A stretch of DNA of 64,000 bases from an uncultured cyanobacterium. Lineage in GTDB: Bacteria > Cyanobacteriota > Cyanobacteriia > Cyanobacteriales > CAWCAG01. Shown here piece after piece: positions 1 through 64,000 of this stretch. Below the pieces are notes generated by a model. That model was not told where the DNA came from, searched no databases, and saw only the letters and a program-made list of their open reading frames with translations. Location of the stretch: assembly GCA_963803805.1 (NCBI GenBank), contig CAWDOD010000002.1:896001-960000 (forward strand), in the 5' to 3' direction. Positions within the stretch are counted from its first letter, which is position 1, and each line of letters begins with the position of its first letter. Both the position numbers and the translations under genes were made by a program.

Positions 1-1
1 G

Positions 2-1201
2 GACTTGCCCATCTTCAGTCCAGTTTTCCACAAAGTTGCTAGGACTATAGCGCAAGATACCTGCTTCTGGTACACCAAGGACTAACTCTCTGTCACTACT
101 TTCATAAAGGAGGGCAAAGCTATCTTGCCATTGTAACAGGGCTGGACCCTCTAAACGTTTGATAGTATGGCTAGGGATAGTGACTAACTGCGCCTGTAGT
201 CCCAGAAGTTCTGCGATCGCCCCACACAGTTGCAGGGATAGCCCCCCTGTACGGGCTAATTGGTCTGCTAGTATCCGTTGTACTACTTCCCTACGGAAGG
301 GGATATTCAGATGTTGACAAAGCATTTGCAAGCAAGCCATAACTGCCCCCAATTGCCCTTTACCCCTGACATAGGGATAGTTTTTTTTGCCCCTCGGCTT
401 TTCGGCGACAAAAGGATGTTCTAATTCCGGTTGGGGGGGATTTTCTGGGGCATAGGGAATGTCTTCTGCAATAGTATCTTGGGGAGGAGCAGCCGATGTT
501 AAGGTATCGATGGGGACAGGTTGCAAGGTGGGAGTAGGTACACCGATTAATCTTACTTGTGAGGAGGAAGTTACCCTCAACTCCGTGTTAAGATCAAGGC
601 GATCCCCCACTTCATATTCAGGGAGTTGTCCTCCTCCACTAAAGAACCAAATTTTACCGGAATTAAGGTTATGGGCAGGATGCTTGCCTTGAGTTAAATA
701 GCTCACTTCTGCCGCTTCAGTAGCCTGCTGTACTATTGTTTTAAAATCTAGTTCTTGGGGTCGTTGTTTAATCTCTTCACTAAGGAGGGCAAAAATTTCT
801 GTTGGGGAAACTTGTTGTTGAAAAAACTCGGCTAATTGTACCTCTTTAGAGAGGAGATTAAGAAAGCTGTGGGCAGGCAAGGTTAAACAAACACTTTCAA
901 TCGAAGCGATCGCCGTTTCACAGGGGACACCTCGCACCAAACCCACCCAACCCATAATTGCCCCCGGTTGCAGTTTTTTTAAGGTTAAGGGTACATAGTT
1001 GGAAGGATCACGGGCTATTAATCTAGCCTCTCCTTTTTGGAGAATAGCAATTTGATAAGGTAGAGTTTCTCCCCTCAGAATATTCTGCCCTAAACGATAA
1101 CGTAGGGGCTGAAATAGTTGGCTCCACTGTTGTAGTTTCTCCTTACTTAATTTGTTAAAGGGAGGAGTTGTCGCCAGAAATTCTGGTATATCATTAAACA
1201 T
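2..1201 (-). CDS. HlyB-family type I secretion ABC transporter (cNMP-binding plus C39-like peptidase domains), 5' part only; runs off the window start
   Basis: Not in the ORF track (truncated). Manual translation from ATG at 1201: MFNDIPEFLATTPPFNKL...FQPLRYRLGQ...GWVGLVRGVPCETAIAS...YPYVRGKG...ACLQMLCQHLNIPFRREVV, typical of cyanobacterial peptidase-domain T1SS transporters; lies downstream of a PPIase and an RTX gene. Confidence 0.85.
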   Translation of the reverse strand, partial: MFNDIPEFLATTPPFNKLSKEKLQQWSQLFQPLRYRLGQNILRGETLPYQIAILQKGEARLIARDPSNYVPLTLKKLQPGAIMGWVGLVRGVPCETAIASIESVCLTLPAHSFLNLLSKEVQLAEFFQQQVSPTEIFALLSEEIKQRPQELDFKTIVQQATEAAEVSYLTQGKHPAHNLNSGKIWFFSGGGQLPEYEVGDRLDLNTELRVTSSSQVRLIGVPTPTLQPVPIDTLTSAAPPQDTIAEDIPYAPENPPQPELEHPFVAEKPRGKKNYPYVRGKGQLGAVMACLQMLCQHLNIPFRREVVQRILADQLARTGGLSLQLCGAIAELLGLQAQLVTIPSHTIKRLEGPALLQWQDSFALLYESSDRELVLGVPEAGILRYSPSNFVENWTEDGQV

Positions 1202-1262
1202 TTATCATTTATCACTAAACATTTATCATTTATCACTAAATATTTATCACTTATCATTAGAT
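1200..1262. repeat. Three ~21-bp tandem units built from heptamers (ATTTATC/ACTAAAC), STRR-like
   Basis: atttatcatttatcactaaac, atttatcatttatcactaaat, atttatcacttatcattagat seen directly. Confidence 0.7.
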
Positions 1263-1278
1263 ATTTACGCTTTAACTT

Positions 1279-2017
1279 TTAATCTGGAGGTTGATCCGGT
1301 TGGTAGTTGACAGTTTGTAGTTGTTCTTCTAGCCACTTTTGCCAACATTCTTGGAGCAACTTCTGTTTCATCTTCTCATCTAATTGGGCAGGAACAAATT
1401 CTTCTAAACGAACAATTACATACCAATCATTAAGACGACTAGGAGGCCAAAGCTGCCCTGGTTTGCTAACACTAAGCATTCGCCCTAAGTCGGTATGGAT
1501 ATTGCTTAAGGGGACAGGGCCTACTTTACCACCTGTTTTTGCTTCTGCCCCTTGGGAATATTGTTGAGCTAGTTCTGTAAAAGAGGCTTCTTTTTCCAAA
1601 AGACGGCAATAAAGTTCTTGGGCCATACCCACATCTTTAGTTCTTAACAAAGAGTATATTACCTGATCAAAGTAAGCTTTACGTTTCAAAAAAATGCTTT
1701 CAAGTTTGCTGCCCCAAGTTTGCTCTTGAAATTTAGCAATTTTCCAACTTCGTGTTAGCTTTTTCTTGTAATTGTTGGGGACTTAAACCTTTTTGTTCTA
1801 ACCAAGTTTGTCTTTCTTGAGGGCTATAAAGTTTTTGTTGTTGATAAAATTTCTCACAATTTTGCGCCTCTTCTTCAACAGAACAGACTACATCTTTAAT
1901 AGCTAAGTCGGTAATAATTTCTCGTGCTAATTCAGGCAGAAGCTGATACTTTTGTAGCAAGGGAATAATCTCCTCTGCTGTAAAGGTTTGTTCACCTATT
2001 TGTAGAACAGTAGTCAT
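1279..2017 (-). CDS. PpiC/parvulin-type peptidyl-prolyl isomerase of the T1SS operon, split by one frameshift (~1760-1764)
   Basis: ORFs 1733..2017 and 1279..1689 join if one A is removed from GAAAAAG, giving ...QEKLTRSWKIAKFQEQTWGSKLESIFLKRK...; motif SFTELAQQYSQGAEAKTGGKVGP. Confidence 0.85.
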
Positions 2018-2062
2018 AAGATAGTAGTCTTAGCTAATTCAATAATATGCTGTTTAAATAAG

Positions 2063-2187
2063 TAAGCTGTCAGGCATTTAATTTACTTATTAGGTTTGAT
2101 GGGAAATAAGGGGATAGGGAGATGGGGGAGGGTTTTAGGGCTTATTTCCTAGTTGAGTAATACACAGTTTAAATGCACATCAGCTTA
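2063..2187. mobile_element. Small MITE-like element with imperfect 19-bp terminal inverted repeats
   Basis: Left TAAGCTGTCAGGCATTTAA, right TTAAATGCACATCAGCTTA; TA ends; G-rich heptamer-like interior. Confidence 0.45.
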
Positions 2188-2193
2188 ACAGCT

Positions 2194-2248
2194 TATTTAC
2201 TTATCTACTAAAAACAAGTTTTTTTTGCAAAAAGTACAGAAAACTTTT
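2194..2248 (-). promoter_or_regulatory. Repeated bipartite motif, copy 1 (upstream of the PPIase-T1SS operon)
   Basis: + strand TATTTACTTATC-N21-GCAAAAAGTACAGAAAACTTT, matching the copies at 19521 and 23606. Confidence 0.75.
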
Positions 2249-2313
2249 TCTGTAGGGAATTTAGGTGATTTTAACAATTTTTAAAATCCTGGTTTTAGAA
2301 ACTTGCTTGAGTG

Positions 2314-2355
2314 GGCGATCGCATTTTCTATTTTATTGATGAAGATGCGATCGCC
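2314..2355 (-). terminator. Hairpin built from two HIP1 sites, just after the RTX stop codon
   Basis: GGCGATCGCATTTTC...GAAGATGCGATCGCC inverted repeat. Confidence 0.45.
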
Positions 2356-2367
2356 TCTTAACTCAAC

Positions 2368-5300
2368 TTAGACGTTAGTGAAGCTTTCACTAGTTAGGGT
2401 GTCAGCTTGGAAATTTGTCAACGAGGCTAACAATTCACCTGTATTTACAAAACTGATAAATGCGTCCTTTTCTGAGGAACCACTTCCTTGACTAAAGGAA
2501 AGTTCTTGGAACTTCAAGCCTCCAGATAAACCGAAAATATCAGTACCAACTTGGAAGTCGAGGATAGTGTCCATACCTTGATTTCTAGCCATAATAAAGG
2601 TATCTTTGCCTTCTCCCCCTTCTAGGGTATCCTGACCGAAACCACCATTAATCAGGTCGTCTTCTTCTCCCCCGTAGAGGAAGTCATCACCAGATTGTCC
2701 TAGCAAGACATCATCATCCTCACCCCCATACAGAAAGTCGTTACCCGTGCCACCGTCTAGGTTATCACGTCCGTCTCCCCCATCAAGGATGTCGTCGCCG
2801 TCAGCACCGGAAAGTTCGTCGTGACCAGCATTTCCTTCCAAATTATCTGCACCAGAGCGACCAAGTAGAATATCGGCATCATCTCCTCCTTTGAGGATAT
2901 CATCACCTGCACCACCATCAAGGAAGTCCTTGCCTTTGTCACCAAACAACTCGTCGTTGCCTGCACCACCGAGTAGGATGTCTTTTCCGGAACCACCGTC
3001 AAGGATGTCGTTACCTATACCACCATCAAGGTTATCATAGTCATTACCTCCGTAGAGTTTGTCATCACCCGTGCCACCAATGAGGGTATCATCATCGTTG
3101 CCACCCTCAAGGGTATCATTGCCAGAACCACCATCAAGGTTGTCTTCACCACTACCACCGATGAGTTGATCATTCCCTGCACCACCGATGAGAATATCAT
3201 CCTCGTTGCCGCCATTTAGGGTATCATCCCCAGAGCCACCATCAAGGTTGTCTTCACCATTACCACCGATAAGTTGATCATTCCCTGCACCACCGTCAAG
3301 GTTGTCATCATTAGACCCCCCATCAAGGATGTCATTGCCTGCCCCACCGATGAGTTCATCCCGGCCTGTAGCCCCTTCAAGGAGGTCATTACCAGCACCA
3401 CCATCAAGGAAGTCATCACCATAACCACCATCAAGGAAGTCATCCCCAGCTTGACCGTAGAGGGTATCATCACCATCTTCACCTTTAAGTAGATCATTGC
3501 CACGACCACCATCTAGGGTATCATCTTCAGTTCCTCCGTAGAGAGAATCATCTCCGGCATCACCAAATAGTTGGTCATCATCATCGTTACCATAAAGGGT
3601 GTCATCTCCGTAGCCACCATCTAGCTCATCTTCTCCTTCCCCTCCAGAAAGGTCATCGTTGCCGTTGCCACCTTCGAGGTCATCATCCCCTTCAAAGCCT
3701 TGGAGGGTATCGTTGCCGTCACCCCCTTGAAGGGTATCGTTCCCATCACCACCATAGAGTAGGTCATTGTCATCTCCTCCACAAAGATGGTCGTCTCCTT
3801 CACCCCCTCTGAGTTCATCGTCTCCCTCTTGTCCCAGGAGGATGTCATCCCCTTGATCTCCAACGAGGATATCCTTGCCTTCGCCACCAGCGAGGGTGTC
3901 GTCCCCTCCTCTACCAAAAATCTCATCATTGCCACCAACACCAATCAGGAGATTATCTTGCCCATCACCTATAATTTTGTCGCTTTTCTCGGAACCAATA
4001 ACGTTCTCGATATCTCTGAGGATGTCATGATCTCCGTAACCATCGGTGGCAATTTGTTGGGCGAGATTAACATCAACGCTGCCGTTATCCCACTGGTAAC
4101 TAACAGTATCAATTCCTGCCCCTCCTTCAATGAGATCATTACCACCATGACCAGCGATGAAGTCGTCACCATCTAGGGTACGAATCCAGTTATCTTTGCC
4201 ATTCCCCATCATGACATCATCTTGATTGGAGGCTACGATGTCTTCAATGTTAACCAGGGTGTCGCTAGCATCCATTTCATCATAAACTTCACCAGGATCT
4301 AGGGCAAATCTTGGTTCAGGGTGGGGAACTTCAATATCACAGTCGTTGTCACAATATTCTTGGTCGTGGTATTCGTAGCTGTTGTCGTCATCAAGGTTGA
4401 TGCGGACTCCTACAGTTGAGGTGGCGAAGGTAACTTGGTCAACCCCTTCTCCACCGTCAATGAAGTCGCTGCCATCTCCTCCATCAAGGAAGTCGTCACC
4501 ATCGCCCCCATAAAGTTCGTCATCTCCTGCACCACCAATAAGGGAGTCATCTCCTTCTCCGGCATCAAGGATATCATCACCATTGCCACCATCAAGGGAG
4601 TCGTTACCTTCGCCCCCATAAAGTTCATCGTCCCCATCATCGCCGGCCATGGTATCGTTGCCTGCACCTCCTGAGAGAACATCATCTCCTGCACCTGCGG
4701 CAATATTGTCATCCCCTGCACCGCCATCAAGGTAGTCGCTACCGTCGCCACCGTTAATTTCGTCGTCGCCAGCGCCACCTTCTGCTACATCGTCTCCTGC
4801 CCCAGCATCAAGGATGTCGTTTCCTGAACCCCCTTCAAGGTAGTCATCACCAGTTCCTGCGTCGAGGTTATCGTTGCCAGCGCCACCATCAAGAATATCG
4901 TCGCCTTCACCAGCATCTAAGGTATCGTTACCATCGCCACCGAACAGTTCGTCATTTCCTTGGGCAGCATCAAGGTTATCATTGCCTGCGCCGCCGTAGA
5001 GGTAGTCATTTCCTTCTCTACCAAACAGTTGGTCATCGTCGTTACCGCCATCAAGGTAGTCGCTGCCGGTATCCCCATCGAGGTAGTCTTGACCATCTGA
5101 ACCAAGGAGGGTGTCGTTGCCAGCTTCACCAAAGATTTGGTCGTCTCCAGCGCCGCCGTCGAGGGTATCTTCACCTTCACGACCGTAAATTAAGTCAATA
5201 CCGTCGCCGCCATCAGCAAAGTCGTTGCCTGCGCCAGCGTCAATGAAATCTTCTCCGGCAGAACCAAAAAGGTTATCATGTCCGATTTCACCATAAATCT

Positions 5301-8300
5301 CGTCGTCACCAGCGCCACCGTCTATGGTATCATCACCAGCGCGACCGTAAATTAGGTCAGCATCATCACCGCCATCAACGTTATCATTGCCGATTCCTGC
5401 ATCGATATAGTCTTCACCACCGGAACCAAGAATGGTATCGTCATCTTCTTCGCCGTAGATTTCATCGTCACCAGCGCCACCGTCTATGGTATCATCACCA
5501 GCGCGACCGTAAATTAGGTCAGCATCATCACCGCCATCAACGTTATCATTGCCGATTCCTGCATCGATATAGTCTTCACCACCGGAACCAAGAATGGTAT
5601 CGTCATCTTCTTCGCCGTAGATTTCATCGTTACCAGCGCCACCGTCTATGGTGTCGTTGCCAGCGCGACCGTAAATTAGGTCAGCATCATCACCGCCATC
5701 AACGTTATCATTGCCGATTCCTGCATCGATATAGTCTTCACCACCGGAACCAAGAATGGTATCGTCATCTTCTTCGCCGTAGATTTCATCGTTACCAGCC
5801 CCGCCGTCTATGGTGTCGTTGCCAGCGCGACCGTAAATTAGGTCAGCATCATCACCGCCATCAACGTTATCATTGCCGATTCCTGCATCGATATAGTCTT
5901 CACCACCGGAACCAAGAATGGTATCGTCATCTTCTTCGCCGTAGATTTCATCGTTACCAGCCCCGCCGTCTATGGTGTCGTTGCCAGTACGACCATAAAT
6001 CAAGTCAGTGCCATCACCACCATTAGCAATGTCGTCGCCCGTACCAGCATCAATGTTATCATCGCCAAGCCCTCCATTAATTTCGTCATCGCCATCGTTA
6101 CCATAAAGTTTGTCATTTTCTGAACCACCATCTATAAAATCGTTACCAGCATTACCTTCAATGAAGTCTTCACCAGATTCTCCATAGATAGTGTCATCAT
6201 CATCTTGACCATAAATGGAGTCGTTTCCTGTCCCTCCCCAGATAGAGTCTTTTCCTGCGCCACCTTCTAGGATATCGTTGCCTGCATCACCATAAATTTC
6301 ATCGTTGCCAAAACCGCTATCTCCTTTAACCCAGTCATCGCCACCACCAGAGTGGATTTCATCATCTCCATCACCACCGCGAATAATATCTGCATCTCCA
6401 TTAACAGCATCGCCAACGAAGTCTCCCCAAATGGTGTCATTGCCATAGTTACCGAATAGCTTATCTTGTCCGCTACCTCCGATAACTTTGTCATCACCGC
6501 GTTCACCATAAAGCATATCGTCACCACCTTCGCCGGAAATGTAGTCATTTCCCATGCCTGCGGTGATGATATTGAGGTTGTTGTCTCCGACAATCGTGTC
6601 GCCCAAATCAGAACCAACTACATTCTCGAAATCGAAGATTTGATCATGGTCATGGTTAGCGAGGAAGTTATTATCTGCTTGGCTAAAGTCAAAGGGTAAC
6701 TTGCCTTGGAAGCCTTTAACAGTAAGATTGGCTTCTAAGCTGACGTGGACTGGACGCGCTGTATCGCTGTAGCTGAGGGTGTCAAGACCGAATCCAGCGT
6801 AGAGGTTATCCGTACCAGCACTACCGACAACTACATCATCTCCTCCTAATGCCCAAATGTAGTTGTTTTTATTGTTGCCAATAAGAATGTCATCAGTGAA
6901 ACCTTTAGTACCGTAATCTCCAAATTGAACTATGGGCTGGAAATTCCAATCTGTTCCCTTGATAGATTCTAGGTTTTCTAAGATATCAACAGTACCAAAG
7001 CCATCATAGGCGGTTCCAGAGGCGATTTCATAGTTAGGTTCTAGGTCAAAGAAGTATTCTTCAGGGTTTTCTGGACTGACTTCTTGATTAAATAGCAGGT
7101 TGCGATTGTGTTCAAAGAGGTTATTTTCATTAATGTTGACGATGACGGTGTTAGGGGAGAAGCTGTAGTCAACGGTGTCTCCTTGAGTTCCTCCATTTAT
7201 GTAGTCGTTGCCAAGTCCGCCGTCGAACCAATCAAATCCTCCATTACCAAACAGAGTGTCGTTGCCTGTCCCTCCAGCTAGAGTGTCGTCGTTAGCACCA
7301 CCACTCATGTAGTCGTTGCCAGAACCACCGGAGAGATAGTCGTTACCAGCGTCTCCATACATGGTGTCGTTGCCTTCTTGTCCGTAGAGAGTGTCTCCAT
7401 TGTCACCACCGTGTAAGGTGTCAGCGCCAATTCCACCGTATAAGGTGTCTGTGCCAGCGTCGCCCCACAGTTCATCGTTTCCTTCTTGTCCGTAAAGAGT
7501 ATCTCCGTCATCGCCACCGTGTAGTGTGTCTATGCCGAGTCCTCCTTCTAAGGTATCAATACCAGCGTCGCCCCACAGTTCATCGTTTCCTTCTTGTCCG
7601 TAAAGGGAGTCTCCATCGTCTCCACCATGTAGGATATCTTCGCCAAGTCCACCTTCTAGAGTATCAACACCAGCGTCACCCCAGAGTTCATCATTACCGT
7701 TGTTTCCATACAAGGTATCGTTTTCAGAACCACCATGAAGTTCGTCTTCTCCATCTCCGCCGTGTAGTTCGTCAATACCTTCATCACCCCAGAGTTGATC
7801 GTTGCCTTCTTGTCCGTAAAGGAAGTCTCCATCATCTCCGCCATGTAAGGTGTCTTCGCCGAGTCCACCTTCTAGAGTGTCAGTGCCAGCACCGCCTTCT
7901 AATGTGTCATCTCCTCTACGACCATACAAGTTATCATTACCAGAGCCTCCACGGAAAGTGTCATTGTAACTTCCTCCATACATTTCGTCGTCATAAGAAG
8001 AGCCTTCTATAATCTCAACGTTACCGACTGTATCTAATGTGCCGAAACCGTCTTCAATACGATAAACATCAGAGCCTGCATATTCTTCAGCACTTACTTT
8101 AATAGGGCTATTGCTGCTTGAGTAATCCGCAGTATCTTGTCCCTTTCCTCCATCTAGCAAGTCGTAACCTTCTCCACCAATTAAGGTATCGTTACCACCT
8201 TTGCCTCTGAGGACATCATTTCTTGCAAATCCCCCTATTCTGTCATTTCCAGAAGTACCTTCAATCCAATCATCATTTTGTGTACCTGCTACATTAGATT

Positions 8301-9909
8301 GATTTTGGATTTTGTCTTCTGAAAAATAGTATCCTGTCTTATTTAATTCATTAAAAGATTGAAGAAAATATTGCTGGGCTTCTTCTCCCCATGTAGGCAA
8401 ATAGCTATCTACAAATTTGTGTTCATCCAACCCATTTTGTAAAGTAGCAATTCCAGTATTGACTAAATTTGATAGTTTAGAGAATAAATTATTGTCACTT
8501 AACTGCAACTTAGTAACCGGATCATTATTATTGATAATATTTAAGCCATCTCCCAAATTTTGATAATATGTATCAGGTGAAACCATTGATAATCCTGCTG
8601 CTGTGTAAGAAGTAGGAGAACCAAAAGAAATAACTTTTGTTTGATTTTGATATTGAGAGCCTTCGATCAAAGCATCTTCAAGAAAAAAGTTTCCTTGAGA
8701 ATGTCCTATCAAAATCAAAGAATTTTGTGAATCATTATTTCCTAAAAATTGGGAGTCTATGATTTGATTGTATAAATCTAAACTAGGAGAAACTGGATCT
8801 GTAAACCAGTATTGTATAAGTGCTTCTTTTAAATCAAAACTATCGGGTAAAGCTTGAATGATAGAATTAATTTCACCCCCTAATTGTCCGGCGATAAAAT
8901 TAATTAAATCAGCAGTAAATTGATCGTCTTCTAAAAGACTAAAACTCGGATTTTGCCAAAACTGCCATACTATATTTGCAAAATCTCCTATTTGATCTAT
9001 CAAATCTATAAGTTCAATACTACCTAAAATTTTATCAAGTAAATAGCTACCTATAAATTCTAAAATCAATTCATCCAAATTTTCCAAAGAAGAAAGATTA
9101 TAAACAGGCTTTGAAATTAAAGAACCATCATCATTAGCAAAAAGGTTATTGTTAATCACAAAATTTTCTTCTGCTTTTGGCACAAAATCACCATAAAAGG
9201 ATAATGAAGTTGTGAATATACCATTAATAAGAACAACTTGGGTTTTGCTTGAATCCTTTAAAACTTTGTTCCAAACTTTCTCAAAATTAAAATCTAGCTC
9301 GTTATTATTTACTATTCCTGCTTGTTCAATATTAAATGTGCTGCTATGTACCTGGATGATTCCAGAATCGTTTTCAGATTGCAAAACCTCAACTTGAGAC
9401 TCTCTCAAATCAACACCTTGCACCACATTGGAAAAATATTCCCCCTCATCTCCCGGAGTATCCACCACATTCACTTGAGCATCAACATAATGCCCAAACT
9501 CCTCCAACAACACACCATTAATCGCCTCAACATCACCAGCAGACTCACGCAAGAAATCCTCAGCCAAATAAATAGTATTAGTCGCTGCTGCATAAGCCGC
9601 ATTCGCCCCACTCAACTCCGCACTACTGAGAATCTCGAAACTAGGAAAAGACTCAAACTCACCAGAAACAAACGACTCTTTTAACTGGCTATAATCATTC
9701 CCCTCCCCAAAAACAGACTCCATCTTGCTAACAAACTCAGCATCAGTCGCAAAACTCTGCAAACTCAAACTAAACTGTTCCAGAAAACTTTCAGCCACAT
9801 CCGTACTCTCAAAAAAGTCGCCAACAACTTCTAGCAAATCGTCAAAAGAATCCTTATTTGACCAATCTTCCAAACCAAAAACTTGAGACTCGGTATTAAG
9901 CAAATCCAT
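2368..9909 (-). CDS. Giant RTX/hemolysin-type Ca-binding repeat protein (2513 aa) with N-terminal EExGH domain and alpha/beta-hydrolase (lipase-like) domain; probable T1SS substrate
   Basis: Very many GGxGxDxLx nonapeptides; LLEEFGHYVD; LIGHSQGNF; C-terminal DTILDFQVGTD...ELLASL...SFTNV typical of cyanobacterial T1SS cargo; adjacent to HlyB. Confidence 0.9.
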   Translation of the reverse strand: MDLLNTESQVFGLEDWSNKDSFDDLLEVVGDFFESTDVAESFLEQFSLSLQSFATDAEFVSKMESVFGEGNDYSQLKESFVSGEFESFPSFEILSSAELSGANAAYAAATNTIYLAEDFLRESAGDVEAINGVLLEEFGHYVDAQVNVVDTPGDEGEYFSNVVQGVDLRESQVEVLQSENDSGIIQVHSSTFNIEQAGIVNNNELDFNFEKVWNKVLKDSSKTQVVLINGIFTTSLSFYGDFVPKAEENFVINNNLFANDDGSLISKPVYNLSSLENLDELILEFIGSYLLDKILGSIELIDLIDQIGDFANIVWQFWQNPSFSLLEDDQFTADLINFIAGQLGGEINSIIQALPDSFDLKEALIQYWFTDPVSPSLDLYNQIIDSQFLGNNDSQNSLILIGHSQGNFFLEDALIEGSQYQNQTKVISFGSPTSYTAAGLSMVSPDTYYQNLGDGLNIINNNDPVTKLQLSDNNLFSKLSNLVNTGIATLQNGLDEHKFVDSYLPTWGEEAQQYFLQSFNELNKTGYYFSEDKIQNQSNVAGTQNDDWIEGTSGNDRIGGFARNDVLRGKGGNDTLIGGEGYDLLDGGKGQDTADYSSSNSPIKVSAEEYAGSDVYRIEDGFGTLDTVGNVEIIEGSSYDDEMYGGSYNDTFRGGSGNDNLYGRRGDDTLEGGAGTDTLEGGLGEDTLHGGDDGDFLYGQEGNDQLWGDEGIDELHGGDGEDELHGGSENDTLYGNNGNDELWGDAGVDTLEGGLGEDILHGGDDGDSLYGQEGNDELWGDAGIDTLEGGLGIDTLHGGDDGDTLYGQEGNDELWGDAGTDTLYGGIGADTLHGGDNGDTLYGQEGNDTMYGDAGNDYLSGGSGNDYMSGGANDDTLAGGTGNDTLFGNGGFDWFDGGLGNDYINGGTQGDTVDYSFSPNTVIVNINENNLFEHNRNLLFNQEVSPENPEEYFFDLEPNYEIASGTAYDGFGTVDILENLESIKGTDWNFQPIVQFGDYGTKGFTDDILIGNNKNNYIWALGGDDVVVGSAGTDNLYAGFGLDTLSYSDTARPVHVSLEANLTVKGFQGKLPFDFSQADNNFLANHDHDQIFDFENVVGSDLGDTIVGDNNLNIITAGMGNDYISGEGGDDMLYGERGDDKVIGGSGQDKLFGNYGNDTIWGDFVGDAVNGDADIIRGGDGDDEIHSGGGDDWVKGDSGFGNDEIYGDAGNDILEGGAGKDSIWGGTGNDSIYGQDDDDTIYGESGEDFIEGNAGNDFIDGGSENDKLYGNDGDDEINGGLGDDNIDAGTGDDIANGGDGTDLIYGRTGNDTIDGGAGNDEIYGEEDDDTILGSGGEDYIDAGIGNDNVDGGDDADLIYGRAGNDTIDGGAGNDEIYGEEDDDTILGSGGEDYIDAGIGNDNVDGGDDADLIYGRAGNDTIDGGAGNDEIYGEEDDDTILGSGGEDYIDAGIGNDNVDGGDDADLIYGRAGDDTIDGGAGDDEIYGEEDDDTILGSGGEDYIDAGIGNDNVDGGDDADLIYGRAGDDTIDGGAGDDEIYGEIGHDNLFGSAGEDFIDAGAGNDFADGGDGIDLIYGREGEDTLDGGAGDDQIFGEAGNDTLLGSDGQDYLDGDTGSDYLDGGNDDDQLFGREGNDYLYGGAGNDNLDAAQGNDELFGGDGNDTLDAGEGDDILDGGAGNDNLDAGTGDDYLEGGSGNDILDAGAGDDVAEGGAGDDEINGGDGSDYLDGGAGDDNIAAGAGDDVLSGGAGNDTMAGDDGDDELYGGEGNDSLDGGNGDDILDAGEGDDSLIGGAGDDELYGGDGDDFLDGGDGSDFIDGGEGVDQVTFATSTVGVRINLDDDNSYEYHDQEYCDNDCDIEVPHPEPRFALDPGEVYDEMDASDTLVNIEDIVASNQDDVMMGNGKDNWIRTLDGDDFIAGHGGNDLIEGGAGIDTVSYQWDNGSVDVNLAQQIATDGYGDHDILRDIENVIGSEKSDKIIGDGQDNLLIGVGGNDEIFGRGGDDTLAGGEGKDILVGDQGDDILLGQEGDDELRGGEGDDHLCGGDDNDLLYGGDGNDTLQGGDGNDTLQGFEGDDDLEGGNGNDDLSGGEGEDELDGGYGDDTLYGNDDDDQLFGDAGDDSLYGGTEDDTLDGGRGNDLLKGEDGDDTLYGQAGDDFLDGGYGDDFLDGGAGNDLLEGATGRDELIGGAGNDILDGGSNDDNLDGGAGNDQLIGGNGEDNLDGGSGDDTLNGGNEDDILIGGAGNDQLIGGSGEDNLDGGSGNDTLEGGNDDDTLIGGTGDDKLYGGNDYDNLDGGIGNDILDGGSGKDILLGGAGNDELFGDKGKDFLDGGAGDDILKGGDDADILLGRSGADNLEGNAGHDELSGADGDDILDGGDGRDNLDGGTGNDFLYGGEDDDVLLGQSGDDFLYGGEEDDLINGGFGQDTLEGGEGKDTFIMARNQGMDTILDFQVGTDIFGLSGGLKFQELSFSQGSGSSEKDAFISFVNTGELLASLTNFQADTLTSESFTNV
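5302..5986 (-). repeat. 162-bp (54-aa) near-identical tandem repeats, about 4.2 copies, inside the RTX gene
   Basis: AGC(G/C)CC(A/G)CCGTCTATGGT recurs at 5311, 5473, 5635, 5797 and 5959. Confidence 0.9.
7350..7900 (-). repeat. 108-bp (36-aa) degenerate tandem repeats inside the RTX gene
   Basis: CCAGCGTCGCCCCACAGTTCATCGTTTCC at 7454 and 7562; unit DTLEGGLGxDTLHGGDDGDxLYGQEGNDELWGDAG. Confidence 0.75.
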
Positions 9910-10300
9910 AAATCAATTCCCCTGGTTAGAATAGAAAAAATAAACAAACATCGCCAAAGTGAAACCCTGCCATAAACTCCAGAAATCAGAGATACGGTTA
10001 GCCACTGTGAAAAAACTGACTTACTCAAAAAGAGCGATTCAGAACTCTCACTAAAGTCTTCTCAGGGAAAAACACTCGATATTATGCAGCGAGACAATTT
10101 TTATTACAAAACTTCACAAAACCCATCAGGGACACTGAAATAAAACTGTAATTGGTTTGAAATTCTCTGTTAAGGAGGATGATACTATTTTTCAAAAATA
10201 GCTTCAGCCTTGCTCAAGTAATTATCACTATTTTCGTCAACAACAAAGCTCTTTTCTCTTCAACTAAAATACGGTTGCAAAAACTTCCCACCAGTCTCCC

Positions 10301-13300
10301 CTACCAGGGGCTACCAATCATCGTAAAACCTGACCAATAATGGGGATGGGACAAGTCCTTTCCTTCCCAGTCTTGTAACTCTTCGGGCAAAGTAATTTCT
10401 TCTTTTAGTCCTTGGACTTTACCAACCTTAACTGTCAAATTTCCTTTCAGCATAGCGATTTGCGCTTCTTGCAAAACCTCAGCTTTGAGGGTAACTTCTG
10501 GAGTGCTAAGTTGGTCATAAAACTTGCTCATCAAAGCAAAGGTAGCAAAGTCATCAACCTGCCATAAACTAGCTAAGGTGGATTTAACCCCTGCCCGCAC
10601 TGCTAAACCCGCAAAGCCCATTTCTGACCTCAAATCACCTACAGCCGTTTCACAGGCACTTAAGGTTAATAGCTGCACCATTTTGCCATGATACCATCGG
10701 GCATCTCGGAGTCCATCCAAGCCGACTTTTTTGTCCCAAAATTGAATGTAGGGGTTTTTGTTGGTTGTAGTTGAGAATGAGGCATGGGTGGCAAGGTGAA
10801 TAATGTCAAAGCCCTTTTCACTACGTTGGTTACGGAGGTTGTTTAAGGTGAAGTGTTCATTGAGAAAAGATTCTCCGGGCCACATTTTGCCAGCAATGCT
10901 ATTTAACTCTGTGGGGACAGCAGGTAAATCATCTAAATTGTGGTGAGCAAAGCTGTCTGCCCCCATAGCCAAAACCTCTGATTTATCTAGGGTTTGGTAA
11001 CTGGTGTCCGTGAGGCTGATGCTAGGGACGGAACCAAGGCTATACTTTTCAATTAAGAATTGTTCCCCATCGTGCAAAGCAGCCAGGGGCAGGTGGCGCA
11101 AGCCCCCATCCATAATAAAAATCAGGGTATCAATTTCTAGGGTTTCTAGTTCAGATTCCAGGGGACTAATCAACCAATGGTAAAGCTTTTGGGCTTGGGG
11201 TAAATAGGTGCTAGGGTTGCTGATAGGTTTTGCTAAAGAGTTGCGGAATTTCTCTAATTCTATTTCCAAGGTTTGCTGGTTTGCTTCCTTAACTACTGTG
11301 GTTAGGGGAGGCCCTTGAGGACGTACTAAGGTGAGGTGCAAACCTTGTTTTGAGACAACGCCGTAGACAATAACTGCTTTGTTGCCAGTTTTCTCTTCAA
11401 TGTTGTTTAGGGTTTGCCGTAGGTTTTCAGCATTGACTTCTTTGTCGGTAATGTTCTCCTCGTAATATTCTTCAAGCTGATTTTCAAAGTATTGATCTAG
11501 AAAACTAACGATATCTTCCGAGGGAATGAGAGGCGCTGCATAGGGTAGGCTATTATTGGTAATTTGTAGAGGTAGGGCAGGAACATTGAGGGAGAGAATT
11601 TGTTGATCTGAGACAGGCCATTCTAGGTAGTAGTCTTCGCTATCAGGGTTTTGCTCTATCCTCGTTTCTACACCAAGAATATCACCAATGAGTAGGGCTA
11701 AATCAGTTACAGGGTTATCTCCTGAAGGAGGTTGCACAGGTGAAGTGGGGGTTGGCGTAACTACTATAGGAGGTTGCAGTTGTGGAGTAGAGATGATTTG
11801 GATTCTGTCTTGATCTTGCTTATGGGTGGGGTAGTAGGTTTGGGTAGGTGAGATGGTTTCTTCTGTTGCAGCATTTCCCCTAGTAAGGGCTGCGGTTGTG
11901 CCATTGATTGCACTATCACCGACGATAAAAGGAATGATGCCATTTCCTCCATGACGAATAACAATTGTGCCACCCTCCTGTCCTCCAGCAGTGGAAATGC
12001 TAGCGTTAATGCCATTTTGGTTGAGGAAAGAGTCGCTTGCTCGAAATAAACCTGTGGTGATATCAAGGTTTCCTCCCTTAGCAGCAAGACTTTGAGTGTT
12101 GATTTGGCTAACTTGAATATTATTAGGGGCTTGCAGAAAAATATTGCCTGCATTATTGAGAAAAGAGGTGTCGAGAATATTAGTAAAAATATTACCAGAG
12201 TTACTAGTAAGAGAAATTCCTTGTGGTGAAGTGATGTTTGCAGTGCTTAGATTCTGAACAGTGGTAATGTCTACTCCTGCTGGGTTAGTAGTGGTAATAT
12301 TACCTTGAACTTGCAGACTTTGGAGAGGGATGGCACTACCAACAGCATCATTGAGTTGCGTGAAACCTGATTCAGTTTCAATAGTTAAATTATGGTTACC
12401 ATCTACTGTTTTGTTGAAAAATATCTTACCCCCCTCAGAAGTTTTTACACTCAGGTTGTTGGCAATAGTTACCGGGGCATTAAGGGTAATATTATTTCTG
12501 CTGGTTGAGATGTTGCCGTTGCTAATAATATTTTGACCTGCTGTCAGGTTAATTTCGCCACCAGGTTGCAAGGGAGAGAAGGAAAGAGCATCTATGACAT
12601 CGGCAGTAATTTTGCCAAAGGCATCCAGAGTAATTTCACCTCCTGTACCATAGGCAGAGCCAGCAATTAAGGCTCCCTGGCTACTATCAATATTGCCATT
12701 ACTACTGGTAATGCTGAGGTTGCCACTGTTGCCCCCAAAACCACTAAAGAAAGAAGTTACTGTCCCTGTATTTATATCTCCTGGGGCAGAAAGAGTGATA
12801 TCCCCGCCATCAATACCCCCTGCTGCATTGATAATTCCGGCAGTGGTGTCAATACTTCCATTGAGGCTATTCAGGGTTATATTCCCTCCCCTTTCACCAG
12901 AGGTGACAATTTCCCCTGTTGTTATGTTGTCAACTGCGGTTAAAGAAACGAAACCTGCCTCAAGCAAGGATTGAGCATCTATAGTACCTCCTTCAACTTT
13001 GATTGCACCATCGCTGTCGAGAACAATATTTCCTCCCCTCTCAGAACCATAGGCAGCAATGCTGTTAATTACAATATTCCCCTCAGCATCAATGGAAACT
13101 TCACCACCTTTGCCAGCACTAGCAGCAAAGGCACTTATATTTTCTCCAACCTCAAAATAGCTGCCACTTTGTATTTTTATATCGCCGCCTCCTAGTTCAC
13201 CAACTGCAACAATTCCTCTGTTAATACTTATGCTACCTTTAGCTTCAAGATAGATATTGCTTGCTCTCGTGGGGGTAGTAGGAGGAGTATTATCATAAAT

Positions 13301-15454
13301 TTGAGCTTCGCTAGAGACAGCACCACCAACAAAAATTTCACCACTGCTAATGATATTGATATTGCCACTACTAGCATAGCCAGGAGACTCAATTCCTCCT
13401 GTAATGTTTATGCTACCTTGGTTTGTTTTGAGGGTAAGGTTTGCACCTCTAGCACCTTCTTGTCTTGTACCATTTGCTAGTATTCTTGTTGCTCCTGCAC
13501 TAATACCTGGAGTGCCAATAACAATATCATTTTTAGCTTCTAAGTTAATTTCAGCTACCCTATTCCCTGTAAAACTACCACTGCTGAGATTGCGAGCAAT
13601 ATTAATTGTGTCACCACTAGTGATAGTAATATTGCCACCGTTTATGTCTCCCTGGGAGTCGATAATACCGCCATTGATATTGACGTTACCCCCAGCATTA
13701 ATGACGTTACCCCCAGCATTAATGTTGATATTGCCACCATTACAATTATTACAAAAGTTTGTATAAATTGACTCTAAATTTGCTTCACTTCCTGCCTGAA
13801 AATTTAGAGAACCACCGGCGGTATATATATCATTGGTTATATTTATTTTTTCCCCTGCTAAGAAGGTGATTGTTTCACCAAATTCTTGATTAGTAAAAAC
13901 CAAATCTCCTGGGAGTTGCGAATTAATATCCTGGGTTGCTTGTAATGTAATGTTACCGGTTAAAGCAGTTAGTGCTGTTTTGCTAATAAAAAAATTTACC
14001 ATGCCACCATCAGAGGAACTGATCTGGCCATCTAAAACTTCACCATCATGGCTGCCTCTGTCTGTGATAATAATATTTCTCGGATCAAGTAAAACACTAC
14101 CATTTTCACCAACAACTGCCCCAACATCTACATCTCCCCAAAAAGCCAAGTTTTTCTTCCCTGATACTTCCACAAAACCACCGTTACCAAACTCACTACC
14201 ACCACGGGCATTAATGCTGCCATAAAACCCTGTGGCTTCATCTGCCCAAACAATTACACGGCCACCATTTCCTGTTAACCAGCTATCTGCATTAATCACC
14301 CCATCACTACTAACAAAAGTGCGAGAAGCAGTTGGTATTTTTCCCCTACCTTGATAATCTCCACCTACAAAAACATTGCCACCACCATTAGTACCAGAAG
14401 CATTAATTTCAACTCCCATTAAGAAAGTGCGATCGCCAAAAATTCCTACATCACCACCAACCCCTCCAGAATGAGAAACATCAATAGTACCCGTTGCGAT
14501 CGCACCCCCTCCTTGAGTAGTTATTTTAATACCAGAATCAGTCAACTGAATTTCCCCATTATCATCAAAATTCAATTCTGTTTCTACAGTTACAGCCGCA
14601 GTTAATAAAGCAGGTAAATCAAGAGGATTAATCGGTAAAACTTGCCCCTGATTATCTCTAGGAGGTTCAATTTCTAAACTTAATATTTGCCCCGGCTGAC
14701 TAATCTTAACTCGACTTGTTCCAGGAATAGCAGAAATAAGAATATTACCTCCTGATGCAGTCAACTTACCAGTATTAATAACACTCCCACTTAACAAAGT
14801 TAAATTCTGCCCTTCTCCTACGACTAAATCCCCAGCATTAATTATTACTCCGTTGTTAGATAAATCAAAAGCAAAACTATTAGGATCACCAATTAAATTT
14901 TGATAATCATTTGTACCAAAAGCATCAAACCAATTACCATCACGGAAACCAATACCTGTAGAAGTTGTAGCGGTGAAATCCCCCCCTACATTTAAACTTG
15001 CCCCTACACCAAAGACTATCCCTGCCGGATTCATCAAATAGAGGTTAGCATTACTGCCTGTAATTTGAATTAAACCATTAATAATCGAAGGATCACCCCC
15101 AACCACTCTACCTAAAATATTTTGTATACCAGGTTGAGAGAGGAAATTAGCAACTTGATTAGCATCCAAACCAAACTGTTGAAAACTGTGAAAAAGGTTT
15201 GTACTATCACCAGAAAGAGAACCACCATTAATGTTGAATTGATTACCGTCAATATTAATAATCGTACCAGTGCCATCATTAGCTGGAGTAATGGTTTGCC
15301 CTAGAACAGCTTGCCCGTTGATAATCAACCCAAGAGTACAAAAAGCCAACCCGAAACTTCCTGAAAAGTTGCCAATTTTCTGCTGGAAATTACTCGATAA
15401 AGCTAATTTACTTGTCTCCATATTTCTAACTTTCACTGGTAGATACCTTTCCAA
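10301..15454 (-). CDS. Filamentous haemagglutinin N-terminal (TPS) domain protein with C-terminal CHAT peptidase domain
   Basis: [37 protein letters not shown] motifs [33 protein letters not shown]; true start may be the Met of METSK. Confidence 0.9.
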
Positions 15455-15471
15455 AAATAAACTATGAATTT

Positions 15472-16551
15472 CTAGCGAAACTCCTCATCAAGTTGCTGCA
15501 ATTGCACCTTCAAACTTGCTACTTTTTCTAAATCACCCAATACTTCGTAACCTTCTTTAGCCGCCGTTAAATTTTGATGTGCCTTTTCTGAATCATCAAG
15601 GGAAATATAAACTTGCCCTAAACTATCTTGAATAGCTGCTTTGGCTTCAAGATTATCTGCATTAACTAACTCTAAAGCTTGCTTGTAATATACTTCTGCT
15701 TGGGGAACCAATAACTGTTCCAAGAAATATAAATCACCAAGCTGTTGATAAAGTGCTGCCGTTTGCACCTTGTTGATGACAGACTCTTCCAACAGTAACA
15801 AAGCTTCACTCTGCAAACCATATTCTAAATAAACATTAGCGATCGCGATGCCCTTACCCACATCATCCAATGATCCTTGCTGAATTTCGGCTTCTGCTGC
15901 ACGAAGTTGCTGCACCTCTGCTTCATCAAGAAGTTTAATTAAAGGGGACAGGTAAAACTCCCCCGTATCTGCTATCACAGTAATCAAATACTCCTTACCA
16001 GATTGTAGGGATTGTTCTCCTGCATAAACTACTTGAGTCTGACTAACTTCAGTTTGCCAAACAACCTGCCCACCCTCCTCCACGGTAACTGTGTAACTAT
16101 TCGCCCCCGGCACTTCTTGCCAGCGTAAACTTGGTTGAGCATTGAGTAATTTAGTATACCGAGGACTAATCAAATAAGGGGTTGGTTGTTGCTCCCAAGG
16201 AACTACTTTATCACCACGTCTAGGACAACGCTTCAACCCAGAAGTGCATTTATCCTCTGCTGCCACCTCCCCACAGTTATTAGCTTGACTAGTTTGAATA
16301 GATTGCAAAGTTAAATCAGCACATTGCACCACCACCTTGCTATTATTGAGGGAGATTAACTCATCCCCTGGATAAAGAAAAGTACCAATAGTCGCATTGA
16401 AAGTTTCTCTCGACTCCCTTTTGAGATGCACCTGACCAGCTAAGGAAATAATTTGCCCATTAGCAACAGAGTTAGAAACAGCATCTAAAGGCATTGCCAA
16501 GGTAGTAGTTAAGCCCAAACCAAGTAGATAAATAGTACCTTGAAACTTCAC
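15472..16551 (-). CDS. Exported tetratricopeptide-repeat protein with DUF928/Ig-like middle region
   Basis: Signal-peptide-like N-terminus; [20 protein letters not shown]-terminal TPRs ([20 protein letters not shown]). Confidence 0.7.
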
Positions 16552-16704
16552 AAGTCAATCTCCTCAACTAGCAGTTTGCTCTACAACTCTCAATCCGGTT
16601 AGAGCAAGGTGACTTAACCCCTTGCTAATTAGACTTTAGTCTTAACTCAACAAACAAAGAAATGCTTGTTGCTAATTGTACCTTGAGAACACCAAAATCG
16701 ATAA

Positions 16705-19464
16705 TTAAACCAAGAGAGAATCTGGAGCAACAGTGTTGATTTCCAAGTTAGTAACTCGAAAACGTTCACCATCTCCAGAAGAGAAAGAAACAGCATCAAA
16801 ACTCCTACCCAAACTGCCACCTAAGTCAGCCGCACCCATATAAAACTGCTCTTCTGTAAGATCATCAATCATGGCTGTTTGCACCTTAGTAAATGTGTTA
16901 CCCTGCTGTGACCAAAAATCTATCAGTACATCGGCTTGAGCATCAGCATTATCATTTGTAGCCTTGACAGCAAAGGAAACTCCTGTAGTCCCTAGGAGAG
17001 GATCTTTGAGGTCAAAAAACAGCATTTCATTAGCATTAATATCCTTCCCACCGCTAGTTGCTCCCTCATCACCCCCAAAACCTTCATCTTTACCGATACC
17101 ATTGCGATCTATACCAAATTCTAAATCAAAGCCGTCTGATTCCAGGGTAATCTTTTGAGAAATAAGTACTTTCTCATTATTATCAGGATCAAAAGCTTCC
17201 ATCTCCCCACTCTCAAAGTCAAAGCTAAATTGATTAGGGCTTCCTGCACCTTGCTTAAACTTAAAACCCTGGTAGTCAATCAAATCTTCCAGATCACCAG
17301 GAGAATTAGCAAGGTTGCTTTCCGGAATCTCAAAACCATAATCACGATTCTGATTAATTATCCCACCAGAATCATCTTTTTGATCAGTTAGTTGACGGCG
17401 TGCTTTTGAGCCATTACCATTATCAGCACCATTAAGTTGCCCACGATGTAATTCAGATTCCAATTCGATAGTACCACCATTGATAAGCTCAACTCTGGGG
17501 GTAGAAAATTCCAGATGAGAGTTAGCAACATCATCGTTAATGATTGTACCCATGCCTTGAGAATCGGCAAAGCTGACATTCCGACTATTTACTTGCAGGT
17601 TAGATAGGTTAACAAAGAATGTTTCATCTAGTTCTACTTTCAGATCCCCATTGATAGTAACTGGAATAGTTATAGTTTCACCGTTGACATCAACTGGAAT
17701 AGTTGGCGCTATTTGAATGTTACCAAAGTTGCTAACATAGTCAGCATCACCAATAGTTGCTGTGCCATCAACCGTCTCAAAATCGAGAAAAATATCCGTA
17801 TCAACAGGCTGATCCAGGGTTAAAGTGAAGTTGGCAATGGTACTGCTGCTATCCCCTTCCACGACGGTTACATCGTTAATAGATATTGTCGCATCATCAT
17901 CATTAATAATCTCCCCCACACCTTGAGAGTCAACAATAATTGCTCCTCCGGTTGGGTTGGATAAGTTGGCAAAGAAGCTTTCATTCAACTCCACAATATT
18001 ATCAGTTGTGATTGGCACTAATACCTCTTGACTAGTAACTCCTGGTGCAAAGTTTACCGGCCCAAATACGCTATTATAGTCCTGACCTGCAATAGCAGTG
18101 TTATCTGCTGTGGCAAAGTCCACAGTGTGAGTGATGTTACTTACCCGATCCATTGAGACAATAAATTTAGCAAAGTTGGAACCCCCTGTCCCCTCAATAA
18201 CCGGAGCATTGCTAATGGAAAATTCAGGGTTGTCATCATTAAGAATCCTACCAATTCCTTGAGTATCAGCAAAGGTTACAACACGCCCACTTGCTTGAAT
18301 TTCAAGTAGGTTGACGAAAAAATTCTCATCTATTTCTACCTTGCTGTCACCATTGATAGCAACTGAAATAGCCTCTGTTGTTTTAACACTACCAGACTTG
18401 CTAACATAGTCAGCATCAGCAACAGTTGCTGTTCCGTCAGCAGTCTCAAACTTAACAAAAACATCAGTATCAATAGGATTATCAACGCTTAAATTAAAGT
18501 TAGCTAAACTGTTTCCGCTATTCCCTTCCACAACAGTTACATCGTTAATAGATATTGTCGCATCATCATCATTAACAATGATTGCACGACCTTGAGGATC
18601 ACCAATAGTTGCTCCTCCAGTTGGGTTAAATAGATTAAGGTAAAAATCTTCAGTCAACTCAACTATATTATCGGTTACTATTGGAAGCGATACATTTTGA
18701 CTGGTAACTCCTGGTAAAAAGGTTAATGTCCCTGCTCCTCCTCCATAGTCTTCCCCAGCAATAGCAGTACCATTTGCTGTGGCAAAGCTTACAGTGTGGG
18801 TGAGTTCACTTGCCCGATTCATTGAAATAGTGAAATTAGCAAAGTTGGAACCTCCTGTTCCCTCAACAACAACAACATCGTTGATGAAAAATTGAGGTGC
18901 ATCTTGTCGTGTCAATTCTAACTGAAACGCACCCATTTTCTGATTTATAGGGCCGCTAGGAATACGATTACCGCTATTAATCTCGGTCGCATCGTACTTT
19001 CCATTCCCTTGGGCTGTAACACCGATGAAAAATGTATTAGTGCTTGGGGCTTGAAACAACAGTGTAGGATCTGCTGAGATGATTCCACTTTCAGGATCAA
19101 TACCATCGTCAGCAACTTTTAACTCTTTACCATTTGCGTTAAAAACGCGAATCATACTATCCAAATTGGAACGCTGCTTGAGACCAAAGTTATTTGGATT
19201 AAGAATTGCTCCCTTGCCATCATTATCTCGCGCATCAACATCAATGAGGAGAAATTCCCCTTGTTTTAGCTTAACCCCAAAAAGATCCACATCACTACCA
19301 TCTCTGGCAACATTGTTACCAATCATCTCTGTTGAATGAAACGGAGTCTGTAAGTAGTCTATGGGGCTAGTTAATTCAACTTTAACTCCAATGTCTAGCT
19401 CATTTCTTTTAACGATGTCTGCTAAACCGATTTTATCAGCTTCATTAATCCTTACTCTTGCCAT
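16705..19464 (-). CDS. Calx-beta repeat surface/adhesin protein with N-terminal PPC-like domain
   Basis: Four Calx-beta units (ISINDVTVVEG...FETADGTATVADADY...I.NDD); DVDLFGVKLKQG and DSMIRVFNANG PPC-like motifs. Confidence 0.85.
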   Translation of the reverse strand: MARVRINEADKIGLADIVKRNELDIGVKVELTSPIDYLQTPFHSTEMIGNNVARDGSDVDLFGVKLKQGEFLLIDVDARDNDGKGAILNPNNFGLKQRSNLDSMIRVFNANGKELKVADDGIDPESGIISADPTLLFQAPSTNTFFIGVTAQGNGKYDATEINSGNRIPSGPINQKMGAFQLELTRQDAPQFFINDVVVVEGTGGSNFANFTISMNRASELTHTVSFATANGTAIAGEDYGGGAGTLTFLPGVTSQNVSLPIVTDNIVELTEDFYLNLFNPTGGATIGDPQGRAIIVNDDDATISINDVTVVEGNSGNSLANFNLSVDNPIDTDVFVKFETADGTATVADADYVSKSGSVKTTEAISVAINGDSKVEIDENFFVNLLEIQASGRVVTFADTQGIGRILNDDNPEFSISNAPVIEGTGGSNFAKFIVSMDRVSNITHTVDFATADNTAIAGQDYNSVFGPVNFAPGVTSQEVLVPITTDNIVELNESFFANLSNPTGGAIIVDSQGVGEIINDDDATISINDVTVVEGDSSSTIANFTLTLDQPVDTDIFLDFETVDGTATIGDADYVSNFGNIQIAPTIPVDVNGETITIPVTINGDLKVELDETFFVNLSNLQVNSRNVSFADSQGMGTIINDDVANSHLEFSTPRVELINGGTIELESELHRGQLNGADNGNGSKARRQLTDQKDDSGGIINQNRDYGFEIPESNLANSPGDLEDLIDYQGFKFKQGAGSPNQFSFDFESGEMEAFDPDNNEKVLISQKITLESDGFDLEFGIDRNGIGKDEGFGGDEGATSGGKDINANEMLFFDLKDPLLGTTGVSFAVKATNDNADAQADVLIDFWSQQGNTFTKVQTAMIDDLTEEQFYMGAADLGGSLGRSFDAVSFSSGDGERFRVTNLEINTVAPDSLLV

Positions 19465-19520
19465 GAGCTTCTCCTTGAAAGTTTTTATACTAAATTGCAG
19501 CTAGCAACACGTTTATTTAG

Positions 19521-19580
19521 CTTGCTATTTACTTATCTGCTAGAAAAAAACTTTTTTTGCAAAAAGCCCAGAGAAATTTT
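19521..19580 (-). promoter_or_regulatory. Repeated bipartite motif, copy 2 (upstream of the Calx-beta gene)
   Basis: CTTGCTATTTACTTATC-N21-GCAAAAAGCCCAGAGAAATTT. Confidence 0.8.
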
Positions 19581-19646
19581 TCAGATTCCCCAAAAATAGA
19601 GCTAATCTGCGAATATCAAGATTTATAAAGAATGGGTAAAAACTAT

Positions 19647-21458
19647 TTAATTACTATGGTTTAGTCTTTGCCAAGCCTTTTCAATACATTCTTCTTCTTC
19701 AGGAACACTTGATTTGGAGTATTGCCAAGTTTTTCGCCATGCTTTCATCGCTTCTGCATTCCTATCTTTCGCCTCTAAAGCCTGTGCCAATAAACAATAA
19801 GCATGGGGGCTTTTTTCTTCTAAAGCTATTGCTTTCTCCAAATCAACCAAAGCCTCATCTACACGCCCCTTTTGCCAACGTACCCAGGCACGATTTTTTA
19901 AACAGGAAGTTTTAACACTATCGTATTTAGTTTGGTTTAAACATTGCTCAACCGCCTTAAGAGCAGCTTCTGGATTGTTCTTTTTTATGTACAAACTGGC
20001 TACATCTGCAAAAGCTTCCGGTGATCCTCGCAAAGCTGCTTTTTGATAAGCTTCGACAGTGCAGTCTAAATCATCTAAAACATCATCGCAAAGTACCGCT
20101 AAATTGTAGTGAGGGGTAGCATAATTCAAGTCTAGTAAAGTTGCTAAACCATAGAAACCCTGTGCTAAAAAGTATTGTCCTTGATTATCTTTTTCTAAGC
20201 CAATATTATTCATTTGCCTAGCTAACTTAGAACCAAAAAACAAATAGCTAACAAATAAAGCTAAACTAGTTAATGTTACGAATTTGGTTATTCTTTTACC
20301 TATACCCAACCAAACTCTCTCTCTAGATTCTATTGCTGAATCAGACTGACTTGCATTACCCCATTCTTGCCAACTAGGAGGAGTAATAGCTGGATGCTGA
20401 CAAATAACTGGTAGCCAACTAGCCCCAGGGAAGTAATGTTCCAACCCTTTCAGTTGCTCCCTGGCTTGCCTCACTGCAACGTAAAAAGGTTCTCCATCAG
20501 CAAAGGCTCGGAAGAAGTACTGCAAAAAAGCAGGGGCGACAGGATCAGGAACCGGTTCCCGCATGACAATAATTGGTGGTAAAGGAACTTTGGCTTTTGC
20601 TAACTGCCGTGGTAAACCTAAACCATCACAGGAGTTGAAAATAGCTAGCTGCAAACCTTTGCTCACAGAGATATGCAATGCTTCTTGCAACTCAGCAATG
20701 GTTATACTATTATGGTCAGGAAGTTGATTGATAAAGAGGTTCCCTGTGGTGGCATTGGCATTGCTAGAACTATGACCTGCAAAAAATAAAAAATCCCAAC
20801 CTTGTTCCCAAAGTTGGGCTGTCAATTCATCTCTTTCTGGTTCAAATAATAGCTTTAGTTCTACTCCTGGTAGTTTCTTGAGTAACTGCAAATCCTCCTG
20901 AAGATTGATACCGTTGCTATTACCAAAAATAGCGAGGATTTTTATTTTTGCCCCCAATTTTTTGTTAATTAAAGGAGGTGGTGCAGGATATTCTGGTGTG
21001 CTGAGGGCTATTTCTGCATAGCGATAGTCTTCTTTAACTAGTTTCCATAATGACCAAGGTAATCGCCACACTTGCTCATCATCACTTTCAATGATTATTT
21101 GTATAGCTTGGTAGGGGGCTAACTGAGTCCTCAGTTGCTGCTCAATTTCGCGAAAGCCCTCGCTACCCAGCCAGTTGTTAATTTGTGTAGCTAAGTTTTC
21201 TCCTATAGTTTGGAACTCAACTTCTGAAACCTGGGTGATGCCCTCTGGTTTGATTTCAATGTCAGCCCTAGTTGTATTTTGATACAAAGCCAGATAAAGC
21301 AATTGCCAACGCCCATACAATTCAGGTAAATGGCGGGCTGGAGGTAAACTTCCTCTCAACTGCATGGTGAGATTCCCTGGTTTTCCTAACCTTGCTGTTA
21401 CCTGGGGAAAACCATCATCAAAGTTTCCTGATTCTAGATTTAAAACTACTAAATTCAT
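19647..21458 (-). CDS. CHAT (caspase/HetF-associated) protease with transmembrane helix and C-terminal TPR domain
   Basis: Catalytic-dyad motifs FFAGHSSS and IFNSCDGLG; LPWSLW; hydrophobic FVTLTSLALFVSYLFFG; Cys-rich TPRs at the C-terminus. Confidence 0.9.
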   Translation of the reverse strand: MNLVVLNLESGNFDDGFPQVTARLGKPGNLTMQLRGSLPPARHLPELYGRWQLLYLALYQNTTRADIEIKPEGITQVSEVEFQTIGENLATQINNWLGSEGFREIEQQLRTQLAPYQAIQIIIESDDEQVWRLPWSLWKLVKEDYRYAEIALSTPEYPAPPPLINKKLGAKIKILAIFGNSNGINLQEDLQLLKKLPGVELKLLFEPERDELTAQLWEQGWDFLFFAGHSSSNANATTGNLFINQLPDHNSITIAELQEALHISVSKGLQLAIFNSCDGLGLPRQLAKAKVPLPPIIVMREPVPDPVAPAFLQYFFRAFADGEPFYVAVRQAREQLKGLEHYFPGASWLPVICQHPAITPPSWQEWGNASQSDSAIESRERVWLGIGKRITKFVTLTSLALFVSYLFFGSKLARQMNNIGLEKDNQGQYFLAQGFYGLATLLDLNYATPHYNLAVLCDDVLDDLDCTVEAYQKAALRGSPEAFADVASLYIKKNNPEAALKAVEQCLNQTKYDSVKTSCLKNRAWVRWQKGRVDEALVDLEKAIALEEKSPHAYCLLAQALEAKDRNAEAMKAWRKTWQYSKSSVPEEEECIEKAWQRLNHSN

Positions 21459-21624
21459 AATTGCTAAATCATACTAAATCAGGTTTGGTTGCACAAATTA
21501 TTTGTGGGGGTAGGGAGTAGGGAGTAGGCAGCAAGAGGAGTGAAACTTTATTGCTCGGATTCTACAATTAAGGTTTAATAACCGGATTTCGTATCATAGG
21601 TAAAAACAGGAAATAGTTGTTTAA

Positions 21625-22752
21625 TTAACCAAGTTCTTGAAAAGAAAAAGATTCACAGACACAAACATCATCAAGAGCTACCTGTATTTTAAATATAGTA
21701 ACAGGACTCACATAAAAAAGTCGAAGTTGAATATACAAATCTTGACCTCTAGAAACAACTTCTTGTAGTATTTCTTCGGTTTCAGATAACAGAATGAGTT
21801 TCATTTGTGGATATAAGTAGCGATCGCCCGAAGCGGGATGAAGCTGTACAATAATACTAATTCTTTGTTCAGATTCATGGGTTACTCCTACTAACAAAGT
21901 AGCTGCGCGATCATCTAGTTGAACCCCAAGATCAATTAGTTTAGCCCGCTTAACATCAGCTTTGGGTAAAAATTGAGGATTAATTTGTGCTGCTTTTCTG
22001 AAAGTACTATTAAGGGGAGAAGGAGCTTTAATAGAGCCTCGAAATTGCCTACTTGGCTGCGGAGTATTAAGTCTTGCTTCTAAGGTTTGCCAACCATTAC
22101 TGAAAATGTTCTTAAACCAATTTCCTACATTAACTACAGTACTTGTGGGAGGAGATTTCAAGTTCTTTGGCTTAGGTGTAGGAGTCAAAATTGCTTCTAC
22201 ATCTTGCCACTCACTATTAAAACTATTAACCAACCACTGGTTAAGGCTAACGGCAGATTTACCAAGACTTTGCAGGTGTCTCAGGAGAGAATCTAGGGGT
22301 TTTAATTGATTAATAACTAGTGTCCCTTCTTCAGCAGTGGGAGAAAAACCTAGCAACAAGGCTCTTTTAGCTTCCTCATCAATTCCTACTACTACATAAC
22401 CCAGACGAGCTTCTCGTGCTTCTAAAGGCACTGGACAACTGTTAGGTAAGTTATCTAAAGTAATCCTCACAGGACGACATTCTAGTTTCCCCAGCCCTTT
22501 AACTGCTAAATCTGCTACATCTTCGCACATATGCAGTACCGGATTCCAACTATCACCCTTTTCTAATTCAGTATCTATTTGCAAAAGTTGGAGATAATTG
22601 TTTACTACCCAAACTGCCAAGGTATTCAAGTAAATCCGTTCTCCCTGAGAAGCATGAGGTTGGGCAGCAGCAAAGCGTTTTGCGAAAGCGAAACCTGCAC
22701 TATCAATGGGCAGAGGTAAGTATTCTTGGTGAGCATCAATGGAACTATTCAT
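21625..22752 (-). CDS. DUF1822 family protein (putative anti-sigma factor)
   Basis: YLNTLAVWVVNNYL, ADL...GKLECRPV, GYVVVGID, RAKLIDLG, QLHP; probable start MNSSID at 22752, 23 bp after the sigma stop. Confidence 0.85.
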   Translation of the reverse strand: MNSSIDAHQEYLPLPIDSAGFAFAKRFAAAQPHASQGERIYLNTLAVWVVNNYLQLLQIDTELEKGDSWNPVLHMCEDVADLAVKGLGKLECRPVRITLDNLPNSCPVPLEAREARLGYVVVGIDEEAKRALLLGFSPTAEEGTLVINQLKPLDSLLRHLQSLGKSAVSLNQWLVNSFNSEWQDVEAILTPTPKPKNLKSPPTSTVVNVGNWFKNIFSNGWQTLEARLNTPQPSRQFRGSIKAPSPLNSTFRKAAQINPQFLPKADVKRAKLIDLGVQLDDRAATLLVGVTHESEQRISIIVQLHPASGDRYLYPQMKLILLSETEEILQEVVSRGQDLYIQLRLFYVSPVTIFKIQVALDDVCVCESFSFQELG

Positions 22753-22775
22753 AACTTCACTTCCTAATAAATCTT

Positions 22776-23396
22776 TCAAATATATGCTTGAGACTTTGCA
22801 AATTGGCGTAAACGAGGACGGCATTGACGTTTATAAAAACTGTAGAGAGTTGACAAAGGGCAATTTAGTTCTGCGGCTAATTCTTCCCAACCTGTTTCTG
22901 GAGGTAGGCGGCGCAGAATCACCTTTTGGCAAGTAATATCTGGGCGTTTTTTCATGTGAGTACTGGTTAAGTCTCCATCAGGATCACTTCCTACCCAATT
23001 CCTAGTTTCTTCAAGAATAGGAGGTATTTCTTGGGGAGCTTCTGTAAAAGGTTCTGGATCATTGCTTTTTAATTGTTGGTAAAGTTGTCTATCTCTTTGC
23101 TTCTCGGTACGAAAATCTAGAAGTCGATATTTGAGATAGTTATTAAGCCAAGTAATTACAGAACTTCTGGCAGGATTATAAGGTTGACAACTGTTTCCTT
23201 CACAAAGGTTACGAACAAGATATAGCCAAGTTTGCTGTAAAGCATCCTCATAATAAAGAGCATTTTCTCGCCACAATCTCCCAGAATTGACGATGACTCT
23301 AATTAAGTGGTTGAGATATCTTTTTCGTTCCCAACTATCAGCAGGATATTGGCAGCTTTGGGCGACAAGTTGCTTGATTTGCTCTTCTTGTACCAT
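22776..23396 (-). CDS. Sigma-70/ECF-like RNA polymerase sigma factor (cyanobacterial type linked to DUF1822)
   Basis: YEDALQQTWLYLVRNL and SVITWLNNYLKYRLLD (region 2-like); WEELAAELNCPLSTLYSFYKRQC HTH (region 4-like); start taken at MVQEEQ (ORF track extends to 23570). Confidence 0.8.
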   Translation of the reverse strand: MVQEEQIKQLVAQSCQYPADSWERKRYLNHLIRVIVNSGRLWRENALYYEDALQQTWLYLVRNLCEGNSCQPYNPARSSVITWLNNYLKYRLLDFRTEKQRDRQLYQQLKSNDPEPFTEAPQEIPPILEETRNWVGSDPDGDLTSTHMKKRPDITCQKVILRRLPPETGWEELAAELNCPLSTLYSFYKRQCRPRLRQFAKSQAYI

Positions 23397-23605
23397 TTTG
23401 GTGCAACACCTGAGTTGGGCTTTGCCTACAGGACTATTTCTCAAGGCTGTCCCTAATCTTCTGGAGTTGCTACCTTTTAAAGCAGAGTTTAGTTGATCAA
23501 GAAGGTTCTCCCCAGGAGAATAGCCATTTTCTCTTAGGTTACGAAAACTTACCCAGCTAGTAACATTCATGATTAATTTTGCTCAGAATCTAGATATGTG
23601 TTTGC

Positions 23606-23664
23606 CTTGCTATTTACTTATCTGCGAGAAAGAAACTTTTTTTGCAAAAACCTCAGAGAAATTT
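23606..23664 (-). promoter_or_regulatory. Repeated bipartite motif, copy 3 (upstream of the sigma-DUF1822-CHAT operon)
   Basis: CTTGCTATTTACTTATC-N21-GCAAAAACCTCAGAGAAATTT. Confidence 0.8.
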
Positions 23665-23991
23665 ATCTCATTGAATTAATATTGTTTAAGTAGCAGTATA
23701 GGAAAAAAGTACTAGATAGATTTAGTACTTTAGTTGCATGAAATTTAGTCATATAGATCCTGTTCGGTGAAGATGCAGGTTCCTTAACATTTAATTAGGT
23801 GGGTCATAAGTTTCATTTCAATCCTGGGATTGTGAACAAAGATATACCTAAAATCAAACGCGATCGCACACATTAGTCATCTAAACTAGCGGTAAAAAGC
23901 ATCCAGTATCTCAAAACTCTACTCTGTCAAAAGAAATATAGCCAAAAGTGGCATAGCTGTTTGACATCCAACCAATTCTCCAAGGTTAACA

Positions 23992-26406
23992 ATGGGAACT
24001 TACAAAAAGGTCAACAAGTCAACTTCTCAACCCTCTAAGCTTTCACAAACTCCTAGTCCATTACAACGAAATTCCCTGCCTTCTGTGGCGCAACAGGGAA
24101 ATGGACAAACCTTAGAAGAAATGCAGGAGATGCGTGAGAGATTTGAAGCAGCAGGAAGTACCTTTTTGTTGAGTGATACTTACGATTCTCCAGCGCAACC
24201 AGAAGCGATACAAGCAAAGTTAACCATCGGTGAAGTGGGAGATCAGTATGAGCAGGAAGCCGACGCTGTAGCAGCAGATGTAGTTAAGAAAATTAATGCT
24301 CCTCCTTCTCCTAGCGATGTTGGTGGTAATAATCTCCAGCGTCAGGAAATCCCAGAAGAGGAGTTACAGATGAAACCCACTCTGCAACGTGATGGAGGAG
24401 TTGGGGGCGGTGCAGCTTCTGAGGAATTAGAACAAAATATTGAAAGTGCTAAAGGTGGTGGACAATCCTTAGACCCCAACTTACAGACGAAAATGGGTGA
24501 CGCGATGGGGGCTGACTTTAGTGGGGTAAAGATCCATACTGATGCAGCCTCAGATCAATTAAATCGTTCTATTCAAGCCAAGGCTTTTGCTACAGGACAA
24601 GATGTCTTTTTCCGTCAAGGAGCCTATTCTCCCCAAAGCGAAAGTGGACAGGAATTAATTGCCCACGAGTTAACCCATGTGGTGCAGCAAGGTGGGGCTG
24701 GGGTACAGGCAAAGCCTGCTGTACAAGCAAAAACTTTATCTCCAGGAATTAGCTTGAAACAAGGTGGTAGGGCTAATTTAAAATCAATTTCTCGCCAAGT
24801 TGATTCTCTCTCACCACAAAATAAAGCAGCTATAACCACTGCTTCGACAGCAACTTTACAAAGAGATGTAGACCATCAAGTATCGCCAATAATTACTCAA
24901 GGACTAGCACCAGCAGATCCTCAAGTAGCACCAGTAGACCTTGAACAACCATCCCCAGTTAACCCTGAAGTATCGCCAATAATTACTCAAGGACTAGCCC
25001 CAGCAGATCCTCAAGCACCATCAGCAGTAGACCCTCAAGCACCATTAGTAGCAGATCCTCAAGCCGCAGCACCAGCAGCGAATGCTTCCAATTCCCTAAG
25101 TCTGTTAACAGGAGATCCTCAATTTGCACTAGCTATTCATAAAGCAAAAAAAGGTGATCCCCCTCCTAAAGATTGGCCGAAAACGCAAAAAGCGCTCAAT
25201 ATCTGGAAGCAATTAAGTGCTGAAGCAAAGGCCAAGGATGAAGCCTCCTTATTTGAAGCTTCTGCCCTCAAAGTCTTTAAGACGATGTATGACACGGCTA
25301 TGGCTGAGCCACAAGCAGAGCAATCTGCGGATGGTCCAGTTAAGAAAGGACTTAAATTCGTTGGAAATTTGTTCTTCAAGTTCCTTAAAAAAGCTTTCTA
25401 TGATCCCATTGCCTATTGGACTAAAGGCCTTGTTAAGGAAGGTTATGGACTCCGAAAAGACATGGCTGCTGTCAAGCAAAACTTCTCTAATGCTTGGACT
25501 TACGGAAAGGGGCGAGAAGTATTAAAAGGAGTAAAAGGAATTATCGGTGCTATTGGTAAAGTTGCTGGGGGGATGGCTCTGTTAACAGGATTATTGGGGC
25601 TTATTCCTGGACTGCAACCAATTTTAGGTTTTACAGCAGTTGCGGGAACCTTAGCGATGTGGGCAGCAATGATTAATGGTTCTATCTCAGCCATAGAAAC
25701 TATTTATGATGGTGCGATCGCAGCTTACGAAAAAGTTAAAGATGGAGAAGTAAGCGCAGATAGAATGCAGAGCCTCAAGTTATCAGCTTTAGGTACAATC
25801 CAAGGAGGAGTTGCTTTTGCCACCTTCGGTTTATACCAATTCGCAGGAGGTTTCTCAGACGGTTTCCTCAGTGATCCTGTATCCAGAGCAGATGGGGCAT
25901 TTAATGATAAACTCCCCAACGTAGCTGATAATCAAGGTTATGTAGATAGTGCAACTAGCCCAAATACCGATGCTATAAGTCAAGGAGCAACTGCCACGGC
26001 AGAAAGAGCTACAAGAGGTGGTGTTGTTGGCCCTGGTGGCGCAGAGGCTCAGGGAAAAATCAAGGCTCAACATACGGCTCAACAAGATACTCAATTTTTG
26101 AAATCATGCCAAGCTCAATTGAGTAGCATCCAAGAGAGAGTCCTGGGTGTATCTTTGACAACATCTCAAACAGTTAGTGAGAGAAGGAATCAAGCCAACG
26201 CTCCTGTGAATCTGACTCAAGTAGCTCAGGATGTCGAAAGTGAATTTGGCGATCAGGTGGCACAGGAAGCAGGAGGGCCAGTAGAGTTTAATGAAGTAGA
26301 CGCTAGTAATGCGGTTTCAGAGGTTAAAGGAAAGACAGAAAAGGTTCAAGGTGTGGCGGAATCAATTGTAACTACAGCGCCATTAAGCGAGTCTGCCGAT
26401 GAATAA
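23992..26406 (+). CDS. DUF4157 (eCIS core domain) protein with hydrophobic C-terminal extension; putative effector
   Basis: IQAKLTIG...EQEAD, DFSGVKIHTD, AKAFATGQDVFF, LIAHELTHVVQQ (HExxH); C-terminal Gly/Ala-rich hydrophobic helices. Confidence 0.85.
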   Translation: MGTYKKVNKSTSQPSKLSQTPSPLQRNSLPSVAQQGNGQTLEEMQEMRERFEAAGSTFLLSDTYDSPAQPEAIQAKLTIGEVGDQYEQEADAVAADVVKKINAPPSPSDVGGNNLQRQEIPEEELQMKPTLQRDGGVGGGAASEELEQNIESAKGGGQSLDPNLQTKMGDAMGADFSGVKIHTDAASDQLNRSIQAKAFATGQDVFFRQGAYSPQSESGQELIAHELTHVVQQGGAGVQAKPAVQAKTLSPGISLKQGGRANLKSISRQVDSLSPQNKAAITTASTATLQRDVDHQVSPIITQGLAPADPQVAPVDLEQPSPVNPEVSPIITQGLAPADPQAPSAVDPQAPLVADPQAAAPAANASNSLSLLTGDPQFALAIHKAKKGDPPPKDWPKTQKALNIWKQLSAEAKAKDEASLFEASALKVFKTMYDTAMAEPQAEQSADGPVKKGLKFVGNLFFKFLKKAFYDPIAYWTKGLVKEGYGLRKDMAAVKQNFSNAWTYGKGREVLKGVKGIIGAIGKVAGGMALLTGLLGLIPGLQPILGFTAVAGTLAMWAAMINGSISAIETIYDGAIAAYEKVKDGEVSADRMQSLKLSALGTIQGGVAFATFGLYQFAGGFSDGFLSDPVSRADGAFNDKLPNVADNQGYVDSATSPNTDAISQGATATAERATRGGVVGPGGAEAQGKIKAQHTAQQDTQFLKSCQAQLSSIQERVLGVSLTTSQTVSERRNQANAPVNLTQVAQDVESEFGDQVAQEAGGPVEFNEVDASNAVSEVKGKTEKVQGVAESIVTTAPLSESADE
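24878..25015 (+). repeat. 48-bp direct repeat 90 bp apart in the Pro/Ala linker of the DUF4157 protein
   Basis: AAGTATCGCCAATAATTACTCAAGGACTAGC(A/C)CCAGCAGATCCTCAAG at 24878 and 24968. Confidence 0.85.
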
Positions 26407-26453
26407 AATCATTAGCATCTGGCTATAGATCAAGTAGCAATGGGGAACAATTA

Positions 26454-26915
26454 ATGGCAACTAATGGTATCAAACCCTATTTAACTTTAGGATTAATCGC
26501 TGGCATAGTTACAGGCTGGTTAATGGTGTTATTTGGCAATAGTAACGACTTACAAATATTAGCCCTTAACCTTGTTTTAGCACTAAAAATTATGTCCATT
26601 GTTATCCCCGTTGCCAGCCTATTGCTACAAGGTTATAAGCAATGGGCTAATCCCCAACAATCAAAAGTGACTAACCCTGTTGTCTTACTTCAACCTTTAG
26701 GCTTGGGTTCAGTAGCCTTTGTAGCAGCTTTGGCCTTATTTTTAGTTCCCATCTTAATTGCCCTGATGGTTATTAAAGGAGTGGATGGAGTCCAGTTAAG
26801 GGAGTTGATTTATCAACAAATGAATTGGCAATTTTGCTTCATTGGTTTAGCTGCAACTATTGTCAGCTTCTACATCAATGTATTTAGTAACTGGATTCGT
26901 TCTCCTCAACAATAA
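26454..26915 (+). CDS. Hypothetical 4-TM membrane protein (possible immunity protein)
   Basis: 153 aa with four hydrophobic segments, 47 bp downstream of the DUF4157 gene. Confidence 0.65.
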   Translation: MATNGIKPYLTLGLIAGIVTGWLMVLFGNSNDLQILALNLVLALKIMSIVIPVASLLLQGYKQWANPQQSKVTNPVVLLQPLGLGSVAFVAALALFLVPILIALMVIKGVDGVQLRELIYQQMNWQFCFIGLAATIVSFYINVFSNWIRSPQQ

Positions 26916-26921
26916 ACCCAT

Positions 26922-26955
26922 GTAGGGGGGAGTGTTCACTCGCTCCTACTTTTTC
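26922..26955 (+). terminator. GTAG...CTAC hairpin plus T-tract (REP-like/terminator)
   Basis: GTAGGGGGGAGTG-TT-CACTCGCTCCTAC-TTTTT. Confidence 0.55.
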
Positions 26956-26990
26956 CTGTTTTTAGAATAGTATTAATATCTTTTGATAAA

Positions 26991-28241
26991 ATGAAAACTA
27001 CTTCTGCTCAAATCAATCAACAGCTTATTTTCCAAACCAAATCTGGCGATTCTATAAAACTTGAAATCATTAAAATAAAACTTGCTAAAGAAAAGCAGGA
27101 AATTAAAGAATGCCAATTAATAGGCAACCTCGATTTAGCACTTTATCAACAAATAGAAAATCAGGAATTATTTCAACTTCAGCCTCAACTAAAAGGTAGA
27201 ATCTCTAGTGGTGAGTTTAACCCGAATTTGCCTTTAACCATAACTATTTACCTTGAGCCAGAATTACTTCCCAACTTAGAAAAACAAGCGGCTGGGGCAA
27301 AAAGTGCTGCTAATTACTTATTGAAGCTAGGTGAAACTCAACCGGACACGGAATTATTACAAACAGATAATTGGTTTACTCTAACAGTAAAACAACAACA
27401 ACCTAACCAAGAAATAACTCTTCGTACCTTCTGGGATTACTTAAATATCCCTCAAATTACCACAGAAAAAGCAGATATTACCGAGGACTTGCTTCATGAA
27501 GCGATGCTCAACTTTTGCCAAGATACAGTAACTACTGGATTAGTATCAGAACTTCCTAATTCTGTTAACCAAGAAGAAACTATTGCCGCAGCTAATCAAC
27601 TGCTCAGTAACTTATTTAGCAGTAATAGAGACGCAGAAGAATCAGAAAAAAATACTTTCCAAGGAATTGCTGATAGCCTGAGTTTATTGGAATCTTTAAT
27701 TCCTTCAGATATTACAGAAATTATTCAACGCCAAACTCTTAACCAAGAGGAAGTAGCATCCTTATCAAAGGCTACTTCACAGAGGCAATCTGCTTCTATT
27801 TTAACAGAAGTTAAAAGCTTTTTTGAAAATGAAAATTGGTCTTTTGAAGATATTGAAAATCAAAATATTCTGAGAATGTTCTTTCAAGGAGAAAATGGGC
27901 AATGGCTTTGTGTGGCAGAAGTAAAAGCAGAATTAGAACAGTTTATTTTCTCTTCAATTAGTAATACCAAAGCCCCAGAGATGGCCAAAGATGCTGTAGC
28001 TTCTTTACTAATGCGCTTTAATTGTGACTTAACTATTGGCAACTTTGAACTAGATTTTAGTGATGGAGAAATCCATTTTCGGACTAGTATTGATGTGCGA
28101 GGAAGTCGTTTAGATGAAGCTTTGATTAAAAACTTGGTTTACACCAACGTCTTGACAATGGACAAATACTTACCAGAAATCAACCGCTTAATCGAAGGTA
28201 AAACTGCTATGAGTAAATGGTTTAGTCAAATTCCTAGATAA
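26991..28241 (+). CDS. Protein with C-terminal YbjN (type III chaperone-like) domain
   Basis: FQGENGQWLC...RFNCDLTIGNFELDFSDGEIHFRTSIDV...NVLTMDKYLP. Confidence 0.8.
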   Translation: MKTTSAQINQQLIFQTKSGDSIKLEIIKIKLAKEKQEIKECQLIGNLDLALYQQIENQELFQLQPQLKGRISSGEFNPNLPLTITIYLEPELLPNLEKQAAGAKSAANYLLKLGETQPDTELLQTDNWFTLTVKQQQPNQEITLRTFWDYLNIPQITTEKADITEDLLHEAMLNFCQDTVTTGLVSELPNSVNQEETIAAANQLLSNLFSSNRDAEESEKNTFQGIADSLSLLESLIPSDITEIIQRQTLNQEEVASLSKATSQRQSASILTEVKSFFENENWSFEDIENQNILRMFFQGENGQWLCVAEVKAELEQFIFSSISNTKAPEMAKDAVASLLMRFNCDLTIGNFELDFSDGEIHFRTSIDVRGSRLDEALIKNLVYTNVLTMDKYLPEINRLIEGKTAMSKWFSQIPR

Positions 28242-28270
28242 TTGAGATGCTCATAATTGAGCATCGTAAC

Positions 28271-28684
28271 TTATTTCTCTATGGTCAGTTTAGTATCCCA
28301 CCTTCTCAGATAAAACAAAGTAAAGCAAGCCGCTAACATCGGCCAAGCAGCGAAAAATAATATGTTCGTATCTTGATAGGGAGCGAGATAAACCTTAAAA
28401 GGAGATAGGGTAGAAACTGAATGGAGAAATAGTACTGCTCCATAACTCAAAGTTTTTTTGATGCCCAGTACAAAACTGATAATAATTAATAGTTGAATCC
28501 CCCCAATTATATAAATGGGAATATTACTTAAACCAGAAATTAAGTAAAAGTTTTCAAAAACAGCAGAAGCGTGTTGTGGATTAATAAACTTGTCAAGAGT
28601 CCACACCAACATGACTAAAAATACCGACAATCTGAGGCTAACTAAAGCTGTGGCTACGGGGTTATGAGGATTATTGTTGGTCAC
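28271..28684 (-). CDS. DoxX-like membrane protein
   Basis: LRLSVFLVMLVWTLDKFINPQHA...NILFFAAWPMLAAC. Confidence 0.7.
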   Translation of the reverse strand: MTNNNPHNPVATALVSLRLSVFLVMLVWTLDKFINPQHASAVFENFYLISGLSNIPIYIIGGIQLLIIISFVLGIKKTLSYGAVLFLHSVSTLSPFKVYLAPYQDTNILFFAAWPMLAACFTLFYLRRWDTKLTIEK

Positions 28685-28770
28685 AATTGGTTTATCCTAG
28701 CAGTTTGAAGTTGCCCCCTGATTATAAAAGTCCAAAGTGATACTAAGCTTAATTTTTCCTGAACATAAAA

Positions 28771-28802
28771 ATTAGGGATGCAATTTGGTTCGCATCCCTA
28801 AA
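28771..28802 (-). terminator. Intrinsic terminator-like hairpin
   Basis: TTAGGGATGC...GCATCCCTAA, A/T-flanked, just past the stop at 28825. Confidence 0.6.
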
Positions 28803-28824
28803 TTATTTTATTAAATTGCTTAGC

Positions 28825-29406
28825 TTACCAAACTTCTTGCTGATATTCTTGAACGCAACTATTGAGCATTTGCAAATCATTATCACTCAACTCACTCAAA
28901 GGTTGATAACCATCTAAACTAACCTCTGGTAAGTTAGGATTACCTTCTTTAGCAACGGTAGATTGAGATTTCAAAGCCACAGAATAAGGATAAGTTTCCT
29001 CATCATAAGGATCAACAACGGCAATATTCATTTTCTGAGGTTCAATGCTACCGTAGAAACAATTAAACTCAGATTGCGGGGCATAAAAAGCACCCACTAC
29101 TTTGTTGTTGCGTACCTGAAAAACCAAATACTCTGCACCTAATACATCTGGTTGAGGCGATCGCCCATAAAGATAGTTGCCATCAGCTAAAGATACTGTA
29201 GTAGCACCATCAGCCCCATTTCGTTCCCCTTCTAAAACAGCAACCATACTCTCGTACATCCGTTGCTGTTGTGCTGACTCGTGGTTTTGCAAATTGTAAG
29301 CAAACAAAGGAGCCGCACTAATTGCAATCAAGCCTGTACTGATTAATAAACCAACATTGAGCCAAGAAAGCTTTTTAAAATTTGTTTTTAAAATTCGATC
29401 CAACAA
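28825..29406 (-). CDS. Conserved cyanobacterial exported hypothetical protein
   Basis: Signal-like N-terminus; DGNYLYGRSPQPDVLGAEYLVF...GAFYAPQSEFNCFYG. Confidence 0.7.
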   Translation of the reverse strand: MLDRILKTNFKKLSWLNVGLLISTGLIAISAAPLFAYNLQNHESAQQQRMYESMVAVLEGERNGADGATTVSLADGNYLYGRSPQPDVLGAEYLVFQVRNNKVVGAFYAPQSEFNCFYGSIEPQKMNIAVVDPYDEETYPYSVALKSQSTVAKEGNPNLPEVSLDGYQPLSELSDNDLQMLNSCVQEYQQEVW

Positions 29407-29826
29407 AATATTCCCCTCACTCCCTCATATGACAATAGCTATTCAAAAACTTGCTCTTCTCGATCAAAGATATAACTCAATACTTAGAGTTAATACCAAA
29501 CTTCTTAAAGAACTACTTTTGTTAACTTGAGTATTTCCCTCTATTACAATTTACCTTTATTGGTATGGATCTTGCACCCTAAGCGTGACAGTTTTGTCTG
29601 TGGAACATTACGTAGCTACAGCAAAATTAAGGTAATTTACGCAAACAAATCTCGTTTTTGCCTCTAAATCCAGTTTAATTTTGCTATAAATATTTCTTAG
29701 GGAAGAGTTGGGATCGCAACCGAATCAAACTTTGGACTGTTATTTGCTGATTTTGCGGAGAAAGGGAAAAATATCCAAAAGTTAATACTTGTTAGTAAAT
29801 TTTTATTTACAAAAATTCATGGTTAG

Positions 29827-29889
29827 AGGGGTGACTCAATAAAATTAATCTCCTCAAGTTTTGAGCTGGAACTTGGGGAGTCACCCCTC
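29827..29889 (-). terminator. Nested inverted repeats downstream of sigB
   Basis: GAGGGGTGACTC...GAGTCACCCCTC with an alternative inner arm CTCCTCAAGTT...AACTTGGGGAG. Confidence 0.5.
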
Positions 29890-29928
29890 CAAAAGATGTC
29901 AATTGGATTGCTAGTTAAGCTTGCTCGC

Positions 29929-30915
29929 TTAACTAGCAGCAATATACTCACGCATATGGTTACGACGACGACGTAATTGATTGAGGGCTTGATTTTCCAA
30001 CTGACGGACTCGTTCGCGACTTAGATTCATTCTTTGACCAACTTTAGCCAGGGAAAGTTCCTTGCCATTATCCAACCCAAAGCGTAGGCATAATACCTCT
30101 CTTTGTTGGGGAGTCAATTCCGCTAGCATAGTTTGTAAATCTTGCCGCATGGACTCTTGGGTAATATAGTTGTCTGGAGAAGGACCGCTATCTTCAAGCA
30201 GATCAGATAATTCTGTATCTTGGTTATCCCCAACCCTAACATCAAGGGAAATCGGCTGGCGAGCAATACTTAAGTAATCACGGATTTGGCTGGTTTCCAA
30301 ATCCAGCACCTCAGCAATTTCTTTTGGGGTAGCGCTGCGACCCAACTTTTGAGCAAGTTCTCTTTGGGTTCTCTTGATTTTATTGAGCTTTTCGGTAATG
30401 TGAATTGGCAGGCGAATGGCACGGGCTTGTTGAGCGATCGCTCTAGTAATTGCTTGGCGAATCCACCAATAAGCATAGGTAGAAAACTTATAACCCCGCA
30501 TAGGGTCGAACTTTTCTACTCCCCTTTCTAAACCAAGAGTACCTTCTTGAATCAGGTCAAGAAACTCCATGTTACGCTTTTGGTATTTCTTGGCAATGGC
30601 TACAACTAAGCGTAAATTAGCTTCAATCATCTTAGCCTTACCGCCCTTGCCTTGACGTAGAATTTTCTTCAATTCCACTTCGCTTAACTCAACCTGATCT
30701 GCCCATTCTCTGAAACTGGGTTCACGGTCTAATTCTGCGGTTAGCTGTTCTTTTTTCTCTAGCAAGTTCATCATGGCTTGGACTTGCTTACCGTAGCGAA
30801 TTTCTTCGGTTTGAGTCAGTAAGGGGACACGACCAATTTCATGCAAATAGGTACGAACCATATCCGCCGATAAACTGGTTTTATCTGTTGTTTGGGCAAT
30901 TTTGGCAGTGGGCAT
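29929..30915 (-). CDS. sigB: Group 2 RNA polymerase sigma factor SigB
   Basis: MPTA...ADMVRTYLHEIGRVPLLT; DLIQEGTLGLERGVEKFDPMRGYKFSTYAYWWIRQAITRA; SRERVRQLE. Confidence 0.85.
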   Translation of the reverse strand: MPTAKIAQTTDKTSLSADMVRTYLHEIGRVPLLTQTEEIRYGKQVQAMMNLLEKKEQLTAELDREPSFREWADQVELSEVELKKILRQGKGGKAKMIEANLRLVVAIAKKYQKRNMEFLDLIQEGTLGLERGVEKFDPMRGYKFSTYAYWWIRQAITRAIAQQARAIRLPIHITEKLNKIKRTQRELAQKLGRSATPKEIAEVLDLETSQIRDYLSIARQPISLDVRVGDNQDTELSDLLEDSGPSPDNYITQESMRQDLQTMLAELTPQQREVLCLRFGLDNGKELSLAKVGQRMNLSRERVRQLENQALNQLRRRRNHMREYIAAS

Positions 30916-31680
30916 CTGTACGTAGTGACTCCGTAAACAAAGGAATTGAGTATTAAGTGGCTTATGGAGAGATGGTTATTTCTTGAGCTGTAGATAATAA
31001 ATTTGCATTCAGCAAAACAACTTTGTTAACTCACCTCTTGGAGGAGGGAGGGAAGTTTAAGCTTGTAGGTAATACTAGCATTTTTTTCTCACACAACACT
31101 ACAAAAGTTGATATAGAAGTATCGCTAGGTACTACTGTATGAGAATCGATATTTCTGGTATCGCTGAAGGTATAGTTACTCCTTGATTTAACCTTATACA
31201 TAAGAGAAGTAAACATCACTCAAGCAGTAATTTGAGCTAGATTTAGCTTATCTCGTTACTTATTTAGACGAGCTTCAAGAATAAAAGGTTCATAATTCTT
31301 AGGGGCCCAAAAGAGGTATTCTTGTGCAGAGTCCTTAAGTAAGTAATACTGGGCTTCTCATTCCTCCTTAATCCTATGATGCCTCAGAGATCGCTCAATT
31401 ATAAAGGTGCGGTTGGTGTGGATCGCCGAACTATTAAACAGCTATAATTAAAAGCTTACTTTTTCTCAGCTAAATCTCAGTTAAATGTGGTTGTGTCAGT
31501 TGTTGAGGAACAGTTATCAACTCTCAACTATTAGAGCTGTCCATAAATCAAGAAAGCAAGTAGGAGTAAGGATTTAAGCAGATTAACATCTGTTTTGAGC
31601 AGAGTAGCATTTTTCCTGTTGTTCGTAGAGAAAGGCATTATTAGCATAGGCTTTTCCCTACTCAAAACTCAAGTCAAACA

Positions 31681-31711
31681 TCTCCTCTTGGAGCTTGTAT
31701 CCAAGAGGAGG
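31681..31711 (-). terminator. Hairpin after the dehydrogenase stop
   Basis: CTCCTCTTGGA...TCCAAGAGGAG. Confidence 0.55.
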
Positions 31712-31731
31712 TAGGCTTTGTCAATGATTAA

Positions 31732-32901
31732 TCATGGTTTAAGAATAACCTTAATACAGTCATCTTTTTTTTCTTTGAAAATTTCATAGCCTTTAGGCGC
31801 TTCTTCTAAATTCATACGATGGCTGATGATATAAGAAGGATCAATCTCACCATTTTGAATCCGTTCTAACAGAGGCTGCAAATACTTTTGGACATGGGTT
31901 TGACCAGATCTTAAAGTCAGAGCTTTATTAACAATCGCTCCTAATGGTATATGGTCTACATAACCACCATAAACTCCCGGAATTGAAACTGTACCACCTT
32001 TACGGCAAGCCATGATTGCTTCCCTTAGAGCTATAGGTCTGCCTGTTTCTATGCCTAACTTTTGTTTAGCTTTATCATAAAAAGCCATAGCATCCGTACC
32101 ATGGGCTTCCATACCCACTGCCTCAATGCAACTGTCTGGACCTCTGCCATTTGTCATTTCGTCGAGGGCTTCTAAGACATTTACTTCTTCATAGTTAAGC
32201 ACCTCAGCTTTGCTTTGTTCTTTGGCCATTTGCAACCGTTCAGGAAGGCGATCAATAGCAATTACCCGTTCTGCCCCCAACATATAGGCACTTCTAATCG
32301 CAAACTGTCCTACCGGACCGCAGCCCCAAACGGCTACAGTATCTCCTGGTTCAATATCGGCATTTTCTGCCGCCATGTAGCCAGTGGGAAAGATATCCGT
32401 TAAAAATAAAACTTGTTCGTCTGTCAAACCGGAGGGAATTTTCAGCGGACCGACATCAGCATAAGGGATGCGGGCATATTCCGCCTGACCGCCTGCAAAG
32501 CCACCAAAGGTATGGGAATAGCCAAATAGCCCAGCAGAGGCGTGACCATAGGATTCTTTAGCCATTTCCTTATTGGGATTAGAATTATCGCATAGCGACC
32601 ATAAATCCCGTTGGCAAAAGAAACAGCTACCACAGGAGATAGTAAATGGTACGACGATGCGATCGCCTTTTTTTAAGTTGTTAACTCCTTTACCCGTCTC
32701 AACCACTTCACCCATAAATTCATGACCAAGAACATCCCCTGACTCCATAGTTGGGATGTTACCTGCATAGATATGCAAGTCAGAACCACAAATTGCTGTT
32801 GAGGTAATTTTAATAACAGCATCTCGGTCATCTTCTATTTTTGGGTCGGGTATATTGTCTACCCGTACGTCATTGGCACCATGCCAGCATAAAGCTTTCA
32901 T
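31732..32901 (-). CDS. Zinc-dependent alcohol/formaldehyde dehydrogenase (YbdR-like)
   Basis: ICGSDLH, GHEFMG, CGSCFFC, WGCGPVG. Confidence 0.9.
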
Positions 32902-32969
32902 CGTATCTAAATTATCCTAATAAACTGTAGTGCGGTTGTAGCAAAAGCCTAAACTTGACTTCCTAAAGG

Positions 32970-33707
32970 TTAAAGTTCTTGCTCTGTAGGACGAATAATC
33001 ATTTCGTTAACATCAACATCCCCTGGCTGTTCAATGGCAAAAGTAATAGCACGGGCGATCGCATCGGCATCTATAGCTATGGAATACAGTTCATTAACGT
33101 TTTTGGCCGTCTCTTCATCAGAGATTGTATTAGTTAATTCTGTATCTACAGCACCAGGGGAGATATTTGTTGAACGAATTTCACCATTGGATTCTAGTCT
33201 AATTCCTTCAGAGATTGCTTTAACAGCAAACTTGGTAGCACAATAAACTGTACCCCCAGGAAAGACTTTATGTCCTGCTACTGAGGATATATTAATTATA
33301 TGGCCAGATTTTTGTTGCCGCATAATGGGCAATACTGCTGCAATGCTGTATAGCACTCCTTTGATGTTGACATCTACCATTTTTTCCCACTCATCTACCT
33401 TGATTTCAGCTAAAGGAGATAGGGGCATCAAACCGGCATTGTTTACTAAAACATCTATACGTTCATAAGCCTGCTGGGTTGCTTTGGCTAAGGCTTCTAC
33501 ACTAGAGCGATCACTAACATCTGTTAGCTGGTATTTAGCTGTACCGCCATCTTTTTCAATATCAGAAACTAATTCTTTAAGACGCTCTTCTCGTCGAGCA
33601 GCAAGCATTAACTTAGCCCCGTTTTTCCCTAGCCGACGGGCAGTAGCTTCACCAAGCCCACTACTTGCTCCTGTAATAATAACAACTTTGTTTTGTATTT
33701 CAGACAT
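32970..33707 (-). CDS. Short-chain dehydrogenase/reductase (SDR)
   Basis: TGASSGLG, NNAG, YCATK; start taken at MSEIQ (ORF track 33719). Confidence 0.9.
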   Translation of the reverse strand: MSEIQNKVVIITGASSGLGEATARRLGKNGAKLMLAARREERLKELVSDIEKDGGTAKYQLTDVSDRSSVEALAKATQQAYERIDVLVNNAGLMPLSPLAEIKVDEWEKMVDVNIKGVLYSIAAVLPIMRQQKSGHIINISSVAGHKVFPGGTVYCATKFAVKAISEGIRLESNGEIRSTNISPGAVDTELTNTISDEETAKNVNELYSIAIDADAIARAITFAIEQPGDVDVNEMIIRPTEQEL

Positions 33708-33719
33708 AGTTAATACCAT

Positions 33720-33747
33720 TTATCAATTATCAATTATCAATTATCAA
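33720..33747. repeat. TTATCAA heptamer x4 (STRR-type)
   Basis: ttatcaattatcaattatcaattatcaa. Confidence 0.8.
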
Positions 33748-35651
33748 CTCAAAAGGTCATCATTTAAAGGAAAATCAGGATTAGCTTCTGCCACAGAAGC
33801 ATACTCAGGTTTATCCCACTTAGCGGCAGGAATGGAGGCGATGAGTTTGCGAGTATATTCCTTTTCTGGTGCGCGGTAAATTTGTTCGGCGGGGGCAATT
33901 TCTTCGATTTGACCTTTATTCATTACCATAATGCGATCGCTCATAAATTTAACGACGCTTAAGTCATGAGAGATGAAAATATAGGTTAAACGGAATTCTT
34001 CTTGTAATTCTTTCAATAGGTTAAGGACTTGGGCTTGAATGGAGACATCAAGGGCAGAAACAGATTCGTCACAAATGATAAATTTAGGATTAAGTGCCAA
34101 TGCACGGGCGATACAAACTCTTTGGCGTTGTCCTCCAGAAAATTCGTGGGGATAGCGATTACTCCAAGCAGGATTTAAACCTACCCGATCTAAGAGGTAA
34201 GCAACTCTTTCTTGGCGCTGACGCTTATTTTGACCCCATTTATGAATGGTAAGGGGTTCTAGGATCGTTTTACCAATATTGCGACGGGGGTTGAGGGAAT
34301 TATAGGGATTTTGGAAAACAATTTGTAGATCACTTCTCAAGCGACGCAAACCTTTTCCTTTTAAGTTGGTTATATCTCGTCCTTCAAAAATAATCTGCCC
34401 TTGCATTTCTTTGTTTAACCGTAGCAAGGTACGGGCTAAGGTGGATTTGCCACAACCTGATTCCCCCACTAAACCCAAGGTTTCACCAGGATAGACAGCA
34501 AAAGAGACTCCGTTAACAGCGATGAAATAGCGTTTTGTTTGCCCTAAAACTCCTTTTAAAGGGAAGCCTACATGGAGATTTTTTACTTCCAATAAAGGAG
34601 GAGAGGAAGATGAGTCGGAAATTTCTTGGCTACCATTATTGACGATCTTAGGTTCAACCGGGAGAGCCGTAGTTTTTTCAATAATGATTAATCCCCCATT
34701 ACTATCTTGAGATACTTCCATAAAATCGGAAACGGTTGGTAATTGTTCTGCTTGACTATCTAAACTGGGGCGACAAGCTAATAAACCTTTAGTGTAGGGA
34801 TGGTTAGGACGAACAAAAATATCTTCTACTGTTCCCTCTTCTACAATTTTCCCTTGATACATTACCGCTACATGATCAGCAATTTCCGCGATCACCCCTA
34901 AGTCATGGGTAATAAAAATCATCGACATACCACGGGCAGAACATAATTCTCGTAATAAATCTAAGATAGTTGCTTGTACTGTGACATCCAGGGCTGTGGT
35001 GGGTTCATCAGCGATTAATAAGGTAGGATTGCAAGCAATAGCCATAGCAATCATCACCCTTTGTAGTTGTCCTCCTGAGAGTTCGTGGGGATAGCGTTTC
35101 AGGAGCGCCCGTTTGTGTTCATTAATATATTCATTGATGGCGCGCTCACTGTTTGTGGGGCCATATTCTACTAAATAAGTTTCCCGCAACTTTTCGTCCC
35201 TAGGAAGCAATTTAACTTCTTGAAGCCGGGCGATCGCCTGTCGTCTTGCTTCAACAGGGGATACATTTTGATGTAAGAGAATTGCTTCGGTAATCTGAAA
35301 ACCAATGTTATATACCGGGTTCAAAGAACTCATGGGTTCTTGGAAAATCATGGCGATCTCCTTACCCCGGTAATGCCTTCTTTGTTCTTCTGGCAAGGTT
35401 TCTAGGTTAACTGCAGGAGCATCAGTCGAGGAAGTGAACCAAATTTCTCCCCCTGCCACAATTCCTGGTTTAGGAACCAAACCCATAATCCCTAAAGATG
35501 TAACGGATTTACCTGAACCAGATTCTCCGACAATACCTAAAGTTTGCCCCCTAGTTAGCTGAAAATCAATACCATCAACTGCCGAAATGACTCTACCTTG
35601 ACTAACAAATTGAACTTTTAGGTTGCGAACATCTAAAACATTATCAGTCAT
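33744..35651 (-). CDS. Dipeptide/oligopeptide ABC transporter ATP-binding protein with two ATPase domains
   Basis: GESGSGKS and GESGCGKS Walker A motifs; LSGGQ/FSGGQ; HPYTKGLL. Confidence 0.9.
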   Translation of the reverse strand: MTDNVLDVRNLKVQFVSQGRVISAVDGIDFQLTRGQTLGIVGESGSGKSVTSLGIMGLVPKPGIVAGGEIWFTSSTDAPAVNLETLPEEQRRHYRGKEIAMIFQEPMSSLNPVYNIGFQITEAILLHQNVSPVEARRQAIARLQEVKLLPRDEKLRETYLVEYGPTNSERAINEYINEHKRALLKRYPHELSGGQLQRVMIAMAIACNPTLLIADEPTTALDVTVQATILDLLRELCSARGMSMIFITHDLGVIAEIADHVAVMYQGKIVEEGTVEDIFVRPNHPYTKGLLACRPSLDSQAEQLPTVSDFMEVSQDSNGGLIIIEKTTALPVEPKIVNNGSQEISDSSSSPPLLEVKNLHVGFPLKGVLGQTKRYFIAVNGVSFAVYPGETLGLVGESGCGKSTLARTLLRLNKEMQGQIIFEGRDITNLKGKGLRRLRSDLQIVFQNPYNSLNPRRNIGKTILEPLTIHKWGQNKRQRQERVAYLLDRVGLNPAWSNRYPHEFSGGQRQRVCIARALALNPKFIICDESVSALDVSIQAQVLNLLKELQEEFRLTYIFISHDLSVVKFMSDRIMVMNKGQIEEIAPAEQIYRAPEKEYTRKLIASIPAAKWDKPEYASVAEANPDFPLNDDLLS

Positions 35652-35718
35652 AGCTTTGGCAGTTAGTAGGTTATTAAGTTTAGTTTAAGAGAAGTATCTG
35701 ACAATTTAGCATTTTCTC

Positions 35719-36639
35719 TTACTTTTGCTGTATTAAAGTAGAACCGACAGGACAAATCATGTTTCCTTTAGTATCGAGGGTATCTAAATCTATAACAGGG
35801 GGAGTAAGCGAAGGTTCGTTTGTTCGACAGATTCCCATTACAATAGCTTCTTCTTCAGTAACAAAAATAGCGCCAGTATAGCTAGGAAGTTCTGCTTCAG
35901 TAGGTATAGCGGTTATGAAAATTTTTTGATCATCATTTGTGGGAGAGTCAATGCCATAGCGATAGAACTGACTTTCTAAGGTAGCAACAATACCCATTTG
36001 TTCAAGGTTAGTGGCAAACTTACCCCTCTCTTCAAAATAACTCTGTTGGGCTAATCCTAGAATATTGATGTATTGTACGGGAATGCTGGGTTGAGTTGCA
36101 CTATCAAACTCTTCTGGAGCAATAATTTCAACATCTTCAGGTAATTCAAGTCCCTCAGAAATCTTCGTAAATAAAAGCGCTTCTGAAGTTAATTTTTCGG
36201 GGCGAGTTTCTCCAGGAGAAGTGTTTTCGATACGTAACTTATCTTCACCCGCTAACTCAAATATTGTTGAACTTGTATCTTGATCACTAAAAAAAATATC
36301 TAATTCTTGAGGTTGTGTTTTCCCGTTAATTCGATAACTGGCTTCCAGGGCAACATTCTTTTCCCCTTCTGCAAAAACCAGGAATAACTTGCCTTCAGGG
36401 GCAAAAATCATGATTAAGGTTTCATCCGTATCTGGATCTTGAGTTTGCCATTGCCCCAATAATTGTTGGATTACAGCCTCTGTTTCTCCAGCTTCGGCCT
36501 CAGCTTGATTTTGGCGAAAAGGTGGCTGGGCAACAACGGGGGAACTGCTAGTTATCCCCAACACTAAACAACCAAGGAAAGCTAATTTATACCATTTATC
36601 ATTGTTGGCGTAAGCCTTGCCGTAGGCTACATTTATCAT
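35719..36639 (-). CDS. Exported protein with C-terminal type IV pilin-like G/H domain
   Basis: Signal-like N-terminus; AQQSYFEERGKFATNLEQMG...LPSYTGAI...ICRT...CPVGS. Confidence 0.7.
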   Translation of the reverse strand: MINVAYGKAYANNDKWYKLAFLGCLVLGITSSSPVVAQPPFRQNQAEAEAGETEAVIQQLLGQWQTQDPDTDETLIMIFAPEGKLFLVFAEGEKNVALEASYRINGKTQPQELDIFFSDQDTSSTIFELAGEDKLRIENTSPGETRPEKLTSEALLFTKISEGLELPEDVEIIAPEEFDSATQPSIPVQYINILGLAQQSYFEERGKFATNLEQMGIVATLESQFYRYGIDSPTNDDQKIFITAIPTEAELPSYTGAIFVTEEEAIVMGICRTNEPSLTPPVIDLDTLDTKGNMICPVGSTLIQQK

Positions 36640-36867
36640 TTGTTATTAATAATATAGGGTCGTGCTGAACAAATAATACCAAATCCGATTTACCAATATC
36701 CCTGTCTAAAATAGCCATAGTTTCCTTTGTATATCAAGTTAAATGCTTCAGCAAAAGGAATCTGTGCCAAGGGGACTCTGTATAATGACAGACCACTAGT
36801 TTCTTAATCTATCGCTAACCAGACCTATTGTTGGTAGTCTAAACTCCAGTCAAGAAGCTAGGAAAAT

Positions 36868-36922
36868 AAAAAAAATCCCTAGCCTAAGCCAGGGACATAT
36901 TAACCATCAGGGTGCATCTACT
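36868..36922 (-). ncRNA. NsiR1-like small RNA, copy 1
   Basis: Minus strand AGTAGATGCACCCTGATGG...TCCCTGGC-TTAG-GCTAGGGA-T8; TCCGGA at 36953-36958 (~-35). Confidence 0.65.
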
Positions 36923-36981
36923 ACTCTTTTATTTCTTAGCTTCGTTTTCTATTCCGGATAATTTAAAAACTAGTTAAAAAG

Positions 36982-37033
36982 AAAAAAATCCCCCGACTGA
37001 AGCCGGAGGAGGAATTACCAGGTTGCATCTACC
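36982..37033 (-). ncRNA. NsiR1-like small RNA, copy 2
   Basis: Minus strand GGTAGATGCAACCTGG...TCCTCCGGC-TTCA-GTCGGGGGA-T7; TCCGGA at 37064-37069 (~-35). Confidence 0.65.
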
Positions 37034-37537
37034 ACTTCTTTATTGCATAGTATTTCTTTGATTTCCGGACAAATTTAAAAAAGGATTCTGCTGAAGACTA
37101 AAATGGTAATTCTTTTGACTAGCTGTAACTATTTTAAGTACCAAATTATACTTTTAAGTAATCTTTCTTTTTATTAATACAGAGCTTAGCTCTTATCAAC
37201 TGACTTTGAAGCACTAACTATTTGAGATCAACTTTTAGTTGTGACATAGATCGTGGCTGTAAAATCACTTATTACTCTAAGATGGTTTTGATACAGAAAA
37301 CCGTGAATTTTCTCATTAAGAACTTTCCGCAGCTACTTCAATTTTGCTTAAACAATTGATAAGTAAAACCATTTTTAAATTTCCTTAGTCTCTAATTAAC
37401 CTAATCGGGAGAAGTAAAATAGGTTTTCTGAGAAAAATCGCAATCTAGTCAACTTTGTTGAGATTTTTATAGTTATTAAAAGCAAGTTGAAGTCCTTAAA
37501 ATCATAGCTAAAATTTATTTATGCTCAGGCAATAACA

Positions 37538-38017
37538 ATGATTCAACTAAAAGAATCACTAGCCCCAAATAAAACTTTTATAATGCCTCGTCTTATGGGA
37601 GCTAATCTTCATAAAGCTCAACTAGAACAAGCTCGACTCATGGAGGCCGATCTGATTCAAGCTAATCTAGTAGGAGCAAAACTTAATCAAGCTGTTCTTA
37701 CCAGAGCAGAAATGACCGTTGCTGATTTAAGAGAGGCTGATCTAAGAGAAGCTAATCTTGAAGGGGCTAATCTTATTGGGGCTAATCTTCAGGGTGCGAA
37801 TCTTGAAGGGGCTAATCTTATTGGTGTTAAGCTTATTGGCGCTAACTTAATAGAAGCCAATCTCACTAATGCAGATTTGCGCGGTGCAGATTTAAGTGCT
37901 GCTAACTTAACAGCAACTGAAGTTAAAAATGCCCGTTTCAGAATTAATCGAGGGATAACTCCTGCAATGAAACTTGACTTGCAACAAAGAGGAGCAATTT
38001 TTGAAGTACCGAAGTAA
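37538..38017 (+). CDS. Pentapeptide repeat protein
   Basis: A(N/D)LxG(A) repeats throughout. Confidence 0.85.
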   Translation: MIQLKESLAPNKTFIMPRLMGANLHKAQLEQARLMEADLIQANLVGAKLNQAVLTRAEMTVADLREADLREANLEGANLIGANLQGANLEGANLIGVKLIGANLIEANLTNADLRGADLSAANLTATEVKNARFRINRGITPAMKLDLQQRGAIFEVPK

Positions 38018-38266
38018 TTTAAAATTGATTGGAAAGGCCCCACCATAACCAGTATCTTTTGCTGCTGTAGTATACACTATTTCTGCCGAATCTACCTTCA
38101 AGCCAGAAATATGGCGTAAATTTCCTCTAGGCCAAGGCACTGTTATGGTACTTGAACCTTCTCTTACCGGAAGCCATTTTTGCGCTCTAACTGGTAGTAA
38201 TAGATTACTTAAAGTGAGGGAACTACAAACAACCAAGTTTAGAGCTACAAATGGAAACTTAAACAT
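37907..38266 (-). CDS. Hypothetical small exported protein (3' end uncertain; overlaps the pentapeptide gene)
   Basis: Signal-peptide-like N-terminus ending VRAQ; 111-bp convergent overlap is suspicious. Confidence 0.3.
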   Translation of the reverse strand: MFKFPFVALNLVVCSSLTLSNLLLPVRAQKWLPVREGSSTITVPWPRGNLRHISGLKVDSAEIVYTTAAKDTGYGGAFPINFKLLRYFKNCSSLLQVKFHCRSYPSINSETGIFNFSCC

Positions 38267-38369
38267 CTAAGAAATCTAGGTTTTAGATTGACTAATTTGT
38301 TTTCAACAATAACAATTTACTAGTCAATCATTACAAGCAAGGGAATATTGATGCTTTTGTTAACTATTC

Positions 38370-38564
38370 TTAGGCTGATTTAAGCTCGCTAACTGCTAGA
38401 TACTCAGTTACTGATCGTTTCATTTTAGGCATTTTTAGCCAGCGGCTGCCAGTGTTGCGATGTATACCGACAGTTCGAGATGCTTTGGTAATACTTCCGC
38501 TATTACAGTAAACGACCAAGAAAGTTTTTTGTTGTTCTGTTAGATCTGTGGTTCTCTTATACAT
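38370..38564 (-). CDS. Small helix-turn-helix protein (phage terminase-small-subunit/phBC6A51-like HTH)
   Basis: LTEQQKTFL...GSITKASRTVGIHRNTGSRWLK. Confidence 0.55.
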   Translation of the reverse strand: MYKRTTDLTEQQKTFLVVYCNSGSITKASRTVGIHRNTGSRWLKMPKMKRSVTEYLAVSELKSA

Positions 38565-38791
38565 GATGATCTCTGACCTGCTCTAGTTTCTATATTCTTA
38601 GTATCCCTAGTAGGTTTTTGAGATCACGTTCGCGATCATGTTTGATTTATGAATAACTTAGCTATGGTATGTATAACTTTAATAAAGTAGATAAAAAAAC
38701 TCTATTTTTCTTGCCAACAAGTTGATGTAGAAATTTTGAAGCCCAACTTTTCCCCTCTAGAAATACCAAAAAGAGGTAATATATCTTAGTT

Positions 38792-39673
38792 TTAAAAATC
38801 AATTACTGATACACTCATGCCTTCACAAGCCAAGATTGCATTAGGAAATACACTTTGAATCTTGTCTTTCATTTTGTCAAGCAAGTCATCGCTGTGTTCG
38901 GGAGAATACATCGAAAGGATCAGCTTTTTTACTTTTGTTTCTTTAGCGATACTGACTAAATTATGCCAAGCTGATTGTTCTTTACTAGGCAAAAATTTAG
39001 GTGCATTTAAAATTAATAAGTCTGCTTGGTTGGCTAAATGAATGAGGCTGGGACTAGGATGATCTGAAGAGTAGGGTATATCCGTGGCGCAAACGGCAGA
39101 GTAACCTTGCCAGTTGACGCGGTAAGCAACAGAACGATGGGGATAATTGAGAGGAATCGTTTCTACGGTAACATCCCCTAAACAATGCTTTTTGTCTTCA
39201 GCAAGGCTATAAAACTTTAGTTCTGACTGCATTACTCCAATAGGTACAGGGAAATTAGGCTGAGTCATTTGTTCCTGTAAGCGTTCTTCAAAAGAAGAAC
39301 CGTTAGCAGCCGTTGCTCCATAAATATAAAAACTGTTACCAGGAATAAAAGCCGGTACAAAAAAGGGAAACCCTTGAATCCGATCCCAATGACAGTGAGT
39401 AAAAAACATATGAGCCTTGACTGGCATTTTAGATAGCAAACTATTACCTAGTTTGCGTACTCCTGTACCGCTATCAAAAATCAGAAAAGTCTCTCCTACT
39501 TGCATTGTGATACAAGCGGTATTACCACCATAGCGAATCGCATTTTTTCCAGGGGTAGCAACCTTTGCTCTCACACCCCAAAACTTTACAGCAAATTTAC
39601 CGACAGAGTTGATCTGCTGATTATTTGTTTTCGGTGGTTTCGGTTTCGGTGCTGCTGGCTCTAGTTCTGCCAT
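38792..39673 (-). CDS. MBL-fold metallo-hydrolase with degenerate metal motifs
   Basis: FWGVRA, YGGNTAC, DSGTG, THCHWDRIQGFPFF. Confidence 0.85.
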   Translation of the reverse strand: MAELEPAAPKPKPPKTNNQQINSVGKFAVKFWGVRAKVATPGKNAIRYGGNTACITMQVGETFLIFDSGTGVRKLGNSLLSKMPVKAHMFFTHCHWDRIQGFPFFVPAFIPGNSFYIYGATAANGSSFEERLQEQMTQPNFPVPIGVMQSELKFYSLAEDKKHCLGDVTVETIPLNYPHRSVAYRVNWQGYSAVCATDIPYSSDHPSPSLIHLANQADLLILNAPKFLPSKEQSAWHNLVSIAKETKVKKLILSMYSPEHSDDLLDKMKDKIQSVFPNAILACEGMSVSVIDF

Positions 39674-40058
39674 TTTTTTGCTTAAGTTAGCCCTTTAGTT
39701 AGCAGCTTAATTGCAAAGCATTTACTTTGACCTGATTAAAATTTACTCGTTTGGAGCAAAGAACCCTCAACGGGTAAGGGTGTAGAATTTCTCTTAGGAA
39801 GTTACGACCCATGACAAAAATAGTAACGCTTTAAAATGAATTGCCAAAGTATCTGGCTTTTTATGAGATAGATTTCCCTAATTTTTGATTTACTAGCACC
39901 CTTAACTTCGTCAGGAAGCTTTAGCTTAATGTTGATAGATTTTAGCACTATGGCAAAACCTAGTTTGTGAGTTTTATCTTAGCGCTGTTGATAACTATAG
40001 CTTGTGAGTTACATCACAAACTTTAGGTTGATCAGGATTATACATCAAGAAAACTTAC

Positions 40059-40568
40059 TTAGCTGAAAGCTTGTATACATTGTTTTACTAAAGGAGTAAC
40101 TCTATCAACATTTTGCCAACCTAAAATTTCTGTTACCTTCTTTTCGAGATTTTTGTAAGTACGAAAAAACTCTGCTATTTCGTCTAAGCGGTGTTGTGCA
40201 ACATCTTCAAGAGATTTAACTTGAGTATAACGGGGATCTTGATCCGGTACACAAAGAATTTTTTCGTCGCGATCGCCCCCATCAATCATTTCTAGCATTC
40301 CAATCGGTCTAGCTAGAATAACACAACCTGGAAAAGTGGGCTGATCCATCATAACCATGCCATCAAGGGGATCACCATCATCAGCTAGGGTATTGGGAAT
40401 AAATCCATAGTCGTAAGGATATTGTACTGATGAGTAAAGAACTCTATCGAGGGCAAAAGCATTGAGATCCTTGTCAAACTCATACTTATTTTTACTCCCA
40501 GCAGGGATTTCAATTAAGACATTTATTAAACCAGGTTCAGGTTGAGCAGGAATACGCGATAAGTCCAC
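40059..40568 (-). CDS. ppa: Inorganic pyrophosphatase
   Basis: GTG start [25 protein letters not shown]. Confidence 0.95.
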
Positions 40569-40753
40569 TCTGGCAACTCCGAAAAAGCAATACGATATTA
40601 ATGCACCAAAAAGCACACTAGCCCATATTAATAGAAAAGGGTTGCACAAGGAAACACTACGAAATCTGCGGGACGGGGGTCGTGTCTTTTGTTACTGTAA
40701 GCTACAGGCAAGAGTGTAACGCTTTTCTTCTCATCCCGATTATTCCCGATAAC

Positions 40754-40933
40754 CTATTTTCGTTGTGAATAGCTAGCTTGGGGCAAGATTTCTACAGTTG
40801 CATTTGAAGAGTAAGATGCAATGACTAGTGTAGGTACTGCAAGAGTAATTAGAGCTATACAAGCACCGATAATGTCTGCCCACCGATAATTAGGAGGTTC
40901 AGAAGAGTTGCTAGACGGACTGCCAGATTCCAT
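40754..40933 (-). CDS. Small single-TM hypothetical protein (59 aa), below the ORF-track cutoff
   Basis: Manual translation MESGSPSSNSSEPPNYRWADIIGACIALITLAVPTLVIASYSSNATVEILPQASYSQRK*. Confidence 0.55.
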   Translation of the reverse strand: MESGSPSSNSSEPPNYRWADIIGACIALITLAVPTLVIASYSSNATVEILPQASYSQRK

Positions 40934-41265
40934 AAATATTTGAGACTTTAAGCTTCAGCTAATGAATAAACTACGAGGGGAGATAAATTAATATCCCTTT
41001 ATAATTGTAACTATTTATTTGCTAGTAGCTGTTCTTTTTGCAACTATTCTTAGAGATTTTGGTGGTTGGCAACCCTTTTAGTTAGGGTTTGGTCGTCAGG
41101 AGTCAGTAGACATCTCCAGAAATTCCAATTTTTGTAAGTAATTACAAGGGTTTCAGCATAATTATTGGAGAGGTCTAGTGATTAGAATTGATCCGGAGCA
41201 AGGGATTTGTAGTCTGAAAAACGATTGTATAGCAAAGATAATTTTTAATCGTTTTGGGTAAGATT

Positions 41266-41915
41266 ATGAAAACTATTGATAAGCGTCTGATTCCTATATT
41301 TACTGGTATTATTCTCGGTTTGGGTGGCTTAGGTTTATTCTTAGATTTGAACCATCGTAGTTCTTCTATTTCCACAGCCCCCAATAGCAATGATAATTCT
41401 TCTACCACCTCTGAGGTGACGAACTCCACCAGAAAGCCAGCCTTCTCACTTTTGAGATTTCCCCTTCTCCAGTTCGTCGAAAAAGTTTCTCCTCCCCCTT
41501 CCTCACCTCTCAGTGCCTAGTCAATCTCTAGATGGGGCGAATAAAGCCAAGGAGCGATAATAATTCTCCTCTGACTATTTACGTTGCAGACAATCAATGT
41601 AATAGTTTAGTAGCTCAAGAAGTCTCTTTTCGAGGAGATGATAGTCCTGTTGAAACAGCAGTAGGTCAAGTGATTGAGCAGATGACTAGTAGTGATTTTG
41701 CGGTGGCTGGTTATCGGGTAAATATAGACCCTCAAACTCAGGTTGCCACAATAGATTTGCGTCGTTCTCCTGATAGCCAAAGACCTTTTGCTGCTTTATC
41801 TAGTTGTGAAAAGTTTGCTCTCTTCGGTAGCCTGGAAAAAACCCTTGTGAATAATCCTCAATGGAATGTTCAAAAGGTGGTTTTTACAGAACAGGGAGAG
41901 GAAATAGTTCTTTAG
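41266..41915 (+). CDS. GerMN (sporulation/germination) domain protein, apparently split by frameshift(s) at ~41420-41560
   Basis: N-terminal TM in 41254..41520; C-terminal ATIDLR...LSSCEKFALFGSLEKTL...VVFTEQGEEIVL in 41532..41915. Confidence 0.65.
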
Positions 41916-42087
41916 TAAGCTGCCAGAAATGAATTTATCAACTTTTCAGAACTAGGGGTGTTCAGAAACAGGTGAGATAGGTCATAAATAAGATGAGCAG
42001 TAGTCCCTTTGCCAATTAACTGTTATAGGTTTGTTAGAGTTTTCAGTCTTAAGGTAGAGGTGACGGCTATTAATCTTATTTGAGGAA

Positions 42088-43263
42088 ATGCTTATGGCTT
42101 CTATCCCTGTAAAGATTCCTTTTGTCGATTTTGCGCCACAACATGAACCGATTCAAGCCCAATTAGAAGAAGCATTTCAAGCAGTTCTCCAACGAGGAGA
42201 TTTTGTTTTAGGGCAAGGAGTAGCTAACTTTGAAGAAGCCTTCAGCAAAGCTTCTGGGACTGAATATGGAGTAGGAGTAGCCTGCGGTACAGATGGAATC
42301 GCTTTAGGTTTAGAAGCTTGTGGTGTTGGAGCAGGGGATGAAGTTATTTTACCTGCCAATACTTTTGTCGCTACCTTAATCGGTATTATCCAAACAGGTG
42401 CTACCCCGGTAATGGTTGATTGCGATCGCGATACTGCTTTAATTGATTTGACTGCTGCCGGGAAAGCTGTTACCTCAAAAACAAAAGCGATTATCCCAGT
42501 GCATCTTTATGGGCAAATGGTTTCCCCTCAGCAATTATTGGACTTTGCCCAAACCCATAACCTGATTATTTTTGAAGATGCAGCCCAAGCCCATTTAGCC
42601 GAGAAAGAGGGCTACAAAGCTGGTTCTATTGGCAAAGGGGCGGCTTTTAGCTTTTACCCTAGCAAAAATCTAGGGGCTTTTGGGGATGCGGGAATGCTAC
42701 TAACTAGTGACTCAACAGTGGCGGCGAAAGCGAGGGCTTTAAGAAATTATGGGGCTTGTCGCAAATATTTCCATACTGAACCTGGTAGGAATAGTCGCTT
42801 AGATACTTTACAAGCTAACATTCTTAACCTCAAACTGCCCTACCTTCAACAATGGAATCAAGCCCGTAATAAAGCAGGGAAACTATACGATACCTATATC
42901 AAAGAATTACAACTTCCTGGCATGACCCCAATTCAGAACCAAAGCGATACCGGGCATATTTATCATCTTTATGTTGTTAAGGTTGAAGAATCTTGTCCCT
43001 TATCTCGACAGCAAATCCAGGAAGCCTTATCTAGCCAAGGTATACAAACAGGTATTCACTATCCAACTCCCTGTCATTTGCAACCAGCCTATGAATATTT
43101 GGGCTATAAAGAAGGGGACTTTCCTCATGCCGAGATTTTAGCAACAGAAATTCTTTCTTTACCCATGTATCCAGGTATTAAGGACATTCAAGTTCAAGAA
43201 GTAGTCGAAACTTTGCAAAGAGTTCTTGCCGGTAAACCAGGATTAGTAACTGGTGAACGATAA
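42088..43263 (+). CDS. DegT/DnrJ/EryC1/StrS aminotransferase
   Basis: EDAAQAH, FSFYPSKNLGAFGDAG, NSRLD, IHYP. Confidence 0.93.
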   Translation: MLMASIPVKIPFVDFAPQHEPIQAQLEEAFQAVLQRGDFVLGQGVANFEEAFSKASGTEYGVGVACGTDGIALGLEACGVGAGDEVILPANTFVATLIGIIQTGATPVMVDCDRDTALIDLTAAGKAVTSKTKAIIPVHLYGQMVSPQQLLDFAQTHNLIIFEDAAQAHLAEKEGYKAGSIGKGAAFSFYPSKNLGAFGDAGMLLTSDSTVAAKARALRNYGACRKYFHTEPGRNSRLDTLQANILNLKLPYLQQWNQARNKAGKLYDTYIKELQLPGMTPIQNQSDTGHIYHLYVVKVEESCPLSRQQIQEALSSQGIQTGIHYPTPCHLQPAYEYLGYKEGDFPHAEILATEILSLPMYPGIKDIQVQEVVETLQRVLAGKPGLVTGER

Positions 43264-43308
43264 CTTCGCGAATTCTAATAACTTACAAATCTCAACTGAA
43301 TTTTAAAT

Positions 43309-44217
43309 ATGCAACTTAAAAGTAAAACCTCTTTATTGCTGCAACCGCAATTTCTTTATTGGGCAATTTTTGCTCTTTTAACCATTCTCTACGGCCCCTT
43401 AATTATTCATTGGTGTAATGGCTGGCTATTCAAAAGTATTGGCATTGAACACGAATATTTTAGTCACGGCTTACTGGGCTTTCCCTTTGCTGCTTATATA
43501 GCTTGGTCACAAAGAGAAAAATGGGCAGAATTAAAAGATAAATCCCATCCTCTCGGTGGTATTTTGTTGGGTTTAGGAGCCGCTTTCTATTTAACAGGTG
43601 TTAGCGACTTTGTTAATCTGTCTTTCCCTATTGTTTTAGCTGGACTTTGTTTGTGGTTAAAAGGTATTCCTGGTTTTAAATTGCAAGGTTTTCCTCTCAT
43701 CTTAATTTTATTGGCAACTCCTAATTCAGTTCCCTATTTGATTACTCCTTACACCATGCCCTTGCAAAAGTTTATTGCGGGGACAGCAGGATTTTTTCTT
43801 ATTCAACTTGGACTTGATGTCACTGTTAAAGAAATTTATTTATTTTTAGGAGGACGTTTAGTCGAAGTAGCACCCTATTGTGCTGGTTTGAAAATGTTGT
43901 TCACCAGTTTATATGTATCACTAATGTTACTTTATTGGACTGGGGCAATTGAATCACGTAAAAAGACAATCTGGTTACTTTCTGGGGCAGTTATTATCAG
44001 CGTTGTTGCTAATATTGTACGTAATACTATCCTCAGTTTTCTGCACGGTACAGGTAATGAAGCAGGTTTTCATTTTGTCCATGAAAGTTGGGGTGGCGAT
44101 GTCTATTCTGCTGTTATGTTAGGTTTAATTGTCTTACTACTTCATTTAATAGAAAAATGGTTTCCTGATTATGGTTATGAAGAGGAAGAAGTTTACGAAA
44201 ATGCTGTTGAAGAGTAA
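43309..44217 (+). CDS. crtB: Cyanoexosortase B (symbol refers to the exosortase, not phytoene synthase)
   Basis: EHEYFSHG, VEVAPYCAGL (Cys), NIVRN (Arg), FVHESWGG (His); multiple TM helices. Confidence 0.88.
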   Translation: MQLKSKTSLLLQPQFLYWAIFALLTILYGPLIIHWCNGWLFKSIGIEHEYFSHGLLGFPFAAYIAWSQREKWAELKDKSHPLGGILLGLGAAFYLTGVSDFVNLSFPIVLAGLCLWLKGIPGFKLQGFPLILILLATPNSVPYLITPYTMPLQKFIAGTAGFFLIQLGLDVTVKEIYLFLGGRLVEVAPYCAGLKMLFTSLYVSLMLLYWTGAIESRKKTIWLLSGAVIISVVANIVRNTILSFLHGTGNEAGFHFVHESWGGDVYSAVMLGLIVLLLHLIEKWFPDYGYEEEEVYENAVEE

Positions 44218-44253
44218 TTTAAGTATCAAAATATAATTTCTCATTTAATATTC

Positions 44254-45003
44254 ATGGCTGAAATTAAACCCTATCAAGATCCCTTAGCTGATTCAGTGGT
44301 TAAGAAAAAAAACTCTTCCCTCAAATCAGTTCTGAAATTTGCTCCAGTATTATTGTTACTAATTTTAGTGGCATTTAAAGCTCTTCCTGGCTATTTTTCT
44401 TGGCAATGGTCTTGGCAAGAACCTATCCAAGTAACTAATCTTAGTCAAATTAAAAGTGTCCGTGAACAGCCAATAGACATACCAGGGTGGCAAAATATTG
44501 AACAGGAAGAAGTGGAAATTGGTGGGAACAAATGGTCCGTTCAGGTAATCAAAAAAGACCAAGACAAACCAGTTAATCTACTACTGCGCCCTCTCAATGA
44601 TCATAAATCTAAACCAGAAGTTGACTGGGTAGATATTCGAGGTGTACAAATTTGGCAAACTGACTCCCACAAAAAAATCAAATTTAGTGTTGATGAAAAT
44701 GTTCAAGTTAAAGCCCTTTTCTTTCGGGCTTGGACAGAAACTCAAACTTGGGCAGTAGTGCAGTGGTACGCCTTTCCTCAAGGAGGTGATCCTTACCCAT
44801 CAAGCTGGTTTTGGGCTGATCAAATAGCTCAACTCAAAGGAGAAAGAATTCCTTGGATTGCAGTTTGTTTACAAATGCCGATGAAACCTCTTGGGGACTT
44901 AGAAGAAATTCAACCAGAAGCCCAATCTCTCGCTGAAGCTGTACAATCTACTTTACTCAAAGAGGCTTTTTCTCAGTCAAAAACTCAAAGAACTAAAAAA
45001 TGA
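44254..45003 (+). CDS. Cyanoexosortase B system-associated protein
   Basis: Directly after the exosortase; PEVDWVD, AVVQWYA, WFWADQ. Confidence 0.8.
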   Translation: MAEIKPYQDPLADSVVKKKNSSLKSVLKFAPVLLLLILVAFKALPGYFSWQWSWQEPIQVTNLSQIKSVREQPIDIPGWQNIEQEEVEIGGNKWSVQVIKKDQDKPVNLLLRPLNDHKSKPEVDWVDIRGVQIWQTDSHKKIKFSVDENVQVKALFFRAWTETQTWAVVQWYAFPQGGDPYPSSWFWADQIAQLKGERIPWIAVCLQMPMKPLGDLEEIQPEAQSLAEAVQSTLLKEAFSQSKTQRTKK

Positions 45004-46187
45004 TTCGTGATCAAAAAACTAGAATCTGCGCTCTTTTTGTCTCTAGTGCTATGGTAGTTACTTGGGCAGATTTAGCAATGGGACAAAGTATTCCTATTCT
45101 TCCGGGAGAAACTCCTTCAGAGCCAATAGACGAATTTATCCCGGCACAACCCCCCACAACCTTCGGTACAGAGGAAGAAGAACTTTTACCTCCTGGAGAC
45201 TATTCTCCTCGATCCTGCACTCAAGACCGCAGCATCAATATTTATCGTCTCGGTATTAGCGATGGTATTAACGTAACAGTTCCCTTTTTTCCTGAATTTA
45301 GTGGTGGGGGAAATTTAGATTTGGAGGGTAACATCCTCTTACCCATTATTGGCAAAGTTCCTCTGTTAGGTTTAACTTTAGATGAAGCCCAAAACAGAAT
45401 TGCAGCAGAACTAAGGCGCTTTTTAGTTAAAGAAACGGAAGTTATTGTTTCTTTAGCAGGGGTGCGTCCGGCAGAAATTACCGTGGGAGGAGAAATAGTT
45501 AGACCGGGTTATTATCCCCTTGGTACAGGTAGCCAACTAGCTACAGTTATAACTGCTGCTGGAGGCACTACAGGATTAGCAGATCTACGTTCTATTATTG
45601 TACGCCGTGTACTCCCCACAGATGGCTCAGTAATTGAATGTAAAGCAGATTTATTCACCCCTTTGCAAAATGGAATGCCTTTACCAAATGTACGCTTACA
45701 AGATGGGGATGCGGTAATTGTTTCTAGAATAGAATTAGGTCAAGACCAAAGCTACGATAATGTCTTGGTTTCTCTTTCTAATTTGGCTCAACCTCAAATC
45801 ACCGTTAGAGTTCTGAGCTATCCTAATAATGGTATTGGTACTATATCCTTAGCAAATGGTAGTACTTTTCTTGATGCTTTAAGTTCGGTAGCTAGTAATA
45901 TTACCCAAGCAAATGTTAACGAAATTGCCTTAATTAGATTTGATCAAGAACAAGGTAAAGCCGTTACTCAAGTTCTCAACGGTAGAGCGGCTCTTTTTGG
46001 AGATATTTCTCAAGATATTCCTTTGCAAGATAATGATGTTATTGTAGTTGGTCGCACTTTAGTTGCTAAAATCACTAACGCTCTCAATGTCTTCACTCAA
46101 CCATTCCGAGATATCCTTGGCTTCTTGCTTTTCTTTGACTCTTTAGCAGAAAGTGCAGATAATTTGTTTGTTCCTAACCAAAGATAA
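45000..46187 (+). CDS. Wza-like polysaccharide export protein (Poly_export plus SLBB domains)
   Basis: YRLGISDGINV, GNILLPIIG, LQDGD, LQDNDVIVV. Confidence 0.88.
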   Translation: MIRDQKTRICALFVSSAMVVTWADLAMGQSIPILPGETPSEPIDEFIPAQPPTTFGTEEEELLPPGDYSPRSCTQDRSINIYRLGISDGINVTVPFFPEFSGGGNLDLEGNILLPIIGKVPLLGLTLDEAQNRIAAELRRFLVKETEVIVSLAGVRPAEITVGGEIVRPGYYPLGTGSQLATVITAAGGTTGLADLRSIIVRRVLPTDGSVIECKADLFTPLQNGMPLPNVRLQDGDAVIVSRIELGQDQSYDNVLVSLSNLAQPQITVRVLSYPNNGIGTISLANGSTFLDALSSVASNITQANVNEIALIRFDQEQGKAVTQVLNGRAALFGDISQDIPLQDNDVIVVGRTLVAKITNALNVFTQPFRDILGFLLFFDSLAESADNLFVPNQR

Positions 46188-46266
46188 ATTGACCTAAGAT
46201 AGAACAAAAGTCTAACCTTACTACTATCTCTAAGTAGAAAGCATCGCCAAATCCTTTCTCATAGCT

Positions 46267-48480
46267 ATGACCTCCCCTATTGTCAAACGTTTTTTAATCT
46301 CTCTAAACCAAAATAAGTTTGTTGGTTTATTTGTTTTCTTATTAATTCTTGGTGGTTCAGGAGTCTTTGCTATGATCCAAAAACCTCCTGCCAATAGTTT
46401 TATTTCTGTAGGGAGCCTAGCTTTTGAAACTCCTCCTCCTCTGTTTACGCAAACTGGACAGCAGATTCAAGAACAAGGACGCATAGTTAACGAAAAAATC
46501 TTGCTGTCCCCAGGAGTACTGGAAAAAGTTCTTACCAAGCTGAATATTAACCCTGACGATAAAGAAGCTCAAAAGTTAGTTCAGGATATAGTTGATAACA
46601 CTAAGATTGCTTTACCTGATGAGAAAGAAGGTCAGCCTTTAATAGTTGTGGGCTATACCAGCCCAGATAAAGAGAAGTCCCAAACCATCCTTACCGTCTT
46701 ATTAGATTCGATGGTTGAGCATAGTGAAAACCTCAACAAAGCTCAACTAACAGCCAAGATTGAAGCTATCAGGGAGCGCTTGCCAGAAGCAGAAAGGGAA
46801 TTAGATCAAGCGGAAGACAATCTTGATAGTTATGTTCGTAAAGAAGGTTCCCAAATCTTGGCAGCTTTAGATGGTTCTTTGGTCGGGAGAATTACTGGTT
46901 CTCAAAAACAGCAAGAGGATAAAGAATTAGCTTTAGAAGCTGTTAAGGCTCAAATGAGCAGTATTGAGGGCAAGTTAGAGATGAGCGCTGCTGAAGCGAA
47001 AGATAATGCAGCATTAAGTGCTGATCCCATTGTCGCCAACGCTCAAGCAACTATATTAGATTTAGAGCGACAAATCCAAGTTTTGGAAGAAAACTATCTT
47101 TCTAGCTATCCTCCTCTGGTTCAGTTGCGCGAACAACTTGCCATTAGTGAGAAGTTTTTACGGCAACGAGCTAGGGATGTGGTAGGTAATGACCGAGTTT
47201 TCACCTTACCTTTAGAGGCACTAAGAGTTAAAAGTAGCTTAGATCCCGCCAGACAGCAGCTAGCGAATCAACTAGTTGCCTTGGATACCCAAAGGGAAAC
47301 CTTAGAAAAAGAAATTGAAACCCTAATAAGAATTAGAAAGGAACTTCGCCAAGAATACGAGCAGTTTCCTAACAAACAAATGCAGCAACAACGCTTGCAA
47401 CAGGAAGTAGCTCTTAAACAAACTTTTTATTCCCAAATTAAAACAGCTTTAGTAGATGCTCAAGCGGCTGAAGTGGAAACTACAGGTAGCTTAACCATTG
47501 CTGAACTTCCAGCTACTAAATCAGGAGAGGTAAAAGAACCCCTTAGCCCACCTCTGGTTATAGCGGCTGGTGGTGTAATTGGTATCTTAGCTGGGGCTGG
47601 AGTCATCTTTTTATTAGCCACCTTAGATCCTCGGTTACATACCCCAGAAGAAATTCGCGAGAAACTTATAGAACAAGATGTTCCTCTTTTAGGAGAAATT
47701 CCTTATATTTATAGTTTTGCTCCCGGACAAGAAGAAACAGCTATTTTACAAGAACTTGACTCTCCCTATCTCTCTTTCTACGAAAGGTTACGTAGCAAAC
47801 TTCGCCGTCTTTCTACTCCTTCCCCTAAGATGGTACTAGTTACTAGTACTTTAGGACATGAAGGTAAAACTACTACAGCTTATAATTTGGCCATTGCTTC
47901 AGCTTGTGCTGGGCAGCGTACCCTGTTAATAGAGGCTGATTTACGCTCAAATTCAGCAGCTAAAGACCTTAAGATTAGCCCCGATCCAGAAGCTCGTTTA
48001 GAACCTTTGAGTTATTATAATTCCCGAAGTGATTGTATCCGTTTGGTTCCAGAGGTTGAAAATTTATATATTGTTCCTAGTCCCGGTAAGCAAAAACGGG
48101 CCGCTGCAATTATTGAGTCTAGTGAATTAGAGCAACTTTTAAAAGAAGTAAAAGGGCGCTTTGATTTTATTGTTGTAGATACTCCTTCTCTGGCTAGTTG
48201 CAATGATGCTTTGCTTATACAACCATTAACCGATGGTATGATAATAACTACCCGTCCAGGAGAAACTAAAGGAAGTATGCTGAGTGAAGCTCTCGATCAG
48301 CTTACTGAGGCAGAGTTACCTCTTTTAGGGGTAGTGATTAATGACATTGAGCTAGATGTTCCTCTAACTGAAACTCCTTCTAAAGCTAAACAAAGGAAAG
48401 AGTTAGAAGAAGTAGATGTTGATTATGAAACTTCTGAGGAGTTAGAAGAAGAGGTTGCCGCAGAAACAATTTATCGTTGA
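46267..48480 (+). CDS. Wzc/GumC-like polysaccharide co-polymerase with tyrosine-kinase domain
   Basis: Two TM segments flanking a coiled coil; TSTLGHEGKTT, IEADLR, VVDTP. Confidence 0.88.
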   Translation: MTSPIVKRFLISLNQNKFVGLFVFLLILGGSGVFAMIQKPPANSFISVGSLAFETPPPLFTQTGQQIQEQGRIVNEKILLSPGVLEKVLTKLNINPDDKEAQKLVQDIVDNTKIALPDEKEGQPLIVVGYTSPDKEKSQTILTVLLDSMVEHSENLNKAQLTAKIEAIRERLPEAERELDQAEDNLDSYVRKEGSQILAALDGSLVGRITGSQKQQEDKELALEAVKAQMSSIEGKLEMSAAEAKDNAALSADPIVANAQATILDLERQIQVLEENYLSSYPPLVQLREQLAISEKFLRQRARDVVGNDRVFTLPLEALRVKSSLDPARQQLANQLVALDTQRETLEKEIETLIRIRKELRQEYEQFPNKQMQQQRLQQEVALKQTFYSQIKTALVDAQAAEVETTGSLTIAELPATKSGEVKEPLSPPLVIAAGGVIGILAGAGVIFLLATLDPRLHTPEEIREKLIEQDVPLLGEIPYIYSFAPGQEETAILQELDSPYLSFYERLRSKLRRLSTPSPKMVLVTSTLGHEGKTTTAYNLAIASACAGQRTLLIEADLRSNSAAKDLKISPDPEARLEPLSYYNSRSDCIRLVPEVENLYIVPSPGKQKRAAAIIESSELEQLLKEVKGRFDFIVVDTPSLASCNDALLIQPLTDGMIITTRPGETKGSMLSEALDQLTEAELPLLGVVINDIELDVPLTETPSKAKQRKELEEVDVDYETSEELEEEVAAETIYR

Positions 48481-48562
48481 TAAACAAGCAGGAAGCAGAA
48501 AAGAGTTACAGCCTCTTCAGTGCGATAAGCTTCTGGCATAGCTTCCCTTATGTTTCTCTGTT

Positions 48563-48624
48563 GTAGGGTGCGTTCCTTAAGAAAATTCTTCCTTTCAAGC
48601 CAAATATTTTGATAGGAACGCACC
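48563..48624. repeat. GTAG-type REP-like inverted repeat
   Basis: GTAGGGTGCGTTCCT...AGGAACGCACC between convergent genes. Confidence 0.5.
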
Positions 48625-48795
48625 ATCCCCGTTGCTAATATTCAGAAAGTAATTTTGTGAGTAATGATGCGTTAAGTGCTGATTCATAAATTTATCTGGC
48701 TCATTTATAGTTTTTTGGCAGCACCAACATACCCTGCAAAATTAGCGACACTAAATAAACAATATTTTAATGCTTTCTTTTGACGGTGTATCAGC

Positions 48796-49455
48796 TTAAT
48801 TTTTTTCTTGCCAAGTATAAATAAAAGGCTTATCTTCAGCCCCCCAAACTCTCTGCCCTTCATCATTTAAGCCTTTGTCCCAAGTTTCCATTCCTTGAGC
48901 ATTAAGAATAACTAAATTAGTAATTTTAGTTGCTCCCCGAAAGTTGGTAGGACAGCCTTCCGGGGGAGTTTTGCCTAGATAAATAGTTGCTATAGGAACC
49001 AGGAAAACACTACAATTAACATCCGTTAATCCCTGGCTTGAAACAACTCTATTTACTTCTGGTTGAAGGCACAAATCCACTAAAGTTTCAGGTTCAAAGT
49101 ATTGAAAAGATTTAGATTCTACTCCTTCTCCATAAGGATTGGCAGCAAGGCGTAAAATCCTTTGCCGATAGGGCTGATCAAGCTTTTCTGCTAAAGCTTG
49201 TTCCTGATAAAGGAAGATAGAATTAGGAATATTAAAACTAGAATTTGCTTCATCTAAGCGAACCTGACAAGTAGTCATGCGAACATTAACCCGATTAGGA
49301 TCAACAGTAACTTGTTGAGAAGTATCCATAACTCCTATTAGATGAGAAGCAACATCCTCTACTTGAGCTAATTTTGGTGAAGCAATGGCTTGAGAGCTAA
49401 GGGTTAACAAACTGGTAATTGCCAACTCCAATACTGAGTCAATCTTTGTGGTCAT
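48796..49455 (-). CDS. CpcT/CpeT-family chromophore lyase-like protein
   Basis: LYQEQAL...PYRQRILRL, GCPTNFRGA, TWDKGL...VWGA; start uncertain (ORF track 49494). Confidence 0.8.
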   Translation of the reverse strand: MTTKIDSVLELAITSLLTLSSQAIASPKLAQVEDVASHLIGVMDTSQQVTVDPNRVNVRMTTCQVRLDEANSSFNIPNSIFLYQEQALAEKLDQPYRQRILRLAANPYGEGVESKSFQYFEPETLVDLCLQPEVNRVVSSQGLTDVNCSVFLVPIATIYLGKTPPEGCPTNFRGATKITNLVILNAQGMETWDKGLNDEGQRVWGAEDKPFIYTWQEKN

Positions 49456-49520
49456 AATGTATATGTTTCTCCCCCTGTTCTGCGGTAGAGACATTCTGGC
49501 CGAACGTCTCTACAATCTGA

Positions 49521-52500
49521 TTATTCTGACTGAGTACCCCAACCAGAATTACCAATACTCTCATCATCAATTACAGCATTGAACCCTTCTTTAGAAAAAG
49601 GACGTTCAGAACGAGTATAGGCGCGGGCGGTACGGTCATCAAGAACAACATCCATGGGATCTTGATTGCCAATATTAGCCCCCCCATCTCCTACGCTACC
49701 ATAGGGATAAACTGCTGCACTAGCAATACTTTGGTCTGTTTCCATCGGTGGGTTAAGAGACTCATCACTATGTTGATTGAAACCAGTACCGGCGGGAATT
49801 AAGCGCCCGATAATCACATTTTCTTTCAAACCCCTCAACCAATCAGATTTGCCTTCAATAGCAGCTTCGGTTAGAACCCTGGTGGTTTCCTGGAAAGAAG
49901 CTGCGGAGATGAAGCTATCTGTATTTAGAGAAGCTTTGGTAATCCCCAACAATACGGGAGTATATCGCGCAGGTGCGCTACCGGTGATGGACATGGCTTC
50001 GTTAACTTGTTCAATTTGGCGCAGTTCCACAAGTTCCCCTGGTAGGGTGGTAGTATCACCTCCATCATCTACTCGTACTTTAGAAGTCATCTGACGAACA
50101 ATAACTTCAATGTGCTTATCAGAAATGTCAATGCCTTGGGATTGATATACTGACTGAACTTCATTCACTAAGAAAGCTTGAGCCTGTTGTAAACCCAATA
50201 AAGCCGCTTCATAAACCCCATGTTCTTCGAGATGATAGTTAAAGAAAATCTCTAAAATTTCATGGGGATTAGCTGGCCCGTCGGTTAAAGGAGTACCGGT
50301 TTGTACTTGCTGTCCATCACTGACGAGGGCATTTTGACCAGGGCGTAGGGGATAGTCAGCAATAGTACCATCTTCTTCAATTACTTTCACATCTACCACA
50401 TCGTCTTCATCGTAAACTACTTGAGCTACACCAGGAAGGCGAGCTAGGATACAAGCTTCTTTCGGTTTGCGTCCTTCAAGTAATTCTTCAATACGAGGTA
50501 AACCTTGAATAATATCTCCAGTTTTTGCTCTTTCAAAAACTAACAGAACCAAGTGATCACCACGCTGTACCAAGTCGCCATCATCAATATGCAGTACTGC
50601 ACCAGGGGAAACACGATAAGGGCGGGCAAGGCGAAGAGTAACTTGGGAGGGTTCAACTTTTACCACTTGCCCAGATTCTTCAGTGAAAATTCCCGAAGCC
50701 AGTTCACTACCTGCTACTAGGAGGTCGCCTTTTTTAACTTTCGTTTCCCCTTCTATGGGGATAGTTAGGCGATCGCCTTCTCGAACTACTAGAACCCGGC
50801 GAATTGCTTCTACCCCTTCCCTAATACCTCGTACTTCTCCAGATTCTTTACATTGAATTTCTGTACGAGCAACTACAGCACCGGGAGCTATTTCATCCCC
50901 ATCTTTAACTAAGACACGGTTTTTTGTGCCGCCACTATGGGGTTCATTAGAGCGATCACGCCTCAAAACTAAGGTTTCTGTACAAACTAGCTGTAGGCTA
51001 TATTTGTCTGCATCTTCTTCGTTTTCACTAAGAGGAACCAATTCTAAGTCCGCAGCAAGGTTCGCGCGATCGCTTTTTTCTTCGTTTTCTTGGTGGCCAA
51101 TTTCCAAGGTTAGTTGAGTCCGCATCAGCTCTAAACCTTCTACAGACTTAACCCGCTCTCCATCTTTATAGAATAATCGCTGTACCGCTGCTAGTTTAAT
51201 TTCTCGATTAACTTTTTGATTAAGGGAACTAGTTTGAGGAGTTTCCGGTTCATTGGTAATGTTGTATTCTACCACCGGACGTAAGAGCAAAGCTGCTCCT
51301 GATGGGGTTTCCAAGTAGTCTGCATAACATAGTTCAGGGGGAACAACTCCAGGAATCACTTCTTCTCCAGCTTGAACCAATCTAGGTTCAGCATCTTTAG
51401 GTATACCTCCTTCCAACAGATGAAGATCCCCTGGTTTGATCACAATTTCCCGAAGAATATCATTTTTCTGAACTACTTCAACAACTCCAGAGGTTTGACA
51501 AAAGACATCTTTAACTACTTCTGTTCCTCCTTCTACATATTGACCATCTTCAACATTTAATAGAGAAAGATCCTTATTAACTTCGTGACACTCTTCCGGT
51601 ATCCAAACTAAGGTTCCTCCTTGAATAACTTCGTAACCTTGCTTACCTTTACTTTTTTTACCTACCTCTATTCCTGCATATTTGACCATACCTCCAGTAT
51701 TGGTATGGTAGCGTTCATCAATGAGTTCACCAATAATTTGCTGGTCAATGACTTTTGCTCCAGGAGCAACTTTCAACAGGTAGCGCTGCCCCTCTTCTGT
51801 TTCAATAACATATTGCTCTCTACCACCATTACTTTCCCTTCGGACTAGTGCTTGGTCAAGTTGGACTGAGGAGTTGACAATATCAATATTGCGGTTATCT
51901 TCTTCAGCAGAGAGGCGTACTATGCCCCCAGCTACACTAGAGAGTTTTGTTTCGGCAATAACAGTTTCTGGGGTGATTTCATCACCGTTTTTAACTACTG
52001 GTTCTGCTCCAGTGGGTAAGTTATAAACATCCCCTGACAATACCCAAAGCAAGCCCCCTCGAACCACATTACGGGTCGTATTGCCTTGGCGGTCAGTTTT
52101 TTCTTCCACAGCGAGTTTATCAAAGAGAACCTCTCCTGTGATGTCAGAAGCTACATCCTTAGCAGCTCTCTCCGTAGAACGAGCTTTTTTTCCTGCTGCT
52201 AGTTCTACTAACATCTCCCCTTCGGTTACGGTATCTCCATGTTTGACCCAAATCCTGGAGCCAGGGGTTAAATTATAGGTTTTTGAAACAGATTTACCAC
52301 CAGAGTTAGGTTTAATCGTTAAATCTCCTGCGACTTCTACTTGCTCTCGCTCATCCCCATGGCTAGTACGGACTACCCTGGTACGTAGTTTTTTGCCAAT
52401 TTCTACTTTTCCAGAGAAAGGAGCGCGAATTTGTTGAGCAACTTCTCCTGTAAATACCCCTCCTGTATGGAAGGTACGCATAGTTAGCTGAGTACCTGGT

Positions 52501-53483
52501 TCCCCAATGGATTGGGCGGCGATGATACCTACTGCTTCCCCTAAGTCTACAGGGTAGCCGTGGGCCAAGCTCCAACCGTAACAGGTTTGGCAAACAGATC
52601 TAGCTGCTTCACAGGTCAAAGGAGAACGTACCATAACATTGTCTGTAACAGCACCAATTTTATCTGCTAAGTCATGGTCAATGATTTGGTTGCGCTGAGC
52701 AACTACTTCTCCTGTTTCTTGGTCTACTACATCTTCAGCAAGAACTCGACCTAGAAGACGGTGAGCTAGGGGTATCAGAACCCTCTCACCGTCTCGCATA
52801 CTAGTGGCTCCGATGCTTCGTTGAGTGCCGCAATCAATTTCCCTGACGATAACATCTTGGGATACATCTACTAAGCGCCTAGTCAAATAACCAGAATCAG
52901 CCGTACGTAGAGCCGTATCTACTAGACCTTTACGAGCGCCGTAGGAAGAGATGATGTATTCTGTTACCGTGAGTCCTTCCCTAAAGTTAGTTTTAATGGG
53001 CAGGTCAATAATTTCTCCTTGGGGATTTGCCATTAACCCCCGCATTCCCACAAGCTGACGTACTTGAGAAAGATTACCTCGCGCTCCAGAGAAAGCCATC
53101 ATATAGACAGAGTTAAGAGGATTAGTGGTACGGAAGTTAGTAACTACTTCGTCTTTAAGAGCTTCACTAGTACTATTCCAAGTATCAATTACTTTTTGGA
53201 AGCGCTCTACTTCGGTTATTTCGCCTTTAGAATAGCGGGATTCAGTAACTTTTATTTCAGCTTCGGCTTCTTCAAGCATTTTTCGCTTGATAGGGGGTAC
53301 TTGCAAGTCATCAATACTAATAGATACCCCCGCACGGGTAGCATAGCGGAAACCCATTTCTTTGAGATGATCTGCCATTTGCGCTGAGCTAGCACTACCA
53401 TAATTGGTATAAGCCCAAGACATTAAACTTTTGAGTTGCTTCTTATCAACAATACGATTGAAAAAGACTTGTTCTTTACTCAT
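49521..53483 (-). CDS. rpoC2: RNA polymerase beta' subunit, C-terminal part (RpoC2)
   Basis: [48 protein letters not shown]. Confidence 0.98.
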
Positions 53484-53612
53484 TTTTTTTGGTTATCAGT
53501 TAAGGGGCGATCACTTAGTGTGAAGCTTTTGTTCTTCACAAGAAAGGCAAAAAGATAGTTAAACTTAAATCTTCAATATGTGAGATGTGTTTGTTGAAGT
53601 ACCGTTAGTTGT

Positions 53613-55490
<1,878 letters not shown>

Positions 55491-55574
55491 TCTTTTAGTG
55501 ACTGGTGATTTAGTTATTTAGTAATTAGGGATTGGAGATGGACAGGGCAAAAATCTCCAACCCTGCAACTTAAT

Positions 55575-58500
55575 TTAGCTATCCACTCCTTCTTCTTTCA
55601 TATCTTCCCTGGTTAGAGATTCGTAGGTGGGGCGATTAGGAGCGCGGCGGCGTTCTGAGTCAGACATGAGGTCTACTTCGACATCACGGCTAGTTCCGTC
55701 TTCGGCCGTTTCTACTTTGTGTACGGCAATATCTAGTCCTAAAGATTGTAATTCTCGCATTAAGACTTTGAAAGATTCTGGAGTGCCAGGACGGGGAATA
55801 GGTTTGCCTTTCACAATGGAGTTGAGGGCTTCGTTACGACCTTGCATATCATCAGATTTTACTGTTAATAGTTCCTGCAAGGTATATGCTGCTCCATAGG
55901 CTTCCAATGCCCACACTTCCATTTCTCCAAAACGCTGTCCCCCTTGTTGAGCTTTACCTCCTAATGGTTGTTGGGTAACCAAGGAATAAGGACCGGTAGA
56001 ACGGGCATGGATCTTATCGTCTACGAGGTGAACTAGCTTCAACATATAAGCTCGACCTACAGTTACAGGGCGATCAAAGGGTTCTCCTGTACGTCCGTCG
56101 TAAACTTGAATCTTACCTGGCTCATCAGGATTAAAAATCCAATCCCGTCCCGGCCTTCTTTTACCTTCAGCAAGTTTGCCATGGACACTATTACGGGAAG
56201 CTTCTTCTCCATACATTTCATCAAAGGGAGTTATTTTAAAGCGCACTCCTAAATTATCTCCAGCCCAACCCAGGAGACATTCAAAGACCTGACCTACATT
56301 CATACGGCTAGGTACACCTAATGGGTTAAGGACAATATCCAAAGGCGTGCCATCAGGGAGGTAGGGCATATCTTCGATGGGGAGGATGCGGGAAATAATA
56401 CCTTTATTGCCATGGCGACCTGCCATTTTGTCTCCCACTTGGATTTTGCGTTTTTGAGCTACATAAACCCGCACTACCATATTGGCCCCGGGGGGAAGCT
56501 CATCTCCTTGTTCCCTAGTGAAGACTCGCACATCTACAACCCGACCTTTTTCACCATTGGGTACTCTGAGGGAATTATCCCTGACATCCCTGGCTTTTTC
56601 GCCAAAAATAGCTCTGAGGAGTTTTTCTTCTGGAGGTTGGTCTGATTCTCCTTTGGGGGTAACTTTACCAACTAAGATATCTCCTGATTCTACCCAAGCT
56701 CCGATACGGATGATACCTCGCTCATCTAAATGGCGTAATCCATCTTCCCCAACATTGGGGATCTCCCTGGTTATTTCTTCTGGCCCTAGTTTAGTTTGTC
56801 GAGCTTCAATTTCATATTTTTCGATGTGAATGCTGGTATAAACATCGTCATATACCAGACGTTCGGAAATGAGAATGGCATCTTCGTAGTTGTAACCTTC
56901 CCAGGGCATATAAGCTACTAATACGTTCTGCCCTAAAGCTAGTTCGCCTCCTTCAGTGGAGGAACCATCAGCGAGTACCTGTCCCGGTACGACATCTTCC
57001 CCTTCATAAACTAAAGGGCGCTGATTTAAGCAGGTGTCTTGGTTAGAACGTTGGTATTTTTGTAGGATATATTCTAGGTTTTGAGGTTCATTAGGAGGTA
57101 AGTCTTCTCCATTTGGCCCAGTTACCCTAACCTTGACTCTTTCAGCATCAACATGGGTAACAATACCATTGGTACGAGAAACCACTACCATACCGGAGTC
57201 TCTGGCTGCTTGGGCTTCTAAACCTGTTCCCACTAAAGGTCTTTCTGGACGCAGTAGGGGGACAGCTTGACGTTGCATATTGGAACCCATTAAGGCTCGG
57301 TTAGCATCGTCGTGTTCCAAGAAAGGAATCAAGCTGGTGGCTACGGAGACGATTTGCATAGGAGAAACCGCCACATAATCCACTTGTTCTGGGGTGGTGG
57401 TGGAAAATTCTTGGCGATAGCGTACAGGAATGGTTTCCCCTAAGATATAACCTTCTTCATCTGTAGCTACATCCCCAGGAGCAACTCTCTGGTCATCTTC
57501 CTGGTCAGCAGTTAAAAAGGCTACTGGTTCGTCTTTAAGTACCCGCCCATCAACGGCTCGAAAGTAAGGGGTTTCAATGAAGCCGTAGAGGTTGACCCTA
57601 GCGTAGGTAGCCAATGAACCAATTAAGCCGGCATTAGGACCTTCAGGAGTTTCTACGGGACAAATACGTCCGTAGTGAGAGGGGTGAATATCCCGGACAG
57701 CAAATCCGGCCCTTTCCCTGGTTAATCCTCCTGGTCCTAAAGCACTGAGGCGACGCTTGTGGGTTAACTCAGCCAGGGGATTGGTTTGATCCATAAACTG
57801 AGAGAGTTGGGAGGAACCGAAAAATTCCTTAATGGCAGCTACCAGGGGCTTGGGATTAACCAAGGAAGCTGGGGTAAGGGAATCTGCTTCTGATACGGTC
57901 ATACGTTCCCTGATGATCCGTTCTAAGCGATTTAGCCCTACTCTAACTTGGTTTTGGAGTAATTCCCCTACGGAACGGACTCGGCGGTTACCAAGGTGAT
58001 CGATGTCGTCAGTACTGCCGATATCAAATTCGAGGTTAATCAGATAATCAATGGCAGAAAGAATATCGGTGGATGTAAGTACCCGCATGGTATCAGGTAC
58101 ATTGAGGCGTAATTTTTTGTTGAGTTTATAGCGCCCCACCCTCCCTAAGTCATAGCGTTTGGGATCAAAAAAGCGCGATTCTAATAAGGCCTTACCTCCA
58201 TTGACTGTAGGAGGTTCCCCTGGACGCAGCTTTCTGTATAACTCCATCAAGGCATCTTCTTCGGTAGGATTGCCTTCTTTTTCTAAGGTTTTGTAATAAT
58301 AGTCAGGATGGCGCAATGCGTCCATGATCTCACTATCAGCTAAACCTAAAGCTTTGAGTAGTACTTGGGCTGAAAGTTTGCGAGTTTTGTCAATGCGAAC
58401 CCAAACTAAATCGTTTTTGTCAGTTTCAAACTTTAACCAGGCTCCCCGATTAGGAATTAAGGAAGCAGAATAGGTACGGCGACCATTTTTATCGGTTTCT

Positions 58501-58898
58501 CCTTTGTAATAAACTCCAGGTGAGCGCACAATTTGGTTAACAATGACTCGCTCTGCCCCATTGATGATGAAGGTTCCCCTATCTGTCATTAAGGGTAAAT
58601 CACCAATAAAAACTTCCTGTTCTTTAATTTCTCCGGTTTCTTTATTGATTAAACGTGTTGGTACATACATTTGCACTGCGTAGGTACTATCCCGACGTTT
58701 AGCTTCGTCAACGTCATATTTCGGCCGCTTGAGTTTGTAGTCAGCCCCAACAAAGTGCAGTTCTAATTTTCCCGTATAGTCGGTAATTGGGGAAAAACTA
58801 TTTAGTTCTTCAATTAATCCTTCTTCTAGAAACCAGCGAAAACTGGAGCGTTGAATATCAATTAGGTCAGGGAGTAAATTATCAGTTAGATTAGTCAT
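55575..58898 (-). CDS. rpoB: RNA polymerase beta subunit
   Basis: [30 protein letters not shown]. Confidence 0.98.
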
Positions 58899-59245
58899 AG
58901 GTTTTTTGGCAGTTAGATATCTTAAGCTTGCGGGGCCAGGCCGTTAGAGTTTTTTGATGATTTCGCCTCTGACAGCAACAAAAGGCAATCAATCTCTAGA
59001 CAGAAGACTGATTACCAGGGGTTGAGTTTTTAATCTCTTCAACTTTTTTACTTGCAGTTTTTTCGATGTTGCGTTTTCACTCACGATTAGTTTATGTAGT
59101 GAAGTAAAGCTGCTTCTTATTTTTCCTTTTCAGACATTAAATTACGCTTGGAATTTTCCCATCACTGACTAGCTTGTTATTTTGACTTCAGTTACTCCTT
59201 AACTATTATGACTTAAAATTCAAGAGCAAAACAGGAGGTTTTTGA

Positions 59246-60028
59246 TTAACTTAGAGCGATACCAAATAACTGACAAGCATTAGCTGTAGTTTGTTTGGCT
59301 AATTTTTCTAGAGAAACTTGCCGCAATTGAGCTAGATATTCGGCTACATAACGTACCAAAGCTGGTTCGTTACGCTTCCCTCTACGAGGGACTGGGGCCA
59401 GAAAAGGACAATCGGTTTCTATGAGTAGGCGATCGCTGGGAACTTGTTTGGCTGATTCTTGGACTTGTTGGGCATTTTTAAAGGTGACAATACCGCTGAA
59501 ACTGATGTAGAAACCTAAATCCAAAAACCATTTTGTTTCTTCTTTTGTCCCTCCCCAGCAGTGCATTACTCCTTTTAAAGAACTGTTTTGCTGCTTATAC
59601 TCCCGCAAGATTTCCCTGGTGGTCAAAGCAGCATCTCGGCAATGAATAATGACTGGTTTATTTAGTTGCCCCGCAATTTCGAGTTGGTGTTTGAACACCA
59701 ACTTTTGCTGTTGTTGATTTTCCGCTTTATAAAAATCGAGTCCAATTTCTCCAATTGCGACAACCCGGGGATTGCTCTTAGCTAAATTGGTGATTTCTTG
59801 GGCTGTTTGCTCAGTCCACTTTTCAGCATCGAGGGGATGTAACCCCACAGCAAAAGAAAGTTCCTGAAAACGGTTAGCTAATGCTTGAATATCCAGAAAT
59901 TCCTTGGGTTCAACACAAGAATGCACTAAATGCACTACCCCGGCTTCTTGCCAACGTTTTCGCAGCTCATCTAAATCCTCTTGGAAAACATCAAAGTTGA
60001 TGTGAACATGGCTATCTATTAGCTGCAT
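59246..60028 (-). CDS. tatD: TatD family hydrolase
   Basis: [26 protein letters not shown]. Confidence 0.92.
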
Positions 60029-60070
60029 TGTTACTATTTTCCACCTAAATAATTTAAGGGAATTGTTCTT

Positions 60071-60364
60071 TTAAGATGCTGCTGTTGCCCTTTTCACAGC
60101 TTTGGCGAGACGAGACTTTTTTCTGGCTCCATTATTAGCGTGTAAAACCTTACGCTTGATAGCTTTATCTATTTTTTGATAAGCCTCAGACATGGTTTGT
60201 TGGACTTTTTCCTCAGCTTCGGAGCTAGGATTGGCGGAATATTCTTGAGCGGCGCTGAAGCATTTTTTCATCAGAGTTCTCACTGCTGATTTATAAGCTT
60301 TGTTGCGCTGTCTGTTCCTTTCGGAGATTTGGATGCGTTTGATTGCTGACTTACTATTGGCCAC
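60071..60364 (-). CDS. rpsT: 30S ribosomal protein S20
   Basis: [11 protein letters not shown]...[12 protein letters not shown]. Confidence 0.97.
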
Positions 60365-60571
60365 GTTGTCTAGACAAAAAGTTCTGTAATTACTAGAGGG
60401 AATAGTATAACACTTATACAGTGATTTAATTCAAGGATTTTCTTACTTGAGAAGTGCAAGCACTAAAAAATCCAGGTTAAGCTATTAGGAGTGGGTCTAA
60501 GCAATGAGTAGAATTTTATTCTCTCAAAAAGCACTTCTCACATTCATCAGTTAATACCTAGAGTTAACTCC

Positions 60572-61870
60572 ATGCTGCGAATTATCACTCAGCAGACTGA
60601 GGCAAAAACTGAACTACGACGGATTCGGCGATCGCAATTTTGATTTCGAGATGCGCTCGAAGGAGGAAGTTGTTCGGGAAGTCCTACAAACTGTTAAGCT
60701 TCAAGGAGATAGAGGTCTTCTAGATTACACAGCAAAGTTTGATAGACAAGTTTTAAAGCCTGAACAACTCCGGATTAGTGGTTCAGAAATTGATGCTGCT
60801 TATCAGCAAGTTAATAAAGAATTAATTGATGCTATCGGGTTAGCATCTAAGCGTATTGAAGATTTTCATCGTCAAAGAATTCCCCAGTCTTGGGTACATT
60901 TTGCTGAAGATGATGTGGTGTTAGGCAAGCGCTATACTCCTGTTGATAAGGCTGGGATTTATGTCCCTGGGGGCAGAGCATCCTATCCTAGTACCGTGTT
61001 GATGAATGCTATTCCAGCTAAAGTAGCTGGAGTTCCCCAATTAGTGATGGTAACGCCCCCAGGAGCAGAAGGTAAAATCAATTCTGCTGTGTTGGTTGCC
61101 GCTACTGAGGCTGGGGTTGAGGAAATTTATCGTGTTGGGGGTTCCCAAGCTATTGCGGCATTGGCTTATGGCACTGAGACTATTCCTCAAGTTGATATTA
61201 TTACTGGTCCTGGTAATATTTATGTCACCTTGGCCAAGAAGATGGTTTACGGTACTGTGGGCATTGACTCCCTAGCTGGACCTTCGGAAGTTCTAATTAT
61301 TGCTGACCGCAGCGCTAAGCCAGTTTATGTAGCTACAGATATGTTAGCCCAAGCCGAGCATGACCCCATGGCAGCGGCGATTCTTTTAACAACAGAAACC
61401 GAGTTAGCTACGAAAGTTCAAGCGGAAGTTAAGCGGCAACTCAAAGACCATCCCCGCCGTCTGTACACAGAAAAGGCGATTGCTAATTATGGTTTGATTG
61501 TGGTCGTTGCTTCCATTGAAGAAGCGGCTGAGCTTTCCAATTTATTTGCCCCAGAACATTTGGAGTTAGAAGTTAAAGATCCTTGGGCAACTTTGGAGTA
61601 TATTCGCCATGCAGGGGCAATCTTTTTAGGTAGTTCAACTCCTGAAGCTGTGGGAGATTATCTCGCTGGCCCAATCACACTTTGCCAACTTCTGGAGCTG
61701 CCCGTTATGCTTCAGCTTTAGGGGTAGAAACTTTCTTGAAACATTCTAGCTTGATTCAATATTCCCCTACGGCTTTGAACAAGATGTCTAGGGCGATTCA
61801 ACTTCTTGCCCAAGCAGAAGGTCTACCTTCCCATGGTGACTCGGTTAAGTTCAGGACTGGAGAAGATTAA
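60572..61870 (+). CDS. hisD: Histidinol dehydrogenase, with two apparent frameshifts
   Basis: MLRIITQ start at 60572 shifts at ~60628; IDSLAGPSEV, AQAEHD, APEHLEL; GDYLAGP|NHTLPTSG shifts at ~61670. Confidence 0.93.
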
Positions 61871-62094
61871 GGTGAATTTTGACATTTATGGGTAGTCCTA
61901 AAGAGGTAATGATAAACTTAAGCAAATAGCCTATTATGCTATAGCAATATCATTACCTTTGTATCACTACCGATATTTCTTGTTTACAATTATTGACACG
62001 AATTTTTTTTGAATACTACTCTAAAGAACATCAACAATTTAGCTAAAGCCGCGATCGCGGCTGAAGATGCTCTAAACTGACGAGTGGATAATTA

Positions 62095-63060
62095 TCAATT
62101 ATTAACTTCAATGCCTCTACTTCTTAACCTTTGCATAAAAAACTCTTCTAAAGAAGTACGAGCGAGATCCATACTGATTAGTTGGGCCTCCATGAGACGC
62201 AAGGTAGCAATAAACTCTTGGGGTTCTCCTTGTAGTTGACCATACCAAAAATCTTCCTTGAACCGCAAATTAGCTACCCAACGTTGGAGAATATCAGTAT
62301 TTCCTCCTCTTCCTTTAACTTGATAAGCATTAATAGAACCAAGAAGTTCGTCTAAAGAACCAACACAAATAAGTTCTCCCCTGGCTAAAATCGCGATGCG
62401 ATCGCAGATTTTTTCCACATCCCCTAAAACGTGGGAGTTAAAGAAAATGGTTTTTCTTTGTTCTTTCAAGGAAAGGATTATTTCGCGCATTTGGTAGCGT
62501 CCGAGAGGATCTAATCCTGACATTGGTTCGTCGAGAAAAACCACATCGGGATTATTAATTAAAGCTTGGGCCATGCCAATTCTTTGTAACATTCCTTTAG
62601 AATACTGGCGTAGTTGTTTGTTACGAGTAGCCGATTGACTCAAGCCCACTAAATCTATTAGTTGAGGAATGCGCTTTTTTTGTTCTGATGGAGAAATGTT
62701 AAATAGTCCTGCCGTATATGCCAGAAACTCCCAACCGGTAAGAAAGTCATAGAAATAAGGATTTTCGGGAAGATAGCCGATATTTTCTTTAACCTGGCGG
62801 TTGCCCAGGGGTTTTCCTAATAGCCTAGCTTTGCCAGAAGTAGGGCGAACAATACCCAGTAGAGTTTTCAATAAAGTTGTTTTTCCTGCCCCATTAGGTC
62901 CTAGCAAACCAAAGGTTTCCCCTTCATAAACTTCTAATGAAAAGTTTTTTAGAGATTCTACTTTCTGGTTTAACCAAAAACCAGTACGATAAATTTTGCC
63001 AAGTTCCCAAGTTTGCACCACTGGAATTTCTTTAGGGGAGTTAACTGGTACGATTGTCAT
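62095..63060 (-). CDS. ABC-2 type transporter ATP-binding protein
   Basis: GPNGAGKTT, YSKGMLQR, FLDEP. Confidence 0.9.
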   Translation of the reverse strand: MTIVPVNSPKEIPVVQTWELGKIYRTGFWLNQKVESLKNFSLEVYEGETFGLLGPNGAGKTTLLKTLLGIVRPTSGKARLLGKPLGNRQVKENIGYLPENPYFYDFLTGWEFLAYTAGLFNISPSEQKKRIPQLIDLVGLSQSATRNKQLRQYSKGMLQRIGMAQALINNPDVVFLDEPMSGLDPLGRYQMREIILSLKEQRKTIFFNSHVLGDVEKICDRIAILARGELICVGSLDELLGSINAYQVKGRGGNTDILQRWVANLRFKEDFWYGQLQGEPQEFIATLRLMEAQLISMDLARTSLEEFFMQRLRSRGIEVNN

Positions 63061-63139
63061 TCTTTATCTTAAATTGCTCTTCGTTTTGTTCTATCGTCCT
63101 ATAATCAAGTATAAATTTGTAGAGTTTTTAAGGATAAAA

Positions 63140-63304
63140 ATGGAGCGAGGTAAAATTATTGCCGTTCTTACCGGGGCTATATCGGTATTAATTGCGATCG
63201 CTTATTTAATTCTCGTACAATTGCTAGATTTTCGTGGTGAGATGATTCCTGCCCCCATTGTATTGGGATCGCTAGTATTGGCTACTTTTAAATTTGGGAA
63301 GTAG
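63140..63304 (+). CDS. Conserved small cyanobacterial membrane protein
   Basis: MERGKIIAVLTGAISVLIAIAYLILVQLLDFRGEMIPAP; AAGGA upstream of the ATG at 63140. Confidence 0.7.
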   Translation: MERGKIIAVLTGAISVLIAIAYLILVQLLDFRGEMIPAPIVLGSLVLATFKFGK

Positions 63305-63324
63305 GGTGAGGTTGTATGAATACT

Positions 63325-63669
63325 TTAACTTTCTAGTTGTTTGGAGAGTTGATTGTTTTGTGTGTACCTATAGGTGATGGCAGCTAAGTTAGCGACTAAA
63401 CAGGTGCTACCGAGTCCGAAAAGAACGAAGGTTTGGACTTGGACAACTCCAATTACAAACCAAGTTGCCACATGGCAGACCATAATAATAGCTAAGCTTA
63501 CAGCCAAGGTGACTATAAGATAGAGATGTAATGAAGAACGGCGTTGCAGTAGAAAAAGTAGGGTTTGTGAGGTAGCCAGTAAGTTAGCTGGCACTAAAAA
63601 AGCACAGATAGCAATGCAGTTGCTACGGGAAAATTCAAATAATGAGGAAATATCTAACATAGCTCCCAT
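63325..63669 (-). CDS. Hypothetical membrane protein
   Basis: FSRSNCIAICAFLVPANLLAT...HVATWFVIGVV. Confidence 0.7.
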   Translation of the reverse strand: MGAMLDISSLFEFSRSNCIAICAFLVPANLLATSQTLLFLLQRRSSLHLYLIVTLAVSLAIIMVCHVATWFVIGVVQVQTFVLFGLGSTCLVANLAAITYRYTQNNQLSKQLES

Positions 63670-63723
63670 TGTAAAAGTTTTTCCCTAGAGAGGGAATAGC
63701 AAACTCTCTAAATTTCCTCTAAC

Positions 63724-64000
63724 CTAAACCCTAGCCCCTACTTTTGCTTGAGTAGACTTATTTGTCCCACCAATTATATCTGGATTAAAGCGATAACCAA
63801 TATTGCGTACTGTTTGAACCAAACTTGGTTGACGAGGATCACTTTCTATTTTTTTGCGTAGGGATAAAACATGGGTATCTATAGTGCGGGGATTGTCAAT
63901 AGCGTCAGGCCAAGCACGCTTAAGCAGTTCAGAACGACTCAAAGCAGTTCCTTGGGCTTGAGCGAGAATATAAAGCAAACTAAACTCTTGGGGAGTTAAT
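63724..64000 (-). CDS. nrrA: OmpR-family response regulator NrrA/Rre37-like, 3' part (truncated by window end)
   Basis: LTPQEFSLLYILAQA...RAWPDAIDNPRTIDTHVLSLRKK...DPRQPSLVQTVRNIGYRF. Confidence 0.75.
   Translation of the reverse strand, partial: LTPQEFSLLYILAQAQGTALSRSELLKRAWPDAIDNPRTIDTHVLSLRKKIESDPRQPSLVQTVRNIGYRFNPDIIGGTNKSTQAKVGARV

Follow-up and report, generated by a model that had tools for sequence, protein, structure and literature searches.

Results

The window, by which we mean the whole stretch of 64,000 nt that was analysed, carries three transcription units on the minus strand. One is the sigma-DUF1822-CHAT operon, the second encodes the Calx-beta and TPS-CHAT proteins, and the third combines a T1SS with adhesin genes. 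The genes of this region are, in the direction of transcription:

22776..23570, minus strand: divergent sigma-like factor, 264 aa, recognized by profile and fold (no Pfam or NCBIfam match)
21625..22824, minus strand: DUF1822 protein, 399 aa (DUF1822 E 8e-67), candidate anti-sigma factor
19647..21458, minus strand: caspase-like CHAT protease, 603 aa (CHAT E 3.6e-14), TPR repeats at the C-terminus, third gene of the sigma operon
16705..19464, minus strand: Calx-beta repeat protein, 919 aa (domain match), with no counterpart at this position in related operons
15472..16551, minus strand: TPR-containing protein, 359 aa, 44% identical to the product of the fourth gene of orthologous operons
10301..15454, minus strand: exoprotein, 1717 aa; TPS secretion domain at the N-terminus, CHAT domain at the C-terminus (domain matches)
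2368..9909, minus strand: RTX-repeat protein, 2513 aa (domain match)
1279..2017, minus strand: PPIC-type PPIase gene (domain match), interrupted and present as two ORFs (94 aa and 136 aa)
2..1201, minus strand: start of an ABC exporter, 987 aa, with cNMP-binding, C39-like, ABC-membrane and ABC ATPase domains

The initial annotation had named these units as a sigma operon, a Calx-beta gene and a PPIase gene with a HlyB-type exporter, and the assignments are right. Past the window the exporter operon also encodes HlyD, DUF4915, a 1871-aa FG-GAP/cadherin protein and a 951-aa cadherin/Big_9/RTX protein. The exporter is of the HlyB/HlyD type: a C39-like ABC exporter and a membrane-fusion protein are present (ABC_membrane 1.4e-56, ABC_tran 5.9e-32, Peptidase_C39 1.9e-9, HlyD_3 6.5e-21) with RTX-type substrates nearby, RTX repeats being found in the 951-aa and the 2513-aa proteins. 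The split PPIase gene is a single continuous ORF in a sister species and in a Coleofasciculus locus. In orthologous operons the CHAT gene is directly followed by a 360-aa TPR gene, and the Calx-beta gene together with the site in front of it (P2, see below) is an insertion here; relatives also carry TPS genes at the operon position of the 1717-aa exoprotein. The DUF1822 gene overlaps the sigma gene by 49 nt. In relatives, 34 of the 34 operon neighbours tested were DUF1822 genes, and the order sigma/DUF1822/CHAT is seen there as well.

Three promoter-like sites, numbered so that P1 precedes the exporter operon, lie upstream of these units:

23606..23664, minus strand: promoter-like site P3; -35-like box TGCAAAAAAA at 23646-23637, -10-like box GATAAG at 23622-23617
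19521..19580, minus strand: promoter-like site P2; TGCAAAAAAA at 19561-19552, GATAAG at 19537-19532
2194..2248, minus strand: promoter-like site P1; TGCAAAAAAA at 2229-2220, GATAAG at 2205-2200

The initial annotation had described three near-identical sites, intergenic, in the same orientation and each upstream of a minus-strand unit, and this description holds. The pattern TTTTTGCAAAAAAA-N13-AGATAAGTAAATA has three minus-strand matches with 0 mismatches (2194-2233, 19526-19565 and 23611-23650), zero further matches in the window with up to 3 mismatches allowed, and an expectation of 0 matches from 100 shuffles. The sites end 41 nt (P3, before the sigma-like gene), 62 nt (P2, before the Calx-beta gene) and 177 nt (P1, before the first ORF of the exporter operon) upstream of ATG codons; in P3, TAAATA directly follows GATAAG at 23616-23611. 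As had been claimed, GC and GATAAG are exactly 21 nt apart in every copy, because the pattern has fixed spacing. The likeness is restricted to a block of 57 nt, over which the sites agree pairwise at 48, 45 and 52 of the 57 positions, while their 60-nt flanks are alike at merely 16-24 of 60. That the spacer varies between conserved boxes, another early claim, is true only in part: both boxes and their spacing are kept and the spacer of P1 differs, but P2 and P3 are alike at 52/57 positions with the spacer included and have 11 of its 13 bases in common.

A fuzzy scan of both strands of the 5.3 Mb genome (up to 5 substitutions, spacer 11-15) gave 9 matches, the three window sites with 0 substitutions and six others with 5; none had 1-4. 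With only three genome copies, all co-oriented with the downstream gene, and nothing at intermediate distance, the two-box motif is no dispersed repeat; such a repeat is what the initial annotation had named as evidence against a promoter. A variant box pair, of the GAGAA type with one more spacer base, lies at 10059-10088, about 150 nt upstream of the RTX-repeat gene. A fourth match to the core, at 48692-48720 on the minus strand, is treated as due to chance since it lies between convergent genes, has no downstream ORF and is not among the top matches of the matrix scan described below. Two other readings of the element were set aside. Sigma-54 promoters are expected to show the -24/-12 distance, and by inspection of CTG...TTGCA the distance from GG or CTG to GC is 6-9 nt. 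The palindrome TTTTTGCAAAAA might suggest a dimeric repressor, but orthologues have TGCGAAAAA or TGCATAATT instead and this loss argues against such a site.

The same two boxes, at the same spacing, are found upstream of orthologous sigma-like genes, in the sense orientation and directly upstream even in distant cyanobacteria. The initial annotation had proposed scanning the genome and the upstream regions of orthologues. A matrix was trained exclusively on foreign sites, 21 in number, that precede the orthologous sigma-like genes of other cyanobacteria, and was run over both strands of the whole genome. It singled out exactly the three window sites, which rank first (P3 28.5, P2 28.5, P1 26.0). 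The next match, at 20.2, is the region upstream of another sigma/DUF1822 paralog, and the background does not exceed 19.4. The strict core TGC-N21-GATAA, with a background rate of 0.033 per kb, occurs within the 400 nt upstream in sense in 21/80 orthologous loci and in antisense in 0/80. A best matrix match of at least 18 was obtained in 37/80 loci in sense, 2/80 in antisense and 0/228 downstream control windows; among the loci outside the training set, 16/59 reached this value. The motif upstream of the sigma gene is not universal, since about half of the 80 loci have no match (43/80 none of at least 18, 37/80 none of at least 13). In 43 of the 43 foreign loci scoring at least 13, with ±1 allowed, the box spacing is identical to that of the window sites. 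Judged by this comparison, the motif is unique to the three sites in the genome and recurs, at a spacing that never changes, in front of orthologous sigma genes, and the reading as a cognate promoter proposed at the outset gains support.

In other genomes, too, the surroundings of the sigma gene hold additional copies. Some stand before a PPIase gene, the product of which starts with MTTVLQIG, a type of start that is also found in the first ORF after P1 (L068); further ones precede DUF6812, AraC/PAS and DUF4135 genes. In genome G033, four matches to a loose IUPAC pattern are found next to the sigma gene, within about 1 kb; over the whole genome this pattern gives 28 matches against 14 for the reversed control and is therefore too weak for defining a regulon. 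The -35 classes differ in residues of the predicted region 4 recognition helix, a covariation that is clade-level and uncorrected for phylogeny. Covariation between region 2 and the -10 box was looked for and proved inconsistent.

The 264-aa protein had been called an ECF sigma factor. It is a very divergent protein, sigma-like by profile and fold, that misses the sigma models, so that 'ECF' is meant here as a resemblance to that group. Its presumed boxes also look unlike the usual ECF ones. No Pfam model matched at E ≤10 apart from an irrelevant one (0.08), nor did any NCBIfam model at E ≤1; Sigma70_r2 (PF04542) found 11 other genes in the genome and 0/4 of the sigma-like paralogs. Alignment by hhalign with four canonical sigma factors that this genome also encodes gave a probability of 84.7% (E 6.7e-6, 158 columns), spanning region 2 through the region 4 helix-turn-helix in the right domain order, without regions 1.2 or 3. 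Residues ~57-165 resemble region 2 and residues ~178-264 region 4; the N-terminal 57 residues form a low-confidence extension, the first of which (MNVTSW) are conserved in relatives. In VIA-align comparisons residues 57-165 matched region 2 structures with Z 7.5, 7.2 and 6.7 (SigW 7.5; SigC region 2 7.2, rmsd 1.9, 83 aa) and residues 178-264 matched region 4 with 6.7, 6.2 and 6.2 (SigR 6.2, rmsd 2.1, 64/65 aa), all values being below 8, a middling range that the tool itself rates as common. Foldseek returned nothing at E ≤0.001; most of the 50 rows listed are sigma factors, with structures 1or7 and 5wuq among the fold matches. A profile search of PDB sequences was marginal (SigK E 0.9, RpoE E 1.4). 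NCBI names the homologues as sigma-70 family, and our scan of the collection recovered 518 relatives. By comparison of profiles and modelled folds we place the protein in the sigma-70 superfamily, its function being predicted.

The DUF1822 protein is modelled as a soluble alpha+beta protein combining a nuclease-like fold with an Ig-like domain, and is not TPR-like. Its residues D105, E115 and R117 form a conserved triad. Its predicted complex with the sigma-like protein scored 0.81 (runs 0.81, 0.84, 0.81), against 0.00 for the best of 3 controls; the mark applied is reached by 116/157 solved complexes and 2/215 mismatched pairs. The runs have at least 86% of their contacts in common, with a partner pLDDT of 68 or more. 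The modelled contacts involve residues 77-119 in region 2 as well as residues 182-264 in region 4, which makes DUF1822 a candidate anti-sigma factor predicted to clamp the two regions. In the CHAT-TPR protein, residues 1-106, which precede the CHAT match, have no domain assigned to them.

Discussion

It seems probable to us, from the sequence comparisons, that the divergent sigma-like factor has its cognate promoter in the 57-nt element, which would drive the factor's own operon together with the secretion and adhesin units. We infer that the 264-aa factor reads the two-box motif. The promoter would consist of an A/T-rich upstream tract, the -35-like TGCAAAAA, a T-rich spacer of fixed length, the -10-like (C)AGATAAG and a conserved TAAATAG start region, and polymerase carrying the sigma-like factor would initiate a few bases past GATAAG at three places. 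Transcription from P3 would produce the sigma factor, DUF1822 and the CHAT-TPR protease and thereby establish a positive feedback. P2 would serve the Calx-beta, TPR and TPS-CHAT exoprotein genes, and P1 the PPIase and the type I secretion operon with its two giant cadherin/RTX proteins. According to the complex models, the soluble DUF1822 protein would keep the factor silent by holding regions 2 and 4. More speculatively, and following the prediction of 2021 discussed below, the co-encoded CHAT protease might free the factor upon a signal.

The strongest competing explanation, though in our view an unlikely one, is that the element is read by something else: another sigma/DUF1822 paralog, a canonical sigma factor, or an activator acting with the housekeeping sigma factor. 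Such readers are at hand, since the genome holds four sigma/DUF1822 modules, and thus three further sigma-like paralogs with related boxes, and a canonical sigma-70 gene lies about 7 kb away (29929-30915). Moreover, the same-genus genome G001 (98% complete) has kept the exporter operon and, with it, a single copy of the motif (score 28.5), and has no close homologue of the 264-aa sigma factor, the best being only 24-25% identical. However, this copy may simply not have decayed yet, since the identity of the motif region, 91% over 148 nt, does not exceed that of the neighbouring coding DNA, 89%. It is precisely the orthologous sigma gene that the motif accompanies across distant cyanobacteria, whereas the distant paralogs have box variants of their own, GAGAA for GATAA and one additional spacer base. 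In addition, P1-P3 fail as promoters in a scan with the sigma-70 consensus, and the palindromic look of the -35 box is not conserved. As for the origin of the G001 copy, a deletion between P1 and P3 was considered and rejected, its upstream flank being that of P1 out to 2333 and not that of P3.

A recent local duplication of a short segment, for example along with the Calx-beta insertion, might also have created the three copies with no shared regulatory role. The agreement of P2 and P3 throughout the block exceeds what a sigma factor needs, so that recent duplication explains part of their likeness; P2 was moreover inserted together with the Calx-beta gene. As an account of all three copies we nevertheless find it very improbable: the flanks are unrelated right to the edge of the 57-nt block, P1 retains boxes and spacing around a different spacer, each copy stands at promoter distance from a correctly oriented ORF start, and boxes and spacing recur in dozens of genomes with unrelated spacers. 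It is hardly credible that the block works as RNA, either in a 5' leader common to the units or in a small RNA, even though a start directly after GATAAG would place the conserved TAAATAG(C) tail in the transcript and the leaders would be 40-175 nt long, because no Rfam family matched in window 1-26000, most of the block lies upstream of any start set by the -10-like box, and a rigid distance between two boxes with a free spacer in orthologues is the signature of DNA recognition.

The cognate promoter that we favour is best compared with the systems of E. coli sigmaE/RseA and B. subtilis SigW/RsiW, in which autoregulated ECF (group 4) sigma factors are co-transcribed with their anti-sigma factors. 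As in these systems, the sigma-like protein is a two-domain protein made of regions 2 and 4, its gene is the first of the operon, the partner is predicted to lie between the two regions, and a candidate two-box promoter precedes its own operon as well as nearby genes for exported proteins that would form a small regulon. The differences are no less clear. The factor falls below every Pfam and NCBIfam sigma model, and its DUF1822 partner, nuclease-like and Ig-like, has no known anti-sigma domain. Many ECF groups recognize an AAC-containing -35 and a CGT-containing -10 element, whereas the boxes here are TGCrwAAA and GAtAAs. Finally, membrane proteases usually act on ECF/anti-sigma systems, while the protease encoded here is cytoplasmic and caspase-like.

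The triad of sigma-like, DUF1822 and caspase genes was predicted to be a signalling or conflict system in 2021 (Kaur et al. 2021). In the part of that work considered here, the EACC2-caspase/ECF sigma/DUF1822 system has the same three genes with a variable CHAT C-terminus, which is TPR in our case, and neither a promoter nor target units are named. What is new here is the proposal of a specific promoter and of three target units; the triad itself had already been predicted. In the portions of Casas-Pastor et al. (NAR 2021, PMC7826278) covered here, group ECF54 of the Actinobacteria has subtilases and a TPR-containing CHAT protein encoded in its vicinity. The link of an ECF-type sigma factor to a CHAT-TPR protein is thus shared, ECF54 being linked to secreted proteases as well, but ECF54 belongs to another phylum and is canonical, detected by standard models. 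DUF1822 does not appear in the main text of PMC7826278 or the part of its supplement covered, and neither there nor in the literature consulted on ECF sigma factors, cyanobacteria and CHAT proteins is a promoter of the P1-P3 type described.

The sigma/DUF1822/caspase-like module is widespread in cyanobacteria and its output had been without description. The proposed targets suggest that this output would alter the cell surface and secretome and would not be cell death, and a defined promoter with a short, concrete list of targets makes the module directly testable. A broader proposal, which we advance tentatively and regard as somewhat doubtful, is that cyanobacteria possess a family of divergent sigma factors invisible to current models, each held by a DUF1822 anti-sigma factor of nuclease-like fold, released by a CHAT protease and reading a private promoter of the form TGCrwAAA-fixed spacer-GAkAAs. 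Box variants and the one-base spacer shift of the paralogs would then insulate local regulons, the one described here switching on a T1SS together with giant adhesins and the secreted TPS-CHAT protease. No such box stands upstream of the closest paralog, on contig C9 (53% identical). On contig C7, four related box copies each lie ~40-100 nt upstream of a correctly oriented ORF. Rigid, paralog-specific box pairs of this kind are candidate orthogonal expression parts for cyanobacteria.

Three copies of a two-box element

The two-box sequence TTTTTGCAAAAAAA-N13-AGATAAGTAAATA occurs on the minus strand of the window at 2194-2233, 19526-19565 and 23611-23650 with 0 mismatches each; the window contains no further match at up to 3 mismatches, and 100 shuffles gave 0 matches. 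It is the box pair at a fixed distance that is significant, and not either box alone. These are the sites (P1, P2 and P3) recognized in the initial annotation, and the gene units that it placed behind them are likewise present, with all their genes on the minus strand:

23606-23664 (-), P3, 41 nt upstream of the sigma-like gene
22776-23570 (-), sigma-like protein, 264 aa
21625-22824 (-), DUF1822 protein, 399 aa, 49-nt overlap with the sigma-like gene
19647-21458 (-), CHAT-TPR protein, 603 aa
19521-19580 (-), P2, 62 nt upstream of the gene for a Calx-beta protein of 919 aa
15472-16551 (-), TPR protein, 359 aa, after the Calx-beta gene
after the 359-aa TPR gene (-), TPS-CHAT exoprotein, 1717 aa
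2368-9909 (-), RTX protein, 2513 aa, 391-nt gap behind the TPS-CHAT gene
2194-2248 (-), P1, 177 nt upstream of the PPIase gene that begins the PPIase/ABC-HlyD operon
2-1201 and on beyond the window, P1 operon (-): ABC exporter, 987 aa, with cNMP-binding, C39-like and ABC domains
beyond the window, P1 operon (-): HlyD, 499 aa
beyond the window, P1 operon (-): DUF4915
beyond the window, P1 operon (-): FG-GAP/cadherin protein, 1871 aa
beyond the window, P1 operon (-): cadherin/Big_9/RTX protein, 951 aa

The P1 operon ends abutting a convergent D-Ala-D-Ala ligase gene. Its PPIase gene (1279-2017) is broken into ORFs of 94 and 136 aa and is a single ORF in the sister species and in Coleofasciculus (292 aa there); an assembly error could account for the split, as could a frameshift or a stop. 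Divergent from P3, and sharing a 420-nt intergenic region with it, is the gene of an 804-aa protein with an eCIS_core (DUF4157) domain (23992-26406, +).

Aligned with their flanks, the three sites are alike over 57 nt only (48/57, 45/57 and 52/57 in pairs), and in the 60 nt on either side just 16-24 of 60 positions agree between sites. A fuzzy scan of both strands of the source genome (5.3 Mb, 40% G+C, 11 contigs), permitting up to 5 substitutions and a spacer of 11-15, returned nine matches: P1-P3 with 0 substitutions, six unrelated ones with 5 and none with 1-4. The element is neither a dispersed repeat nor a piece of a longer duplicated segment, and the high-copy repeat that the initial annotation had named as evidence against a promoter is not what is found. 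P1, P2 and P3 are all absent from the list produced by a sigma-70 consensus scan, and no Rfam family matched within window positions 1-26000. The bare core TGC-N21-GATAA has one more match in the window, at 48692-48720 (-), where the flanking genes converge and no ORF follows; this fourth occurrence was judged to be chance.

Conservation upstream of orthologous sigma genes

The species-representative genome collection held 518 relatives of the sigma-like gene, of which the best 80 loci were used. The strict core TGC-N21-GATAA is present within 400 nt sense-upstream of the sigma gene in 21/80 loci and antisense in 0/80, about one being expected from the background of 0.033 per kb across all loci. 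The consensus of these foreign sites reads tTtTGCgAAAAa ... CTGATAAsTAaATA. When the whole source genome was scanned with a two-box matrix trained on the 21 foreign sites alone, P3, P2 and P1 ranked first (28.5, 28.5 and 26.0), followed by a match of 20.2 upstream of another sigma/DUF1822 paralog and by a background not exceeding 19.4. This is the key result, since the window contributed no information to the matrix. The scan of genome and orthologous upstream regions suggested in the initial annotation is in its favour: the best match reaches 18 or more sense-upstream in 37 of the 80 loci, antisense in 2, and in 0/228 downstream control windows. Sixteen of the 59 untrained loci attain this score, and after mononucleotide shuffling of all loci no match reached 20, versus 44 observed. 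In all 43 loci scoring at least 13 the box spacing is identical to that of P1-P3, a deviation of ±1 having been permitted at a small penalty. Of the 80 loci, 43 contain no match of 18 or more, and many orthologues therefore use something outside the matrix's view.

Both boxes differ by clade, the -35-like box being GCGAAAA, GCATAAT or GCGTAAT (GCAAAAA in the window) and the -10-like box GATAAC, GATAAG, GATAAA, GATGAC or GATATC. Residues of the predicted region 4 recognition helix appear to track the -35 class, NFY[KQ]R[QE]C going with GCGAAA and SFYRRQC with GCATAA and GCGTAA, a suggestive clade-level trend uncorrected for relatedness; the window protein has SFYKRQC.

The operon order in relatives is sigma, DUF1822, CHAT-TPR, a 360-aa TPR protein (44% identical to the product of 15472-16551) and a TPS exoprotein, with DUF1822 next to the sigma gene in 34/34 sampled cases. 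Because this order omits both the Calx-beta gene and P2, the two represent an insertion in the window's operon. Two or more matrix matches of at least 20 inside the 6-kb flanks are found in 6/80 loci. In Coleofasciculus, a copy precedes the PPIase gene, whose product shares the N-terminus MTTVLQIG with the first ORF after P1; elsewhere copies precede DUF6812 genes (L013, L017), an AraC/PAS regulator (L019) and a DUF4135 gene (L050). In Symploca and Caldora the sigma gene is preceded by two tandem copies at a distance of ~490 nt from each other. One further locus (L103, G033:C76:8251-11910) has three tandem copies at (-) positions 358, 708 and 1058, at 350-nt intervals and with no convincing ORF after them; its sigma gene (38% identical) is divergent from these and has its own copy at 1363 (+).

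Identity of the 264-aa protein

The initial annotation called the regulator an ECF sigma factor. Likeness to the sigma-70 superfamily stands, while 'ECF-like' applies to its architecture only: the protein has no match in Pfam or NCBIfam, and the Sigma70_r2 model, which found 11 other genes in the genome, missed it and its three paralogs. One gene of canonical type lies ~7 kb from the cluster (29929-30915, -; Sigma70_r2 E 4e-23); it is not the one meant by the initial annotation. In a large protein collection, 590 homologues were found at E ≤0.001, all without precomputed Pfam domains, several of which carry the NCBI name 'sigma-70 family RNA polymerase sigma factor'. A 30-sequence profile found only marginal matches in the PDB (SigK, E 0.9). 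With the AlphaFold model (mean pLDDT 81.4), Foldseek returned almost exclusively sigma factors, but every E was ≥0.12. VIA-align, with Z values graded middling, matched residues 57-165 to region 2 (SigW, Z 7.5; SigC region 2, Z 7.2, rmsd 1.9, 83 aa) and residues 178-264 to region 4 (SigR region 4, Z 6.2, rmsd 2.1, 64/65 aa). Most telling among the individual tests was a profile-profile comparison with four canonical sigma factors encoded in this genome: it gave probability 84.7% and E 6.7e-6, and its 158 aligned columns run in register through region 2 and on to the helix-turn-helix of region 4. On account of this result and the fold matches, the protein is taken here to belong to the sigma-70 superfamily, as a two-domain and very divergent member.

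The predicted DUF1822 partner

Folding sigma residues 58-264 together with DUF1822, using custom alignments, gave a complex score of 0.81 (runs 0.81, 0.84 and 0.81) versus 0.00 for the best of three controls, with at least 86% of contacts in common between runs and a partner pLDDT of at least 68. The mark used for this score is reached by 116/157 solved complexes and 2/215 mismatched pairs, rates that are rough with custom alignments. Modelled contacts place DUF1822 residues 33-185 on sigma region 2 (77-119) and region 4 (182-264), the same geometry as in classical anti-sigma factors; the prediction supports, but does not show, binding.

Modelled alone (pLDDT 77.9), DUF1822 folds into two domains, alpha+beta at the N-terminus and an Ig-like sandwich at the C-terminus, an architecture that does not resemble the TPR protein of the literature's label. 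In fold, the alpha+beta domain matches best to PD-(D/E)xK-type nucleases (I-Ssp6803I, Z 9.2; Hjc, Z 7.6 and 6.7; D212, Z 6.7; NhoI, Z 6.5), and D105, E115 and R117 do not vary across 34 sequences. There is no strongly hydrophobic segment, the highest 19-residue Kyte-Doolittle mean being 1.36.

A model for the regulation

The 57-nt element is probably a promoter read by the sigma-like factor, which would initiate at P3 on its own operon, in positive autoregulation, and co-induce the P2 and P1 units. There is perhaps an even chance that DUF1822, as the complex model suggests, sequesters the factor; more tentatively, the CHAT-TPR protease might free it upon a signal, protease release having been proposed in general terms by Kaur et al. 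(PMC8195603). If the model is true, the output is a secretion and adhesion programme. The sigma/DUF1822/CHAT triad itself is already published as a computational prediction (PMC8195603); the parts of the literature consulted describe neither its promoter nor its targets.

The sister species (same genus, 98% complete; regions G001:C9:17556-19051 and G001:C7:1214689-1214726) can be read in two ways. Its best homologues of the 264-aa protein are only 24-25% identical, and there is no DNA match to the sigma operon. The exporter operon is kept at 80-91% identity, and one motif copy, scoring 28.5 and matching P1 at 55/57 positions, goes with it. Of the TPS-CHAT, TPR and Calx-beta genes a different contig retains just fragments (81-98% identity), and the RTX gene is elsewhere. 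Regulator and targets may have been lost together, which fits the promoter model, or the promoter may be independent of this sigma, which counts against it. Adjacent coding DNA (89% identical) is conserved as well as the site itself (91% over 148 nt), so that this copy is no guide to selection.

Related modules in the same genome

The source genome has four sigma-like genes in all, DUF1822 coming after each, the paralogs lying at C9:47026-47658, C6:217966-218604 and C7:187226-187810 (loci L002-L004 and L123-L125). No box was found within ~900 nt upstream of the closest (C9, 53% identical), where an opposite-strand gene abuts. The distant C6 and C7 paralogs (24-25% identity) have upstream boxes TTGC[AG]TAAAA and AGAGAA with a spacer one base longer. 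This variant recurs ~40-100 nt upstream of three units:

C7:197591, ORF of a 367-aa protein
C7:207580, glycosyltransferase / M50-like / HlyD operon
C7:207469, DUF4114-subtilase ORF

In the window, the boxes TGCATAAT ... CTGAGAAG, their spacer longer by one base, form a variant pair at 10059-10088 (-), ~150 nt ahead of the RTX gene, and fit the C6/C7 type, unlike P1-P3; judged from these boxes, the RTX gene (2368-9909) may answer to another sigma paralog. The C7 module, with CHAT-CHASE2, DUF928 and a ShlB-type transporter nearby, has four boxes of its own variant before ORFs within 20 kb.
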